Shown here: piece after piece, positions 1 to 64,000 of the stretch | Layout: every line of letters begins with the position of its first letter | Position numbering within the stretch: the first letter of the stretch is position 1 | Translations under genes and position numbers: made by a program | Source of the DNA: an uncultured delta proteobacterium | GTDB taxonomy: Bacteria > Desulfobacterota > Desulfuromonadia > Desulfuromonadales > BM103 | Length of the DNA: 64,000 bases | NCBI GenBank assembly: GCA_963715335.1 | Contig: CAVQRZ010000014.1 | Location: forward strand, 1-64,000 | Direction: 5' to 3' | Notes under the pieces: model-generated | The model's database searches: none | Seen by the model: only the letters and a program-made list of their open reading frames with translations | Told to the model about the DNA's origin: nothing

Positions 1-138
1 CGCAAGGAGAAGGCACTTTTGCATACTTTTGTTGCCGGACAAAAGTATGGCGTCGGGCGGGACGCGACCCGCCGGTTTTGCTTTTAAGCTTTTAAGAAGT
101 ACAAGAACAGAGGGCAACAGATTAACCTTCTGTTGTCC
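1..138 (+). repeat. Large palindromic dispersed element, copy 1 (right end only; cut by window edge)
   Basis: 1-88 nearly identical to 4815-4901, 23910-23997 and 44159-44244; ends in hairpin gggcaacagattaaccttctgttgtcc (112-138). Confidence 0.9.
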
Positions 139-265
139 ATAAGCTTCATAGAAACTCCACCCTCCAGATAAAAAAACACCCCCCACATCAGATGCGGGGG
201 GTGTCAACAACCTGAGCCGGAGCCCGTAAGGGTTCCGGCTTTATTTTATGTATCGTCAGTGTGCC

Positions 266-763
266 TTATTCACGCACGAAGGTATCCATGTCAGTCTCAT
301 GAACCATCCCCATCAGGCGGGCGTACTCAGACTCGATGATCTGGTAATGATGGTCGGTTGACTTGGCGTTTTGCTCAAAGACTGTACGAACCTCGGCATT
401 GTCGATCTTTCCGGCCAGGGCACGCAGGTGCTCTGCGAGTTTTCTTTCTTTTTCCATGGCGAGTTCCATGGCTTTGCGCTCGTTGAAGTCCCCTGACTTT
501 ACCTGGTCCAGTTCTTTCATCCAGTCCGAATCCTTGTCTGCGCCGGAGTTGAGAAATTCCTGCAGATCGGTGATGTCGTCGCCGGGGTAGACATTGTAGA
601 ACCATTCGGCATGCTCACGCTCTTCACGGGCCAGCAGTTCAAAAACCTTCTTTGCTTCGGGGTTCTTCATCAGTTCCGCGCCGCGCTGATAAAATTCCAT
701 GGCGTTTTTCTCGGTCTGCATGGCCCGGCGTACGGCGTCTTTCACTTCGATATTGTCAAACAT
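266..763 (-). CDS. Rubrerythrin/ferritin-like di-iron domain protein
   Basis: E..A..FY, EEREH and EKE...DHH di-iron four-helix pattern; GAGGAGG RBS. Confidence 0.85.
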   Translation of the reverse strand: MFDNIEVKDAVRRAMQTEKNAMEFYQRGAELMKNPEAKKVFELLAREEREHAEWFYNVYPGDDITDLQEFLNSGADKDSDWMKELDQVKSGDFNERKAMELAMEKERKLAEHLRALAGKIDNAEVRTVFEQNAKSTDHHYQIIESEYARLMGMVHETDMDTFVRE

Positions 764-953
764 GTCATCCTCCTCAAGAGCTTTTATTTATATTTTGCAG
801 AGTTGTTAAACAGAGTTAGAGAATTCAAAGACGGGGAATATTACCAGAAAACATCAACATGCCAAACGAAATTTTTTCCCCGCGCCCATTAAATCAGATA
901 AGGCGGATTGAGCATCCGCCTTATCTGGTCGATATCCGGTTGGGACCCCTGGC

Positions 954-1466
954 TCAGGCTCCTGCCGCAGGGGGTACGAAAGTGCGCTGGGCGAGTTCTT
1001 CGTCGAGCCGCAACAGGCCGTTGCCATCGTCGCCAATGCGCTCGAGTTTTTTTACGATCAGGCTGAAGCTTGCCTCTTCTTCCACCTGCTCGGTGACGAA
1101 CCATTGCAGGAAGATTTCCGATGCGTGGTTGTTGTCTTTACGGGCCTGGTCCACCAGCTTGTTGATGCTGGCGGTGACGAACTTTTCATGCTCCAGTGAA
1201 TACTCGAAGCAGGCGAGAGGCGACTTGTAATCATTCTGCGGTGCGTCGATTGCACGCAGGTCCGTTCTCCCTCCGGCCTCGCAGATGAAATTGAAGAACT
1301 TTTCACCGTGGGTGAGCTCTTCCAATGCCTGGACGCGCATCCACGATGCCAGCCCCGGCAGGTCTTCCGATTCGAAATAACCGCCCATGGCCATGTAAAG
1401 ATAGGCGGAAAGGAATTCATTTTTCATCTGCTCGTTCATAGCGTCGAGCAACTTTTTGCTAAACAT
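954..1466 (-). CDS. ftnA: Non-heme ferritin
   Basis: NEQ..E..SAYLY, EE..H, LEHE and FLQWFV.EQ.EEE ferroxidase motifs. Confidence 0.93.
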   Translation of the reverse strand: MFSKKLLDAMNEQMKNEFLSAYLYMAMGGYFESEDLPGLASWMRVQALEELTHGEKFFNFICEAGGRTDLRAIDAPQNDYKSPLACFEYSLEHEKFVTASINKLVDQARKDNNHASEIFLQWFVTEQVEEEASFSLIVKKLERIGDDGNGLLRLDEELAQRTFVPPAAGA

Positions 1467-1737
1467 TTTGACTGCCTCCTTGAATTTGATAGATGTTTTT
1501 TACATATTCTGCCCTGTTAAAATTTATACCTCAGTAGCAGTGGTTGTGCAATACTGCATACCAAAAACAGGACAAAAAGGATCGTTTTAATTTGTCTGTT
1601 GGAGAAACTTTCCCTTGCCTTTGGCCACCAAGCTGCGCAAAGAACGGAAGGCTGGGTGATTTCAAGCCACTGTGTTAGGATGAGACCGTTGAGCTCCGGG
1701 CCAAAGAACGTATTCTTGACGACGGGAACCCCCTTAA

Positions 1738-2319
1738 ATGATTGTCCATAGCGCAGACTTCATCACCAGTGCCCCGGCTCTGAAAAGTTGTCCTCCGGCG
1801 GACTTGCCTGAGATTGCGTTTGCCGGGCGTAGCAATGTCGGGAAAAGCAGCCTGATCAATTGCCTGCTTAACCGCAGGGGGCTGGTTCGCACGTCCTCAA
1901 CTCCCGGGCGCACCCAGTTGCTGAATTTTTTTGCCATCAATGAAACACTGTATTTTGTTGATCTGCCGGGTTACGGCTTCGCCAAGGCGCCGCGTTCGGT
2001 GCGTGAACAATGGCAACCGATGGTGCACGGTTATCTGCATGGGCGGTCAACGCTGAAAGCTGTCGTCTGGCTGCTCGATGTCCGTCGCGATCCCAGCAGC
2101 GAAGATCTGCAATTCCTGGATTGGCTGGAAGAGAATGAAATCCCGACGATTCCGGTGGTGACCAAGGTTGACAAGATCAGCCGTAACCAGTTGCAGCGGC
2201 GTATGGCAAAAATCGCCGGCAGTACAGGGCTCTCTGCGAATCTCTTGACGCCTTTTTCGGTGCTGAGCCGCCAGGGGTATGATGAAGTCTGGGAATTGAT
2301 TGCGGCCGCTCTGCAATAA
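1738..2319 (+). CDS. engB: Ribosome biogenesis GTP-binding protein YihA/YsxC
   Basis: GRSNVGKSSLIN, TPGRTQ, DLPGYG and TKVDK GTPase motifs. Confidence 0.95.
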   Translation: MIVHSADFITSAPALKSCPPADLPEIAFAGRSNVGKSSLINCLLNRRGLVRTSSTPGRTQLLNFFAINETLYFVDLPGYGFAKAPRSVREQWQPMVHGYLHGRSTLKAVVWLLDVRRDPSSEDLQFLDWLEENEIPTIPVVTKVDKISRNQLQRRMAKIAGSTGLSANLLTPFSVLSRQGYDEVWELIAAALQ

Positions 2320-2356
2320 AATTTTTTCAATGACAACAACCTGTTAGGGCTTGTCG

Positions 2357-2974
2357 ATGCAACGTACACGTATTTACCTGGTGCGCCACGGCCAGGTTGA
2401 AGGTTACCAGGAGAAACGCTACAACGGTCAGACCAACGTTCCCCTGACCGGGCTTGGCAAAGAGCAATCTGAACGGGTCTGCGCCTGCCTGACTGGCATT
2501 GCTTTGGACGCAGTCTACTCCAGCGACCTGGATCGCAGTCGCTATTGTGCCCGCTTGATCGCCGATCGTCACGGTCTGGTCGTGGTTGCGGAAGAGGCCC
2601 TGCGCGAAATTAATTTCGGCGACTGGGAGGGGCGGACATGGGTCGAGCTTCAGGAGGCTTACCCGCACGACTGGCAGAAGCGTCTGCAGGACCTGGCCAA
2701 TTACCAGGTGCCGGGCGGGGAAAGCCTGCAGGATGCTGCGGACCGTATCCGACCGGTGATCAGGCGTATCTTTGCAAAGCATCCGGATGGCGATGTCGCC
2801 CTGGTGGCGCATGGCGGCGTCAACCGGATTGTTTTGCTCGATGCAATCGGTGCCGCCTTGGAGCAGGCGTTTTCCATTGAGCAGGACTACGGTTGCCTGA
2901 ACATCATTGATTACCTGGATGATGGACATTCGGTTGTCAGGCTTCTGAACGGTACTGCACACCAGAATCCCTGA
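2357..2974 (+). CDS. cobC: Histidine phosphatase, probably alpha-ribazole phosphatase
   Basis: LVRHGQ, EINFG.WEG, PGGES and AHGG motifs; next to cbiET; start moved to ATG 2357. Confidence 0.75.
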   Translation: MQRTRIYLVRHGQVEGYQEKRYNGQTNVPLTGLGKEQSERVCACLTGIALDAVYSSDLDRSRYCARLIADRHGLVVVAEEALREINFGDWEGRTWVELQEAYPHDWQKRLQDLANYQVPGGESLQDAADRIRPVIRRIFAKHPDGDVALVAHGGVNRIVLLDAIGAALEQAFSIEQDYGCLNIIDYLDDGHSVVRLLNGTAHQNP

Positions 2975-3121
2975 CGAGATCGGCGTCTTGCTCGCACAGA
3001 GCGGGGTTGACGAGGCCACAGGGAACGAGTATAGATTTGATTTCAGACTGCTCGCAGGGTGTCATCCCTGTGATCGGGAATGATTTTTCTTCAGCAGCCA
3101 TCTCCAGGAGGATGCAGGCAA

Positions 3122-4333
3122 ATGAACACAATCCATGTCATCGGCGCCGGGATTGAAGGCCAGGAGGGATTCAGTCGCAGGGCCCTGGAAATTGTCGAGC
3201 AGGCGGACATCTTGATCGGTGGCGCCGGACAACTGGCGCTGTTTCCGGACTTTAACGGCGAAACCCTGGTGATCGAAGCCAATCTGGCTCCGGTTGTGGA
3301 GTGCCTGGCCGCAGCCAAAGGGGCCGCTGTCGTGCTTGCCTCGGGAGACCCTCTCTTCTTTGGCATCGGCCGCTACCTGCTGCGAAACCTGCCTGATGCA
3401 GAACTGGAATTCGTGCCGAATGTAAGCTCGGTCCAGTATGCTTTTGCCAAGATCCGGGAACCCTGGGACGATGCCGTATTTGTCTCGGCCGAAGGCCGGG
3501 GGATGAAAGGCACGGTTGACCAGGTTGTCGCCCATGACAAGATTGCGATTTTGACCGACGCAGTCAACACGCCGTCGGCGATTGCCACCGAACTGATCGA
3601 ACGCGGGCGTGATGGCTACACGGCCTACCTCTGTGAAAATCTCGGCACGTCGGAAGAGGCGATCACCCGTACCGACCTCAAGGCATTGCTTGACCTTGCG
3701 GCGGCGCCGCTGAATGTCCTGATCCTGATCAAGGAGTATGAAGCCGGTGGCGATGGCGCCGGCCCCTGCCTGGGGATTCCGGACGAGGATTTTGCAACGG
3801 TCAAGAAGCTGATCACCAGGGAAGAGGTTCGGGCCGTGAGCCTGGCCAAGCTGCGCCTGCGTCACGACATGATTCTCTGGGATATCGGCGCCGGTTCCGG
3901 TTCGGTCAGCATTGAGGCGGACCACCTGATGCCGAACGGTCAGGTTTTTGCCGTGGAACGCAATCCCCAATGCCTGGCGTATCTGAAGAAAAACCTGCAG
4001 AAGTTCAACTCCCGCAACATCACCCTGGTCGAGGAAGAAGCTCCGCATTGCCTCGACGACCTGCCAGACCCCGACCGGGTGTTCATCGGCGGCTCCGGTG
4101 GCCATTTGTGGAAGATCCTCGAAGCTGTCGATGGCCGATTGGCGACCGGCGGACGCGTCGTGCTCAATTCGGCCACCCTTGACACCCTGACCGCGGCGAC
4201 CGAGTTTTTTGAGAACGCCGGTTATGAGCTGGAAGTCACTTCGGTCAATATCGCACGGACCCGGCCACTGACCGATTACAAGATGTTCGAGGCTTTTAAC
4301 CCGGTCTTTGTCGTGGTGGCCGTCAAGGAATAA
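3122..4333 (+). CDS. cbiET: Bifunctional cobalt-precorrin C5/C15 methyltransferase CbiE-CbiT (CobL-like)
   Basis: VLASGDP.FFGIG N-domain; IT.EEVR..SL.KL and WDIGAGSGSV C-domain; GGAGG RBS before ATG 3122. Confidence 0.92.
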   Translation: MNTIHVIGAGIEGQEGFSRRALEIVEQADILIGGAGQLALFPDFNGETLVIEANLAPVVECLAAAKGAAVVLASGDPLFFGIGRYLLRNLPDAELEFVPNVSSVQYAFAKIREPWDDAVFVSAEGRGMKGTVDQVVAHDKIAILTDAVNTPSAIATELIERGRDGYTAYLCENLGTSEEAITRTDLKALLDLAAAPLNVLILIKEYEAGGDGAGPCLGIPDEDFATVKKLITREEVRAVSLAKLRLRHDMILWDIGAGSGSVSIEADHLMPNGQVFAVERNPQCLAYLKKNLQKFNSRNITLVEEEAPHCLDDLPDPDRVFIGGSGGHLWKILEAVDGRLATGGRVVLNSATLDTLTAATEFFENAGYELEVTSVNIARTRPLTDYKMFEAFNPVFVVVAVKE

Positions 4334-4416
4334 GGCGACGCCTGCGTGGTCACGGCCAGGGAGGGGGATGGTGAGATTGACCCGGTGGCTGACTGCAGCG
4401 ATTCATTGATTCAGAC

Positions 4417-4929
4417 AAGGGCAACAGATGGTTCATCTGTTGCCCTTTTTCGTTGTACTCTGGAATTCAAAGACAAAAGCAAAACCCGGGGTTGCGCCCC
4501 CCGACTGCGCCTTACTCTTTTGCTGGCCCAAAAGAGTAAGCAGAAAAGGGCCTGCGCTGCGCTGGGCATGTCTGGCTCGGAGTGGCGGCAACTTCAATGC
4601 AGAACTGTTCTAAACGATCAAAAGGCTACGCTTCCCCCGCAGGAGCCGAGGCTCTTGAGAGCCTCTCCATTTGTTGAGAGTTGTATCGGTTGTGATGTTT
4701 TTCAGGTTTTTCTCTTGTAGGTCACGCAGAAAGGTCAGGCCCTTTGACACAGGGCCGGATCCCCATCACAGCAGGTTGTTGAAGTCACAGACATCCGGCA
4801 GAGGAGATGCCCTCCGCAAGGAGAAGGCACTTTTGCATACTTTTGTTGCCGGACAAAAGTATGGCGTCGGGCGGGACGCGACCCGCCGGTTTTGCTTTTA
4901 AGCATTTCAAGAAAAAGAACAAGGGCAAC
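4417..4929 (+). repeat. Large palindromic dispersed element, copy 2
   Basis: Starts with hairpin aagggcaacagatg-gtt-catctgttgccctt; colinear with copies at 23503 and 43765 and, inverted, with 32290 and 56570. Confidence 0.92.
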
Positions 4930-5027
4930 TGACGCGGGAGTTTGGTCTGGACTTGCAGCGGATGAATTGGTATTAATGATTGTTATAAGAAGCTGCAAAA
5001 ACATCTGCATAAGGAGGAACTCTTCAC

Positions 5028-6008
5028 ATGAGCAATACGGTCCACTATTCCGAACTCGGTCTGGTCAATACCCGTGAAATGTTTGCCAAGGCCGTTGACG
5101 GTGGTTATGCCATCCCGGCTTACAATTTCAACAATCTCGAGCAGCTCCAGGCGATCGTCACCGCCTGTGCCGAGAGCCGCTCGCCGGTCATCATCCAGGT
5201 CAGCAAGGGCGCCCGCGATTACGCCAATGCGACCATGCTGCGCTACATGGCGATGGGCGCGGTGAAGATGGCCCAGGAAATGGGCGCCGCTATCCCGATC
5301 TGCCTGCACCTGGACCACGGCGACTCCTTCGACCTCTGCAAGTCCTGCATCGACAGCGGCTTCTCCTCGGTTATGATCGACGGCTCGCACCTCTCTTACG
5401 ACGAGAATGTTGCTTTGACCAGAAAGGTCGTCGAGTACGCCCACCGGTTCGATGTAACGGTCGAAGGCGAGCTTGGTGTTCTGGCCGGCATTGAAGACGA
5501 TGTCCAGGCGGAAAAGTCGACCTACACCAAGCCCGAGGAGGTCGAGGATTTCGTCAGGAAGACCGGCGTCGACTCGCTGGCGATCTCGATCGGCACCAGC
5601 CACGGGGCATTCAAATTCAAACTGAAAGAAGGCGAAGAAGTGCCGCCGTTGCGCTTTGATATCCTCGAAGAGATTGAAAGACGGATTCCGGGCTTCCCGA
5701 TCGTTCTGCACGGCGCCTCGAGCGTTGTTCAGGATTACGTCGCCCTGATCAACCAGTATGGCGGCAAGATGGAAGGCGCGATCGGCGTCTCGGAGGACCA
5801 GCTGCGCAGGGCCGCGAAGAGCGCGGTCTGCAAGATCAATATCGATTCCGACGGGCGCCTGGTCGTGACCGCCAAGATCCGTGAGTACCTGGCCAAGAAC
5901 CCGGGCGAATTCGATCCGCGCAAGTACCTCGGCGCAGCGCGCAAGGAGCTGACCGAACTGCTCAAGCACAAGAACGCGACGGTGCTGGGGAGTGCCGGGA
6001 AGGCCTAA
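5028..6008 (+). CDS. fba: Class II fructose-1,6-bisphosphate aldolase
   Basis: LHLDHG, VMIDGS, VEGELG, GTSHG, LHGAS and KINID motifs. Confidence 0.95.
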   Translation: MSNTVHYSELGLVNTREMFAKAVDGGYAIPAYNFNNLEQLQAIVTACAESRSPVIIQVSKGARDYANATMLRYMAMGAVKMAQEMGAAIPICLHLDHGDSFDLCKSCIDSGFSSVMIDGSHLSYDENVALTRKVVEYAHRFDVTVEGELGVLAGIEDDVQAEKSTYTKPEEVEDFVRKTGVDSLAISIGTSHGAFKFKLKEGEEVPPLRFDILEEIERRIPGFPIVLHGASSVVQDYVALINQYGGKMEGAIGVSEDQLRRAAKSAVCKINIDSDGRLVVTAKIREYLAKNPGEFDPRKYLGAARKELTELLKHKNATVLGSAGKA

Positions 6009-6103
6009 AGGTTTGTAGCGTGAGGCGCGAAGTGCGAGGCGCGACAAAAGATTGATAAGCACTTAAATCGGCGACAGTTACCTGATTTCATCCGCAATGA
6101 TGA

Positions 6104-7372
6104 TTAAAAGGTAACGGTCGCCTTTTTTATTTCCCTTTGCCGTGGCTCTTTCATCGTCATGGGCAGGGGGATAAACGTCACCTCCAGTTCGAGGCGTTCA
6201 CCTCCGCGCTCAATCGTCAATTTGGACCGGTCGCCGCTGACATGCTGGTTGACGGCGTAGATGAGGTCGAAGTTCTCCTTGATTTCAGCACCGTCGAGTG
6301 CGACGACGATGTCCCCCTCTGCAACGCCGGCGATGGCGGCCGCCGAGTCCGGCACGACGGCTTCGACAACCACCTTGCCCTCCTCATCCTGCATGCGTAC
6401 GCCGAGCTTGACGCGCTCGCCGGGCAGCTTCTCGTATTCCGTGTAGGCCAGGTAGTCGTAGGGGACCATCGGGAAGGTCGGCAGCTCGACATCCATGAGC
6501 TTGTCCTGAAGCTCGGCCGGCACGACCAGCTCCAGGCTGCCGACCAGAACGTAGGATGTCGGCATGCGGCGGTAAACGCGCCTCGGTATGCCGAAGCCGT
6601 GACGGACGTGATAACCGCCGGCAATCACCACCATGCGATGTTCTTGCCCCTTCTCAGCCATGTGCGTGACGATGCTTTCCGCCATGCTTTCATCCCAGAG
6701 GGTCTGGACGCGCAAAAAGGATTCAAGCATTTTCGGACCCTGACCATGCCCGGCGAATATGGCTTCGGTCATGGCCTTCTGGTAGATGTCGGCAAAATCC
6801 ATTTCCGGCAGCTGCATGCGGGTCTCATCGTCAAGTTCGGCCAGATCATGCATGCCGACCTTTTGGCGGAGATCCTTGCTGACGTTGATGCCGACCACAG
6901 GAATCTTCGCTTCGCGTGCGTAGTGCAGGATGTCGGAATAATAGGCAAAATCCATCCGCCAATTGTCGTACCAGTCAGAGCCCTTGAGAAGCTCCTTTTC
7001 ATTCAATTCGCCGGCCACCCACTTGTCGAGAACGTCCTGATGTCCGGAATTGAACATCTCCATGCCCAGGCTGACCTGGCCCGGGTAGCGCTCTGCGACA
7101 GCTTTCAGGACCTGCAGCTCCTGTCTATGTGAAGCCGGGTTGTCGTGGGTTTCTCCGACATAGATGATCCGGGCATCGGAGATCGCTGCAGCCATCTGCT
7201 CTGCAGTGACTTTGACGCCGGTTGGTAGATGGACAATGTCACCAACCGCCGGATTTAATTCGGGATAAGGGTTTTCAGGGTTGCCGATCGGTTGCTGGGT
7301 CATGGTGCAGGCCGTCAGGATCAAAAAAAGCAGACCAGAGATAAGTGCCAGGGGGATGCCTAGTCGGTTCAT
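6104..7372 (-). CDS. ChaN-family lipoprotein with C-terminal PDZ domain
   Basis: Lipobox LILTAC; VGETHDN..H, LGMEMF, WD.SMA and AGG.H ChaN motifs; C-terminal V.PDSAA..AGV..GD.V PDZ. Confidence 0.8.
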   Translation of the reverse strand: MNRLGIPLALISGLLFLILTACTMTQQPIGNPENPYPELNPAVGDIVHLPTGVKVTAEQMAAAISDARIIYVGETHDNPASHRQELQVLKAVAERYPGQVSLGMEMFNSGHQDVLDKWVAGELNEKELLKGSDWYDNWRMDFAYYSDILHYAREAKIPVVGINVSKDLRQKVGMHDLAELDDETRMQLPEMDFADIYQKAMTEAIFAGHGQGPKMLESFLRVQTLWDESMAESIVTHMAEKGQEHRMVVIAGGYHVRHGFGIPRRVYRRMPTSYVLVGSLELVVPAELQDKLMDVELPTFPMVPYDYLAYTEYEKLPGERVKLGVRMQDEEGKVVVEAVVPDSAAAIAGVAEGDIVVALDGAEIKENFDLIYAVNQHVSGDRSKLTIERGGERLELEVTFIPLPMTMKEPRQREIKKATVTF

Positions 7373-7567
7373 TCTCGTAACCTTGAATATGAAGATTGTT
7401 ATCAGTTCGCTTGTCAATTACGAATATACATCATTACCATATCATGTGAAAACTGATTTGACCTGAGTTCCTTTTTCAGTTGACAATCAGGACGGTAAAG
7501 GGTGAAAAGAGCAGGATATTTGGGATTTTAGATGAAAATTGATCAAAGGTCAGGAAGGAACTTTAAA

Positions 7568-8767
7568 ATGAGTAAAGTCATGATTATCGGCGCCGGCGGC
7601 GTCGGCAGGGTTGTTGCCCACAAATGTGCGCAGCGCACAGATATCTTTTCATCGATTACTCTGGCCTCCCGCACCCGATCAAAGTGTGATGCGATCGCCG
7701 CAGAAATCACAGCTGCCGAGATCAAGACTGCGCAGGTTGATGCCGACAGGGTTTCTGAATTGACGGCCCTGCTGCAGAAGGAACAACCTAAACTGGTGAT
7801 CAACGTGGCGCTGCCTTACCAGGATTTGACAATCATGGATGCCTGCCTGGCCGCCGGTGTCGATTATCTCGACACGGCCAACTACGAACCGCCAGATACG
7901 GCGAAGTTCGAATACCGGTGGCAGTGGGATTACCAGGAACGCTTCCGCGAGCAAGGTCTGATGGCACTCCTCGGCTGCGGTTTTGATCCTGGCATGACCA
8001 ACGTCTATACTGCCCTGGCGGCAAAGAACTACCTGGACGAGGTCCAGGAGATCGACATTATCGATGCCAACGCCGGCAGCCATGGCCAGCCTTTTGCCAC
8101 CAACTTCAACCCGGAAATCAACATCCGCGAAGTGACGGCGCCCTGTCGGCACTGGGAAAACGGCGAATGGGTGGAGACCAAAGCCTTGGCCACCCGGCGC
8201 CTGTTCGACTTCCCCGGCGGCGTCGGGCAGATGAATATCTACCGCATGTACCACGAGGAGATGGAATCGCTGGTCAAGCATATCCCGACGATCAGGAAGG
8301 CCCAGTTCTGGATGACGTTCTCCGACAATTATCTCAAGCATCTTGAGGTTCTGCAGAACGTTGGCATGACCCGCATTGACGAGGTCGAATATCAGGGGCA
8401 GAAGATCGTACCGCTGCAGTTCCTCAAGGCGGTCCTGCCCGACCCCGGTTCGCTCGGCCCCTTGACCAGGGGCAAAACCTGTATCGGCGTGATTGCCCGA
8501 GGTCTCAAGGACGGTGAGCGCAGACAGGTCTATATCTACAATATCTGCGATCACGAGCAGTGTTACGCGGAGGTCAACTCCCAGGCCATCAGCTACACCA
8601 CCGGCGTACCGGCCGTGGTCGGCGGGATCATGATGCTGACCGGGCAATGGCACAAACCGGGGGTATGGAACATGGAGCAGTTCGATCCCGAGCCGTTCCT
8701 CGCCGAGGCCGGCCCGATGGGCTTGCCGCATGTCGTGATTGAAAATGGATATTGGCCGCCACTGTGA
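7568..8767 (+). CDS. Saccharopine dehydrogenase family protein (carboxy(nor)spermidine dehydrogenase)
   Basis: IIGAGGVG, NVALPYQD, YLDTANYEP, GFDPG and ATNFNPEIN motifs; directly upstream of nspC. Confidence 0.88.
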   Translation: MSKVMIIGAGGVGRVVAHKCAQRTDIFSSITLASRTRSKCDAIAAEITAAEIKTAQVDADRVSELTALLQKEQPKLVINVALPYQDLTIMDACLAAGVDYLDTANYEPPDTAKFEYRWQWDYQERFREQGLMALLGCGFDPGMTNVYTALAAKNYLDEVQEIDIIDANAGSHGQPFATNFNPEINIREVTAPCRHWENGEWVETKALATRRLFDFPGGVGQMNIYRMYHEEMESLVKHIPTIRKAQFWMTFSDNYLKHLEVLQNVGMTRIDEVEYQGQKIVPLQFLKAVLPDPGSLGPLTRGKTCIGVIARGLKDGERRQVYIYNICDHEQCYAEVNSQAISYTTGVPAVVGGIMMLTGQWHKPGVWNMEQFDPEPFLAEAGPMGLPHVVIENGYWPPL

Positions 8768-8805
8768 AAAATGAGGAAAGATCGGTTAGACGCAAAGGAT
8801 TATGT

Positions 8806-8905
8806 ATTCAGAATCCAGTATCCAGAATCCAGAATTCAGTCAGGCGACTTCGACATTTGGGCTAGATTCTTAATTCTGGATACTGAATTCTTGATACTAG
8901 ATACT
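8806..8905. repeat. Inverted pair of heptamer arrays (AT[CT]CAG[AT])n
   Basis: attcaga atccagt atccaga atccaga attcagt (8806-8840), with a degenerate reverse-complement array at 8866-8905. Confidence 0.85.
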
Positions 8906-8972
8906 CTTTAACATTACACCGGTTAGCTCTACTTCAGACGCTTGCTGAATAGTATCAACAGGAATAGTTGTA

Positions 8973-10127
8973 TTGAACAATATCGACATCCCGAAAATTC
9001 TTCAGCTGGCACCATCCCCGGCCTATGTCGTCGACCTGGGTCGCCTGCGGCATAACCTGGCAATTCTCGACGAGGTGCAGCAGCGCAGCGGGGCGAAGAT
9101 TCTCATGGCGCTGAAGGCGTTTGCCATGTGGAGCACTTTCCCGCTGATTCGGGAAACTCTGCGGGGCGTGTGCGCCTCGTCGCCGTGGGAGGCCCGCCTG
9201 GGGCGGGAGACTTTTGGCGGAGAGGTGCACTCTTTTGCCGCAGCATTCAAGGCGAGGGACATCGCCGAACTTCTGTCGATTTCCGATCACCTGGTGTTCA
9301 ATTCCTTCGGTCAGCTGGAGCGTTTCCGCCCACTCTGGGAGAAGGAACGGAGCAGGGTGTCGATCGGCCTGCGAGTCAATCCCGAACACTCCGAGGGACA
9401 AACGGAAATTTACGATCCCTGTGCCAGGAATTCCCGGCTCGGCATTCCGCGCCGGGAATTCGATGGCAAATCAATGGCCGGGGTGGACGGGCTGCATTTT
9501 CACACCCTCTGTGAGCACCTCTTTGAACCGTTGGCCAGGACCGCGAAAGTTTTCGAGGCGCAGTTCGGCGAATTTCTGCCGGCAATGAAGTGGCTCAATT
9601 TCGGCGGCGGCCACCATATTACCCGTGCAGGGTATGATATCGACGGGCTGGTCGCCCTGGTCAAACACTTCAGGGAGAAGTACAACGTAGAGGTCTACCT
9701 CGAACCCGGTGAAGCCGTTGTCATAGGCACCGGCCTGCTGGTCGGCGAGGTGCTGGACGTGGTGCCGAACGAGATTGAGACGGCAATTCTCGATGTATCG
9801 GCAACCTGCCACATGCCCGATATCCTGGAGATGCCATACCGACCGGAAATCCTGGGCGGGTATGATCCGGGCGTCAAGGAATACACCTACCGTCTCGGTG
9901 GACCGTCCTGCCTCGCCGGTGATATCATTGGCGACTGGTCGTTTGAAAAACCACTGACCCCCGGTGACCGGCTGGCGTTTCTCGACATGGCCCACTACAC
10001 TATGGTCAAGACGACAACATTCAACGGCATCCAGCATCCGCACCTCTGTATGTATGAGCCGGAACTCGAAAGTTTGCGCGTGGTTCGCAGCTTTGGCTAC
10101 GAGGACTTTCGCAATCGTCTGTCGTGA
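8973..10127 (+). CDS. nspC: Carboxynorspermidine decarboxylase
   Basis: LALKAFA-like lysine motif, YDPC..SRLG, HFHTLCE, NFGGGHH, EPGE, CLAGD and YTMVKT..FNG; TTG start. Confidence 0.93.
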   Translation: MNNIDIPKILQLAPSPAYVVDLGRLRHNLAILDEVQQRSGAKILMALKAFAMWSTFPLIRETLRGVCASSPWEARLGRETFGGEVHSFAAAFKARDIAELLSISDHLVFNSFGQLERFRPLWEKERSRVSIGLRVNPEHSEGQTEIYDPCARNSRLGIPRREFDGKSMAGVDGLHFHTLCEHLFEPLARTAKVFEAQFGEFLPAMKWLNFGGGHHITRAGYDIDGLVALVKHFREKYNVEVYLEPGEAVVIGTGLLVGEVLDVVPNEIETAILDVSATCHMPDILEMPYRPEILGGYDPGVKEYTYRLGGPSCLAGDIIGDWSFEKPLTPGDRLAFLDMAHYTMVKTTTFNGIQHPHLCMYEPELESLRVVRSFGYEDFRNRLS

Positions 10128-10158
10128 AATCGTGGCAAGCTTTGGCCGGATATGGAGA

Positions 10159-10251
10159 ATTCAGTATCCAGTATCCAGAATTCAGTAGGAAAGTCTCAAG
10201 CTGTAGGGGTAAATTTTTATTCTGGATTCTGAATACTGGATTCTGAATACT
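10159..10251. repeat. Inverted pair of heptamer arrays (AT[CT]CAG[AT])n
   Basis: 4 units at 10159-10186 and ~5 reverse-complement units at 10219-10251, between nspC and speA. Confidence 0.88.
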
Positions 10252-10267
10252 CACGAAAGGTTCATCC

Positions 10268-12175
10268 ATGGAACGTTGGAGCACAAAACAGGCCGCCAAA
10301 GTCTACAATATCGACAACTGGGGAGATGGCTTTTTCTCAATCAATCGCCGTGGGCACGTCTGTGTGCATCCTTCACCCCACTCGAAATACTCCATTGACC
10401 TGCGAATACTGATGGACGACCTGGTCAAGCGCAAGATCAAGCCGCCGATCCTGCTGCGTTTTATGAATGTTCTGAAAGGCAGGATCGATGCGATCAACCG
10501 CGCTTTTGATTATGCCATTGAGGAGTATGACTACCCGGCCGGCTACCAGACCTTTTTCCCGATCAAGGTCAACCAGCAACGCCAGGTGGTCGAGGCGATC
10601 ACCGAGTTCGGCAAGAAACACAACATCGGCCTCGAGGTCGGTTCGAAGCCGGAACTGGTCGCAGCGATTTCTTTTGCCACCGGCAAAAAGCTGCAGATCA
10701 TCTGCAATGGCTACAAGGACAACGATTACATTGAGACCATCCTCTATGCCAACAAGATCGGCTACGACATCACCATCGTCGTCGAGAAGCTCTTTGAGCT
10801 GGAAAAAATCATTGCCCTGTCGGAGAAGACCGGGATCAAGCCGAAGCTCGGCATCCGGGTCAAGCTTTCCTCGAAAGGAACCGGCAAGTGGGCCACCTCG
10901 GGCGGCAGCGATGCCAAGTTCGGCCTGAAAATTTCCGAGCTGCTTGCTGCTATCGAGCTGCTCAAGGAGCACAAGCTGCTTGGCCAGGTCAAACTTTTGC
11001 ACTTCCACATCGGCAGCCAGATTACCAAGATCGACAAGATCAAGAACGCGCTGGTCGAGGGAGCGCGCATCTACGCTGAAATGAAGAAGATGGGTATCGG
11101 GCTGGAGTATCTTGATGTCGGCGGTGGTCTGGGGGTTGATTACGACGGTTCAAAGTCGAGCTACTTCTCGAGCGTCAACTATTCAGTCGAGGAATATGCC
11201 AACGACGTTATCTACCAGGTGAAGAATATTTGTGATGCCGCCGGGGTGCCCTGCCCGAACATTATTTCCGAATCGGGCCGCGCCATCGTTGCGCACTACT
11301 CGGTGCTGGTCACCAACATTCTCAACACCAATACCCAGAACGCTCTGCCCGATTACGATGACGTGCTTGAGGACGCCACAAAGCTCTCGCCGACCGTAAA
11401 AAAACTCTATGATATTTACCAGAGCCTGGACCGGCATTCGCTGCGTGAGGATTACCATGACACTCTGCAGCTGATCCAGGAGGCTGTCAGCCTGTTCAAT
11501 CTCGGTTACCTGAATTTGCACGAACGAGCCCTGGCCGAGTGGCTCTGCAACAAGATCTTTTTCGAAATCAACGAGATAGTCGGGCGCCTGAAAGATGTTC
11601 CGGATGATCTGCAGAATTTCCAGTTGAGCCTGCGCCAGACCTATTTCGCCAACTTCTCGCTGTTCCAGTCGGTCCCGGATTCATGGGCGATCGACCAGCT
11701 GTTTCCGATCATGCCGCTGCAGAGGCTCAGCCAGAAGCCGGACGTCATGGCGACTGTCGCCGATATCACCTGCGACTCCGACGGTGAGGTGAACAGCTTT
11801 GTCGGCGAGAACGGGCGCAGCAAATATCTGCCGTTGCACAAGGTTCAGAACGGCGAAGAATACTATATCGGTTTCTTCATGATCGGCGCCTACCAGGAAA
11901 TCCTCGGCGACATGCACAACCTGTTTGGCGATACCAACGCCGTGCACATCACCTTCAACAAGAAAACCAATTACATGATTGATACGGTAATCCAGGGCGA
12001 TGCAACCTGGGAAAGCCTTAAATACGTGCAGTACCAGGGCCCCGAAATCCTCAAGCATGTGCGCGACAATCTGGAGAAGCGGGTTGCCCTGCGCAAGATC
12101 TCCTTCGAGGAGACCAGCCATTTCATTGAACTGCTCGACCGGATGTTGATGTCTTACACGTATTTGGGAGAATAG
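10268..12175 (+). CDS. speA: Biosynthetic arginine decarboxylase
   Basis: PIKVNQ, GLEVGSKPEL, HFHIGSQ, DVGGGLG.DYDG, NFSLFQS.PD.WAI and TCDSDG motifs. Confidence 0.95.
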   Translation: MERWSTKQAAKVYNIDNWGDGFFSINRRGHVCVHPSPHSKYSIDLRILMDDLVKRKIKPPILLRFMNVLKGRIDAINRAFDYAIEEYDYPAGYQTFFPIKVNQQRQVVEAITEFGKKHNIGLEVGSKPELVAAISFATGKKLQIICNGYKDNDYIETILYANKIGYDITIVVEKLFELEKIIALSEKTGIKPKLGIRVKLSSKGTGKWATSGGSDAKFGLKISELLAAIELLKEHKLLGQVKLLHFHIGSQITKIDKIKNALVEGARIYAEMKKMGIGLEYLDVGGGLGVDYDGSKSSYFSSVNYSVEEYANDVIYQVKNICDAAGVPCPNIISESGRAIVAHYSVLVTNILNTNTQNALPDYDDVLEDATKLSPTVKKLYDIYQSLDRHSLREDYHDTLQLIQEAVSLFNLGYLNLHERALAEWLCNKIFFEINEIVGRLKDVPDDLQNFQLSLRQTYFANFSLFQSVPDSWAIDQLFPIMPLQRLSQKPDVMATVADITCDSDGEVNSFVGENGRSKYLPLHKVQNGEEYYIGFFMIGAYQEILGDMHNLFGDTNAVHITFNKKTNYMIDTVIQGDATWESLKYVQYQGPEILKHVRDNLEKRVALRKISFEETSHFIELLDRMLMSYTYLGE

Positions 12176-12196
12176 GGCGAAGCTGAAAGCTTCGCC

Positions 12197-12323
12197 GGAA
12201 CGAGGGACGCGGTACGAGGAACGCGGGAAACCATCAAAAACGGGGACACTTTATTTCAAAGTGTCCCCGTTTTAGTTTGCAGATTGTGATTTTCGCGTCC
12301 CGCGCTACGCGTCCCGCGTCCCG
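12197..12323. repeat. Inverted heptamer arrays (GG[GA]ACG[CA])n around a central hairpin
   Basis: ggaacga gggacgc ggtacga ggaacgc (12197-12224); reverse-complement array 12293-12323 overlaps the thiC stop. Confidence 0.85.
12237..12273. terminator. Bidirectional intrinsic terminator between convergent speA and thiC
   Basis: aaaacggggacacttt-atttc-aaagtgtccccgtttt. Confidence 0.7.
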
Positions 12324-13624
12324 GCCTTTCGTTCATTCATGACCTTGTAGGCACAAAATTGGCCACACATGGTGCACGCTCCATGCTCTTCATCAACCCC
12401 CGATTCGGCACGCAGGCGTCGGGCTCTCTCGGGGTCTATGGCGAGGGCGAACTGCCCTTCCCAGTCAAGCGCTTTGCGGCATTTCGCCATGGCGATGTCT
12501 TTTTCGATTGCACCGGGGACGCCCTTGACAATGTCGCCGGCATGGGCGGCGATGCGGCTGGCCATGACCCCTTCGTGGACATCTTCCACGGTCGGCAGAC
12601 GCAGGTGTTCGCTGGCGGTGACGTAACAGAGGAAGTCGGCACCCGCGGCAGCAGCCAGGGTGCCGCCGATAGCACAGGTGATATGGTCGTAGCCGGGAGC
12701 GATATCGGTCACTAACGGTCCGAGTACGTAGAAGGGAGCGCCATGGCAGAGGCGTTTCTGCAACTGGACGTTGGTCTCGATCTGGTTTAACGGCACATGT
12801 CCAGGGCCCTCGATCATCACCTGTACGCCGGCTTTCCAGGCACGCTGGGTCAGTTCGCCGAGCAGGATCAGTTCGTGGATCTGGGCGCGGTCGGTGGCGT
12901 CGGCCAGGCAACCGGGGCGGAAGCCGTCGCCGAGCGAAAGGGTCGCGTCATAAGGTTTGACGATCTCCAGAAGGCGGTCGAAGTGTTCGAACAGGGGGTT
13001 CTCGGCGTTATTGTGGGCCATCCACTCGACGGTGAAGGAACCGCCGCGTGAGACCACTTCCATGATGCGACCCTCGTTGTCCATTCGCTCGACCGTGGCC
13101 CGGGTCACGCCACAGTGCACGGTAATGAAGTCAACGCCGTCATCCAGGTGCTTGACAATGCCATCGAAGATTTCGTCGACAGTCATGTCGACCATTGCCT
13201 TGCCCTTGCGGGTTACAGTATCGACGGCGGCTTGGTAAAGCGGGACCGAGCCGATGCAGGCGTTGGTCTCGTTGATGATTGCGGCACGGATTTCGTCGAT
13301 CGGTCCACCGGTAGACAGGTCCATGATCGCATCGGCACCTGCGGCCACTGCAACGCGGGCCTTTTCCAACTCCTTGTCAATACTGGTGTCGTCCCTGCTG
13401 GTGCCGATGTTGGCATTGACCTTGGTCCGTAGCCCCTTGCCGACTGCGAGCGGGATGCCGTTGCGGTGCCGGTTGTTGTGGCAGATGATCGCTGTCCCCT
13501 CGGCGATGCGCTGGCGCAGGATTTCCGGGTCAATATTCTCGGTCAGCGCGGCCTGCTTCATCTTGTCGGATACGACGCCCTGGCGGGCGAGTTCGAGTTG
13601 GGTCAGTGTACTTTGTTTCTTCAT
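12305..13624 (-). CDS. thiC: Phosphomethylpyrimidine synthase
   Basis: KVNANIGTS, MDLSTGG, VSRGGS, EGPGH, GYDHIT and C-terminal CTMCGQFC. Confidence 0.96.
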   Translation of the reverse strand: MKKQSTLTQLELARQGVVSDKMKQAALTENIDPEILRQRIAEGTAIICHNNRHRNGIPLAVGKGLRTKVNANIGTSRDDTSIDKELEKARVAVAAGADAIMDLSTGGPIDEIRAAIINETNACIGSVPLYQAAVDTVTRKGKAMVDMTVDEIFDGIVKHLDDGVDFITVHCGVTRATVERMDNEGRIMEVVSRGGSFTVEWMAHNNAENPLFEHFDRLLEIVKPYDATLSLGDGFRPGCLADATDRAQIHELILLGELTQRAWKAGVQVMIEGPGHVPLNQIETNVQLQKRLCHGAPFYVLGPLVTDIAPGYDHITCAIGGTLAAAAGADFLCYVTASEHLRLPTVEDVHEGVMASRIAAHAGDIVKGVPGAIEKDIAMAKCRKALDWEGQFALAIDPERARRLRAESGVDEEHGACTMCGQFCAYKVMNERKAGTRDA

Positions 13625-13640
13625 GAATCCTCTTTATTTA

Positions 13641-13670
13641 GGTGAAAGTGAAAAGTAAAAGGTGAAAAGT
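13641..13670. repeat. Heptamer array (GTGAAAA-like) between thiDE and thiC
   Basis: ggtgaaa gtgaaaa gtaaaag gtgaaaa g. Confidence 0.7.
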
Positions 13671-13686
13671 CAAATCCGGTCCTTAC

Positions 13687-15123
13687 TCATAGGCCTTTCC
13701 CTTCTTCCCGTCCCCTTGTTAGTGTCCTGGCCCCTGCAAAATGGTTAATCGGCCCATGTCCGCCACCGATCGGGTAAGCGTGACGGATTGCTTCATTGAT
13801 AAACAGTTTGGCAGACTCAACGGCTCTGGCCAGTGGCAGGCCCTGTGCCAGAAGGGTAGCAACTGCGGCCGAATAGGAGCAGCCTGTACCGTGGGTGTTG
13901 ACCGTATCGATCCGTTCTGCTGTGAGTTTTTGTATGGTCTTTCCGGCCAGCAGGAGATCGACGGCATCCCCGTCGCGGTGGCCGCCTTTGAGCAGGACGT
14001 GGCGTGGGCCCATGGCCTGGAGACTCTTCGCCGCCTCTGCCATTTCCTCCAGGGTGCGAACCTTCAGCCCCGTCAAGGCTTCGGCTTCGGGGATGTTCGG
14101 TGTCAGCAGGTAAGCGTTTGGCAGTAATTCGGAGCGTACGGCTTCCATCGCCTCCTGCTCAAGAAGTGCTGCGCCGCCTTTGGCGATCATCACCGGGTCC
14201 ACCACACTGAGCAGCTTGTATTTGCTGATGAGTGCCGAGACCGCAGTGACGATTTCGGCGCTGTAGAGCATGCCGGTTTTGATCGTGTCGGTACCGATGT
14301 CGTCAAGCACCACCTCGGCTTGTTTGATAATGAATTGTGCCGAGGCAGGCGAAAGGTCGTGGACGCCGAGGGTGTTCTGCGCGGTCAGGACCGTAATCGC
14401 GCTGGTCCCGAATGAGCCAAGCAGGGCGATCGTCTTCAGGTCTGCCTGGATTCCTGCGCCGCCGCCGGAATCGGAGCCGGCGATAGTCAGTACCCGGGTT
14501 GATTCCTGGGCCTGCCTGATGTTGAACAGCAGGGACAGCTCTCTTGCCGCCAGGGCGGGATTCGGGTCGTCGGCAATTGCCGATATGACAGCCAGGGCGT
14601 CAGCACCGGCGGCAATGGCCTCGGCACCGTTCATCCAGTCGATGCCGCCAATCGCAACCAGCGGGATCTTGACCGCCATACGCACTCTGCGCAGGGTTTC
14701 AACCCCGATCAGCTCCGCATCGTCCTTGGTGCTGGTCGGGAAGATGCTGCCGACACCGATGTAATCAGCGCCGGCCATTTCGGCCTTGAGGGCCTGGTCA
14801 ACGGTGCGGGTGGAGACACCGATCAATCTGTTCGGGCCAAGTCGTCTGCGAGCGTCGTGCACCGAACCATCCTCCTGGCCCAGGTGGACACCCTCAGCAA
14901 AACATGCCAGCGCCAGTTCGGGGTTGTCATTGACCAGGAAGGTTGCACCGGCCTCTTTGCACAGATGCGCGAGCTGGCGGGCCAGGTTGACCTGGGCATC
15001 AAAGGAGCGGCCCTTGTCCCGGTACTGTACAATCCTGGCTCCGCCGCGCAACCCATCACTGACAGTGCTCAGGATGTGCTCCTCGGCGCCTTGCGGAGTA
15101 ATCAGATAGAGACCCTGGATCAT
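13687..15123 (-). CDS. thiDE: Fused thiamine-phosphate synthase / HMP(-P) kinase (ThiE-ThiD)
   Basis: N-terminal QYR.K, VND, VHLGQED and AIGGI; C-terminal [21 protein letters not shown] and HGTGC. Confidence 0.93.
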
Positions 15124-15135
15124 ATTTTCACCTCA

Positions 15136-15200
15136 GTGAAAGGGGAAAAGTAAAAAGTGGAAAGTGAAAAGAAAGAACTCTTTCCCCTTTTACATTTTAC
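15136..15200. repeat. Inverted heptamer arrays (GTGAAAA-like) in the thiDE leader
   Basis: gtgaaag gggaaaa gtaaaaa gtggaaa gtgaaaa, then ctttcccc ttttaca ttttac. Confidence 0.75.
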
Positions 15201-15210
15201 TGACTACTGA

Positions 15211-15243
15211 ACAAAAAAAGCGCCCGGCTGGTGCCACGGCGCT
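15211..15243 (-). terminator. Intrinsic terminator, expression platform of TPP riboswitch 1
   Basis: Minus strand agcgccgtggcaccagccgggcgct followed by a T-run. Confidence 0.75.
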
Positions 15244-15278
15244 CTACCCGATATCGGGTGTGGTCGTTGCTGTCCAGT

Positions 15279-15370
15279 CCGCTTCCCTCCGCCGGTATGA
15301 TCCGGATCAGGTTCCAAGGGTCGTTCCGTCATGAGACGAAACTCTCAGTAATCTTCTACTCCCCTAGCGG
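15279..15370 (-). promoter_or_regulatory. TPP riboswitch upstream of thiDE-thiC
   Basis: Minus strand ctaggggag...ctgaga...gacccttggaacctgatccggatcataccggcggagggaagcgg matches the THI-box core. Confidence 0.95.
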
Positions 15371-15558
15371 TGGCGCAGTAATGTAGCGGATCACCCGGTC
15401 AGGTCAGGCCAATCCGGTTGTTCAGTGTTTTTTCTCCTGAATCGCGGCAGCGATGGCACGGTGCCTGGCGAAGACATCAATCTGCCGCATAAGTTCAAAC
15501 TTAGATGATCTGACTCGGTCAGCGTAGAATATTGCGAGAGGGGCTGTCAACTTTTAAA

Positions 15559-15657
15559 GCGGAGGCTTAAGGGCGGAGGCTGGAGACTGGGGGCTGGCAG
15601 GAGCTTTGATCTAAACCCCAGTCCCCTCCAGCCTCCGCCGTCCAGCCCCCGCTTTTA
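15559..15657. repeat. Inverted heptamer arrays (GCGGAGG/CTGGAG[AG]) upstream of alr
   Basis: gcggagg cttaagg gcggagg ctggaga ctggggg ctgg, with a complementary array at 15616-15657. Confidence 0.75.
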
Positions 15658-15729
15658 ACTTTACACCTTTCAAAGCCGCATGATTTAATATTTCCCTCTG
15701 GTTTCGGATCAATCTCTGTGGAGTTGTTT

Positions 15730-16866
15730 ATGTCTGCACCCCGTCCGACCTATGCTGAAATTGATCTTGCTGCCCTGAGACACAATTTCCAAGAAGTTCG
15801 GCGTGCCGTCGGTGATGCTTGCGAGATCCTGGCCGTGGTCAAGGCCGATGCCTACGGCCATGGCGTCTCAGGGATCGCTCCGGCCCTCGCCGGCGCCGGC
15901 GCCGATCTCTTCGGTGTCGCCCTCGTCGAAGAGGGGGTCGAGCTGCGCAGGCAGAATATTGAGCAGCCAATCCTCGTCCTCGGCAGTGCTTTCCCGGGCC
16001 AGGAAAATGACCTTCTGAAGCACCATCTGACTCCCGTTATTTACGACCTGGACTGTGCACGGCGGCTGGATGGTTTTGCCTGCAGCGCCGGACGGGTCAT
16101 CGACTACCACCTCAAGGTTGATACCGGGATGGGGCGGTTGGGCTTCCGGGTTGAATTGCTCGACGAAGCGCTCGCAGCCCTGGACAGCCTGAACAGCCTG
16201 AACATGGTCGGAATCATGAGTCATCTGGCCATGGCCGATGAGCCTGAGCGCCCGTTGACCGCCGCACAGTTCCAGTCTTTTGCCGAAGTGAACGCCAGGA
16301 TGGAAAGGCGGGGGCTCAATCCACGCTATCGTCATATCGCCAACAGCGCCGGGATCTACAGTCGCGACCTTGCCGGATGCAACCTGGTCCGGCCCGGGGT
16401 TTGCCTTTATGGCGGATTGACCGGCGGCCCCTACGCAGGAGCTGTCACGCAGCAGCCGGTGCTGCGCTTCCTCAGCCGGGTTGCCCAGCTCAAGGACGTT
16501 CCCCCAGGGAGCGGGGTCTCCTATGGCCACCGGTTCGTGGCCTCGCGCCACTCCCGGATTGCAGCGATCCCGGTTGGCTACGCCGATGGCTACAACCGCC
16601 TGCTGACCAATCGAGGCGATGTCCTGATCCGCGGCCGCAGGGCCCCGGTCGCAGGCACGGTTTGCATGGACTGGATTCTCGTCGATGTCACCGATCTCCC
16701 CGATGTCCAGGTGGGCGATCGCGTGACCCTGCTCGGTCGGGATGGTGATGAATTCATCAGCGCCGAAGAATGGGCGGACAAGGTTGGTTCCATTACCTAT
16801 GAAGTTTTCTGCGGGATCAGCAAACGGGTGCCGCGGGTGTATGTCAATTCGGATGCTGTAGGATGA
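15730..16866 (+). CDS. alr: Alanine racemase
   Basis: AVVKADAYGHG, HLKVDTGMGRLG, ANSA, RPG..LYG, GYADG and VCMD. Confidence 0.96.
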   Translation: MSAPRPTYAEIDLAALRHNFQEVRRAVGDACEILAVVKADAYGHGVSGIAPALAGAGADLFGVALVEEGVELRRQNIEQPILVLGSAFPGQENDLLKHHLTPVIYDLDCARRLDGFACSAGRVIDYHLKVDTGMGRLGFRVELLDEALAALDSLNSLNMVGIMSHLAMADEPERPLTAAQFQSFAEVNARMERRGLNPRYRHIANSAGIYSRDLAGCNLVRPGVCLYGGLTGGPYAGAVTQQPVLRFLSRVAQLKDVPPGSGVSYGHRFVASRHSRIAAIPVGYADGYNRLLTNRGDVLIRGRRAPVAGTVCMDWILVDVTDLPDVQVGDRVTLLGRDGDEFISAEEWADKVGSITYEVFCGISKRVPRVYVNSDAVG

Positions 16867-17215
16867 GCTAAAAGGAGTGAGAGGACGACTCTTCTGCAAA
16901 AACCAGGAGTCAGCATTCAGTCTGCAAGGCTCCGGATTCAGAATGAACGCGACTGGCCTCGACTGCCCTGAAAAGGGTTGCCTTACTGCCAGAGCCCATG
17001 TTAGATAAAGCCTCCTCTGCGACCACTGGAGGCTGGCCAGTTTGCATGCCTATCCGGTGGATGAAAGTCTCATAAACGACTGGATAGTCTGACCGCAAAA
17101 ATCTGGACGCTGATTGAGGCAGAAAAGAGTGATTTTTTAAATCAGCTTTTATCAAGATTTTATCAGTGGCCAATTCACAAGTTGGATCTAAAAATACTAA
17201 ACAAGAGGTTCTGCC

Positions 17216-18781
17216 ATGGCTGTTATCAAACGTGCATTAATCAGTGTTTCCGACAAAACCGGCATCGTTGAGCTTGCCGAAGGCTTGCGCAAGTTCGGTG
17301 TTGAAATCCTTTCCACGGGAGGCACCGCGAGCATGATGCGGGAAGCCGGGCTTGAGGTGAAGGATGTATCCGAACACACCGGCTACCCGGAAATGCTTGA
17401 CGGCCGCGTCAAGACGTTGCACCCGAAAATTCACGGCGGCCTGCTTGGCCTGCGCGACAACCCTGCCCATGTTGCCAAGATGGCCGAGCATGGCATCAAG
17501 CCGATTGACATGGTGGTGGTTAATCTTTACCCCTTCGAAGCAACCGTCGCCAACCCCGACTGCTCCCTCGAAGACGCTATCGAGAACATCGATATCGGCG
17601 GCCCGACCATGCTGCGGAGCGCCGCCAAGAACAACCAGGCGGTAACAGTGGTTGTCGACCCGGCCGATTATGCTGTCGTCCTTGATGAGATGAACGCCAA
17701 TAACGGTGAGGTCTGCCGTGAAACCAACTTCCGCCTGGCGCTGAAGGTCTACCAGCGCACCGCGGCCTACGATGCCGCCATCTCCAACTGGCTCGGCAAA
17801 CGGGTCGATGCAGAGAGCGCCGATTTCCCGAGCGCTTTGACCTTCCAGTACCAACGCACCGAGATCATGCGCTACGGCGAGAACCCGCACCAGAAGGCGG
17901 CCTTCTACGTCGAAAGCGATCTCCAGGAAGCCTCGATCGCCACCGCCCGGCAGCTGCAGGGCAAGCAGCTCTCCTACAACAATATCGCCGATACGGACGC
18001 CGCCCTCGAGTGCGTCAAGCAGTTCAGTGACGGCCCGGCCTGTGTTATCGTCAAACACGCCAACCCCTGTGGCGTCGCTTATGGCGACACCCTGCTCGAT
18101 GCTTACCAGCGCGCCTTCAGCACCGATACCGAATCAGCTTTCGGCGGGATTATCGCCTTTAACCGTGAGCTCGATGCGGCGACGGCCCAGGAGATCGTCG
18201 ACAAACAGTTCGTCGAAGTCATCATCGCGCCGAAGGTTGGTGCCGGAGTGAGCGAGATTGTTGCTGCGAAGAAGAACGTCCGTCTGCTTGAATGCGGAGA
18301 ATGGCCGACACAGCCGGCTGCCCGTCTCGACCTGAAACGGGTCAACGGTGGCATGCTGGTACAGGACCTTGACCTCGAGCTGACCGGGGAACTGAAGGTC
18401 GTCAGCAAACGTCAGCCGACCGCCGCCGAGATGAAGGATATGCTCTTCACCTGGCGGGTATCCAAGTTCGTCAAGTCCAATGCGATCGTCTACGGCAAGG
18501 ACTGCATGACGATCGGTGTTGGCGCCGGCCAGATGAGCCGGGTCAACTCGGCACGGATCGCCGCGATCAAGGCTGAACATGCAGGACTTGAAGTCAAGGG
18601 GGCGGTGATGGCCTCTGATGCATTCTTCCCATTCCGTGACGGGATCGACAATGCTGCCGCTGTCGGCATCAGCGCGGTCATCCAGCCGGGCGGTTCGATC
18701 CGTGATGAAGAGGTGATTGCCGCTGCTGACGAACACGGCATGGCGATGGTCTTTACCGGGATGCGGCATTTTAGACATTAG
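17216..18781 (+). CDS. purH: Bifunctional AICAR formyltransferase / IMP cyclohydrolase
   Basis: [38 protein letters not shown] and C-terminal RHFRH. Confidence 0.97.
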
Positions 18782-18786
18782 GCGAA

Positions 18787-20281
<1,495 letters not shown>

Positions 20282-20293
20282 CGATTCAACGCC

Positions 20294-20461
20294 GGGACGC
20301 GTGACGCGGCACGAGGGACGCGGAGGTCAAAAGCGATATTGAGGTTTTAACACTCATCGCTGAATTATTCATTCTAATCGGCACTTTTAGTCAGATAGGA
20401 CTTAATTTATGGACAAAGGTTTGAGGTTGTCGCGTCCCGCGTCCCTCGTCCCGCGTCCCGG
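20294..20461. repeat. Inverted heptamer arrays (GGGACG[CA])n between purD and purE
   Basis: gggacgc gtgacgc ggcacga gggacgc (20294-20321); cgcgtcc cgcgtcc ctcgtcc cgcgtcc (20431-20458); AT-rich spacer. Confidence 0.88.
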
Positions 20462-20481
20462 CTTTCAAAGAGGTTGTATCG

Positions 20482-21000
20482 ATGAGTAAGAACCCTTTAG
20501 TTGGAATCCTGATGGGCAGCGACAATGACTACGAGATCATGAAAGAGACCGCGTTGGCTCTGGCCCAGTTCGGTGTCCCGTTCGAAATGACCGTCTCGAG
20601 TGCCCATCGCACCCCGGAACGTACTGCGAAGATTGTCCGTGAAGCAAGGGGGCGCGGCATCAAGGTATTGATCGCCGGAGCCGGAGCGGCTGCTCATTTG
20701 GCAGGTGTGGTGGCGGCCGAAACCACTCTGCCGGTGATTGCCGTACCGATTGACGCGACGTCGCTGCACGGTCTCGATGCCCTGCTGGCGATGGTGCAGA
20801 TGCCAGCCGGTATCCCTGTGGCAACCATGGCGATCGGCAAGGCGGGAGCCCGTAACGCCGGGATCTTCGCTGCACAGATTCTGGCGGTTGACGACGCAGG
20901 ACTTGCCGCGAAGCTGGTGCAGTTCAAGGCCGATATGGCGAAAGGTGTCGAAGCCAAGGCAGAGGCCCTGGGCAGGAAATTGGCGGCAGATTTCGGCTGA
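20482..21000 (+). CDS. purE: N5-CAIR mutase
   Basis: MGSD.D, SAHRTP, AGAG.AAHL.G and QMP.GIPVAT. Confidence 0.96.
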
Positions 21001-21230
21001 CGCCTGCTGGTCGCGCCTTCGGCGTTATTTAGACAGCGAACTGGCTCGCTCTTCGTATCTGCACAGTTTCGAACTGTTCTTAGTCGTCTTGACACTTGAA
21101 GAAGAGTCATACTATCTTGAGCGGAAGTGCTGTGATATCAAAACCAGTGGCTTGTTTCTGACATGACAGCCTAATCTTTTGAGGGCGTTGGCCTGCGGGT
21201 TCTTCTCCCTCTTTTTTAGGAGTAAACAAT

Positions 21231-22595
21231 TTGAGCACACAACAGAACTTCACCGACCAGCTTTGGGACTTTTTCTGTTCTTTGAAGCTGGCAATCATTA
21301 CGCTGATCCTGCTAGCGACGACCTCGATTATCGGTACGGTCATCCAGCAGAACAAGTCTCCTCAGGAGTATATGGAGATTTACGGCATGAGCGAGTCGAC
21401 CTTCAAGACGCTCAATGCCCTGCAGTTCTTCGACATGTACCACTCCTACTGGTTCCTGTCCCTGCTGGGGATCTTTGCCGTCAACCTCATCTGCTGCTCG
21501 ATCAAGCGCCTGCCGCGCATCATCACGGTGGTTCGCGAACCGGTCCTGAAAGCGGATGACGGCCTGTTCCGCACCTTTTCCAGCCGTGAAGAGATCGTTG
21601 CGGAAGGCACCGTGGAGAGTGTGCGCAACAAGATTGTTGCCGTGCTCGGGCAGAAGTTTGCCAAACCGGTGGTCACCGACGAGGATGGCAAGAGCTACCT
21701 GTTCGCGCAGAAAGGCGCCTACTCGCGTTTCGGCGTGTATCTCACGCACACCTCGATCCTGATTATCTTCCTCGGCGCCATGATCGGCAACGTCTGGGGC
21801 TTCAAGGCATATGTCAATATCGTCGAGGGCAAGTCGGTCAACTCGGTCTGGCTGCGGGGAGGGCAGGAGATGTTGCCGATCGGGTTTGAAGTGCGCTGTG
21901 ACAATTTTGAGGTGGAGTTCTACGACGGCGGCGGTCGTCCCAAGGAGTACAGCAGCGACCTGGTTATCCTGGAAAATGGCCGAGAAATAATGAAAAAAAC
22001 CATCGAGGTCAACCATCCTCTGACCTACAAGGGCCTGACCTTCTACCAGTCAAGCTACGGTACGGCCAGTGACCCGGTTTATCGCTTCCGCGTCAAGCAT
22101 CGCGAATCGGGCGAGACAGTCGATGTTGTGGGCGAACAGGGCAAACAGCTGAGCCTGCCCGGTGGTGCGTCGCTGATTCCGATGGGCTATGCCGAGGATT
22201 ATCAGAGCTTCGGCCCGGCCGCCCAGGTCAACATCAGTACCGGCAACCACCAGCAAGGTACGCCGTTTCTGGTTTTCAAGAATTTCCCGCAGTTTGACGA
22301 AAGGCGTGGCGGAGATTATGGGGTTACCCTGCTTGGTGTCGAGCAAGTCTACTTTACCGGCCTGCAGGTCGCCAAGGATCCCGGAGTCTGGGTGGTCTGG
22401 CTCGGCTGCCTGCTGATGGTGCTCGGCTCCTGCGGTGCCTTCTTCCTCTCCCACCGGCGCATCTGGGTGACCATCCAGCCGCTGGAGAAGGGGATCGGCG
22501 TCAAAGTCGGCGGTAATGCCCACCGCAACCAGCCGGCCTTTGTGCTGTTTTTTGACGAACTGAAAAAAGACCTCGACGACGCGTTGTCGTCCTGA
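21231..22595 (+). CDS. resB: Cytochrome c biogenesis protein ResB
   Basis: SIIGT.I.Q, Y.S.WF, N.I.CS, H.S...I, VNHPL...G..FYQSSY and DPG.W.VW.G. Confidence 0.9.
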   Translation: MSTQQNFTDQLWDFFCSLKLAIITLILLATTSIIGTVIQQNKSPQEYMEIYGMSESTFKTLNALQFFDMYHSYWFLSLLGIFAVNLICCSIKRLPRIITVVREPVLKADDGLFRTFSSREEIVAEGTVESVRNKIVAVLGQKFAKPVVTDEDGKSYLFAQKGAYSRFGVYLTHTSILIIFLGAMIGNVWGFKAYVNIVEGKSVNSVWLRGGQEMLPIGFEVRCDNFEVEFYDGGGRPKEYSSDLVILENGREIMKKTIEVNHPLTYKGLTFYQSSYGTASDPVYRFRVKHRESGETVDVVGEQGKQLSLPGGASLIPMGYAEDYQSFGPAAQVNISTGNHQQGTPFLVFKNFPQFDERRGGDYGVTLLGVEQVYFTGLQVAKDPGVWVVWLGCLLMVLGSCGAFFLSHRRIWVTIQPLEKGIGVKVGGNAHRNQPAFVLFFDELKKDLDDALSS

Positions 22596-22605
22596 CGGAG
22601 GAAAC

Positions 22606-23460
22606 ATGGACAGCTCACTTCTATTCAATATCACGACGATCGCCTACTTTGCCGCAATGGTGGTCTTCATTATCTATCTGACCTCCAAAAACGACGCGAT
22701 CGGCTTTGGCGCCACGCTGATCTGCTGGGTCGGCTTCATCGCCAACACCGGCGCGATCGGCATGCGCTGGTACGAGGCCTATGCCCTGGGTTATGAGCAG
22801 GCGCCGCTCTCCAACCTCTACGAGTCGGTGGTCTTCTTCGCCTGGTCGATCCTGCTGATCTACCTGTTGTTTGATCTGAAATACAAGCAGCGTTCGATCG
22901 GCGCCTTTGTTATCCCGTTTGCCTTCGGCGGCATGATCTGGGCACAGTGGAGCCTTGACGCGACGATCGCCCCGCTGGTACCGGCACTGCAGAGCAACTG
23001 GCTGACCTACCACGTCATTACCTGTTTTATCGGCTATGCGGCCTTTGCCCTGGCGTGCGGCGTCTCGATCATGTACCTGATCAAGGTCGGCAAGGAGGAG
23101 AAGTCCGCCGAAGAGTCGCCGATCGGCGGCCTACTCGGGGTCTTCCCCAGCACCAAGGTACTGGACGATCTCAACTACAAGGCGATCATGCTCGGCTTCC
23201 CGATGCTGACGCTCGGCATCATCACCGGTGCGGCCTGGGCCAACTACGCCTGGGGGACTTATTGGAGCTGGGACCCGAAGGAAACCTGGAGCCTGATTGT
23301 CTGGTTCATCTACGCGGCCTTCCTGCATGCCCGCTTCACCCGCGGCTGGGTCGGTCGACGTGCTGCCTGGCTGTCGATCTTCGGTTTTGCCGCGACGATC
23401 TTCTGCTACCTCGGCGTCAACCTGGTCCTCTCGGGCCTGCACTCTTACGGGGGTGGCTAA
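22606..23460 (+). CDS. ccsA: System II cytochrome c synthase (CcsA/ResC)
   Basis: P.SN.YE, PALQS.WL..H, WWD domain WANYAWGTYWSWDPKE and GLHSY. Confidence 0.93.
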   Translation: MDSSLLFNITTIAYFAAMVVFIIYLTSKNDAIGFGATLICWVGFIANTGAIGMRWYEAYALGYEQAPLSNLYESVVFFAWSILLIYLLFDLKYKQRSIGAFVIPFAFGGMIWAQWSLDATIAPLVPALQSNWLTYHVITCFIGYAAFALACGVSIMYLIKVGKEEKSAEESPIGGLLGVFPSTKVLDDLNYKAIMLGFPMLTLGIITGAAWANYAWGTYWSWDPKETWSLIVWFIYAAFLHARFTRGWVGRRAAWLSIFGFAATIFCYLGVNLVLSGLHSYGGG

Positions 23461-23502
23461 TAGGCTGTTGCGCCATGTGAGCGAGGTGCGAAAAAACTGA
23501 AC

Positions 23503-24044
23503 AGCAAGGGGACATGTACTCGTTACGTGTCCCCTTTGCTATTGTCTACTGAAATTCAAAGATAAAATCAAAATCAAAACCCGGGGGTTGCGCCCCCCGA
23601 CTGCGCCTTACTCTTTTGCTGGCCTAAAAGAGTAAGCAGAAAAGGGCCTGCGCTGCGCTGGGCATGTCTGGCTCGGCAGGGCGGCAACCTCAATCCGGAT
23701 GGTTCTAAACGATCAAGAGTCTACGCTTCCCCCACAGGAGCCAAGGCTCTTGAGAGCCTCTCCTGCTGTGGAGGCTTGCAAAGAGTTGTCATGTTTCGTG
23801 GCTTTTCCCTTGTAAGTCACACGGCAAGGTCAGGCCCTTTGACACAGGGCCGGATCCCCATCACAGAAGGTTATTGAAGTCACAGACATCCGGCAGAGGA
23901 GATGCCCTCCGCAAGGAGAAGGCACTTTTGCATACTTTTGTTGCCGGACAAAAGTATGGCGTCGGGCGGGACGCGACCCGCCGGTTTTGCTTTTAAGCAT
24001 TTCAAGAAAAGGAAAGAGGGCAACAGATGAACCCTCTATTACCT
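23503..24044 (+). repeat. Large palindromic dispersed element, copy 3
   Basis: Core colinear with copy 2; left hairpin is agcaaggggacatgta...tacgtgtcccctttgct; right end gggcaacagatgaacc. Confidence 0.92.
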
Positions 24045-24123
24045 TCTCTGTCGCGAAGTCTGGCTAAACTTTGTCAGCAGCCTGATATATAATCGCTCCT
24101 TATTTGAATGAAGGCTTTCTCTC

Positions 24124-24873
24124 ATGACTACTCTGCCTGACGAAACCCTGGATGATCTGACCATCGGTGGCCTGAAGATTCTTCAGGCGAAAAACGGTTA
24201 CCGGTTTTCTCTTGACCCGGTCCTTCTCAACGGGTTCATCTCCGGGGTCAGGGGTTGCAGGGTTCTTGATCTGGGCACGGGCAACGGCATTATCCCTCTG
24301 CTGTTGTCGGCACGCAACGAAGCACTGACAATCGCCGGCGTTGAAGTCCAACAGGAGATGGCAGAACGGGCCGGACGAACAATGGTATTGAACGGGCTGG
24401 AAGGATCAGTGCGGATCATCCCAGGGGATATCCGTGACCTGCCGTTTGCTGGGCTGGAAGCTGCCGCATTTGATGTTGTGACGGCAAACCCACCATACCG
24501 GGCACCCGATACCGGCCGCGTGGCACCTGATGATGAACGGGGCACGGCGCGCCATGAGCTTGCCGGGGGGCTGGACGCCTTTTTACGGGCGGCCGACTCC
24601 ATGCTCAAAAGCGGCGGCAGCTTTTACGTCGTTTACCTCGCAGAGCGCCTTGCCGAACTGCTGACCGGGATGGCTTCGTTCAAGCTTGAACCGAAACGGC
24701 TGCGCTGTGTACACTCCCGTGCGGGGCGACCGGCCGGATTGGTTTTGCTTGAGGGGCGCAAGAACGGCAGGCCGGGCATGAAGGTCGAGTCGCCGTTGGT
24801 CGTTTATAAAGGCGAGGGGCGGGACTATACAGACGAGGTTCTAACCATGTATGGACTCGGAGGTAACAGGTGA
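24124..24873 (+). CDS. tRNA1(Val) adenine-37 N6-methyltransferase family protein
   Basis: GYRFS.D..LL, LDLGTG.G, NPPY and ARHE. Confidence 0.85.
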   Translation: MTTLPDETLDDLTIGGLKILQAKNGYRFSLDPVLLNGFISGVRGCRVLDLGTGNGIIPLLLSARNEALTIAGVEVQQEMAERAGRTMVLNGLEGSVRIIPGDIRDLPFAGLEAAAFDVVTANPPYRAPDTGRVAPDDERGTARHELAGGLDAFLRAADSMLKSGGSFYVVYLAERLAELLTGMASFKLEPKRLRCVHSRAGRPAGLVLLEGRKNGRPGMKVESPLVVYKGEGRDYTDEVLTMYGLGGNR

Positions 24874-24882
24874 GGGTAACCA

Positions 24883-25386
24883 CTAACCACTGGCCGCCTC
24901 CGCCTTCAAAAGTCTCATTTGCTTCTCTAGGAACTTCTCCATCTCATTTTTCAATTCGGGGTCTTTTACGGCTCTCAGTAAATCTTCGACCTGCTTCTTC
25001 TCGCTGTCATCCAGCTTGACCATGCGCCACGCCGGCGGCGGTTCCACCGGTTTGTCGGGATGTACGTTGACCTTGCCACGCTTGAGATAGAGATCTTTGA
25101 TCGTCGCTTTGCCCAGTTCGGCATTCAACTGGGCGAGGATCTTGGGCTTCAGCAGCTGCAATTGTTGCATCCAGGCAGGCTGGTCGACGTTGATTTCCAG
25201 GATATCCTCGCGAATCCTGACCGGGCGGGTGCGGGCGGCGATCTGCGGCCCGACAACGTCGTTCCAGATGATCAGCGCCTTGTACTGGTGCAGGCGTTCG
25301 TCGAGCCCCAACCCTTGCAACAGCTTGTCGACCAGCTCCCCGGCCAGGGCCGGTTCCCGCATTTTCGGGCGACGTGGTTTCCTCAA
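24883..25386 (-). CDS. DUF721 / DciA family protein
   Basis: W..VVG.QIA..T.P..I....L.I.V....WMQQL pattern. Confidence 0.8.
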   Translation of the reverse strand: MRKPRRPKMREPALAGELVDKLLQGLGLDERLHQYKALIIWNDVVGPQIAARTRPVRIREDILEINVDQPAWMQQLQLLKPKILAQLNAELGKATIKDLYLKRGKVNVHPDKPVEPPPAWRMVKLDDSEKKQVEDLLRAVKDPELKNEMEKFLEKQMRLLKAEAASG

Positions 25387-25640
25387 GGATGGCTCCGGCG
25401 ATAGAGGCGGCTACCGATCATCTGTCCGGCGACGGCCAGGGCGATGGAGAAGGGGATCATCTGCCAGCTGATATTGTTGGCGATCCTGAGCCCCACGATA
25501 AAAGGGACGGAGAGATGGATGTAGATGAACCAGCGCACCGAATACCTGGGTGATCCCATGCGTAGGTAGCCCAGGGGGATATTGCTGAAAAGTGCGAAAA
25601 GCAGCAGGCTGATTAAGGCGATACTTATGTTGATGTTCAA
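25383..25640 (-). CDS. Small hypothetical membrane protein
   Basis: Hydrophobic 85 aa with N.P.GY.R and WF..IH.SVP; 4-bp overlap with the DUF721 gene. Confidence 0.7.
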   Translation of the reverse strand: MNINISIALISLLLFALFSNIPLGYLRMGSPRYSVRWFIYIHLSVPFIVGLRIANNISWQMIPFSIALAVAGQMIGSRLYRRSHP

Positions 25641-25985
25641 GGAACTGGCCTTTCGGGAGCGATATTATCTGTTTAGTTTATGCTTTGCGTTTATCGGAAG
25701 TCAATGGTCCGAAATGGGAAGTGGGAGGCGCGAGGCGCGAACAACAAAATCTGCAAGGCAAAACCTTCTTTGGCCAAAGAGCACCTCCGATCGAATCAAA
25801 TTAATGCATTAAAGGGACAAATGGGTTTAGTTCTCTAAGCGAGCTCCGCGCAATGAAGAGGGTTCTTCTCGTCCGCGCGCCACGCACCACTGGTGTTTGA
25901 GGCAAACCAACGGAGAATTCAACAAGTCCGTAGCTCATGATAGACTCCCGAGCTTATTTAACACCCTTTTCACAAGAGGCCACCC

Positions 25986-27341
25986 ATGGATCAGAAACAA
26001 CAGCTATTGCTTGATGCCACCAGGCGGCTGATCCGGCGCGGGGCCTTTCCAAACCTGGCTAAACTGCTTGCCAAGACGCACCCCGCAGACATTGCCCACC
26101 TGTTTCGCTATCTCGACCTCAAGGAGCAGCGGATTCTCTTTAATCTGATCGAGGAGGCGGAGAAGAGCGCTTATGTCCTGGCGGAACTCGACCACGTTGT
26201 CGGGGCCAAGCTCCTCGAACAGCTTGATAAGGAAACGATTACCGAAGTCCTGCAGGAAATGTCTCCGGATGATGCGGCCGACATCATCGGCAACATGCCG
26301 GAAGAGCTGGCCGACCAGATTCTCGATATCATGCACGACGAGGACTCGGAGGAAATCGAACACCTGCTGCAGTACGATGAGGATTCGGCGGGCGGAATCA
26401 TGTCGACCGAGATCTTCTCTCTGAGCGAAGATCTCACGGTCAAGGATGCGATCGAGGCGATCCAGCGGGCCGGCGACGTGGAGATGGTCTTCTATCTCTA
26501 CGTGGTCAACGAGGCCGGGCAACTGGTCGGGGTGCTCTCCCTGAGGCAGTTGCTGACCGTCCCGCCATCGAAAAAACTTTCCGAGATCATGACCCGCGAT
26601 GTCCTGAGCGTGCGCACCGACATGGATCAGGAAGAGGTCGCGCGGATGGTTGAGAAGTACAATATCCTCGCCGTGCCGGTTGTCGATGAGATGAACAGCC
26701 TGAAGGGTATCATCACGGTTGATGATATCATCGACGTTATCCGCCAAGAGGCAACCGAAGATATTTACAAGATGGCGGGTGCCAGCGAGGAGGAACTCCT
26801 CTATGGCAACAAGTCGTTCAAGATCGCCAGGCTCCGCCTGCCATGGCTGCTGGTCAACCTGTTCGGTGGCGTCATCACCGGCTACCTGATGTGGTTGTTC
26901 AAGGTCACTCTCAAGGAAGTGATCGCCCTGATCTCATTCATCCCGGTCATCACCGGCATGGGCGGCAACGTCGGCGGCCAGTCGGCGACGATCATGGTGC
27001 GAGGCTTTGCCACCGGTCGGATCGATTTTACGATGATGCGGGAGGTTTTCTTCAAAGAACTGCGAGTCGGGGTGATTATGGGCATCGTCTGCGGCTTCAC
27101 CGTTGGCCTGGTCGCCTGGGCCTGGCATGGCAACCCCTACCTCGGCATCGTGGTCGGAGTCGCCATGGTGGTGGCGATGGCGGTCGCTTCCTCGATGGGC
27201 GTGATCGCTCCGGCGGCCTTTAAAAAGCTCGGTATCGACCCGGCGATCGCCTCGACTCCATTTGTCCAGACCGCGAATGATATCACCGGCATCCTCATCT
27301 ACTTTGCCACGGCGACGGCGTTTATTTCGTTTTTGCATTAA
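25986..27341 (+). CDS. mgtE: Magnesium transporter MgtE
   Basis: HPADIA, AGGIM, CBS pair, R.PWL, GGN.G.QS and DPA.AS.PF. Confidence 0.95.
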   Translation: MDQKQQLLLDATRRLIRRGAFPNLAKLLAKTHPADIAHLFRYLDLKEQRILFNLIEEAEKSAYVLAELDHVVGAKLLEQLDKETITEVLQEMSPDDAADIIGNMPEELADQILDIMHDEDSEEIEHLLQYDEDSAGGIMSTEIFSLSEDLTVKDAIEAIQRAGDVEMVFYLYVVNEAGQLVGVLSLRQLLTVPPSKKLSEIMTRDVLSVRTDMDQEEVARMVEKYNILAVPVVDEMNSLKGIITVDDIIDVIRQEATEDIYKMAGASEEELLYGNKSFKIARLRLPWLLVNLFGGVITGYLMWLFKVTLKEVIALISFIPVITGMGGNVGGQSATIMVRGFATGRIDFTMMREVFFKELRVGVIMGIVCGFTVGLVAWAWHGNPYLGIVVGVAMVVAMAVASSMGVIAPAAFKKLGIDPAIASTPFVQTANDITGILIYFATATAFISFLH

Positions 27342-27495
27342 CGCTGTGTATACGTATTTATACCAATATACAGCCATACGTTTTTCTGTTACTTAAAACA
27401 TCAGGGAATAATTTATGTAATTTGTGTGTTGATTAAAGATAAGCATTCCCTGAGTTGGAAGAGTCAAAAGAGCGTCGATTGTGGAGTGAGTAACA

Positions 27496-27574
27496 CTCTG
27501 TAAAGGCAAAATCAGGGCAACTTGATGGCGCAAAGCCACGGGTCCTCAACAGAGGATCGTCGGGCTCCCGGGGG
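27496..27574 (+). promoter_or_regulatory. Cyclic di-GMP-I (GEMM) riboswitch
   Basis: aaaggcaaa-atcagg-gcaa-cttgat-ggcgcaaagcc-acgggtcctc-aaca-gaggatcgtcgggc; GNRA-capped P2 and P3 as in GEMM. Confidence 0.8.
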
Positions 27575-27595
27575 GGATAAATAAGATGATTATAC

Positions 27596-27633
27596 AAGCC
27601 ATCCGCGTGCTAAGGGGTGGCTTTATGGTTTTT
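27596..27633 (+). terminator. Possible terminator, expression platform of the GEMM riboswitch
   Basis: aagccatcc...gggtggctt followed by a T-rich tract. Confidence 0.55.
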
Positions 27634-27772
27634 ATGGCCAACAATCGTTAACTCAGACTTTATCCTTTAATATTCGGATTTTTTCAACCTGAAACACATG
27701 TGCTGTCAAAACCTAAAGCATTAACTTTAACCGTCTGCCTGTGGGGAGATATCAACCTCACTCGTAGAATCC

Positions 27773-28135
27773 ATGTTCTGTGCTTATAAAATTATGAACT
27801 CTTTTCAAGCAGATTTATCTGATATCAAATCGGAACTAGAAGCTTATTATGCTGCTGACTTTGATTCAGAGCAGGCCAATGCTGACGAAAGTTCCCGTAT
27901 CAAGATGCGGCTCGACAATTTGATAAACAATGCCAGTAAAGAGTTAGCGACGAAAGAGTTTCTCGAGCTTAAAAATGGAGTTCTTGGCCTGTTTTCAGAG
28001 ATTCCCGGAGGTGTCGAAGATGATGTGCTGTTTTTATCTCTCGTTAGCAGTTTACTTAAAAATGGCGTGTTAACAGAGGCAGAGATCAGCAATGTTTTGG
28101 ATGCGAGCTCTCGCCAACGTTGCGGTAGCACCTAA
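27773..28135 (+). CDS. Hypothetical protein (AT-rich, helical and acidic)
   Basis: 120 aa ORF after the riboswitch, followed by terminator-like agcccaact...agttgggctttt (28146-28175); no family recognised. Confidence 0.55.
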   Translation: MFCAYKIMNSFQADLSDIKSELEAYYAADFDSEQANADESSRIKMRLDNLINNASKELATKEFLELKNGVLGLFSEIPGGVEDDVLFLSLVSSLLKNGVLTEAEISNVLDASSRQRCGST

Positions 28136-28299
28136 CATATTAATTAGCCCAACTCTGCAGGGAAGTTGGGCTTTTAATTTAAAAGTCACAATGAGTAAGA
28201 ATTGAGTGCTTTGGCAAATATGAGGTCTTCAAAAGAATTCGAGAGGATTTAAACACCCCGCCCCCTATTCAGGGGGCGGGACATTTCTCTGGCGCGCAT

Positions 28300-28954
28300 T
28301 TATTTCGGGTATTGTGCGTCAAGTTCAGATTGAATCAAATGTTGCAATTGTCTGTAGCCGAAAACCTGAAGAGGCTTCCCGTTGACGAAGTACCCCGGAG
28401 TCTTCTGAACATTCAACGTTTTTACGTCAGCCATGTCCTGTGCAATAATTTTTGCAATAGCGGGGTCATGCATATCTTTTTTGATTTGCTCGACATCCAC
28501 GCCTGCTCTGGGGAGAAAGCCCCACAATCTTTCCGGCTGATAGTTATGGTGACTGGCCCAGACCCCTTGCGATTTAAACATGACATCCAGGGTTTCCCAG
28601 TATTTCCCTTGCATTCTGGCAGCTTCAAGAATCTTGACAAAGTTATCGGCGCCATCATGGAAAGGGGCGTAGCGAAGAACCAGTTTAATTTTGCCGGGAT
28701 TGGCGGCCATGATCTGTTTGATAAACGGAGCAAAGGCGGCACAGGTTTCACAGGCAGGATCCATAAACTCGACGATAAAGACTTTTGCATCATCGCTGCC
28801 AAGTGTCGGAGAATGGTCTCTGACGAAACAGTTCGGCGTTCTTTTCGGCCATAAAACCAATTTTTTCAGCCTGCTGCCCTTTATAATAAGAGCTGCCGAA
28901 TACAAAGGCCAAAATCAAGATAAGGCATGCAGTACCTACCAGTACGTATTTCAT
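28300..28954 (-). pseudogene. DsbA/BdbD-like thioredoxin-fold oxidoreductase with a +1 frameshift near 28826 (probably a sequencing error)
   Basis: Anchor MKYVLVGTACLILILAF from ATG 28954 (ATGA overlap with dsbB); EF.DPACETC and TP.F.VNG lie in the other frame. Confidence 0.8.
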
Positions 28955-29391
28955 TTGGATGTTCTCCTCTTCAGTACAAGCAACAGAGCTATGATTGTTG
29001 AAAACGCGAAAAAAGAAAGCATTGGTATCGAAACAAAACCAAACAGCTCAATGTATTTTTCTGTGCATGAAACGCCCTTCGAACAGGGCTGGATGCTCTC
29101 GGGGATGATCCCGCCGTACAGCAAGGTATGATAAAAGGCCGTCAACCCGCCGGCTATTGCAAGAGGCAGCGCAAACTTGATAACGCTTTTGTCAAAAGCA
29201 GGGAAAAGCCCGGCCGCTAAAATGAAGATCAACGGAAACAAACATATCCTCTGATACCAACAGAGGACACAGGGTTCATACTCCAGTACAGAACTGAAAA
29301 AGAGACTTATCGTGGTTGACGTACTGACTAAAAACCAGCACAGAAAAAGCAGTGTCCAGTTCGTCTTGGCCGCCTGGTCAGATTGAGACAT
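28951..29391 (-). CDS. dsbB: Disulfide bond formation protein DsbB/BdbC
   Basis: PCVLCWYQRI, a second Cys pair and SIP.LS; four hydrophobic segments. Confidence 0.85.
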   Translation of the reverse strand: MSQSDQAAKTNWTLLFLCWFLVSTSTTISLFFSSVLEYEPCVLCWYQRICLFPLIFILAAGLFPAFDKSVIKFALPLAIAGGLTAFYHTLLYGGIIPESIQPCSKGVSCTEKYIELFGFVSIPMLSFFAFSTIIALLLVLKRRTSK

Positions 29392-29465
29392 ATCTAAAGT
29401 CCTCCAGATTACGGAGCGGGTTGGCACAAATGTCTTGGAAAATGGGGTTGCGTCTCATAAAGGAA

Positions 29466-30215
29466 TTATCCTCGGACCGGAACCCACTGGTAGAAAAACA
29501 TGGTGATTTCGCCCAACATGTTGGACATGAGCATGATCCCGACAGCGATCAGCATCACACCGGTGCAGATCTCGATCAGTCGGATGTACTTACGGAACCG
29601 CTTGAACGCGGACAGGAATTGGTGAAAGAGGAGACCCGAAAGCAAGAAAGGAACACCCAGTCCCATGGAATAGGCTGAAAGCAACCCGATACCTTCACCA
29701 ACCTGGCCGGAAGAAGCTGCCACCACCAGAATCGAGGCGAGAATAGGGCCGATGCAGGGGGTCCACCCCGCCGCAAAGGCGAGACCAACCACGAAAGTCC
29801 CGATAAAACCGCTCGGTTTTTTATGAAGATGGACCCTTTTGTCGCCGAGCAGCACGCCAAAATGAAACAAGCCGGTCATATGAATGCCGAACAGGAGAAT
29901 CAGCAGTCCGCCGATTTTCTCAACCCACTCCAGCCCTTCACGCAGGGAGGCTTCAATCTGACTGGAAGCGATCCCGGCAATAGCACCGAGCAGAATGAAA
30001 ACAGCTGAAAACCCTGCAATGAAGCACAGCGAGTGGCGCAGTACCGTCAGGCGGACCTTGGCAGTAGGATGCGTTTCATCGAGCTGGCTGAAAGACAGTC
30101 CGGTAATGTAGGTCAGGTACGAGGGAATCAGTGGCAGCACACAGGGGGAGGCAAACGATAGAATCCCGGCGGTAAACGCCAGCCAATAGGTGATTTCGGC
30201 AGTTTGTTGCAGCAA
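29466..30215 (-). CDS. ccdA: Cytochrome c biogenesis protein CcdA
   Basis: AG.LSF.SPCVLP.IP.Y and GWTPCIGPIL. Confidence 0.92.
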   Translation of the reverse strand: MLQQTAEITYWLAFTAGILSFASPCVLPLIPSYLTYITGLSFSQLDETHPTAKVRLTVLRHSLCFIAGFSAVFILLGAIAGIASSQIEASLREGLEWVEKIGGLLILLFGIHMTGLFHFGVLLGDKRVHLHKKPSGFIGTFVVGLAFAAGWTPCIGPILASILVVAASSGQVGEGIGLLSAYSMGLGVPFLLSGLLFHQFLSAFKRFRKYIRLIEICTGVMLIAVGIMLMSNMLGEITMFFYQWVPVRG

Positions 30216-30220
30216 TTTGC

Positions 30221-30754
30221 TTATCCTTTGGTCAGTCTCTTGAGGTAGGTAATTGTTTCAACGCTGGACCAGTCGAGTGGGCCAATGATCTTCTCGGCAA
30301 CGGTCCCATCTTTTCGAATGACAAAAGATTCTGGGAACTTGAACACTCCGTAGAGTTTCTGCACGACACCCTCGTCATCGTAAAGGATGGGAAAGGAATA
30401 GGGTGTCTTCTGTAAAAACGCCGGCACAACGCTTCGACCATTCTCTTCGGTATTCACCGCCAGCATGACAAAGTCATCACCAGCCATGACCTCGTTGAGC
30501 CTCTCCATTGAGGGCATTTCCTCGATACATGGCGGGCACCAGGTTGCCCATAAGTTAACCAGGACAACCTTGCCGCGAAAATCTGACAGGGAGACCTTGT
30601 TGCCTTTGGTATCTTCAAGCTGGAAGTCCGGTGCAAGATCACCGGCAACAACCGATTTGACCCATTCACTGGCTGGACGTGGATTGCTTGAGGACACAAG
30701 ATAAACAGAGGCACCGACCAACACGATAACAACAATTAACACCAGACCACGCAT
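30221..30754 (-). CDS. TlpA/ResA-family thiol-disulfide oxidoreductase
   Basis: APDF.L, WATWCPPC.EEMP and N-terminal anchor. Confidence 0.88.
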   Translation of the reverse strand: MRGLVLIVVIVLVGASVYLVSSSNPRPASEWVKSVVAGDLAPDFQLEDTKGNKVSLSDFRGKVVLVNLWATWCPPCIEEMPSMERLNEVMAGDDFVMLAVNTEENGRSVVPAFLQKTPYSFPILYDDEGVVQKLYGVFKFPESFVIRKDGTVAEKIIGPLDWSSVETITYLKRLTKG

Positions 30755-31465
30755 AAGGAACCCTTTTTATCTCTCGATTTATCAACCTGGCCAAAGTCAC
30801 GATTCTTGCGCAATTATGACACAAACGCTGAAGCAAAGTCATCTTCTGGCGCCGGTTGCGTTGACTTGTTGTTCAAAAGACAGCGGATTGTAAATGAATG
30901 GAAGTCCTATCACAATGGGTATGCGCACACATACAATATGCTCATAAGCACAGTGGATGTTAATGACGTCACGATGGATTTTTGCGCGGCACACGCATAG
31001 TTCTCGTCAAGGATTCAATAGCTCAACAACCATTGGTTCCTTGCTATGGCAGGCGGGGCTGAGATAATCTTTTCCAAACCCTTCTAACGAAGTGAACAGG
31101 CTTGCCCCACAGGCAATTAATCTTAGCCGCTCCGAATCACCTTAGAGCCTCTGGTTGGCCACAAAAAAAGTCTGGGGTAAGTTGGTGTGGAAGATATCCT
31201 CCGGCAGCGGAGGAAACCTGTGAAGCTGGTGGCCAGTTATGGTATTCTCGAGGAAATAAGGTCGCCCACGACAGGGCCTTCAATCGGCTTGGTTTATGAC
31301 CAAACAATATCTTGTAAACGGTTGCTTTGTCATGATGACCATGCCACGATACAAACGAAACCGAGATAAGCTTTTGCCTACCATCAGATTCGATCAGGTT
31401 TTATCTGTGGCTAATCATACGAGGTTTTCGATTCTCCATACCTCGCACTTCGCAGCTCACACCTC

Positions 31466-32221
31466 ATGAAATCAGAGGTTTCATCCGCCATCATCCTCCG
31501 CCACACTGACTACGGCGACGCCGACCGGATCGTTACGTTCCTGACTCCGGACCATGGTCGCCTGAAAGGTTTCGCCAGGGCGGCGCGCAAGAGCCGCAAG
31601 CGTTTCGGTGCGGCGTTGGAGCCGCTTGCCGAGGTCCAGATGCATTGGGTTCAGCGTGGTTCCGGCGACCTGGTTAGCCTGCGTGACGCCGATCTGGTCA
31701 AGCTGCGTGCCGGGCTGCGGCGCGATTTGGAAACCCTGACGCTGGCCGGCTATGGTTGCGAGCTGACCGAAGTGCTCTTCGACGATTCGGGGGCGGGGGT
31801 CGAGGTGTTCCGGTTGCTACAGGCGTTTCTGGACCATCTCGACAACGAGGGCTTCTCGGTCGAAGCGCGGTTGCTGCTGGAGATCCGCATGCTTGCCGTA
31901 TCCGGATATACGCCGCACCTGCAGCACTGTGCCGGCTGTTTCGGCCCCTTGCCGGCGGGCCTGGTCGGTTTTTCAGCAGCCCATAACGGCAGTCTCTGCA
32001 CGGCGTGTGATGCTGGACGGGCCACCATCAAAGTGGACAAAATGACGCTCGGCTCTTTCGGCCGGATCCTCGAAACGCCCCTGACCCGTTTCTCCGGTTT
32101 CAAGCTCAGCCCACAGTCTCGACGGGAGGGGCTCGCCCTGCTTAATGACGCTTTGCGATACCATTTGCACAGGCCGTTGAAGAGTCTGGAGATGTTGAAT
32201 CGGTTTAGTCCGGAGGAATAA
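31466..32221 (+). CDS. recO: DNA repair protein RecO
   Basis: DYGDADRIVT.LT...G....AR.A.KS.KRF; C4 zinc finger CAGC...CTAC. Confidence 0.93.
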   Translation: MKSEVSSAIILRHTDYGDADRIVTFLTPDHGRLKGFARAARKSRKRFGAALEPLAEVQMHWVQRGSGDLVSLRDADLVKLRAGLRRDLETLTLAGYGCELTEVLFDDSGAGVEVFRLLQAFLDHLDNEGFSVEARLLLEIRMLAVSGYTPHLQHCAGCFGPLPAGLVGFSAAHNGSLCTACDAGRATIKVDKMTLGSFGRILETPLTRFSGFKLSPQSRREGLALLNDALRYHLHRPLKSLEMLNRFSPEE

Positions 32222-32224
32222 TTC

Positions 32225-32263
32225 GTGGCCACAATACCTTAACTTGTATTGTGGCCACTTTTT
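32225..32263 (+). terminator. Intrinsic terminator after recO
   Basis: gtggccacaatac-cttaactt-gtattgtggccac followed by ttttt. Confidence 0.75.
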
Positions 32264-32289
32264 GGTTTTGACCGCTGACAAATAAAAAA

Positions 32290-32559
32290 ATCAAAGACAA
32301 AACCGGCGGGTCGCGTCCCGCCCGACGCCATACTTTTGTCCGGCAACAAAAGTATGCAAAAGTGCCTTCTCCTTGCGGAGGGCATCTCCTTGGCCGGATG
32401 TCTGTGACTTCAAGAACCTGTACTGATGGGGATCCGGCCCTGTGTCAAAGGGCCTGACCTTTTTGTTTAATTTACCAGGGAAAAGCTAAAACAACCCCTA
32501 CCGACGCAAACCTCCACGAAAGGAGAGGCTCTCACGAGCCTCGGCTCCTTCGGGGGGAG
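32290..32559 (-). repeat. Large palindromic dispersed element, copy 4 (truncated, inverted)
   Basis: Reverse complement of the right arm and centre of copies 2, 3 and 5; breaks off near 32559. Confidence 0.9.
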
Positions 32560-32712
32560 TAACCCCCGGATTTTTCTTTTGCTTTTGATGAGATAAGTAA
32601 CATCTGTTGAAAGGAATAGGCTTATTCCATGCAGTTTAACACCTACTCTTCTCCAACTCTTTAAACGAAGATTAATATGATTACTTTGCCTCCGCATCAA
32701 CACATCGAAGTC

Positions 32713-32741
32713 TTGACAGGGAAAGGCCTGCAAGCTAAGAT
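32713..32741 (+). promoter_or_regulatory. Candidate sigma70 promoter for glyQS
   Basis: TTGACA-N17-TAAGAT. Confidence 0.5.
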
Positions 32742-32910
32742 GCCAAGCCTGTTTGGCCGCAAATTGTATACTGTATACGTTTTCAGGCTCCCTGAAAGAG
32801 CTTAATGCAGGATAAAATGTGTGAGTTGGTGAGATAGAAAGATCACGAGAGAATCGTTCAAACGATACGCTCTCTGCATGGCACTCTCAGCAACTCACTT
32901 TGGAGGATGT

Positions 32911-33777
<867 letters not shown>

Positions 33778-33780
<3 letters not shown>

Positions 33781-33939
33781 GGCGCGTAGTGCGTGGCGAG
33801 AAAAACAGAACAATACTTTAACGCAAAGACGCTAAAGAGAAAGCAAGACGTAAAGATTGATTCTATAGGGCTAAACTTAAAAATTGTCTTTCTTGGCCTT
33901 CCTTTGCGTCTTGAGTGAGCAAAGCGAACGGGCGTTAAA
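33778..33939. repeat. Heptamer array plus ACGCAAAG-type inverted element between glyQ and glyS
   Basis: gtgaggc gcgtagt gcgtggc, then tttaacgcaaagacgc (33817) ... ctttgcgtc...gcgttaaa (33939). Confidence 0.75.
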
Positions 33940-33965
33940 ATAGCTTTCATAAAACGGAGCAATAA

Positions 33966-36032
33966 ATGGCTAAGGAAATTTTCCTTGAAATAGGGACCGA
34001 AGAGATTCCAGCCGGTTTTCTGCCGAAGGCGATGGCGGACCTGGAGCGGATGATCCGCAAGGGACTGGACACGGCGCGACTCGAGTACGGCGAGGTGAAA
34101 ACCTTCGCCACGCCCCGTCGCCTGGCCTTGTCGGTCAGCGATGTTGCCGAAGACCAGCCGACCCTGCGCACCGAAGCGATGGGGCCTGCCAAGCAGATTG
34201 CCTTTGATGCCGACGGCAATCCGACCAAGGCGGCGATCGGCTTTGCCCGCGGCCAGGGTGTTGACGTCGCGGCACTGAAAACCATCAAGACCGACAAGGG
34301 CGAATATCTCTTCCTCGAGAAGGAAGAGCCGGGTCGGCCGACGGCGGAACTGCTCAAAGAGGTCCTGCCAAGACTGGTGGCCGGTCTGTCGTTCAAGAAG
34401 TCGATGCGCTGGGAAAACCAGGAGGTCCGTTTTGCCCGGCCGATGCACTGGATCGTCGCCCTGTATGGCGGTGACGTGATCCCCTTCGTCCACGGCAACC
34501 TGACCAGCGGCAACCTGTCGCGCGGCCACCGTTTCATGGCTCCCGGTGAGTTTGCCGTCACCGGCGTCGCCGATTGGCTGGAGGGCTGCCGCAAACATTT
34601 TGTCACAGCCGATCAAGAAGAGCGTAAGGCAACGATCCGTGAGCAGGTCGTCGCTTCCGGCAAGGCCGCCGGGGGCTCGACGGTTGTCGATGAGGGGCTG
34701 CTTGAAGAGGTGACCTATCTGCTCGAGGATCCGACGCCGTTGTGCGGGACCTTTGAGGAAAAATACCTGCAGCTGCCGCGTGAGCTGCTGGTGACCTCGA
34801 TGAAGGAACACCAGCGTTATTTCACGGTGGAAGATGCCAGCGGCAAGCTGCTCAACAAGTTCATTACCGTATCGAATACCCGTCCTGCGGACGAGCAGGT
34901 TGTTATCAAGGGCAACGAGAAGGTTATCCGCGCCCGCCTTGCCGATGCCATGTTCTTCTGGGAGGAAGACCAGAAGGTCAAGCTGGAAGGCAACCTGGAA
35001 ACGCTGAAGAACGTCATCTACCAGGCCAGGCTCGGCTCAAGCTTTGAAAAAGTTGAGCGTTTTACGCAGATCGCCAGAGGGCTGGCCGAGCGTTTCGAAC
35101 CGGCGGCCGTCGCCCTGACCGAACGGGCGGCAAGGCTCGCCAAGTGTGACCTGGAGACCAAGATGGTCTACGAATTCCCCGAACTGCAGGGGATCATGGG
35201 TCGCGAGTATTCGCGCATCGAGGGCGAGGACCCACGCATCTCGACTGCGATCTTTGAACACTACCTGCCCACCGAGGCGGGCGGTACCCTGCCGTCGGAC
35301 AACATCGGCGCCTTTGTCTCAATCGCTGACAAGATCGATACGATCTGCGGCTGTTTCGGCGTCGGCCTGATCCCGACCGGTTCGGCAGACCCCTACGCGC
35401 TGCGTCGTAGCGCTATCGGCGTCCTCAATATCATTCTCGATCGCGGCTACCAGGTCAGCATTCCCGAACTGGTTGAACAGAGCCTCCGTCAGCTCGAGGC
35501 GAAACTGTCCCGGCCGCGTGCCGAAGTACAGGTTGACGTGGTGGAATTTATCCGTCTGCGTCTGGCCAATATGCTGACCGGTCGTGACATTGCGACGGAC
35601 GTGGTTGATGCGGTGCTGACTGCGCGGTTTGATGAGCCCGGCGACGCGGTCGCGCGCGTCGAGGCGCTGGCTGCCCTCAAGGGTGCCGCGAATTTCGAGC
35701 CGCTGGCGATTGCTTTCAAGCGGGTCGGCAACATCATCAAGGGAGGTGTCGATAACTCTGTCCAGGTTGAGCTCTTCGAGGCCGACTGTGAACGGGCCCT
35801 GTCAGACGCCATCGGGTCAGCTCGTCAGGCGGTCGCCGACCAGGTTGGCCGGGGAGATTATGCTGCTGCATTGCAGACGATCGCCAAGCTGCGTGAGCCG
35901 GTCGATGCCTTCTTCGACGGGGTCATGGTGATGGCCGAGGACGACCGGATAAAAGCCAACCGGCTGGCCCTGCTGACCCAGGTCGCAGCGCTGTTCGCCG
36001 ACATTGCAGACTTTACACGGGTCGCCGCTTAG
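33966..36032 (+). CDS. glyS: Glycine-tRNA ligase beta subunit
   Basis: EIGTEE.P, TPRRL, M..HQRYF, EFPELQG.MG, DPYALRR and NRL.LL. Confidence 0.96.
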   Translation: MAKEIFLEIGTEEIPAGFLPKAMADLERMIRKGLDTARLEYGEVKTFATPRRLALSVSDVAEDQPTLRTEAMGPAKQIAFDADGNPTKAAIGFARGQGVDVAALKTIKTDKGEYLFLEKEEPGRPTAELLKEVLPRLVAGLSFKKSMRWENQEVRFARPMHWIVALYGGDVIPFVHGNLTSGNLSRGHRFMAPGEFAVTGVADWLEGCRKHFVTADQEERKATIREQVVASGKAAGGSTVVDEGLLEEVTYLLEDPTPLCGTFEEKYLQLPRELLVTSMKEHQRYFTVEDASGKLLNKFITVSNTRPADEQVVIKGNEKVIRARLADAMFFWEEDQKVKLEGNLETLKNVIYQARLGSSFEKVERFTQIARGLAERFEPAAVALTERAARLAKCDLETKMVYEFPELQGIMGREYSRIEGEDPRISTAIFEHYLPTEAGGTLPSDNIGAFVSIADKIDTICGCFGVGLIPTGSADPYALRRSAIGVLNIILDRGYQVSIPELVEQSLRQLEAKLSRPRAEVQVDVVEFIRLRLANMLTGRDIATDVVDAVLTARFDEPGDAVARVEALAALKGAANFEPLAIAFKRVGNIIKGGVDNSVQVELFEADCERALSDAIGSARQAVADQVGRGDYAAALQTIAKLREPVDAFFDGVMVMAEDDRIKANRLALLTQVAALFADIADFTRVAA

Positions 36033-36234
36033 GAAACTAAGCGGCGGTTTTATTTTGGCTGAAAAGTCCCGGCTATTTTTTCCGGTGGACTATAAAAATG
36101 CTGATTTTTGTGTAACGGTACAGAGTGAAAGGTGACAAATCGTTTGCGGGCTTCTTGTCATTGATTTATCCCTTTTTACGTTAAACTTTTACCAAATTGG
36201 ACCAAATACCAATCTCAACGGGGAGGAAGTAACA

Positions 36235-38895
<2,661 letters not shown>

Positions 38896-38900
38896 ACAAC

Positions 38901-39854
38901 GTGAAGATCGTTGTCCTTGACGGGTATGCGACGAACCCGGGAGACCTTTCCTGGGACGGCTTGGCCGAGTTCGGCGAACTGACGGTTTATGATCGCACCC
39001 CTGCCGAATTGACTGCCGAACGCGCCGCCGGTGCCGAAGCCCTGATTACCAACAAGGTGTTCATCGGTGCCAACGAAATGGCTGCCCTGCCGGGGTTGGC
39101 CTATATCGGAATCCAGGCCACGGGCGTCAATGTCGTTGACCTGGGCGCCGCACGACAGCATGGGGTTGCCGTCGCCAACGTTCCCGCCTACAGTACCGCC
39201 TCCGTTGCCCAGCACGTGTTTGCCTTGTTGCTGGAACTGGTTCGCGGCGTCGGTCGGCACAACGAGCGGGTCAGGCAGGGCGCCTGGAGCAGCTGCCCTG
39301 ACTTTGCTTTCCAGGAAACCCCCCAGGTCGAATTGGCAGGCAAGGTGTTCGGGATCGTCGGTTTTGGCGATATCGGCCAGGCCACGGCAAAGATTGCCGA
39401 GGCTTTCGGCATGCGCGTCCTGGTCCACACCCGTACCCCCGATCCGCAAACCTTCCCGGAGATACAGTATGTCGGGCTGAACCAGCTATTGGCCGAGGCC
39501 GATGTGGTCAGCCTGAGCTGCCCCCTTACAGCTGACACCGAAAAACTGATTAATGCCGAACGTCTTGCCAGGATGAAGGCGTCGGCCTATCTGATCAACA
39601 CCGGTCGCGGTTTGCTGGTGGACGAAGCTGCGCTGGCCTATGCGCTGCGCAACGGTGAGATTGCCGGCGCCGGCCTCGATGTCCTGTCCCAGGAACCACC
39701 GCCTGCGGATAACCCCCTGCTTGGTGCACCGCACTGTTTCATCACCCCTCACCTGGCCTGGGCAACCAGGGCTGCAAGACAGAGACTGATTGATGAAATC
39801 GTTGCGAATCTCAGAGCTTTTCTGGCCGGAAAATCGCGGAATCGGGTTGATTAA
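38901..39854 (+). CDS. D-2-hydroxyacid dehydrogenase (glycerate dehydrogenase-like)
   Basis: G.G.IG, INT.RG, LDVL..EP and TPH.AW. Confidence 0.88.
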   Translation: MKIVVLDGYATNPGDLSWDGLAEFGELTVYDRTPAELTAERAAGAEALITNKVFIGANEMAALPGLAYIGIQATGVNVVDLGAARQHGVAVANVPAYSTASVAQHVFALLLELVRGVGRHNERVRQGAWSSCPDFAFQETPQVELAGKVFGIVGFGDIGQATAKIAEAFGMRVLVHTRTPDPQTFPEIQYVGLNQLLAEADVVSLSCPLTADTEKLINAERLARMKASAYLINTGRGLLVDEAALAYALRNGEIAGAGLDVLSQEPPPADNPLLGAPHCFITPHLAWATRAARQRLIDEIVANLRAFLAGKSRNRVD

Positions 39855-40030
39855 AACCGGTTTGCGGTTCGCGGGACGAGGAACGCGAAAAGCGAAAAGC
39901 TTTAACGCAAAGACGCAAAGGGTAATAAAGAGGTTGCATAGATACGAACGACTCAAGACGACAGGGTTCCCCTTTGCGTCTGTCGAGTTATCTTTCTTTC
40001 TCTCTGCATTGATCAATGCTTTGTTTCTGA

Positions 40031-40723
40031 ATGGAATTCTCAAACCTGCACTCCTGGGATTTAAACCCTCAAGAAGCCATTGTCCTGCAGAAGGAATTGG
40101 CCGGCCAGGTTCTGCTCGAAAACACCCTTGCTCATGGTCCTGGGACGGTTGCCGGAGTTGATGTCTCCTATAAAAAGCGGGGACGCCTTTTACATGCCGC
40201 TATCGTTGTTCTGGACTACGAATCTTTGGAAATTATGGAGTCGGTTACGGCCAGTGGTGAAGTTCTCTTCCCCTATGTGCCGGGGCTGTTGTCTTTCCGT
40301 GAATTGCCAATTCTGCTGCAAGCCTTTGGAAAGTTACAGACGCGTCCAGACGTCATCCTGGCCGATGCGCAAGGGATTGCCCATCCGCGCAGGCTCGGTC
40401 TTGCCAGTCACCTTGGCCTCTGGCTTGGGTTGCCGACGATCGGATGTGCGAAAAGCCGGCTTTGTGGTGTCCATGGGGAACCAAGGTTGATAAAAGGTGA
40501 GTGGGCCGAACTTGTCGATGATGGCGCGAGTGTTGGCCGGGTTGTATGCACCAAGGACAGAGTCAAGCCGCTTTATATCTCGCCCGGACACAAAATCAAT
40601 GCACATCTCTCGGCTGAGATTGTTTTGCAATGCTGCCGGGGGTATCGTCTTCCTGACCCTACCCGTCAGGCCCACCTGTTGAGCAACAGGGCCAGGTCAG
40701 AGTATCAAGCGCGCGGCGGGTAA
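40031..40723 (+). CDS. nfi: Endonuclease V
   Basis: GVDVS, FPYVPGLLSFRE, GIAHPR..GLA.H, GCAKS and LP.P.R.A. Confidence 0.93.
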   Translation: MEFSNLHSWDLNPQEAIVLQKELAGQVLLENTLAHGPGTVAGVDVSYKKRGRLLHAAIVVLDYESLEIMESVTASGEVLFPYVPGLLSFRELPILLQAFGKLQTRPDVILADAQGIAHPRRLGLASHLGLWLGLPTIGCAKSRLCGVHGEPRLIKGEWAELVDDGASVGRVVCTKDRVKPLYISPGHKINAHLSAEIVLQCCRGYRLPDPTRQAHLLSNRARSEYQARGG

Positions 40724-40743
40724 CGCGTGGTGCGGCACCTTTG

Positions 40744-41395
40744 TCAGGCAACAGTAACATTCAAAGTACCGACTCGTTCAACCGTCGCCTCTAGCCTGTC
40801 GCCACTCACAATCCTGCCGACGCCTGAAGGTGTGCCGGTCAGCAGGACGTCCCCTTCTTCAAGGGTAAAATACGTTGAGGCAGCGGCAATCAATTCCGCG
40901 ACCGAACGCATCATGTCTCCAGTGTTGCCGTTCTGGCGCAGCTCACCGTTGATGGCCAACTTGATCTGCAGGTTTTGCGGATCACCAATCTGGTCTGCGG
41001 GCACGAAGGCTGAGAGCGGGCAAGCTGTGTCGAAGGCCTTGGCGATCTCCCAGGGCAGGCCTTTTTCTTTCTGGGTGCTCTGGATGTCGCGCAGGGTCAG
41101 GTCCAGGGCAACGGCATATCCCGTCACGTGGTCCAGGGCGTCGTTCGCATCGATGTTTTTGGCCTCGGCGCCGATCAGGACGGCAAGCTCGACCTCGTGA
41201 TGGCAATCTTTCGAATGGGGCGGGATGACGACCGTTCCGCCCTCGGCGATAATCGAACTGGCCGGCTTGATGAAGATCACCGGCTTGTCGGGAATCCTGG
41301 TTGCCGAGTTCCTTGATGTGCTCGATGTAATTGCGACCGATGCAGACGATCTTGCCAACCGGAATATTCTTGTTGCCGAGTTTTACGGTGTGCAT
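40744..41395 (-). pseudogene. Fumarylacetoacetate hydrolase family protein with a +1 frameshift near 41296 (probably a sequencing error)
   Basis: GKIVCIGRNY.EH..EL from ATG 41395; P.IF.KP, HHEVEL, D.T.RD and TGTP.GVG lie in the next frame. Confidence 0.88.
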
Positions 41396-41573
41396 ATTGA
41401 TCTCCGGGAAAACCTTGGATTGAAGAACTTTATAAAATTTAACGCAAAGACGCAAAGCTGCAAAGAGAAACCGTATCAAAATAAGGTTGATGGTGAATAA
41501 TGTGAATGTCAATCCAGCTTCATACTGCTATATTTAAAGCACCGGATAAATCGACAACAGCAAGAGAAGCTCC

Positions 41574-42749
41574 ATGTTCCTGCCGATCGGCGATGTGCCA
41601 AACCCCAAAACGACCCCCTATGTCAACTGGCTGTTGATCGGGATCAACATTGCCGTGTTCATCGTCGTCACGATGCCACTGAGTGCGGCCCGTCCGGCGC
41701 TTGATGATCCGGCTCTGCTCGACTATTTGAAACTGATCGGGGCGCAGGGGGATTGGCCGGCGCCGCTGATTTACCAGCATGTCTCGGCTTACGACCTGGT
41801 GGTGTTCAAGTACGGCTTCAGGCCAGCCGAATTTTCACTGATGAGCATGTTCACGGCGATGTTCATGCATGGCGGGTGGATGCACCTGGCCGGCAACATG
41901 CTGTTTTTGTGGATTTATGGCGACAATGTCGAGCATCGACTCGGACATGTTGGCTACCTGGTCTCTTATCTTGCCGCCGGGCTTGCCGCGACGCTTTTTT
42001 TCGCCATGTTCGTGCCCAACTCGCAGATCCCGATGCTTGGAGCGTCAGGGGCCATTTCCGGGGTCCTCGGCTTTTATTTCCTCTGGTTTCCGCGCAACCA
42101 GATCAAGGTATTCGTCTTTCTCTTCCCCCTGATTATGACTACCCTGTTGATCCCGTCGCGCATCGTCCTCGGGGTTTACCTGGTAATCGACAATCTCCTG
42201 CCTTTTATGATGAAATCCGCGGAAGGCAGCGGGATCGCCCACGGTGCGCACATCGGCGGGTTCCTGGCCGGCCTCGGGCTGGCCATGGCAATCGATCGCC
42301 TGCCGGGGGTGTTGAGGGTGAAAAGGGCTGTTCCGAAGCCAAGCCGCAAACCGGCCAACCATGTGGATGCCGTGACAGATATCGTCCGCTCGATCGACCG
42401 TGACGACCTGTCGCATGCGGTGTCGCGGTATGCAGAACTGGAAAGTCGCGCGCAACGCGGTCGGCTCACGACACCCCATCTTCTTGCGATCGGTGATTAC
42501 CTGCTGGCCAGTGAAGAGCCGGACGAGGCGCTGACGGTCTACCGGAGACTGATCGCCGAACGGCCCGGAGACCTGAGCCTTGACCAGGCCTACCTGGGGG
42601 CAGGACGCGCCATGCTGCGCAAGGACCGTTGTGAGACGGCGGCCTGGCATTACCTGGTCGCCGCCGTCGATCTCGCACAGTCAACGGAAGTTGCCGATGC
42701 TGCTAAGCGCTACATGAAGATGATTGAGGAGCCGGGGGATGGTGGCTAG
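41574..42749 (+). CDS. Rhomboid family intramembrane serine protease with a TPR-like C-terminus
   Basis: H.G..H..GNM, GASGA and AH.GG; helical soluble tail. Confidence 0.88.
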   Translation: MFLPIGDVPNPKTTPYVNWLLIGINIAVFIVVTMPLSAARPALDDPALLDYLKLIGAQGDWPAPLIYQHVSAYDLVVFKYGFRPAEFSLMSMFTAMFMHGGWMHLAGNMLFLWIYGDNVEHRLGHVGYLVSYLAAGLAATLFFAMFVPNSQIPMLGASGAISGVLGFYFLWFPRNQIKVFVFLFPLIMTTLLIPSRIVLGVYLVIDNLLPFMMKSAEGSGIAHGAHIGGFLAGLGLAMAIDRLPGVLRVKRAVPKPSRKPANHVDAVTDIVRSIDRDDLSHAVSRYAELESRAQRGRLTTPHLLAIGDYLLASEEPDEALTVYRRLIAERPGDLSLDQAYLGAGRAMLRKDRCETAAWHYLVAAVDLAQSTEVADAAKRYMKMIEEPGDGG

Positions 42750-42866
42750 GGGCTGGAGACTGGTCATCCAGACCTGAAGCCATGCTTGCATAGCGTTAGC
42801 AAACAAAACACAAATTTGCGGGAAGGACTCGGTTTGACTGTCCCCGAGCCCCCGCCAACGGAATCT

Positions 42867-43742
42867 ATGTACGATTACCCTCTGTATCGCCCGCCGAGCG
42901 AGGCACGCAGCCAGATATTCCAGATCACCCTGGGCTGTTCGCAAAACCACTGCACTTTTTGTGGCATGTACAAGACCAAACATTTCAAGGTCCGACCTGT
43001 TGCGGACATCAGGGCTGAAATTTCAAGCATCCCTGCAGCACACAGACCGTACGTACAAAGAGTTTTCCTCGCCGACGGCGACGCCTTGATTTATCCCCAG
43101 GCAGGCCTTGTCGAGCTTCTCGATTCCCTTGCCGATCACTTTCCTAATCTCACCCGGGTCGGCATCTATGCCTCACCCAACAGTCTGAAAAGCAAGTCTG
43201 TTGCCGCATTGACCCTGTTGCGTGAAAAGAAGCTGCGAATCCTTTACTTCGGTTTGGAAAGTGGCGATGTGCCAACCCTGTCTGCCGTGCGCAAAGGGTT
43301 CACACCGGAAGAGATGATGGCCCTGTGTCGCAAAGCTCAACAGGCCGGGATGAAACTCTCGGTCACTGCAATTCTCGGCCTGGCCGGCCGGGAACGCAGC
43401 CGCGAGCATGCCCGGAGTACGGCTGAATGGATCACAGAGCTGTCGCCGGAATTCTTTTCGTTGCTGACCATGTTCCAGCGGCACAACGATGATTTCCTGC
43501 GCTCAATCACCCTGCAGACCAATGGCGGAATTCTTGAAGAAGCCCTCGAGATTGTCCGTCACCTTGCCCCGCAGAAAACCATTCTGCGCTCCAATCATGT
43601 TTCAAATATCCTGCACCTGGAGGGTTCCTATCCGAAAGACCGTGAGAGGATTATAGCGCAGGCGGAACAGGCGCTGGCCCAAGCAAGGCAGCACCCGGGA
43701 TGGTTTAATGATGTCCCTGATTATTCGGAAGATAATTTTTGA
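42867..43742 (+). CDS. Radical SAM protein of unknown function
   Basis: YRPPSEA, GCSQNHCTFC.MY, FLADGDA and G.ESG; start moved to ATG 42867. Confidence 0.82.
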   Translation: MYDYPLYRPPSEARSQIFQITLGCSQNHCTFCGMYKTKHFKVRPVADIRAEISSIPAAHRPYVQRVFLADGDALIYPQAGLVELLDSLADHFPNLTRVGIYASPNSLKSKSVAALTLLREKKLRILYFGLESGDVPTLSAVRKGFTPEEMMALCRKAQQAGMKLSVTAILGLAGRERSREHARSTAEWITELSPEFFSLLTMFQRHNDDFLRSITLQTNGGILEEALEIVRHLAPQKTILRSNHVSNILHLEGSYPKDRERIIAQAEQALAQARQHPGWFNDVPDYSEDNF

Positions 43743-43764
43743 GACGGGATTGGTCCTGGATTTC

Positions 43765-44244
43765 GGGCAACAGATGGTTCATCTGTTGCCCTTTGCCGTT
43801 GTTCTTTGGAATTCAAAGATAAAAGCAAAACCCGGGGGTCGCGCCCCCCGACTGCGCCTTACTCTTTTGCTGGCCCAAAAGAGTAAGCAGAAAAAGGCCT
43901 GCGCTGCGCTGGGCATGTCTGGTGCGTCAGTGCGGCAACCTCAACCCGGATCGTTCTAAACGATCAAGAGTCTACGCTTCCCCCGCAGGAGCCGAGGCTC
44001 TTGAGAGCCTCTCCTGCTGTGGAGGCTTGCGTCGGTCGAGGTTGTTTTGGCTTTTCCCTGGCAAATCACACGGCAAGGTCAGGCCCTTTGACACAGGGCC
44101 GGATCCCCACAGTAAAGGTTTTTGAAGTCACAGAGATCCGGCAGAGGAGATGCCCTCCGCAAGGAGAAGGCATTTTTGCATACTTTTGTTGCCGGACAAA
44201 AGTATGGCGTCTGGCGGGACGCGACCCGCCGGTTTTTCTTTTAA
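43765..44244 (+). repeat. Large palindromic dispersed element, copy 5
   Basis: Starts gggcaacagatggttcatctgttgccc; colinear with copies 2 and 3; right terminal hairpin missing. Confidence 0.92.
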
Positions 44245-44269
44245 CTGTAGGTTTTCAACTTTTTGGTAA

Positions 44270-46039
44270 TTAAAAAGGAAAAAGCAGAGGGATCAGCAAA
44301 GTCGCAATGATCCAGACCATGATATTCAGGGGCGCACCAACCCTGGTGTAATCAAGGAACTTGTAACCCCCGGGCCCCATGACCAGGGCGTTTGACTGGT
44401 GGCTGATCGGGGTCATGAAGCACATCGAGGCGGCGACGGCGACAGCCATGAAGAAGGGGCGCGGCGACACGGCGAGTTCAACCGCCGTGTTGTAGGCGAT
44501 CGGTGCGACCAGCACCGCCGCCGCGGCGTGGCTCATCACTTCGGTGAGACAGAAAGTGATCAGGAAAACCGCACCCAGAACGATCAATGGCCCGTATGCG
44601 CCGACCCCTTCGATGATCAGATGGGCCAGAAGTTCTGCGGCGCCGCTGTTCTGCATAGCATGGCCGAGCGGCAGGGTGCCGGCGATCAGGACGATGATCG
44701 GCCAGTCGATGCCGTCGTAGGCCTCTTTGACCGTCAGGCATCGCAAAAGAATCATGATCAGGGCGCCGAAGGTGGCTGCCACCATGATCGGCGCCGCTCC
44801 CGTGACGGTCAGCAGGATCACGCCAAGGATGGTGCCCACGGCGATGGGAGCCCTTCGTGGGCGATATGGGACGGGATCAACACCACCTAAAACGAGGAAG
44901 CCGTGTCCCTTGGCCAGGTGCCTGACTTTTTCTTCCGGCCCCTGCAGCAACAGTACGTCGCCAAACTGCAGAATCACGTGTTCAACCTTGCGTACCACCG
45001 GTGCGCCGCTGCGCCAGATAGCCAAGACTGTCAAGCCGTGGGTGCTGGAAAAACGTTCCTGGCTCAGGGTCTTGCCGACTATGTCGCTGGTTGGATCGAG
45101 TGAAGCTTCGACGACCACAAAATTTTCATCCGCGGTCCCGGGGATGGGATTGTCCCGTTCCGGGACGACAAGCAGCCCTTTTTCCTTCCTGACTTTAAGA
45201 ATCCCTTCCGGATCCCCTTCCAGAAAAAGGACGTCTCCTACGCGAAGTTTCCGATTGCGTTTCGGCCGTGGATATCTTCTCCCCTTGCGCAGGAGGGCAC
45301 GCACTTTCATGTTGAACTCCCGCTCCAGCTTGCTCTGGCTGATCGTCTGGCCGTCCAGCGGGGACCCTTCGAGGATCTCTATTTCTGTGATGTATTCCTT
45401 GACCTGGTAGGCCTCGGTCAAGGTGCCCGATTTTCGTTCCGGCAGGAGCTTCTGGCCGAAGCAGGCCATGTAGCTGATGCCGCAGGCGAGCAGGACCAGC
45501 CCCAGTGGAGTAAAGGAAAACATCTGGAACCCTTCGCCGGTATATTCCAGAAGGAGTTCATTGATCAGGATATTGGGGGGGGTGCCGATCAGAGTGCAGA
45601 CGCCGCCGAGGAGTGAACCGAAGGCCAGCGGGATAAGCAGTTTACTGGCCGGGCGCTTGGTTCTTCGGGCAACCATGATAACGACCGGCATCAGGACCGC
45701 GGTTGCACCGATGTTGTTGATGAATGCCGAAAAGAGAGCCACCGTACCCATGATCGAGGCGATCATCAGCGTCTGGTTGTGACCTGTCCGGTCGATCAGT
45801 TGCTCGCCGAACTTGGCAATCGCACCAGTATGGGAAATGCCCGTACCGAGGACGAACATGGCAGCGACTGTGATGACCGCCGGATTGCTGAATCCGGAAA
45901 ACGCTTCTTCCGGTGTGACCAGCCCGGTCAGAGCCAAGGCCAGCAGGACCATCAGGCTGACGACATCCATGCGCAGCCATTCCGTGGCAAAGAGGATAAT
46001 GGCGAACAGCAGGATGCTAAGGGTGAGGGCAATGTCCAT
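44270..46039 (-). CDS. SLC13/DASS-type permease with two TrkA-C domains
   Basis: FSGF.NPAV, SAF.NN, TLIGT.PN, two RCK-C repeats and GGY.F.DY...G. Confidence 0.87.
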   Translation of the reverse strand: MDIALTLSILLFAIILFATEWLRMDVVSLMVLLALALTGLVTPEEAFSGFSNPAVITVAAMFVLGTGISHTGAIAKFGEQLIDRTGHNQTLMIASIMGTVALFSAFINNIGATAVLMPVVIMVARRTKRPASKLLIPLAFGSLLGGVCTLIGTPPNILINELLLEYTGEGFQMFSFTPLGLVLLACGISYMACFGQKLLPERKSGTLTEAYQVKEYITEIEILEGSPLDGQTISQSKLEREFNMKVRALLRKGRRYPRPKRNRKLRVGDVLFLEGDPEGILKVRKEKGLLVVPERDNPIPGTADENFVVVEASLDPTSDIVGKTLSQERFSSTHGLTVLAIWRSGAPVVRKVEHVILQFGDVLLLQGPEEKVRHLAKGHGFLVLGGVDPVPYRPRRAPIAVGTILGVILLTVTGAAPIMVAATFGALIMILLRCLTVKEAYDGIDWPIIVLIAGTLPLGHAMQNSGAAELLAHLIIEGVGAYGPLIVLGAVFLITFCLTEVMSHAAAAVLVAPIAYNTAVELAVSPRPFFMAVAVAASMCFMTPISHQSNALVMGPGGYKFLDYTRVGAPLNIMVWIIATLLIPLLFPF

Positions 46040-46106
46040 GTATGGCCTGGTAATGATTCCAGCAGTTTAGATTGTCATTACCATTCTACTGGAGATCGGG
46101 CCAAGC

Positions 46107-46727
46107 TCAAGTCGAGAAAGCCTTTGCTGCGCATTTCGGGGAAGAGGCTGCGATGATGGCAGAGATCAGGGCAATGCCATGTGCGCCCGCTGCCCGAACC
46201 TCGGCGGCCCTTTCCGGGGTGATGCCACCAAGCGCGAAGACCGGAAGCGGGCTGTTTCGGCAGGCATCAGCAAGGGCCTTCAAGCCCTGGGGGGCACCGT
46301 AAGCGGCTTTGGATGGAGTGGCGTAAACGGGACCGAAAGTGACGAAGTCGGCTCCCTGCTCGAAGGCTGCCCGGATCTCCTCGCTGTCGTGCGTGGAAAC
46401 CCCGATCAGCATCTCCGCACCGACCTGTCTGCGAACAAGATCTGTCGCAAGGGAACGCCCGCCGAGGTGGACACCGTCGGCTTCTACAGCAAGGGCGATA
46501 TCAACATGGTCGTTGATCAGCAGCAGGGCGTCGTACTGCCGGGTCAAGGTGCGAAGCTGCCGTGCCAGCGGCAGGAGCTGATCGGCGGGAAGATCTTTTT
46601 CACGGAGCTGGACTGCTTTGACGCCACCCTGCAGCGCAGATTCAATGGCGGACGTGAGAGAGTGCCCGGTCGCGACCTGGTGACGGTTGGTGATCAGGTA
46701 GAGATTGAAATCGACGAAACGAGACAT
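46107..46727 (-). CDS. thiE: Thiamine-phosphate synthase
   Basis: LYLIT, QLREK, IND, GVHL, GVSTH and ALGGI. Confidence 0.88.
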   Translation of the reverse strand: MSRFVDFNLYLITNRHQVATGHSLTSAIESALQGGVKAVQLREKDLPADQLLPLARQLRTLTRQYDALLLINDHVDIALAVEADGVHLGGRSLATDLVRRQVGAEMLIGVSTHDSEEIRAAFEQGADFVTFGPVYATPSKAAYGAPQGLKALADACRNSPLPVFALGGITPERAAEVRAAGAHGIALISAIIAASSPKCAAKAFST

Positions 46728-46739
46728 GGGAAATCCGAA

Positions 46740-46858
46740 GCGCGAGGCACGAAGTGCGAAAAAGATTTTAATCTAATCAGGCGACTAAACTATAACTGGT
46801 TGGCTCAAACATTACCTGTGTTAGCCAGTTTCTCTCACCTCTCACCTCTCACCTCGCT
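46740..46858. repeat. Inverted heptamer arrays between thiH and thiE
   Basis: gcgcgag gcacgaa gtgcgaa (46740-46760); tctcacc tctcacc tctcacc tcgc (46833-46857) overlaps the thiH stop. Confidence 0.8.
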
Positions 46859-47986
46859 CTTCTCAATCGAATCCCGATTGAGAAAAGCATTATCCCAATC
46901 CTTCCACACCGGGTCATAACCACGCGCCCTGAGGATATCAGCAATTTCGGCCGGAGTGCGATCGTCATCGATCTTGAACTGCTCGGTAGCGGAGCCTTGT
47001 TCGGCATAACCGCCGGGGGCGGTACAGGAACCGGCACTCATCTGGGTGATGCCGAGAGGCAGCAGGTTGTCGCGCAGGTCAGCACTCTCCCGGGTGGACA
47101 GGACCAGCCCGGCGTCGTGAAGCAGGAGGCGCATGGCGCACAGCAGTTGTACGAACTGCCGGTCGGAGACCGGGTGGGGGGGCTGGAAGCCGCCTTCGGC
47201 AGGGCGCAAGCGCGGGAAAGAAACGGTCAGCAGGGTGCGCCAGTAATGATGCGCCAGGTAGCGGCCGTGCAAGCCGGCGAAGAAGGCTTCGCTGCGAAAA
47301 TTCCCCAGTCCCAGCAGGAAGCCGATACCGATCCGGCGCAGGCCCGCCGTTCCGCCCCGCTCTGGGGTCTCCAGGCGAAAGCGGTAGTCCCGCTTGCGCC
47401 CGCTCGGATGAAGCTGTGCGTAGAGCTCCTGGTTGTAAGTCTCCTGGTAGATCGTCAGGGCATCGACTCCGGCGTCAACCATTTCCCTGTAGCCATCGGT
47501 CTCCATCGGGTAGACTTCAATGCCGATCGATGAGAAAAGCGGTCTGATCCGTTTCGCCGCCGCCGCAATGAAGTCGTTGCCAATCAGGCCCGGTGCTTCA
47601 CCGGTCAGCAGCAAAATGTGACGGAAGCCTTGATCATGCAAAATCCGGGCATCTTTCTCGACCTCGTCGAGGGTCAGGGTGCGGCGCGGAATCTTGTTGT
47701 GCACCGAGAACCCGCAATAGAGACAGCTGTTGTGACACTCGTTGGAGAGATAGAGCGGCGCGTAAAGCAGCACGGTACGACCGAACCGGCGCAACGTGAT
47801 GGAGTGGGCTTTCCGAGCGATCTCTTCGAGGAACTCCTCGGCGGCCGGCGAGAGCAGGGCCATGTAGTCGCGGTTGTCGATCTGCTCCGCGGCCAGCGCC
47901 CGTTGAACATCCGTTGCGGTCATTGCCTCGATTTGGTTCATGACCAGTTGCGGATCGTATTTTTGAATGATGTCGTAGAAGCTCAT
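46835..47986 (-). CDS. thiH: 2-iminoacetate synthase
   Basis: YAPLY.SN.C.N.C.YCGF, YQETY, S.PR.RP and S.T.PGGY. Confidence 0.94.
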   Translation of the reverse strand: MSFYDIIQKYDPQLVMNQIEAMTATDVQRALAAEQIDNRDYMALLSPAAEEFLEEIARKAHSITLRRFGRTVLLYAPLYLSNECHNSCLYCGFSVHNKIPRRTLTLDEVEKDARILHDQGFRHILLLTGEAPGLIGNDFIAAAAKRIRPLFSSIGIEVYPMETDGYREMVDAGVDALTIYQETYNQELYAQLHPSGRKRDYRFRLETPERGGTAGLRRIGIGFLLGLGNFRSEAFFAGLHGRYLAHHYWRTLLTVSFPRLRPAEGGFQPPHPVSDRQFVQLLCAMRLLLHDAGLVLSTRESADLRDNLLPLGITQMSAGSCTAPGGYAEQGSATEQFKIDDDRTPAEIADILRARGYDPVWKDWDNAFLNRDSIEKSEVRGER

Positions 47987-48009
47987 AAAAATCTCTAGGG
48001 AATCAAGCA

Positions 48010-48087
48010 TCCAGAATTCGGTATTAAGAAGAAAATCTTCAAAGCTTTTGATCCTTTGCTGAATTCTGAATACTGGCTACTGAATAC
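48010..48087. repeat. Inverted heptamer arrays between thiG and thiH
   Basis: atccaga attcggt attaaga ... gctgaat tctgaat actggct actgaat act. Confidence 0.75.
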
Positions 48088-48864
48088 TTAAAGTTGTTTC
48101 CTCAAAAATCCTGTCAACGGACTGCTCGCTTCCGCCTTGTCCTGCTGTTTGCCGAGCCCGGCGAGGTAGGCTTCGCGGCCTGCTTCGACGCCTTTTCTAA
48201 AAGCGGCAGCCATGGCACCGGGGTCGCGGGCGACGGCCAGGGCGGTATTGACCAGCACGGCATCGGCGCCCATTTCCATCGCTTCCGCTGCATGGGAGGG
48301 GGCACCGAGTCCGGCATCAACCACCACAGGTACGGTGGCCTGCTCAATGATAATGGCGATGTTGTCGCGGGTCCGTAACCCCTTGTTGGTGCCGATCGGT
48401 GCGCCGAGAGGCATGACCGTTGCGGTCCCTGCTTCCTGAAGGTGTTTGGCCAGCACCGGGTCGGCGTTTATGTAGGGCAGGACGATAAAGCCTTCCTTGA
48501 CCAGGACCTCTGCGGCCTTGAGAGTTTCGATCGGGTCTGGCAACAGGTAATAGGGGTCCGGTGTGACTTCAAGCTTGATCCAGGGCTCGCAACCTGCGGC
48601 ACGGGCAATTCTGGCCAGGCGAATCGCTTCCTCGGCATCGCGTGCTCCACTGGTATTGGGCAGCAACAGGTAGCGCTTCGGGTCGATATGTTTGAGCATG
48701 CTGTCCTGGGGATTGTCGATATCCACCCGACGCATGGCCACGGTAACGATCTCGCTGCCTGAACCTTCCATAGCCGCGACCATCGCTTCGTTTGACGCAA
48801 ACTTGCCGGTGCCGACCATCAGCCGTGAGTTGAAAGAGCGTCCGGCAATTATCAGTTGATCCAT
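48088..48864 (-). CDS. thiG: Thiazole synthase
   Basis: SRL.VGTGKF, LPNTSG, WIKLEV, MPLG.PIG and DAG.G.PS. Confidence 0.96.
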
Positions 48865-48899
48865 TGTTAAATTCCTTGGGAATGATGGAGTGTTCAGGT

Positions 48900-48948
48900 G
48901 CCAGTATTCAGAATCCAGAATCCAGAATCCAGAATCCAGAATCCAGGA
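48900..48948. repeat. Heptamer tandem array (ATCCAGA)n between thiS and thiG
   Basis: gccagt attcaga, then four perfect atccaga units, then atccagg. Confidence 0.9.
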
Positions 48949-48964
48949 ATTCTCGTTTTAAGTT

Positions 48965-49165
48965 TTATCCCCCCCCGACAAAGTGGATGACTTCCAGGGT
49001 GTCGCCGTCTTTCAAGGCGGTTTCCGCCAATCGCTGGCGCGGGATAATCTGGTGATTATGTTCCACCACGACCTGCAGGCAATCCAACCGCAGCTGATCG
49101 AGCACTTCCTGTATGGAGGTGCCGGCCATCAGTTTGCGCGGTTTGCCGTTGAAGAGGATATCCAT
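48965..49165 (-). CDS. thiS: Sulfur carrier protein ThiS
   Basis: 66 aa ubiquitin-like protein ending FVGGG. Confidence 0.93.
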   Translation of the reverse strand: MDILFNGKPRKLMAGTSIQEVLDQLRLDCLQVVVEHNHQIIPRQRLAETALKDGDTLEVIHFVGGG

Positions 49166-49183
49166 TGATTGAAAACCTTTGGT

Positions 49184-49260
49184 ATTCAGTAGCCAGTATC
49201 CAGAATTTAAGGAGAGAGTCGAAGGATGGTTATTCATCCCTTCTGGGTACTGGATACTGA
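49184..49260. repeat. Inverted heptamer arrays between thiF and thiS
   Basis: attcagt agccagt atccaga ... ttctggg tactgga tactga. Confidence 0.78.
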
Positions 49261-49267
49261 CGTATGA

Positions 49268-50080
49268 TTAATTTTCCTCCGGGGCTTGACCCAGCAACAG
49301 ACGTAACACGGCGTTGGCCTGGTGATGCGCGGCGACCCCTACCCGGGGGGCCATCAGGCCTGTTCCGGGCGCCGCCGCGGTACTGCCGTCGCCGCAGAGG
49401 TAGAGATTGTTCCCGACTCTTTGCGTTATGATGGTGTTGGCAGGGCCGAAACCTGCCATGCCGGAGCCGGTCACAATCGGTCGGTCCGGGAAACGGGTAG
49501 CGAATGTCTCGACCAGCATGACTTTCTGGTCCGCCAGATCGAAGGCCTCGGCCAGGACCTGGGCATGGCCGAAGACTTCCTTGATGTTGGCGGGAGTCAG
49601 ACGCAGGTGGCAGGCCGTGACCCGCACATAGGGGTTGATGCGGGCCAGGGTATCGCGCAGGGCGTAGACCTTGGGTAGCCCGATCTGGTCGACGAAGTAT
49701 TGCTGGCGATTCAGATTGGAAGGCTCGACGACATCGAAGTCGGCAATGATCAGGTGACCGACACCGGTGCGGGCCAGCGCGATCGCAATCGCCGAGCCGA
49801 GACCGCCGACTCCGGCAATCCCGATCGTGGCGCCCTTGACAGCCTGGTGGACCCCCGGGGTATGCCGTGCGGTCAACAGGGCGTCAAGTTCATCAGCGCC
49901 AGGAACCTCACCGCGCCGGATCAGGACCACCTGGTCGCCGTTGTTCAGGACCGCCTCTGCGGAAGCCGGGAAACCGTTGACGATGATCAGGTCGGCGTCC
50001 GCCTTGATGCGATCCCTGAGCGAACCGGCGGTTTCATTTTCCCGGGCAGTATGCTTCTGCTCGTTGACTGTAATCTGCAT
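49268..50080 (-). CDS. thiF: ThiS adenylyltransferase with an N-terminal ThiS-like domain
   Basis: GVGGLGS, DFDVVE.SNLNRQ and EAFD; short ubiquitin-like N-domain. Confidence 0.9.
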   Translation of the reverse strand: MQITVNEQKHTARENETAGSLRDRIKADADLIIVNGFPASAEAVLNNGDQVVLIRRGEVPGADELDALLTARHTPGVHQAVKGATIGIAGVGGLGSAIAIALARTGVGHLIIADFDVVEPSNLNRQQYFVDQIGLPKVYALRDTLARINPYVRVTACHLRLTPANIKEVFGHAQVLAEAFDLADQKVMLVETFATRFPDRPIVTGSGMAGFGPANTIITQRVGNNLYLCGDGSTAAAPGTGLMAPRVGVAAHHQANAVLRLLLGQAPEEN

Positions 50081-50137
50081 AGGCCACAATCTTCAGTTAA
50101 CGCAAAGGGTCAACTTGGTGCAGGTTGCTCTCTCTGC

Positions 50138-50169
50138 AAAACAAAAAGAGCCGCATAGGACGGCTCTTT
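50138..50169 (-). terminator. Intrinsic terminator, expression platform of TPP riboswitch 2
   Basis: Minus strand aaagagccg-tcctatg-cggctcttt followed by ttgtttt. Confidence 0.75.
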
Positions 50170-50190
50170 CCGGTAGATATCCGAAATTTG

Positions 50191-50280
50191 CGCCGCTTCC
50201 CTACGCCGGTATAACCCGGATCAGGTTCAAGGGGTCGTCTGCCGTGCAGACTCTCAGTAGTCGCTACTCCCCCAGGGCGT
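50191..50280 (-). promoter_or_regulatory. TPP riboswitch upstream of thiFSGHE
   Basis: Minus strand gggggag...ctgaga...gaccccttgaacctgatccgggttataccggcgtagggaag. Confidence 0.95.
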
Positions 50281-50434
50281 GTTGCTTGCTCTGTACCAAT
50301 GAAGATTAACAGGCGGCTTTAACCGCAGTCAACAGGAAAGCCGCCTTTTCGGTTGTCACGATGAAAAGCTTCGACTAGGATGGAATCTTTCCAGGTCTTT
50401 CGGGTTGTCTCAACAGTTATGAAAGGATCCACCA

Positions 50435-50752
50435 ATGAGTATTTCCACCCGCTTCCGGGATATCTCGCGGGACGTTGCGGATTTCCATGAAAGCCTGGCC
50501 AGCCAAACCGGGTCTCCGTCCAAAGGTGTGCGGGATGTCAAAAAGGCCAGCAACGGGCTTGCCGAATGGGCAGAACAGGTCGGAGAGGTCCCCCGCATGA
50601 GCCTTGAATACAAGCTGACACCGATCCTGCTGAAAGCCCACAACGACCTGGACCGGGCCCGGTTGAGCTTCGAGGAAGAAGACCTTGATGAATCGGTAGC
50701 GAAAGCCTGGGAGCTACAGCAGAAAATTTATCGATTGCTGAATGATCTTTGA
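50435..50752 (+). CDS. Hypothetical protein
   Basis: 105 aa helical ORF with host-like codon use and AAGGA upstream; no family recognised. Confidence 0.7.
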   Translation: MSISTRFRDISRDVADFHESLASQTGSPSKGVRDVKKASNGLAEWAEQVGEVPRMSLEYKLTPILLKAHNDLDRARLSFEEEDLDESVAKAWELQQKIYRLLNDL

Positions 50753-50847
50753 AACACATTGGTGCGAAGTGTGTCGCGCGTGGCGCGTGGCGCGAAAAAG
50801 ATAAAAATCTTGACGGCCCTTTACGGATTTCCAGCCTTTCCCCGCCC

Positions 50848-52332
50848 TTAGCCCCGTAATTTTTCAATCGCTTCCCGCCACTGCCTCAGTACCGTTTCCC
50901 GCCAACCATCCTCAGCCTGTGGTTCGAAGCATCGCTCTTCCTTCCAGCTGTTTGCCAGCTCTTCGGTACCATTCCAGAACCCGGTTGCCAGACCGGCGAG
51001 CATTGCTGCGCCGAGAGCTGTGGTCTCGACGGTTTCCGGCCTCGATACGGGCCGTCCGATCAGGTCGGCCTGCATCTGCATCAGCAAGTCGTTAGCCGCA
51101 GCACCGCCATCAACCTTGAGAATTGAACCCGGCTCGCCACGATCATCCGCCATCGCCATTACCAGATCGTGAATTTGCAAAGCGATCCCTTCAAGGGTTG
51201 CGCGGGCCAGGTGGGCTGCGGTTGTTCCACGGGTCAGGCCGGTAATCTGTCCGCGTGCTTCACTTTGCCAGTGAGGCGCGCCCATGCCGGTCAGGGCCGG
51301 GACAAAGACCACGCCGTCACTACTCTTGACTTGTCTTGCCAGGTCTTCGATCTCGTGAGAGGTCTCAATAATACCGAGGCCGTCGCGCAGCCATTGCACG
51401 GCCGCTCCGGCGATGAAAGCGCTGCCCTCCAGGGCGTAGCTGGTGTGACCGTCAAGTTGCCAGGCGACCGTGGTCAGCAGGCCGTGTTTGCTTCGCAATG
51501 GCTTCGGGCCGATATTCTCGAGGATGAACGCCCCGGTCCCGTAGGTGCATTTTGTCTGTCCCGGGACAAAGCAGGCCTGGCCGAAGAGCGCTGCCTGTTG
51601 GTCGCCGGCCATGCCGGCAATCGGAATCCCGTCCGGCAGAAAGTCGAGACCGCTGGTCCTGCCGTAGATTTGTGATGAAGGGACGATCTCCGGCAACAAG
51701 GCCCTTGGTACCTTGAGGGGCTCAAGCAGCATATCGCTCCAGGCGAGGGATTCAATGTCCATCATGAGGGTCCGTGAGGCATTGGAGACATCAGTGACGT
51801 GGGTTTTGCCCCCGGTCAGGCGCCAGACCATAAAGCTGTCGATGGTCCCGAAGGCCAGCTGCCCTGCCTCGGCTTGCGCTCGTGTCCCGGCCGATTCATC
51901 GAGCATCCAGGTCAGCTTGGTCCCGGAAAAGTAGGGGTCGAGGACCAGGCCGGTGTGGTGGCGATAGGTTTCTTCCATCCCTTGTTTTTTGAGATTCTGA
52001 CAGATTTCCGCAGTGCGCCGGCATTGCCAGACTATGGCGTTGCCGACCGGACGGCTGTTTTTGCGTTCCCACAGAAGTGTCGTTTCACGCTGATTGGTGA
52101 TGCCGATCGCCTGGATCTGACCGGTGGAGGTCGCTGTCGACTCAAGCAGGTCGAGAACGGCCTTGCGCGTCGAAACCCAGATCTCCTCCGGGTCGTGCTC
52201 AACCCACCCAGGCCGTGGAAAATGCTGTGTAAAATCGATGGTTTGACGCCCATGGATGCGCAGGTCATGGCCAACCAGCAAAGCCGTTGTCCCGGTTGTC
52301 CCTTGGTCAATCGCAAGAATATATGCCGTCAT
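50848..52332 (-). CDS. glpK: Glycerol kinase
   Basis: AIDQGTT, GITNQRET, YFSGTK, GDQQAALFG, K.TYGTG and DGGA..N. Confidence 0.96.
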   Translation of the reverse strand: MTAYILAIDQGTTGTTALLVGHDLRIHGRQTIDFTQHFPRPGWVEHDPEEIWVSTRKAVLDLLESTATSTGQIQAIGITNQRETTLLWERKNSRPVGNAIVWQCRRTAEICQNLKKQGMEETYRHHTGLVLDPYFSGTKLTWMLDESAGTRAQAEAGQLAFGTIDSFMVWRLTGGKTHVTDVSNASRTLMMDIESLAWSDMLLEPLKVPRALLPEIVPSSQIYGRTSGLDFLPDGIPIAGMAGDQQAALFGQACFVPGQTKCTYGTGAFILENIGPKPLRSKHGLLTTVAWQLDGHTSYALEGSAFIAGAAVQWLRDGLGIIETSHEIEDLARQVKSSDGVVFVPALTGMGAPHWQSEARGQITGLTRGTTAAHLARATLEGIALQIHDLVMAMADDRGEPGSILKVDGGAAANDLLMQMQADLIGRPVSRPETVETTALGAAMLAGLATGFWNGTEELANSWKEERCFEPQAEDGWRETVLRQWREAIEKLRG

Positions 52333-52519
52333 GCCACCTTCCTGTTTCCCCCATTTTGCCGTTCCAGTGAAATACCGACCTGCTCAAGTCAGTATAAGAT
52401 TCCCTGCAAAACAGTCAAGGTGTTATGATTGCAGGTATTTTCACCAGCGATTCGGTGCGTTGCATCATGCTGGCCACAGTCTGATATCGGCAAACAATTT
52501 TGAAAGGCGGAATCATATC

Positions 52520-52822
52520 ATGGAAGGAAAAAAGCCGCAGGAAGTCAAACTCGAGATCCAGCTTGATGAAGAAGTCGCACAGGGCGCATACGTCAATCTT
52601 GCTGTCGTCAACCATAACGAATCGGAGTTCGTCATCGACCTGATCTTTGTTCAGCCCCAGGCGCGACGGGCCAAGGTCCGCTCCAGGGTGATTCTTTCTC
52701 CGCAGCACGCGAAGCGTTTTGCCGCTGCCGTGCAGGAGAACATCGGTCGCTATGAACAGAACTTCGGCGAGATCAAGTCGACCCAGCAGGTCGTCGATGA
52801 ATCCGCGGGGCATTATCACTAG
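52520..52822 (+). CDS. DUF3467 domain protein
   Basis: G.Y.NL....H...EF..D and RVI..P.HAKR; start at ATG 52520. Confidence 0.85.
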   Translation: MEGKKPQEVKLEIQLDEEVAQGAYVNLAVVNHNESEFVIDLIFVQPQARRAKVRSRVILSPQHAKRFAAAVQENIGRYEQNFGEIKSTQQVVDESAGHYH

Positions 52823-53044
52823 TGAGGTGCATGTGCCGTTACGCGCCCGCCCGCCGGTTTTCATCGTGAATTCGAGCAGGATGTGCGGTTGCGCTTTGGG
52901 GCGTCTGCCTTTAAACTGAACGGGTGATGATTTCGGCCCTGGCCCGACTGGTCAACGGGCCGGGCGGCGCGATCGCTGCAGGGATAATGCAAAAACTCGC
53001 AATAGGCAAGTGTTGTAGGCTGCTCCGGGGAGTTTGGCTGACAG

Positions 53045-53965
53045 ATGTTGACCCATATCGATCGCCGCACCTTTATTCGCCGTACCGTGCAGGCGGCAAT
53101 CGCAGTTGCCGCGGGTGGTTTGCCTGCGCTCGACCTGTTGCATCTGCCCGCACAGGCCGGACAAGCCCCGCTGCTGGCGGTGCGCAAGGGACAGGATATC
53201 CCGCTCTTGGTGCGTGAGACGATCAGTGCTCTGGGGGGGATGGGAAACTTTGTCAAGCAGGGCGAAGTCGTTGTCGTCAAGCCGAATATCGGCTGGGACC
53301 GCACCGTGGAACTGGCGGCTAATACCCATCCCGATGTTGTCAAGACTCTCGTGCAGCTCTGTCTCGAGGTCGGCGCCAAACAGGTTCGCATCTTTGATCG
53401 CACCTGTAACGATGAGCGGCGATGCTACACGCAGAGCGGGATACGCTCTGCCGTGGAGTCGATCCGGTCGGACCGCGTCAGCCTCGAATACATCGATAGC
53501 CGTGCCTTTAAAGAGCTGGCCATCCGTAGCGGCCAGGCGTTTGATCGATGGGAGTTCTATATGCCGGTGATCGAGGCCGACCGGCTGATCAATGTGCCGA
53601 TTGCCAAGCACCACTCGATTTCACGACTGACCCTCGGCATGAAGAATCTGATGGGAGTGATCGGCGGCAACCGCGGTCGGCTGCACCACAACATTGCCGA
53701 ATCTCTTTCTGATATCGCCTCGGTCATCCACTCCGACCTGACCGTAGTCGACGCCACCCGGATTCTGACGGCCAACGGCCCGCAGGGTGGGCGGCTCCAG
53801 GACGTCATGAACCTGGACACCCTGATTGCCTCCCCGGATATTGTTGCCGCCGATGCCTATGCCACGACTCTTTTCGGACTCAGCCCGGAACAGGTGCCGA
53901 CGGTGGTTGCGGCAGCCAAAAGGGGCCTGGGGGTCATGGACCTCAAACAGGTCAGAATGGTTTGA
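53045..53965 (+). CDS. DUF362 domain protein with Tat signal
   Basis: DRRTFI twin-arginine motif; VKPNI.W, N.P..K.H and TL.MKN.MG. Confidence 0.88.
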   Translation: MLTHIDRRTFIRRTVQAAIAVAAGGLPALDLLHLPAQAGQAPLLAVRKGQDIPLLVRETISALGGMGNFVKQGEVVVVKPNIGWDRTVELAANTHPDVVKTLVQLCLEVGAKQVRIFDRTCNDERRCYTQSGIRSAVESIRSDRVSLEYIDSRAFKELAIRSGQAFDRWEFYMPVIEADRLINVPIAKHHSISRLTLGMKNLMGVIGGNRGRLHHNIAESLSDIASVIHSDLTVVDATRILTANGPQGGRLQDVMNLDTLIASPDIVAADAYATTLFGLSPEQVPTVVAAAKRGLGVMDLKQVRMV

Positions 53966-55521
53966 AACAATCCTCTTGGACATATGCCCGCCGGTTCAGC
54001 CAGAGCTTCTGCCTGGCCGTCTTCCTCTGGTTGTTCCTGCAGACCGAGTACCGTGGGATCGACCAGTTGCCCTATCCGGTCAGTCTGCTGTTTCGGATCG
54101 ACCCGCTTGCGGCGCTGGCAGATTTCCTTGCGCCTGGACCCTTTGGCTGGAGCATCCTCTGGCCGGCACTGGTCGTGTTGCTTCTGACCTCCCTGTTCGG
54201 GCGTTTCTTCTGTGGCTGGATCTGTCCGCTCGGCGCCACTCTCGACGGCCTCGGCAGGCTGGTCGGACGCGGCCGGCGGGCTTTTTCACCAGGCTGGCGG
54301 CGCGTCAAATATTACCTGCTGATCGCTCTGGGTGCGGCAACCCTCTTCGGTGTGCAGCTGCTCGGCCTGTTTGACCCGCTGGCGATTTTCCTGAGATCGC
54401 TGACCCTGGCGGTCTATCCGGCTTACAACTACGGCCTGAACCGGACCTTCGACTTTTTCTACGCAAACGATGTGCCGCTGGCATCGTCCGTAGCCAAGAA
54501 TTCCTACCCTCTGTTTCGTGATTACCTCATGGCGTTTCATCAGCCGGTCTTTGCTCTGGGTCTATTTACCTTCCTGATCTTCCTGACGATCGTGCTCCTG
54601 GAACGGGTCGAGCACCGTTTCTGGTGCAAGAACCTCTGCCCGCTGGGAGGACTGCTCGGGATCTGTTCGCGCTATGCCATTCTGCAGCGCACACCGCAAA
54701 AACTTTGTGTCGATTGTCAGACCTGCGATAGCCTCTGCCGCTCCGGAGCTGTTCGCGGCGAGGGCCTGATGCGTAGTGAATGTCTCCTCTGCATGGACTG
54801 CACAGGCTACTGCCCGGCGGAACGGGTGACGTTCGGACTGCGTCGCGGTGCTGCGCATGACCCGGGAATCGATCTGCAGCGTCGAGGTGTGCTGACCGCC
54901 ATGGCCAGTGGCATCATGGTCGCCCCTGTGGTACGTATCGGACCGCTCACCCATGAACAGAACCCCTATCTGATCCGGCCGCCGGGGGCGGTGGCGGAAG
55001 AGGAGTTCCTGCAGCGCTGCGTCCGTTGCGCAGAATGCATGAAGGTCTGTATCGGGCGCACCCTGCAACCGGCTCTGCTCGAGGCTGGACCGGTGGGCTT
55101 GTGGACGCCGCTGGTGGTGCCACGGATCGGTTATTGTGAGTACAACTGCACCCTGTGCGGCCAGGTTTGTCCGACCGGTGCGATCGCACCGTTGAAACTG
55201 GCCGAGAAACAGAAGAACGTGATCGGTCTTGCCGTAATCAGGAAAGACCGCTGTCTGCCTTTTGCCAAGGGGACAGAGTGTCTGGTTTGCGAGGAACATT
55301 GTCCGACCGGTGAAAAGGCGATAGTCATGGAAGCACAGGATATTATTGTCGATGGCAAGACGCGCCGGCTCAAGCTGCCCAGGGTGGTTGACAAGCTCTG
55401 TATCGGTTGCGGGATCTGCGAGACCAAGTGCCCGGTGGAAGGTGCCAGTGCTATCCGGATTATCAACGAAGGGGAGAGCCGCCGCAAACGTACCGAACTG
55501 CTGGCCGGCCCTTACGGGTAG
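53962..55521 (+). CDS. Membrane polyferredoxin (NapH/MauN-like plus NapG/MauM-like domains)
   Basis: GRFFCGW.CP, RFWC...CP.G, RPPGA and several CxxCxxCxxxC motifs. Confidence 0.85.
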   Translation: MKQSSWTYARRFSQSFCLAVFLWLFLQTEYRGIDQLPYPVSLLFRIDPLAALADFLAPGPFGWSILWPALVVLLLTSLFGRFFCGWICPLGATLDGLGRLVGRGRRAFSPGWRRVKYYLLIALGAATLFGVQLLGLFDPLAIFLRSLTLAVYPAYNYGLNRTFDFFYANDVPLASSVAKNSYPLFRDYLMAFHQPVFALGLFTFLIFLTIVLLERVEHRFWCKNLCPLGGLLGICSRYAILQRTPQKLCVDCQTCDSLCRSGAVRGEGLMRSECLLCMDCTGYCPAERVTFGLRRGAAHDPGIDLQRRGVLTAMASGIMVAPVVRIGPLTHEQNPYLIRPPGAVAEEEFLQRCVRCAECMKVCIGRTLQPALLEAGPVGLWTPLVVPRIGYCEYNCTLCGQVCPTGAIAPLKLAEKQKNVIGLAVIRKDRCLPFAKGTECLVCEEHCPTGEKAIVMEAQDIIVDGKTRRLKLPRVVDKLCIGCGICETKCPVEGASAIRIINEGESRRKRTELLAGPYG

Positions 55522-55525
55522 CACT

Positions 55526-56167
55526 GTGCGCACTTTTCTTATGCTTTTAGCGGCCCTGTCTCTGTCTGCTCCGGTCTCTGCCGGGGCCGACAAAATCAGT
55601 TTTGGAAGTTTTTCCAGCTCCGGACTAAAAGGGTGGACGACGAAAATTTTCAAAGGTGAAACGGATTACCGGATCGTCGAGGATGACCGGCAGAAGGTGC
55701 TGCAGGCTAAAAGTCAGGCTGCGGCCTCGGGGCTGGTTTTTGAGACAGAGTATGACCCAACCGAATATCCCGTACTGTCATGGCGGTGGAAAATTGACCA
55801 CATTCTCTCCAAGGGCGACAGCCGCACCAAGTCCGGTGATGATTATGCCGCCCGTATCTATGTGATCTTCCCTCACTGGTTTTTCCCAAAGAGCAAAACA
55901 CTCAACTACATATGGGCCAACCGCCTGCCCGAAGGGGCCATCCAGCCAAATGCATTCACCAGCAACGCCATGATGATCGCTGTCGAGAGCGGAGATGAAA
56001 AGGCCGGTCAATGGATCTCCGTGCAACGCAATATTGTCGACGACTATCGCCGGGCTTTCGGCGAGGAGCCACCAAGAGTTGGCGCGATTGCGATCATGAC
56101 CGATACTGACAATACCGGAGAGTCGGCAACTGCCTGGTACGGTGACATAGAAGCCCGTCGTCGATAA
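55526..56167 (+). CDS. DUF3047 domain exported protein
   Basis: Signal peptide; W.WK, DDY.AR.YV, LNY.W and IMTD.DNT. Confidence 0.82.
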   Translation: MRTFLMLLAALSLSAPVSAGADKISFGSFSSSGLKGWTTKIFKGETDYRIVEDDRQKVLQAKSQAAASGLVFETEYDPTEYPVLSWRWKIDHILSKGDSRTKSGDDYAARIYVIFPHWFFPKSKTLNYIWANRLPEGAIQPNAFTSNAMMIAVESGDEKAGQWISVQRNIVDDYRRAFGEEPPRVGAIAIMTDTDNTGESATAWYGDIEARRR

Positions 56168-56294
56168 ATATTTTCGCGCACCGGTTTTTTTCTTTGCCTG
56201 ACGCCCTGCAAAAGCAAGCATTTCTGTTGTTTGACGTTATAATTGAAAGCCAAATCAACAGCTCACGCCGGAAGTTTGGTGTAAGGGAGGTCCT

Positions 56295-56480
56295 ATGTCT
56301 CTGGTGAGAACCTGGTATACCCCGGAAGCGGCAGCAGACAAGTTCGGCATTAAACTCGCCCAGTTGATGGAGTGGGTGGAGGAAGGGTTGGTGCGTGCGG
56401 AAAAGGAAGCTGACAAGGTCGTACAGGTCAATATCGATGATGTGCGCATCGAGGTTGAGGCGATGGTTGGGCGTTCCTGA
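56295..56480 (+). CDS. Small helix-turn-helix (MerR-like) protein
   Basis: 61 aa; WY..E.AA.KFG......WVEEGLV; GGGAGG RBS. Confidence 0.7.
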   Translation: MSLVRTWYTPEAAADKFGIKLAQLMEWVEEGLVRAEKEADKVVQVNIDDVRIEVEAMVGRS

Positions 56481-56569
56481 CCTTCGCGAACTGATCGCCG
56501 GAAAAAAGCGGGCAGGGTTCCTCTGCCTTCTCAGGCTGCTGGCAATGTTCAGCCTGCATTCATCATAGA

Positions 56570-57128
56570 AAGGGCAACAGATGGTTCATCTGTTGCCCTT
56601 TGCTATTTTTCTGGAATTCAAAGACTTAAAAGCAAAACCGGCGGGTCGCGCCCGCCCGACGCCATACTCTTTTCCGGCAACAAAGAGTAAGCAGAAAAGG
56701 GCCTTCTCCTTGCGGAGGGCATGTCTGTGCTCGGAATGTCGGTGACCTCAAAACCTCTGTGATGGGGATCCGGCCCTGTGTCAAAGGGCCTGACGCTTCC
56801 CGTGCGACTTACAGGAGCCAAAGCTCTTAAGAGCCTCTCCTGCCGATGCAAGTCTCCACAGATAGGAGAGGCTCTCAAGAGCCTCGGCTCCTGAATCGGG
56901 GGAAGCGTAGGCCCTTTGACCAGGTCCGGATCCCATCCGCAGATTTGAAGTTGCAGCCATCCGAGCCAGACATGCCCACCGCAAGGCGCAGGCCCTTTTC
57001 TGCTTACTCTTTTGGGCCGGACAAAAGAGTAAGGCGCAGTCGGGGGGCGCAACCCGCCGGGTTTTGCTTTTGACTTTGAATTCCAGAATACAATAGCTTA
57101 GGGCAACAGATTAACCATCTGTTGCCCT
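56570..57128 (-). repeat. Large palindromic dispersed element, copy 6 (complete and most symmetric)
   Basis: 56570-56841 aligns over its whole length with the reverse complement of 56864-57128; terminal hairpins at both ends. Confidence 0.93.
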
Positions 57129-57227
57129 AAGCTTCATAGCAACTTCCACTTGCCAGGTAAAAAAACAACCCCCGCATCGGTGCGAGGGCTGTCAACAATC
57201 TAAGCGGGCGGGGTTTTCCCGTCCGCT

Positions 57228-57515
57228 TTAACAACTCCCGCCACAGTCGCAATTTGGCTCCCCGCCGGTCAGCCAGCCGTTGATTATCGCGCTGGCACAG
57301 CCGACCCCGGCTTTCACTGTCAGGGCCTCGACCGGGCAGTTTCTGGCACAGGCCCCGCACTCGATGCAGGCATCCAGGTCAACAATCTGTGCCTCGCGCT
57401 CCTCGATTGCAAAAACTCCGTGCGGACAGACCACGGCACACATGCCGCAGCCGATGCATTTTTCCGGGTCAAGTAAGAGGGTACTGACATCCGCCAAATA
57501 TCTGAGATCGCTCAT
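57228..57515 (-). CDS. hgcB: HgcB-like 2[4Fe-4S] ferredoxin
   Basis: LRYL..V.TL.LD..KCIGCGMC..VCPH, DACIECGAC..NCP, GVGCA..II.GW and Cys-rich tail; GGAGG RBS. Confidence 0.75.
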   Translation of the reverse strand: MSDLRYLADVSTLLLDPEKCIGCGMCAVVCPHGVFAIEEREAQIVDLDACIECGACARNCPVEALTVKAGVGCASAIINGWLTGGEPNCDCGGSC

Positions 57516-57544
57516 CGGAAGCCTCCAGAGGCTGTTGTGAATTG

Positions 57545-58348
57545 TTAGCAGACCTTGTCTGTCTTGTGCCACTCGGCGAGATGCTGCCGGATAAAGTCAA
57601 CCACGCGCTGCTGTTCTTCCTGGCCTTTACCGGTCACTTCGAAGGGCTCTCCGAAGGCAAAATGAATGGTCCTGTCCGGGTGAATAGGACCGAAGTCCTT
57701 GGCCTTTTTGCCGGCCGACCAGGCCCAGGTCAGCAGCGCGACAGGAACCACAAGGGCATTGGCTTTTTTCGCGAGTTTGATGCCGATGCTGTTAAATTGT
57801 TGAGTGTCGAATTCCACCGTGCGGGTGTGTTGGGGGAAGATGACCAGTGAGTGACCCTGCTCCAGGCGCCTGGAGCCTTCCTCCATGACCACCTTGAGGT
57901 CATCGCGCGGGTTGACGCGATCAACGACAACCGGGTCGCGGGTCCTGACGATATTGCCGAAGACCGGGTAGTTGACCAGGCTACGCTTGATGACGTAGGT
58001 CAGGTCGAAAACGTGCGGCATGATCAATGCGGGCAAGACGAAGGTCTCGAGTGTGCTCATATGGTTGCCGATAAAGACGCACGGCCGGTCGAGCCCGATG
58101 ATGTGCTCGATCCCGGTAATCTCAAGCCGGCAGCCGGTCTCTTCCAGGGCACGGACGACGTTGGCGCTGCTGTCATGCCACGACTTCGAATTGTAAATGC
58201 CGCGTTTTGCCTCGCAACTGGCTTTCCATACGATCAGGAAGTTTTTCAGATAGAAAGATGCTGACGGGAAGCTCCGGGTCAGCCAGCCGATCTTGCGTTC
58301 CGGACTGTGATACTCGGTACCCTGATAAAATGCCTTGATGTCGTTCAT
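57545..58348 (-). CDS. Lysophospholipid (1-acyl-sn-glycerol-3-phosphate) acyltransferase family protein
   Basis: NHMSTLE (HX4E variant), IK..L, IFP and VVPVAL. Confidence 0.82.
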   Translation of the reverse strand: MNDIKAFYQGTEYHSPERKIGWLTRSFPSASFYLKNFLIVWKASCEAKRGIYNSKSWHDSSANVVRALEETGCRLEITGIEHIIGLDRPCVFIGNHMSTLETFVLPALIMPHVFDLTYVIKRSLVNYPVFGNIVRTRDPVVVDRVNPRDDLKVVMEEGSRRLEQGHSLVIFPQHTRTVEFDTQQFNSIGIKLAKKANALVVPVALLTWAWSAGKKAKDFGPIHPDRTIHFAFGEPFEVTGKGQEEQQRVVDFIRQHLAEWHKTDKVC

Positions 58349-58362
58349 GGGGTCTTCTGTTC

Positions 58363-59517
58363 TTATGTCACGGTTTTTGCGCTGCGAAAACGAAAGATGA
58401 TAAAAGCGGTTGCCATACTCAGCCCGGCGCAGACAAAGAGCGCATTCAGACCGACCCAGTCGCCAATATAGCCCAATACCAGAGATCCTGCAAAGATTCC
58501 CGTATCTATGCCGCCGGTGAAGATTCCGGTTGCCTTGCCGCGCAGGTCGCCCGGCTCGTCACGTACGGCCATAGTGTTCAGGAGAGGGAAGAGCAGACCA
58601 TGGCCGATGCCGGAAAGCGCGCCGGCAATCCAGAGCATTAACGGGTTATAGGTGAAGGGGAGGATGAAAATTCCGGCAATGTAGAGCAGAATGCTGTAGG
58701 GCAGAATGGTCCGCTCGCCGACTTCATCGGCAATTCTGCCACCGACGAAGCGAATCGCAATCGCGCCGCCTGAATAACAGAAAAAATAGACCGAGATGTA
58801 GCCAAGCCCGCGCTCTTCGGCGAGTGGGGCGACAAAGCTTCCCGTGGCGGCCAGACCGACCCCGAACATAAGTGAGAGCAGGCCGACGACAATGAATTTC
58901 TCCCGCCCGAGCAGGCTGAAGAAGCTGATCTGCTGATCTGCCGCCGTGGTCTGCGTGTGGCTCTCCTTCAGCGGTTGGTGGGCGAACAGAGCAGCCACTG
59001 CCAGGGCGCCGGCGACCAGGAACAGGCCGGAAAAGCCGTAACGTGCCAGGGTGGCTTCCGCCAACAGCGGGCCGATCGCAATGCCGAGCAGGCCGGAAAT
59101 GCCGAACATGCCAATCCCTTCGTTGAGGCGGTCACGCGGCAGGATGTCTGCCATGAAGGTAAAGACCGCCGTAAAGCAGATGGCCAGGCCCACGCCATGT
59201 ACGAGGCGGAGCATGATAAACAGGGGGTACCCCGCACCGAGCGGATCGTGCAGGGTGGTATAGAGCAGGGGGGCGACCACCATCAGAATGCTGCCGAGAG
59301 TGTAACTGCGCTTGCGCCCGATGCGGTCGATCATGCTGGAAATCCAGGGCCGGCAGAGAGCGGACGCCATGGCGAATATGCCCATGACCAGGCCGACATC
59401 CCCCTGGTTGCCGCCTTGCTCCAGAACATAAAGCGGGAGCAGGAAAAATGCGCTGAAGCTGGCTGTGTGACAGAGGTTTGCCAGCGCCATGGCCCAGAAT
59501 GCAGGAGTGTAGAGCAT
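58363..59517 (-). CDS. MFS transporter
   Basis: About 12 hydrophobic segments; D..GRK and G..AD..G motif A. Confidence 0.88.
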   Translation of the reverse strand: MLYTPAFWAMALANLCHTASFSAFFLLPLYVLEQGGNQGDVGLVMGIFAMASALCRPWISSMIDRIGRKRSYTLGSILMVVAPLLYTTLHDPLGAGYPLFIMLRLVHGVGLAICFTAVFTFMADILPRDRLNEGIGMFGISGLLGIAIGPLLAEATLARYGFSGLFLVAGALAVAALFAHQPLKESHTQTTAADQQISFFSLLGREKFIVVGLLSLMFGVGLAATGSFVAPLAEERGLGYISVYFFCYSGGAIAIRFVGGRIADEVGERTILPYSILLYIAGIFILPFTYNPLMLWIAGALSGIGHGLLFPLLNTMAVRDEPGDLRGKATGIFTGGIDTGIFAGSLVLGYIGDWVGLNALFVCAGLSMATAFIIFRFRSAKTVT

Positions 59518-59629
59518 CGGATCTTAACCGTTCGGAGCGGGATTCGCGGCTATTCTGGCTGGTCACATGTGGGGAGTCAAGATTAACCCGCAGAGGTGCG
59601 GATCGCGAAGAGCGAAAATAATCAGCAGG

Positions 59630-60190
59630 TCATTGAACATCGGCATAACCGCTGCCGATCGCGGTGAAGGGCAGGTCGAGGCTCAGCCCCGGGACCTGCC
59701 TGGCAACCCAGGCGGTGAAGGTGTTGCTGTTCGGTCCGGGGAATACCTTGTAGGTGGTTTTCCATGGGTAGTCCTCGGCAGCCCGGTGGACGGCATTGAT
59801 CAGGTCGTCGACCCCTGTCCCTCTGTGCTCCACGAGGATCCGTGGTTTTTCACCGAACCAGTAACGGTCGGGAATGTCTTTGTCGATCCGCATAACCGGT
59901 TGGCCGCGATGTCCGCGCCAGCCGACCACGTCGTAGACCGTGTAAGCCGTTTCGCCGGTGCGTTTGGCGGCGATCCAGGTGTGAATAGCGAGCCAGCCAC
60001 GCCAACCCCAGGCCCTGGCACCGTAGACATGCAGGACGGCTTCTTCTGTAACGGCAGGGTCGGGCGCGATCCCAGCAGATTCGCGGCTGGCAGTGCGCCA
60101 GTCCTTGCTGGGGGAACAATTAACCAAGGCCATACCTATTGCCAAGATCATCGGTAAGATGATCAGTGCTTTTCTCAGATAGCGTTTCAA
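59630..60190 (-). CDS. DUF3750 domain protein
   Basis: W..A.R.S.G.AP, H.WI, PD..WFG and PGPNSNTF. Confidence 0.8.
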   Translation of the reverse strand: MKRYLRKALIILPMILAIGMALVNCSPSKDWRTASRESAGIAPDPAVTEEAVLHVYGARAWGWRGWLAIHTWIAAKRTGETAYTVYDVVGWRGHRGQPVMRIDKDIPDRYWFGEKPRILVEHRGTGVDDLINAVHRAAEDYPWKTTYKVFPGPNSNTFTAWVARQVPGLSLDLPFTAIGSGYADVQ

Positions 60191-60288
60191 GCGGAACTCC
60201 GTTTATCATTTCCTCTGATTATAGACCATGTGTTTGTGTCGTGGGAAGCCCGGGAACCGATTCATCCTGGAGATGTCTCAAGAAACCT

Positions 60289-60810
60289 CTAGAATCTCCC
60301 GACTGCAACCAGTCGGCCCTTCCAGTAGGGATTCTCCAGGCTGGCATAACTGACGCCTTTGCCGGATGAGGGGGCATGGATAAAACGGTTGTTGCCGGCA
60401 TAGATGCCGACATGGGCGATTTTTTTCGATGAGATGGTGAAGAAGACCAGGTCACCTGCCTGCAGGTTGCCGGGATTGACCAGGTCGCTGGCTCTGAAGA
60501 TGTCCTGCGAAGTGCGTGGCAGTTTTAACCCGGCCTTCGCGTATGAATATTGCACCAGTCCGCTGCAATCGAATCCGCGCGAGTCTGCGCCGCCGTAGCG
60601 ATAGGCGACACCGAGCATGCTGCGGGCGGCATCGAGGGCAACCCTCCCGGCATTGCTGGTCGCAGGGCCAACCTCGACGGGTGCTTCTGTCTTGCCGATG
60701 GAGGTCGCCGTTTTCGGTGTGGGTCCGGAGATCCCGGAACACGCTGCGAGCAACAGGACCGGCAGCAGAAATACGATGCCGACCGCCATTTTTCGTAAAC
60801 TACGGGACAT
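60289..60810 (-). CDS. NlpC/P60 (C40) peptidase lipoprotein
   Basis: Lipobox LAAC; Y.YGG, GFDCSGL, GDLVFF, HVGIY and FIHA. Confidence 0.92.
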   Translation of the reverse strand: MSRSLRKMAVGIVFLLPVLLLAACSGISGPTPKTATSIGKTEAPVEVGPATSNAGRVALDAARSMLGVAYRYGGADSRGFDCSGLVQYSYAKAGLKLPRTSQDIFRASDLVNPGNLQAGDLVFFTISSKKIAHVGIYAGNNRFIHAPSSGKGVSYASLENPYWKGRLVAVGRF

Positions 60811-60983
60811 AAATCGTCCATTCCGTTAGAGCAGGGCCATGTTTGGTCTCACTATCAACAGAATCAAGCAAGCATTGTTCCAAGATTGTGAAGATGGCTG
60901 GCGATTACCGGGATTGCCCTTTGCCAAGCGGCATCGAATTGAGGTATCTTGAAAATGCATTTTTGCTGATGGAAGGGAACAGG

Positions 60984-63629
60984 ATGACGGACGATCTGCA
61001 GACTACTTATCTCAAAGATTATTGCCCCCCGGTGCACCTGGTCGATAGCGTTGACCTGCATGTTGACTTGGCCCCTGAAAAGACCCGGGTTCGGGCCAGG
61101 CTGCAGATGCGCGCAAACCCGGATGGCTATGAACAGCCCGCGCAGCTTTACCTGCATGGCCGACGGCTTGAACTTCTGAGCGTTATGCTCGATGGCCGGG
61201 AACTTGCCAGTCATGAGTTCTGCCTGGATAACGAAGGGATGACGATCCCCGGTGTCCCGGAGAAGTTTGTTCTGGAGACGCTGGTCGAGGTCAACCCGCA
61301 GGCCAACACGGCCCTCGAGGGGTTGTATCGTGCCAGCGACATCTACTGCACCCAGTGCGAAGCCCAGGGCTTTCGCAAAATCACCTTCTTCCCTGACCGG
61401 CCTGACGTCATGGCCCGTTACACGACAACCCTGACGGCGGATGCCGATAGCACCCCCGTCCTGCTGGCCAACGGCAACCTGGTTGACTCAGGGGCGCTGA
61501 AAGACGGGCGGCACTTCGCAACCTTTGTAGACCCTTTCCCGAAGCCGAGCTATCTGTTTGCCCTGGTGGCCGGCCGGCTGACGATGATTGAAGACCGTTT
61601 CATGACCATGACCGGCCGCGCAGTCAGCCTGCAGATTTACGTCGAAGAGCGTAACCGCCACAAGTGTGACCACGCCATGTTGTCACTGAAGAACGCGATG
61701 CGCTGGGACGAACAGACCTACGGCCTGGAATACGACCTCGATGAGTACAAGATCGTCGCGGTTGACGATTTCAACATGGGGGCGATGGAAAACAAGGGGC
61801 TGAACGTTTTTAACTCCAAGTATGTCCTGGCCAGGCCGGAGACGGCGACGGATGCTGACTACCAGGGGATCGAGGGCGTCATCGCCCATGAATATTTCCA
61901 CAACTGGACCGGCAACCGGGTTACCTGTCGCGACTGGTTCCAACTCAGTCTCAAGGAAGGACTGACGGTCTTCCGAGACCAGGAATTCTCCGCTGCTATG
62001 GGGTCCCGCGCCGTCAAGCGGATTGATGACGTGCGCCTGCTACGCAACATCCAGTTTCCTGAGGATGCCGGCCCCATGGCGCACCCGGTCCGTCCTGATT
62101 CGTACATCGAGATCAATAATTTCTACACTGCGACAGTCTATAACAAGGGCGCTGAAGTGATTCGCATGTACCAGGCCCTGCTCGGCGAAGAGGGATACAA
62201 AAACGGCCTGAGACTGTATTTTGAACGCCATGACGGCCAGGCGGTTACCACGGATGATTTTCTCGCCGCCATGGCTGATGCCAACGACTTCGACCTTGAT
62301 CAGCTGCGCACCTGGTACAACCAGTCTGGTACGCCGATGCTCGATATCTCGGGCGACTATGACGAAGAGACACGGCAGTACAGGCTGCACGTCAGGCAGT
62401 CCTGCCCGGCCACACCCGGTCAGCCGGACAAGCAACCCTTCCTGATCCCTTTGCAGATCGGGCTGGTTGGCCCCGACGGTCAGGATCTGCCCTTGCAGCT
62501 TGTCGGAGAGGAATGCCAGGAGGGAACTTCGCGTACCCTGCGAGTCACCGCATCGGAACAGACTTTCGACTTTGTCAATCTGCCGGATGCTCCGATTCCG
62601 TCGTTGCTGCGTAATTACTCCGCACCGGTCAAGGTCAACTTCCCCTACGGCCGTGAGGATTTGGCCTTCCTGTTTGCTCACGACAGTGATGCTTTCAATC
62701 GCTGGGAGGCGGGACAACGCCTGGCGACGGATGTAATCCTCGAGCTTGTGTCAGCCTTTAAAGACGATCGGAGCCCGAAAGTACCGGAGACCTTCGTGGC
62801 CGCTTTTCGCACGGCCCTGACTGACTGTCAGGCTGACCCTGCACTCCTGGCGCTGGCTTTGACGCTGCCGGCTGAACCTGAATTGGCAGAAGCCATGATT
62901 GTCGCAGACCCTGCCGCAATCCACGCCGCCAGACAGGGACTGCGCAAGGCTCTGGCCGAGGAACTGGCCGGGGATTTCAGGCTGGTTATGGCGACGATGC
63001 AGGATCGCGGCTTGTACTCGCCCGATTCCGTCTCTATTGGCCGGCGCAGCCTGAAGAACCTTTGCCTGGCTTATCTCTCGCTTGTCGATGCCGCGGAGAT
63101 CCATCAGGCTTGCTTCGATCAGTACGTCGACACCGACAACATGACTGACCGTATGGCAGCCTTGACCTGCCTGGTGCACAACCGCCTGCCTAAATACCAG
63201 GAAGCGCTTGCCGCCTTTTACCACCGATTCCAGGATGACCCGCTGGTGGTCGACAAGTGGTTCAGCCTGCAGGCGACGGCGCCGCAGCCGGAGACCCTGG
63301 AACAGGTCAGGGAGCTGATGGGACATCCGGCGTTCACCATGCGCAATCCGAACCGGGTTCGTTCCCTGATCGGTGCCTTTGCCCATGGCAACCCAGCATG
63401 TTTCCACGACCCGTCCGGTGCCGGTTATGCCTTTGTTGCAGACCGGGTCCTTGAACTGGATGCGACAAACCCGCAGGTTGCCGCCAGGATGTTGGCGCCG
63501 CTCAGCAGATGGAAGCGCTACGCACAGGAATACCAGGCATTGATGCGTGACCAACTCGAGCGGATCAGGCGGCATGCAAAGCTGTCGAACGACGTCGGTG
63601 AAATTGTCGAAAAGAGCCTGTTGAACTAG
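60984..63629 (+). CDS. pepN: Aminopeptidase N
   Basis: TQCEA.GFR, GAMENKGLN, HEYFH...KEG and YNKGAE; start moved to ATG 60984. Confidence 0.96.
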   Translation: MTDDLQTTYLKDYCPPVHLVDSVDLHVDLAPEKTRVRARLQMRANPDGYEQPAQLYLHGRRLELLSVMLDGRELASHEFCLDNEGMTIPGVPEKFVLETLVEVNPQANTALEGLYRASDIYCTQCEAQGFRKITFFPDRPDVMARYTTTLTADADSTPVLLANGNLVDSGALKDGRHFATFVDPFPKPSYLFALVAGRLTMIEDRFMTMTGRAVSLQIYVEERNRHKCDHAMLSLKNAMRWDEQTYGLEYDLDEYKIVAVDDFNMGAMENKGLNVFNSKYVLARPETATDADYQGIEGVIAHEYFHNWTGNRVTCRDWFQLSLKEGLTVFRDQEFSAAMGSRAVKRIDDVRLLRNIQFPEDAGPMAHPVRPDSYIEINNFYTATVYNKGAEVIRMYQALLGEEGYKNGLRLYFERHDGQAVTTDDFLAAMADANDFDLDQLRTWYNQSGTPMLDISGDYDEETRQYRLHVRQSCPATPGQPDKQPFLIPLQIGLVGPDGQDLPLQLVGEECQEGTSRTLRVTASEQTFDFVNLPDAPIPSLLRNYSAPVKVNFPYGREDLAFLFAHDSDAFNRWEAGQRLATDVILELVSAFKDDRSPKVPETFVAAFRTALTDCQADPALLALALTLPAEPELAEAMIVADPAAIHAARQGLRKALAEELAGDFRLVMATMQDRGLYSPDSVSIGRRSLKNLCLAYLSLVDAAEIHQACFDQYVDTDNMTDRMAALTCLVHNRLPKYQEALAAFYHRFQDDPLVVDKWFSLQATAPQPETLEQVRELMGHPAFTMRNPNRVRSLIGAFAHGNPACFHDPSGAGYAFVADRVLELDATNPQVAARMLAPLSRWKRYAQEYQALMRDQLERIRRHAKLSNDVGEIVEKSLLN

Positions 63630-63710
63630 GTGAGATTTTGGATTTGTTGAATCGGTTCAAGGCCTTGATGGCACTTCATCGCCGCTTCAACACCCCAACT
63701 CGAGGTTGAG

Positions 63711-64000
63711 ATGAAACCTGTGACCAGAAATGTCCTGATCATTGGCTGCGGCGATATCGGCGTTCGAGTGGCCAGAATATTTCAGGCCTCGGGCGGCAGG
63801 GTTGCCGGCCTGGCTCGCTCCGGGGCAGGTGCGGAGCGCCTGCGGAGTTTCGATATCGAACCTGTCATGGGTAATCTGGACGATGCCGATTCCCTGGTGG
63901 AATTGCCGATCAAGGGAAACCTGGTCTTCTACTTTGCCCCGCCTCCCGGAGGTGGCCCGATTGACGGACGCATGCGCAGATTCTGTGACGTTGTCGGCGA
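63711..64000 (+). CDS. NAD-dependent epimerase/SDR family protein (5' part, runs off the window)
   Basis: My translation: MKPVTRNVLIIGCGDIG... with a Rossmann GxGxxG motif; frame stays open to the window end. Confidence 0.78.
   Translation, partial: MKPVTRNVLIIGCGDIGVRVARIFQASGGRVAGLARSGAGAERLRSFDIEPVMGNLDDADSLVELPIKGNLVFYFAPPPGGGPIDGRMRRFCDVVG

Follow-up and report, generated by a model that had tools for sequence, protein, structure and literature searches.

Inverted pairs of seven-base tandem arrays stand at many gene junctions of an uncultured delta proteobacterium, which raises the question of what these pairs are and whether a dedicated system places them there. Our study addressed this in a window of 64,000 nucleotides (GCA_963715335.1, contig CAVQRZ010000014.1, positions 1 to 64,000, forward strand), in the 43-contig assembly that contains it (the study genome) and in its relatives. 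The evidence favours, on balance, a reading of the pairs in the window as gene-less copies of a small selfish PF05635 cassette. Binding of the encoded protein to the repeats of its own cassette is the probable first step in the spread of this unit to adjacent junctions.

Arrays were detected by a sequence-agnostic periodicity scan, followed by profiles learnt from the arrays found. The genome-wide scan for period-7 autocorrelation, proposed as a check in an earlier note on this DNA, gave a clear excess, with 75 runs scoring ≥13 at period 7, 35 at its multiple 14 and no more than 9 at each of the remaining periods tried. Outside coding sequence, 176 period-7 arrays reached ≥15 bits, versus 1–5 in three shuffles, and the study genome holds 327 period-7 arrays in six families (A–F), versus 0–2 in shuffles. 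At a cut-off of ≥20 bits, the window contains 32 arrays, comprising 10 inverted pairs and 12 single arms. The profiles recovered 29 of the 30 positions named previously, missing only the partner at 25875, and added three single arms (16897, 40708 and 59593); the GCGCGAG/GTGAGAG type, formerly treated as a single group, was seen to split into families B and C. Four or five units are present in 242/327 arms, a peak whose lower side is bounded by the detection threshold. Adjacent units are identical in only 4–21 % of cases within arms of three to five units, approximately as random draws from the family pool, while long arms are homogeneous runs (48889–48948, for example, and 8–16 units elsewhere). 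Most of the six families are not rich in G-runs. STRR and long heptameric simple repeats are of the same intergenic period-7 type; the study arrays share the intergenic tandem arrangement, with slippage-type homogeneity in the few long arms and not in those of three to five units.

All pairs in the window lie between protein-coding genes, and no Rfam match to rRNA was found there. A single first arm of family C directly follows the fructose-bisphosphate aldolase stop codon (6009..6044, + strand, 38 bits). Family A pairs occupy the saccharopine-dehydrogenase-like/nspC-like junction (8796..8905; 56 + 52 bits; RNA fold z −6.0), where three congeners carry elements with 8/9-base arms instead, and the nspC-like/speA junction (10151..10251; z −6.4). 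Between the convergent speA and thiC lies a family D pair with a terminator-like hairpin in its spacer (12196..12323; z −7.6). A single family F arm marks the thiC/thiDE junction (13645..13674), where the partner arm in congeners overlaps the thiDE end, and a family F pair with a weak fold sits in the thiDE leader behind a TPP riboswitch (15135..15213; 37 + 20 bits; z −1.7). A family E pair lies upstream of alanine racemase (15561..15650; z −6.8), and a degenerate single first arm of family A behind the alanine racemase stop (16897..16944, + strand, 26 bits). The purH/purD junction carries a family A pair with a near-perfect fold-back spacer (18787..18992; z −19.3) and is occupied by family E in 4/4 congeners; the purD/purE junction carries a family D pair (20293..20460), and families D or F recur there across the host's taxonomic family.

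Single arms predominate further along. On the + strand these are a first arm of family C upstream of mgtE (25706..25741), its partner near 25875 being sub-threshold; a second arm of family C directly before recO (31440..31465); a first arm of family B overlapping the glyQ stop (33777..33800), behind which lies a gene-less element whose arms are of the GxxExxY type (about 33818–33945); a first arm of family D (39864..39900), with a GxxExxY-armed remnant after it; a first arm of family B at the endonuclease V end (40708..40734, 26 bits); and a first arm of family E overlapping the end of a rhomboid gene (42728..42763), where three congeners have full pairs. The thiamine genes then hold a family C pair with a mismatch roughly every 7 bp at thiH/thiE (46715..46865; z −4.1), replaced by an 8/9-base-arm element in 4/4 congeners; a family A pair at thiG/thiH (48000..48091; z −2.7); a single long family A arm at thiS/thiG (48889..48948, 74 bits), where three congeners have a family D pair; and a family A pair at thiF/thiS (49182..49259). 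Across 29 genomes the thiF/thiS gap is ≤18 bp in 22 and holds a family A pair in 3, and this tight spacing counts for insertion of the pair. The last two arrays, both on the + strand, are a single first arm of family B (50760..50794) and a weak single first arm of family C (59593..59616, 24 bits).

The geometry of the pairs is strict. Of the same-family inverted neighbours within 400 bp, 89 shared one polarity and a single case had the opposite one, upholding the uniform polarity reported before; an inverted pair reads identically on both strands, so this polarity is uninformative on transcription. The purine-rich arm does come first in every array of five families, and in 68/74 of family A, which has just a slight purine bias (mean 0.57). 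Spacers are, as claimed, unrelated and AT-rich, the longest match among 73 being 11 bases and their mean GC 0.39, against 0.56 for the window. No shared spacers, and hence no recent copying of whole gene-less units, were found in this comparison; REPINs likewise lack shared spacers. Both arms belong to the same family in 90/105 pairs, the other 15 being mixed, and where both arms switch family the spacer usually differs too (median similarity 0.20, null 0.24). A pair is thus one unit with arms of a common family.

The placement of the arrays at operon junctions stood in part, as 170/205 array junctions are co-directional, but this is only a mild enrichment over all junctions (2292/2912) and over gaps of ≥100 bp (940/1395). 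The sharp positional feature is the stop codon: with gene ends taken from our own gene calls, which missed some AT-rich genes, the outer edge of the arm lies ≤15 nt away in 131/165. The unit thus stands directly after a stop codon and usually leaves the start of the next gene free (median 21 nt). One inverted pair sits in frame within a coding sequence. That arms are written around retained host sequence was hinted at by this in-frame pair and by two comparisons at the junction at 25560, but as a rule it held in only 2/15. At the outer edge of the arm, the end of the upstream gene recurred in inverted form in 5/127 versus 13/2788 at 8 bases, too few to retain, and a role of the arms as all-frame stop codons was rejected on inspection, several families having no stop in the first arm.

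The suggestion that these arrays form a dedicated system tied to four-helix-bundle (IVS-type) cargo was supported in the study genome, in which 3/3 intact PF05635 genes, and one broken, frameshifted copy at meaB/mce, lie between such arms. We know of no catalytic activity for this fold. The family is present in 143/301 genomes of the host's phylum, and among relatives a period-7 array was found within 230 bp of 97/115 PF05635 genes, and on both sides of 74/115, compared to 41/300 and 5/300 for random genes. In 30 of these 74 two-sided loci, copies of an arm in direct repeat lie on either side of the gene; non-array DNA is repeated across it in only 3/115, which counts against the cassette reading. 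Where cassette junctions of relatives map onto adjacent genes of the study genome, 7/7 carry arrays: the three intact genes, the frameshifted meaB/mce copy and gene-less pairs at cysD/cysN, guaB/guaA and manC/manB. The proposed comparison with relatives therefore gave a divided answer, as these three gene-less pairs elsewhere in the genome hold a PF05635 gene in relatives, but 139 loci that cover the junctions of the window yielded neither a four-helix-bundle nor a GxxExxY gene. The window pairs themselves hold no gene (0/10), the earlier note having likewise seen no four-helix-bundle gene there, and its suggestion that they may be empty landing sites gained no support at these junctions, although a ParD-like/ParE-like toxin-antitoxin gene pair lies between family E arms at speA/thiC of one congener (G001). 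Apart from the meaB/mce pseudogene, no coding remnants were detected in gene-less pairs or around single arms, so that gene loss is no more than a putative origin of the gene-less pairs.

The cargo proteins of the study genome score 107–123 bits against PF05635 (cut-off 33.8) and 103–116 bits against TIGR02436 (cut-off 24), and have a pI of about 9. Their structural model has four helices (pLDDT 97), with a TM score of 0.92 to 2GSC and 0.83 to Avd (4DWL). Five chains are present in each of the sequence-level homologues 2GSC and 2RLD, and together with a reference title this suggests that the cargo protein forms a similar five-subunit basic ring.

Each arm family goes with a protein clade. This was indicated by pairs of cassettes from different host families with no common flanking gene, in which units agreed within one mismatch for 17/50 pairs with close proteins and 67/3783 with distant ones. 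The mapping is not one to one, as one clade has families B, C and D, and the link is no proof of binding, as gene and arms are co-inherited. Gene-less arrays also cluster around a cassette of the same family. Sites within 1.5 kb of each other share a family in 24/57 (null 12.1), and of the arrays >450 bp from a cassette 16/26 match its arms and 0/26 those of another cassette of the same genome; no upstream or downstream bias was detected among local arrays (18 versus 15). Array abundance does not track gene presence: by a DNA query that detects only close unit variants, seven genomes have ≥12 family A matches, of which only one has an intact gene of the matching clade (the study genome has a broken one), and three other genomes with such a gene have 0–1 matches.

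Between close species, different units are exchanged at the same junction, GxxExxY nuclease cassettes among them. The family differs from that of the nearest congener at 8/17 window junctions, in coding DNA that is about 92 % identical. Swapping by long homologous recombination was considered and rejected, as 120-bp coding tiles revealed no visible mosaic in the flanking genes, a test that would miss short tracts. At meaB/mce, 28 genomes hold GxxExxY in 13, a four-helix-bundle gene in 3 and no cargo in 12. GxxExxY had been proposed as cargo of heptamer arms, but these genes have arms of their own with an 8/9-base period. Their cassettes (PF13366) share the layout and the junctions, with 7/29 loci having both flanking genes in common with a four-helix-bundle locus; they differ in cargo and arm period, and the study genome has only their gene-less arms and no intact gene.

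In the reading as selfish cassettes, the protein ring would bind 4–5 degenerate heptamers on single-stranded RNA or DNA, and this binding would make it easier for recombination or repair enzymes of the host to copy the armed unit into junctions close by. Thereafter the gene may decay or may be excised cleanly when directly repeated arms recombine; alternatively, it may never be copied. No PF00078 (reverse transcriptase) match was found in the 43-contig assembly. We further put forward, tentatively, a more general possibility: a transposase-free class of selfish element in which a five-subunit Avd-like ring would recognize 4–5 degenerate heptamers of its own on single-stranded nucleic acid, each subunit taking one, and would push armed units into the closest junctions and even, in frame, into coding loops. 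Rival protein-repeat lineages and GxxExxY cassettes would overwrite each other at the same stop codons, and both the intergenic heptamer repeats of bacteria and the ORF-bearing rRNA intervening sequences might derive from this class.

Another way to account for the pairs, which we rate as rather unlikely, is that the armed hairpins are non-autonomous and moved by a host or transposon enzyme, as REPINs are, with the four-helix-bundle gene as a passenger without effect on the arms. For each armed gene there are about 50 gene-less sites (215 sites, four genes), arms can enclose other cargo such as the toxin-antitoxin pair, and array-rich genomes without any PF05635 match exist (G007 and G029). 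As far as the accessible text of PMC3337134 describes it, the REPIN/RAYT system likewise has same-group inverted repeats around unique spacers, many gene-less copies per cognate gene and several groups per genome. However, the study arms are tandem heptamers rather than palindromes, their spacing runs continuously from 0 to 151 bp and is not fixed, 15/105 pairs are of mixed family and the cognate protein is a four-helix bundle, not a Y1 transposase; the study genome encodes two Y1 transposases, with no array within about 1 kb of either. A pure passenger predicts neither own-family clustering nor the clade link across junctions, although linkage could give both.

That the pairs are mRNA stems selected by the host to tune expression between genes, as RNase III sites, stabilisers or protein-binding sites, is improbable. 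The fold is well beyond shuffles in seven of eight window pairs (z −2.7 to −7.6) and weak in the eighth (z −1.7), with a separate value of −19.3 for the fold-back pair; RNase III is encoded in the study genome, the downstream start region is spared and, in the available text of PMC4990558, RNase III cleaves the Coxiella IVS where its first heptamer begins. Against this, true partners do not exceed random same-family arms in complementarity and fall slightly below them in families C (0/5000 permutations as low) and A (p 0.01), so that partner arms show no tuning for pairing, which weakens the host RNA-stem reading. Median pairing is 76 %, the transcribed strand is not the stabler one (30 versus 45 of 75, p 0.09), and a T-run follows the stem on the transcribed strand in only 8/75 co-directional pairs, unlike an intrinsic terminator. 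Junctions are also empty or differently filled in close relatives, and one pair is in frame within a coding sequence. That the arrays arose as simple repeats through polymerase slippage, were mirrored afterwards by template switching and involve no dedicated system is very improbable, and slippage as the origin of the arrays is largely refuted: adjacent units in arms of three to five are seldom identical, partner arms are not copies of each other, and nothing in this reading accounts for the fixed polarity, the stop-codon position, the small number of families or their link with a single gene family. Homogeneous long arms do fit slippage, an explanation cited in the part of PMC4692102 seen here, and the purH/purD fold-back spacer demonstrates that mirror copying happens.

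Inverted heptamer pairs and heptamer-armed rRNA intervening sequences have each been published, separately. In the text available of PMC4990558, the Coxiella burnetii IVS in helix 45 of 23S rRNA has terminal inverted repeats around a four-helix, PF05635-type S23p ORF. It shares with the study genome inverted-repeat arms with a variable number of tandem heptamers, a four-helix ORF, low GC and a patchy distribution, whereas the study units lie at protein-coding junctions, in about 215 sites, nearly all gene-less, with six families and stems about 76 % paired. The window likewise has stem-forming inverted repeats, with neither an rRNA-helix location nor a PF05635 ORF in its pairs, and the three armed genes are flanked by protein-coding genes and not located inside rRNA. 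The heptamer repeats of Xanthomonas and Nostoc, as presented in the main text of PMC4692102, are also intergenic period-7 arrays with one-orientation inverted pairs (70–75 per Xanthomonas genome), near the upstream gene and variable between species. That text treats one G-rich family as quadruplex DNA, found no tie to mobile elements and does not contain the terms ‘helix bundle’ or ‘intervening’; the study genome differs in its six families and their tie to a cargo gene. Avd of diversity-generating retroelements, described in the portions seen of PMC6182149 and PMC10053308 as a positively charged barrel of five subunits that works together with RNA, has the same fold as the cargo protein, but the Avd profile NF033474 matches the cargo only weakly (32 bits, cut-off 80), and the study genome has neither an Avd above cut-off nor a reverse transcriptase. 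Literature outside subscription journals and supplements yielded no report that links heptamer arms with PF05635 genes in operons. The fast swapping at junctions, the GxxExxY cassettes at the same junctions and the matching of arrays to cassette arms are new in this analysis.

The excess of seven-base repeats between bacterial genes is known and unexplained, and PF05635 is widespread without a known function outside Avd. If the protein recognizes its own arms, these two puzzles share one answer. The clade-to-arm pairings supply cognate and non-cognate pairs for a binding test, and the cassette reading would make the old heptamer puzzle testable. Fast swapping at the junctions of housekeeping genes would also mean that start regions, gene ends and protein termini change by a route so far overlooked.

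The period-7 arrays are real. Our study examined a source genome of 3.3 Mb in 43 contigs and a window (contig 14, positions 1–64000) carrying polyamine, thiamine and purine genes together with those for glycyl-tRNA synthetase; the gene names are labels given to Pfam matches. The gene content would suit a Desulfuromonadales-like host. A periodicity scan of the genome, as the earlier note had proposed, found period 7 to be prominent in the window and genome-wide. A motif-free detector identified 176 non-coding arrays of at least 15 bits in the genome, compared with 1–5 in shuffled sequence. Clustering generated seven profiles, two of which were merged as family A, giving six families, A to F. 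Rescanning the genome with these profiles yielded 327 arrays of at least 24 bits, compared with 0 and 2 in two shuffles, although the profiles were trained on the same genome and this count is therefore not independent of training. The profiles recovered 29 of the 30 array positions previously named in the window, and the constant polarity claimed for inverted pairs was borne out by 89 of 90 same-family inverted neighbours. In total, the genome harboured 105 pairs (two inverted arrays, or arms, around a spacer), 90 of them single-family, and 117 single arms. Arms mostly comprised 4–5 units. The median distance from an arm's outer edge was 4 nt to a stop codon and 21 nt to a start codon; 11 of the 327 arrays were within called genes or at contig ends.

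Other features of the window include two TPP riboswitches on the reverse strand (15267–15375, separated from thiDE by a family-F pair, and 50181–50283) and a c-di-GMP-I riboswitch on the forward strand (27495–27572). A near-perfect fold-back spacer at 18812–18965, within a family-A pair, is present in none of the four congeners (G001–G004). In purD (19009–20281), the long ORF 19019–20281 is not in frame with the start codon at 19009, and relatives match only from residue 30 onward, which points to either a one-base frameshift or an assembly error. A gene-less repeat of 0.44 kb was also found at 4474–4905, 23561–24000, 43821–44244 and 56625–57077, with a partial copy at 32293–32559; it has 56 matches of at least 300 bp in the genome and many in the congeners.

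The genome contains three PF05635 (TIGR02436) four-helix-bundle genes with a GC content of 0.38–0.45, each lying between inverted arrays of common polarity (families E, B and C), and a frameshifted fourth copy with family-A arms at the meaB/mce junction. The family-E gene lies at 173572–173886 of contig 23 and the family-C gene at 188790–189095 of contig 25. The wider sample comprised 122 loci, picked within the order and phylum for their high-ranking PF05635 matches and reduced to 115 by removing duplicates, short flanks and short matches, a step that also removed the source genome's own family-B gene. A period-7 array was found within 230 bp of the PF05635 gene in 97/115 loci compared with 41/300 random genes, and arrays flanked both sides in 74/115 compared with 5/300. 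Period-8 or -9 arrays were present in 17 of the 18 loci without a period-7 array, the random-gene control covering period 7 only. Four named plasmids, of cyanobacterial and Bacteroidota origin, served as further examples, and three of them had period-7 arrays on both sides. Relatives' cassettes (genes between arms) mapped to seven junctions of adjacent orthologous genes in the source genome, all of which carry arrays, three as gene-less pairs. The earlier suggestion that the window's arrays are landing sites for small cargo genes was not demonstrated there: no PF05635 or GxxExxY gene was found at the window's own junctions in 139 loci, but a ParD-like and ParE-like gene pair lies inside family-E arms at speA/thiC in congener G001 (L047:2413–2924). 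At the junction before nspC, one relative (L122, G029) carries a short ORF between other palindromic arms, which by eye may resemble a small endonuclease. At yicC/gmk, the family-E cassette's second arm is seemingly translated as the Pro/Ser/Ala-rich start of guanylate kinase (L001:797–1465, reverse strand), and the cargo gene is partially duplicated in some congeners.

The arrays had also been proposed to act as RNA stems. The inverted pairs do fold well. True partner arms paired no better than random same-family arms, however, and slightly worse in families C and A; the transcribed strand was not the favoured strand, and T-runs behind the stems were rare. Slippage runs were rejected as the source of short arms, whose units are a mix of about four variants; such a mixture would be more in keeping with a degenerate putative binding site than with a palindrome that had been copied.

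Across the four congeners, equivalent junctions are occupied by differing elements. Compared with the nearest, G002, the family was kept at 8 of 17 comparable junctions, different at 8 and decayed at one, and no mosaic was visible in the genes flanking swapped junctions. Among 29 genomes of the host family, 22 had a tight thiF/thiS junction, stop overlapping start in G003 and G004, and three had a family-A pair there. The rival elements at these junctions are those of GxxExxY (PF13366) nuclease genes, with 8/9-base arms; both flanking genes were common to a GxxExxY locus and a four-helix-bundle locus in 7 of 29 GxxExxY loci. At meaB/mce, 28 genomes (30 loci, less two without the adjacent gene) carried GxxExxY in 13, the four-helix-bundle gene in three and no cargo in 12; in the source genome, the stretch behind the broken PF05635 gene looks like a GxxExxY arm remnant. 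Several spacers contain nested elements, which also occur at window positions 33777 and 39864. In L241 and L245 (G019 and G039), purH is immediately preceded by a GxxExxY gene; the window's putative counterpart is a degenerate family-A arm at 16897. REP-like palindromes and other non-heptamer elements occur at the same junctions in genus g10 (L118, L124, L158, L333, L335, L336 and others), indicating that these sites attract several element classes.

In a FastTree phylogeny built from 120 columns and 114 proteins, many of whose forks were unresolved, arm units tracked protein clades: Mantel rho was 0.125 where the paired members came from different host families, exceeding all 2000 permutations. 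Among pairs without shared flanking genes, units were within one mismatch in 17/50 close pairs compared with 67/3783 distant pairs. Family A belongs with the broken gene's clade, E and F each have their own, and B, C and D fall in one. This association shows linkage, not binding. Sites ≤1.5 kb apart belonged to the same family in 24/57 cases, against 12.1 under the null, with no effect beyond that distance. Of arrays >450 bp from relatives' cassettes, 33/55 matched the cassette's arms with no bias in direction, 31 of these without a second gene nearby. In genomes with at least two differently armed cassettes, 16/26 arrays matched the near cassette and 0/26 another. An in-frame heptamer pair inside a CpsB/CapC-like gene (contig 25 of the source genome, 188246–188404; L002) varies in family by genome, equalling the cassette just upstream in 5/6 genomes (by eye, G003 left out); the insert is absent from two distant homologues, and the frame is broken in G002 and G004.

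The modelled PF05635 protein is a predicted four-helix bundle matching Xcc0516 and Avd. Avd is described as a pentameric, positively charged barrel working with RNA (PMC6182149, PMC10053308) and as kin to PF05635 (PMC10053308). Protein cores were net positive in 93/114, and a directly repeated arm spanned the gene in 30 of 74 two-sided loci. We propose that a protein ring would recognise its own arms, that copying of the armed unit would be cis-biased and that the gene may be lost via directly repeated arms. A genome search for a catalytic partner found no reverse transcriptase, and no arrays at two Y1 transposases. Family-A abundance across 61 genomes did not track the presence of a matching gene, which counts against the model.

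Published accounts describe heptamers within the Coxiella IVS stem (PMC4990558) and inverted heptamer pairs in Xanthomonas (PMC4692102), and REPINs provide the nearest working analogy (PMC3337134). An operon-level link of heptamer arms to four-helix-bundle cargo was not found in the literature searched. Further prior work reportedly includes Mazel 1990 and Mrazek 2007. The arm system behaves as an rRNA intervening sequence would if relocated to operons and has a REPIN-like gene-less population, but is a member of neither family. That the protein drives the local spread of the arms is a hypothesis, which we advance tentatively and, in its detail, consider somewhat improbable; that the arm families originated from cassettes has good support and is very probable.

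Follow-up and report, generated by a model that had tools for sequence, protein, structure and literature searches.

The repeat that occurs six times in the 64-kb window (the whole stretch of DNA analysed here, which opens contig C14 of genome G000) is probably a nested non-coding element, in which a shell resembling IS1182-family insertion sequences and moved in trans encloses a hairpin-rich core that would spread as single-stranded DNA. With copy 6 as query, all six related copies are found at about the coordinates given in an earlier, sequence-only reading of this DNA, and copies 4 and 6 are indeed oriented opposite to the other four. Across G000 (3.30 Mb in 43 contigs), the same query yields 95 match clusters that merge to 80 loci, 79 of which contain an arm of the core; the hundreds of copies once thought possible thus reduce to 79-80 loci, at about four times the genome mean density in the window. 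This count includes three loci doubled on alternative-haplotype contigs, because the bin contains duplicated stretches of 84-99.6% identity. Contigs C13, C15, C20, C24, C32, C37 and C42 are such haplotypes (91-99% identical to larger contigs), which makes the bin a mix of related strains.

The anatomy of the element was obtained from orthologous sites in G002, G004, G001 and G003 (60 stretches compared). The composite is nested and reaches ~700 bp: two outer ends, X (~40 bp) and Y (~75 bp), are followed inwards by two 30-bp palindromes, H, and by a core of ~430 bp. The boundaries first assigned to copy 6, 56570-57128, are too narrow, the real composite of X, H, core, H and Y extending over 56532..57202 on the forward strand (671 bp). 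It comprises end X (56532..56569, forward strand), which resembles the left terminal repeat of the L233 group of IS1182-family elements; the left H (56570..56600; 11-bp arms, 5-nt loop); a core of two inverted arms (56629..57070, forward strand) with heads at 56629-56722 and 56972-57070, each containing hairpins hp1, hp2 and hp3; the right H (57099..57129), its loop inverted relative to that of the left H; and end Y (57132..57202, reverse strand), which matches the right end of an IS1182-family element, sub-terminal hairpin included. The composite lies between two host terminator-like hairpins, the left one (56507..56531) being single at the empty site in G004 and the right one (57203..57227) being its diverged duplicate with 12 matching bases.

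The other window copies show parts of this arrangement. Copy 1 (1..214, reverse strand), cut by the contig start, contains an arm A head (1-84), H (112-138) and end Y (144-214). Copy 2 (4417..4932, reverse strand), between convergent genes, consists of H, arm B, arm A and half an H, without X or Y. Copy 3 (23506..24084, reverse strand), downstream of ccsB, contains arm B, arm A, a decayed H and end X, together with an unrelated host hairpin (23506-23536) that is retained at the empty site in G004. Copy 4 (32287..32559, forward strand) is an arm A with a truncated interior between recO and glyQ, and copy 5 (43765..44246, reverse strand) is made of H, arm B and arm A; at the site of copy 5, the core has the opposite orientation in G002 and is reduced to a remnant in G003. 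The claim that the repeat contains no conserved ORF stands, since the longest ATG frame varies from 32 to 107 aa over 54 cores and its commonest start recurs in only 8 of them. That the window lacks a transposase holds for Y1 and DUF772, the two families scanned there, neither of which gave a match.

The window also contains a second repeat family, heptamer arrays of the CAGAATT/CAGTATC type in inverted pairs (8782-8906, 10142-10266, 18774-18994, 47985-48103 and 48882-49217), and a third, GC-rich heptamers of the GCGAGGC type (at 6020, 12195, 20292, 25708, 33777, 39857, 46727 and 50763), like arrays of which flank cores in G007. Rfam identifies two TPP riboswitches and one of the c-di-GMP-I type, at 15267-15375, 50181-50283 and 27495-27572.

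At the 79 G000 loci, at least one H is present at 60 and two at 39, while X is found at 36, Y at 29, both at 19 and either at 46; neither end was detected at the other 33. Two solo X-H-Y elements of 137-139 bp in G000 are shells without a core. The outer ends abut host terminator-like hairpins, and measuring from these ends brings out a target-site duplication where no clear one had been seen: 11 of 32 two-ended elements are flanked by direct repeats in which at least 12 bases match, as against 0.9% of mismatched flank pairs (six rows for the insertion sequences themselves set aside). The remaining 21 show no clear duplication, their flanks being diverged or unlike. Four filled/empty pairs, including copy 6 versus G004, display one hairpin when empty and two when filled.

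A coding partner for this shell is found in relatives. The X and Y profiles match the ends of L233, a 1.6-kb IS1182-family element in G030 (same family as G000), and those of L507-L511, X corresponding to the left and Y to the right end. The L233 transposase scores 487 bits against NF033551 (cut-off 270), and the element is flanked by an 18-bp duplicated hairpin. Of 233 genomes from the order, each scored for two candidates, 16 carry insertion sequences of this group, whose ends almost always adjoin a terminator-like hairpin; in G003, which belongs to the same genus as G000, the left 332 bp of one lies at a contig end. Five further full-length IS1182 copies include L510, with a perfect 27-bp duplication, and four that have two different flanking hairpins. 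A search of the 43 G000 contigs found no matching IS1182, and none was found beside arms. Two other elements were observed: L519 (G011), a 467-bp internally deleted derivative of an L233-group element, and L231 (G000 C6:2748-5966), an intact IS5-family element (316 bits) inside a gene with TTAA-like flanks. The latter, the DDE match of G000, was rejected as shell partner, since its ends, though similar, have 3 of 16 bases different and short TTAA-like repeats form its flanks.

The shell shares terminal inverted repeats with a coding IS1182 element, bears a target signature at palindromic targets, and is short, non-coding and multicopy; its assignment as a putative IS1182-derived MITE is well supported by these sequence features. 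The available part of PMC5678879 describes the IS1182 family as targeting stem-loops and proposes a route that duplicates the whole stem-loop. Like the stem-loop-targeting IS1182 elements of that source (IS1272) and like MITEs, the shell has terminal repeats of ~16 bp; like IS1272, as described in the same part, it is inserted at palindromes just 3' of genes; and like IS1182-family MITE derivatives it is non-coding, with a coding partner in relatives (L233). Unlike IS1272, which according to the part available removes its target hairpin, the shell leaves it duplicated or joined by a second hairpin. It also departs from IS1182-family MITEs in that most shells hold a 500-bp structured cargo and in that no coding partner was found in G000.

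In each H palindrome, an asymmetric spacer separates two arms of 11 bp. That the H palindromes arose simply as a duplicated target of the core was rejected, because no more than 3 of 28 distinct two-H composites have their H loops in direct orientation; this favours H-core-H as a ready-made inverted unit. Both this inverted arrangement and the asymmetric spacer would also suit a site-specific recombinase acting on H, with the core as an invertible switch, and one clean core flip does coincide with an H pair: between C12:59114 and its counterpart L194 in G002, the core is turned in place between the two H (92%, the best of 22), X and Y unchanged. Such a switch is nevertheless very improbable, for a flip also occurs at C29:12192, a locus without H; the two copies scanned contain no promoter-like site; most copies sit at gene 3' ends; and H is found alone as well.

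The core joins an arm A and an arm B in inverted orientation and is rich in hairpins. Each arm opens with a head of ~95 nt, preceded by an AAAACC-like sequence, that folds into three hairpins: hp1, which is GC-rich and on the outward strand terminates in a run of T, then hp2 and hp3. The 156 arms of G000 include 61 inverted pairs, and arms are also recombined into tandem dimers, triplets, mixed arm types and other interior types. Core sequences have a median identity of 88% and are 0.83-0.98 identical to their consensus; none of 1431 core pairs reaches 97% identity, and there is thus no sign of a current burst. In hp1 and hp2 (18 pairs, 22 arms), 94.7% of the pairing is kept, with 57 two-sided as against 4 one-sided changes, a count that makes a structured RNA less likely and is to be read with the structure derived from the same alignment and the sequences related. 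Covariation is almost exclusively of the Watson-Crick type, with almost no G-U type changes, and the hp2 mismatches (13 G-T versus 10 A-C) show no G-T strand bias. On the outward strand of 189 arms, the hp3 loops are GCAA (31), GCA (26), GCTA (12) and GCCA (12), with 73 unclassified, and hp1 loops end in GNRA on that strand. In 14 distant units, C(GNA)G mini-hairpins lie 26 times on the outward strand versus 5 times on the other. Non-paired positions and loop types are kept across families, pointing to a protein that recognises them. In single-stranded DNA, loops of the GNA and GNNA types are stable; together with the loop types found here, this favours a role at the DNA level.

Gene context bears on the same question. 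Of 75 G000 loci classified with a home-made gene caller (4 at contig edges left out), 39 lie between convergent, 34 between tandem and 2 between divergent genes, versus 124, 951 and 280 of 1355 other gaps. This strong bias towards gene 3' ends would fit a repeated structured RNA, or a terminator working in both directions, that is retained because it acts on transcripts nearby, and each of two copies contains seven terminator-like sites where shuffles have about one. The GNRA ends of the hp1 loops point the same way, and an RNA role would also fit single arms, whose outward strand is the sense strand in 28 of 41 tandem-gene cases (28 to 13). The core of G000, however, has no orientation preference between tandem genes (11 versus 9). 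The scarcity of G-U type changes, the frequency of GCA, GCTA and GCCA loops, the absence of an Rfam match and the differences between close relatives, in which sites can be empty, flipped or swapped, further argue against this alternative, which we consider improbable. No Rfam family reaches its gathering threshold for the element, nor for 18 loci with distant units, weak matches being far below. Flavo-1, considered as a possible identity of the arm, was rejected for want of an Rfam match, and two further candidates, attC and the IS91 ori, are unsupported.

One copy gives a different impression of the core. The sequence-only reading described copy 6 as one giant imperfect palindrome, its arms about three-quarters identical, and took this as a trait of the family. 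For copy 6 the figure is right (arm-to-arm global identity 0.77; 80% match with its own reverse complement), and the fold check bears it out: a single rod of -405.7 kcal/mol (z -28.7), with none of 100 shuffles as good. As a family trait the palindrome fails, for the arms are 0.48-0.56 identical in 51 of 54 regular cores (the 61 arm pairs minus 7 outside 405-450 bp), against a shuffled baseline of 0.46 (40 cores), the outliers being 0.60, 0.70 and copy 6. Copy 2, an ordinary copy, has a branched fold (z -4.8), and the family consensus forms mostly local hairpins.

Copy 6 is a patchwork: along both its arms, residues typical of arm A and of arm B alternate at intervals of a few bases. Among its diagnostic columns, 23 are of type A on both arms, 41 of type B on both, 35 unconverted and 2 swapped, and only 4 of 454 bases fit neither orientation of the consensus. 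Simulating a consensus of evenly mixed orientations reproduces the identity (0.74-0.77) and length (~450 bp) of copy 6, but in its simple form predicts ~20 swapped columns rather than 2. A mixed-read artefact therefore fits in part, and in-cell repair on a folded strand agrees with the symmetry; we give about even odds to arm-to-arm conversion in the cell and to a consensus made by merging oppositely oriented reads. None of the sequences from sequencing runs, all of them contigs, covers half of the stretch. Exact pieces from these runs reach into the flanks in places and, within copy 6, amount to short shared stretches only; at their low depth they prove neither origin, and one opposite-strand joint in the copy 6 region (depth 2.6) may stem from another copy.

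With identical sequences counted once, A/B patchwork cores number two in G000 and one of 11 in G004. An arm identity of at least 0.60 is reached by none of 24 cores from G002, 27 from metagenome contigs, 35 from genome contigs, 21 from other relatives or 6 from G001, G003 and G006; in three more G000 pairs, at 0.62-0.76, both arms are of the same kind. It is scarcely credible that the family functions in the shape of the near-perfect rod that copy 6 makes. The z score of copy 6 and its symmetric conversion, with 64 sites alike on both arms and 2 swapped, as folded-strand repair in the cell would give, speak for such a form; against it, only 2 of the 54 regular cores reach 0.70 identity, the patchwork disrupts the left hp2 stem and, in 19 of 22 converted indel columns, retains the extra base, and the mixed-orientation consensus accounts for identity and length, though not for the number of swapped sites. 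The rod is secondary under either origin. Among the copies of an imperfect palindrome, the one that stands out most can hence be a secondary patchwork, possibly made by assembly, a case that bears on scans ranking features by folding energy.

Comparison of orthologous loci, which the sequence-only reading had named as a check on mobility, revealed both empty and filled sites. With the IS1182-matching ends and the REPIN/BIME-like arrangement of the core, they support the part of that reading which saw a non-autonomous, REPIN/MITE-like mobile element. The copy 6 site is empty in G004, holds X-H and a remnant without core in G003, and carries another core type in G001. Fifteen orthologous core pairs divide into 7 of the same orientation, 6 flipped and 2 of another type, and among 13 comparable pairs there are just 2 in which a core is matched best by its orthologue. 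Even the G000 haplotype contigs C6 and C13 (95-96% alike) combine the same outer end and H with a different adjacent arm.

A search for an enzyme that could mobilise the core included several families. Arms lie alongside none of 35 Y1 loci (11 genomes), one of the 30 best RAYT loci, which is incidental as that gene has its own REPs, and none of 27 further RAYT loci. No arm was found at the Y2 element end at 30 IS91 loci, two weak matches (E above 0.1) proving not to be arms on inspection, and the 290 neighbouring ORFs of arms contain no recurring family. G000 itself encodes two RAYT-like Y1 genes, L001 (C10:40073) and L002 (C9:68347), which score 76.7 and 81.5 bits against a cut-off of 80; both are flanked by their own GGGACAC...GTGTCCC hairpins, different from the arm hairpins, and adjoin a flavodoxin-like ORF and the same 260-aa ORF.

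The absence of a mobiliser beside the arms could mean that the core has no enzyme of its own, riding the IS1182 shell and otherwise spreading, flipping and homogenising by host recombination and template switching. Conversion among copies predicts that orthologues are seldom best matches, as observed, and 46 of 79 G000 loci retain an X or Y end. This explanation is unlikely, since single, doublet and tandem arms occur in other families where the G000 X and Y profiles match nothing, distant units occur in other genomes of the phylum, and conservation across families extends to loop types and to positions that do not pair.

The arm family is broad. The arm head is present in 54 of 61 genomes searched, G000 included, with 9-51 copies in five near-complete genomes, and records matching an exact arm motif are mostly from Desulfuromonadales; Malonomonas rubra is a carrier. 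Other lineages contain single arms, doublets and near-identical tandem arrays (G040, G041, G053). Among 150 genomes in the phylum, weak arm matches occur in 9 others, at least three of which look like chance; the distant units at this level are single, ~200 bp and rich in mini-hairpins. Plasmid and phage records gave no match to copy 2, and viral contigs gave no exact match for two arm patterns and six loose matches for a third, one being a distant unit. A distant member of the arm superfamily was observed in a 37-kb viral contig (L443, 2356-2556). Six same-strand distant units in G054 (L530, 2500-11500) are separated by small cassette-like genes, which include a HIT protein with a phosphorothioate-sensing-type restriction nuclease (twice), an MntA-like nucleotidyltransferase and others, with no integrase among the ORFs listed. 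In G059, an IS4-family element (NF033592, 201 bits) is inserted four times at the same hp2 position of the arm (L527 3467-7450 and 11732-13060; L528 7211-8538; L529 8695-10021), one copy containing IS21. The G059 arm pairs 1.85 kb apart were rejected as an autonomous form because they enclose this inserted IS4, as was the L071 pair 1.75 kb apart, which encloses a metabolic-enzyme-like ORF that we take to be glyceraldehyde-3-phosphate-dehydrogenase-like.

How the element relates to known systems differs between its layers. The sequence-only reading could name no family, and held that a catalogued match would remove the novelty: for the core none is found in Rfam at the gathering score, whereas the outer ends match the IS1182 family. 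By its sequence features, the shell is classed as a new member of the IS1182-derived MITEs and the core as a REPIN/BIME-like unit uncatalogued in Rfam. The core is an inverted doublet of palindromic units in extragenic space, as REPINs and BIMEs are. It falls outside the REP definition in the available part of PMC3333891 (20-40 nt, GTAG at the 5' foot), its head being ~95 nt; the loci compared link it to no RAYT, and at the 30 IS91 loci the arm is not the end of an IS91-type rolling-circle element. As in REPINs with RAYT, to judge from the accessible parts of PMC3116915 and PMC5581495, the inverted doublet is the main unit, intergenic and found in tandem clusters, with copies scattered round one consensus and compensated hairpins. 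Unlike the REPINs described there, its arm heads are ~95 bp with three hairpins and its doublets ~430 bp, versus REP spacings of 71-110 bp; no GTAG is seen at the hairpin foot and no RAYT gene is flanked by arms. As far as the available part of PMC3333891 extends, it resembles BIMEs in joining two inverted units that differ from each other, in combining units as mosaics, in amplifying in tandem and in serving as an insertion-sequence target (here for IS4 in hp2), its units being much larger.

Multicopy intergenic palindromes are described without mechanism in Geobacter and Pelobacter in the accessible portions of PMC2996986, PMC2700814 and PMC3543383; they come from the same organism group and, in those portions, likewise form palindromic families clustering in shared intergenic regions. 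The arm may already be among them. The open-access text searched yielded no description of the element.

Based on the above data, we propose that an IS1182 transposase acting in trans would move the filled shell as a unit, and that the shell would insert at host terminator-like hairpins. The core would spread, swap and flip as single-stranded DNA, behaving as a large REPIN/BIME handled by an HUH (Y1-type) enzyme, by analogy with PMC3116915 and PMC3333891. From the loop types and covariation we infer that this enzyme would cleave the core as a single strand. Copies may be tolerated since they lie 3' of genes and provide a terminator-like hairpin at the end of each strand. More tentatively, the arm could be the local form of a widespread but uncatalogued class of large units that replicate as single-stranded DNA, several times the size of a REP and with an enzyme that is not adjacent, which has colonised an IS1182 miniature element and flips and exchanges fast enough to differ between co-occurring strains.

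The element illustrates clearly how one repeat can parasitise another in three layers, here in bacteria that reduce metals and sulfur, and individual sites supply dated states: empty, a shell without core, a core in one or the other orientation and another core type. As the arm family is broad, strongly structured and not in Rfam, discovery of its enzyme would extend the REP/RAYT paradigm.
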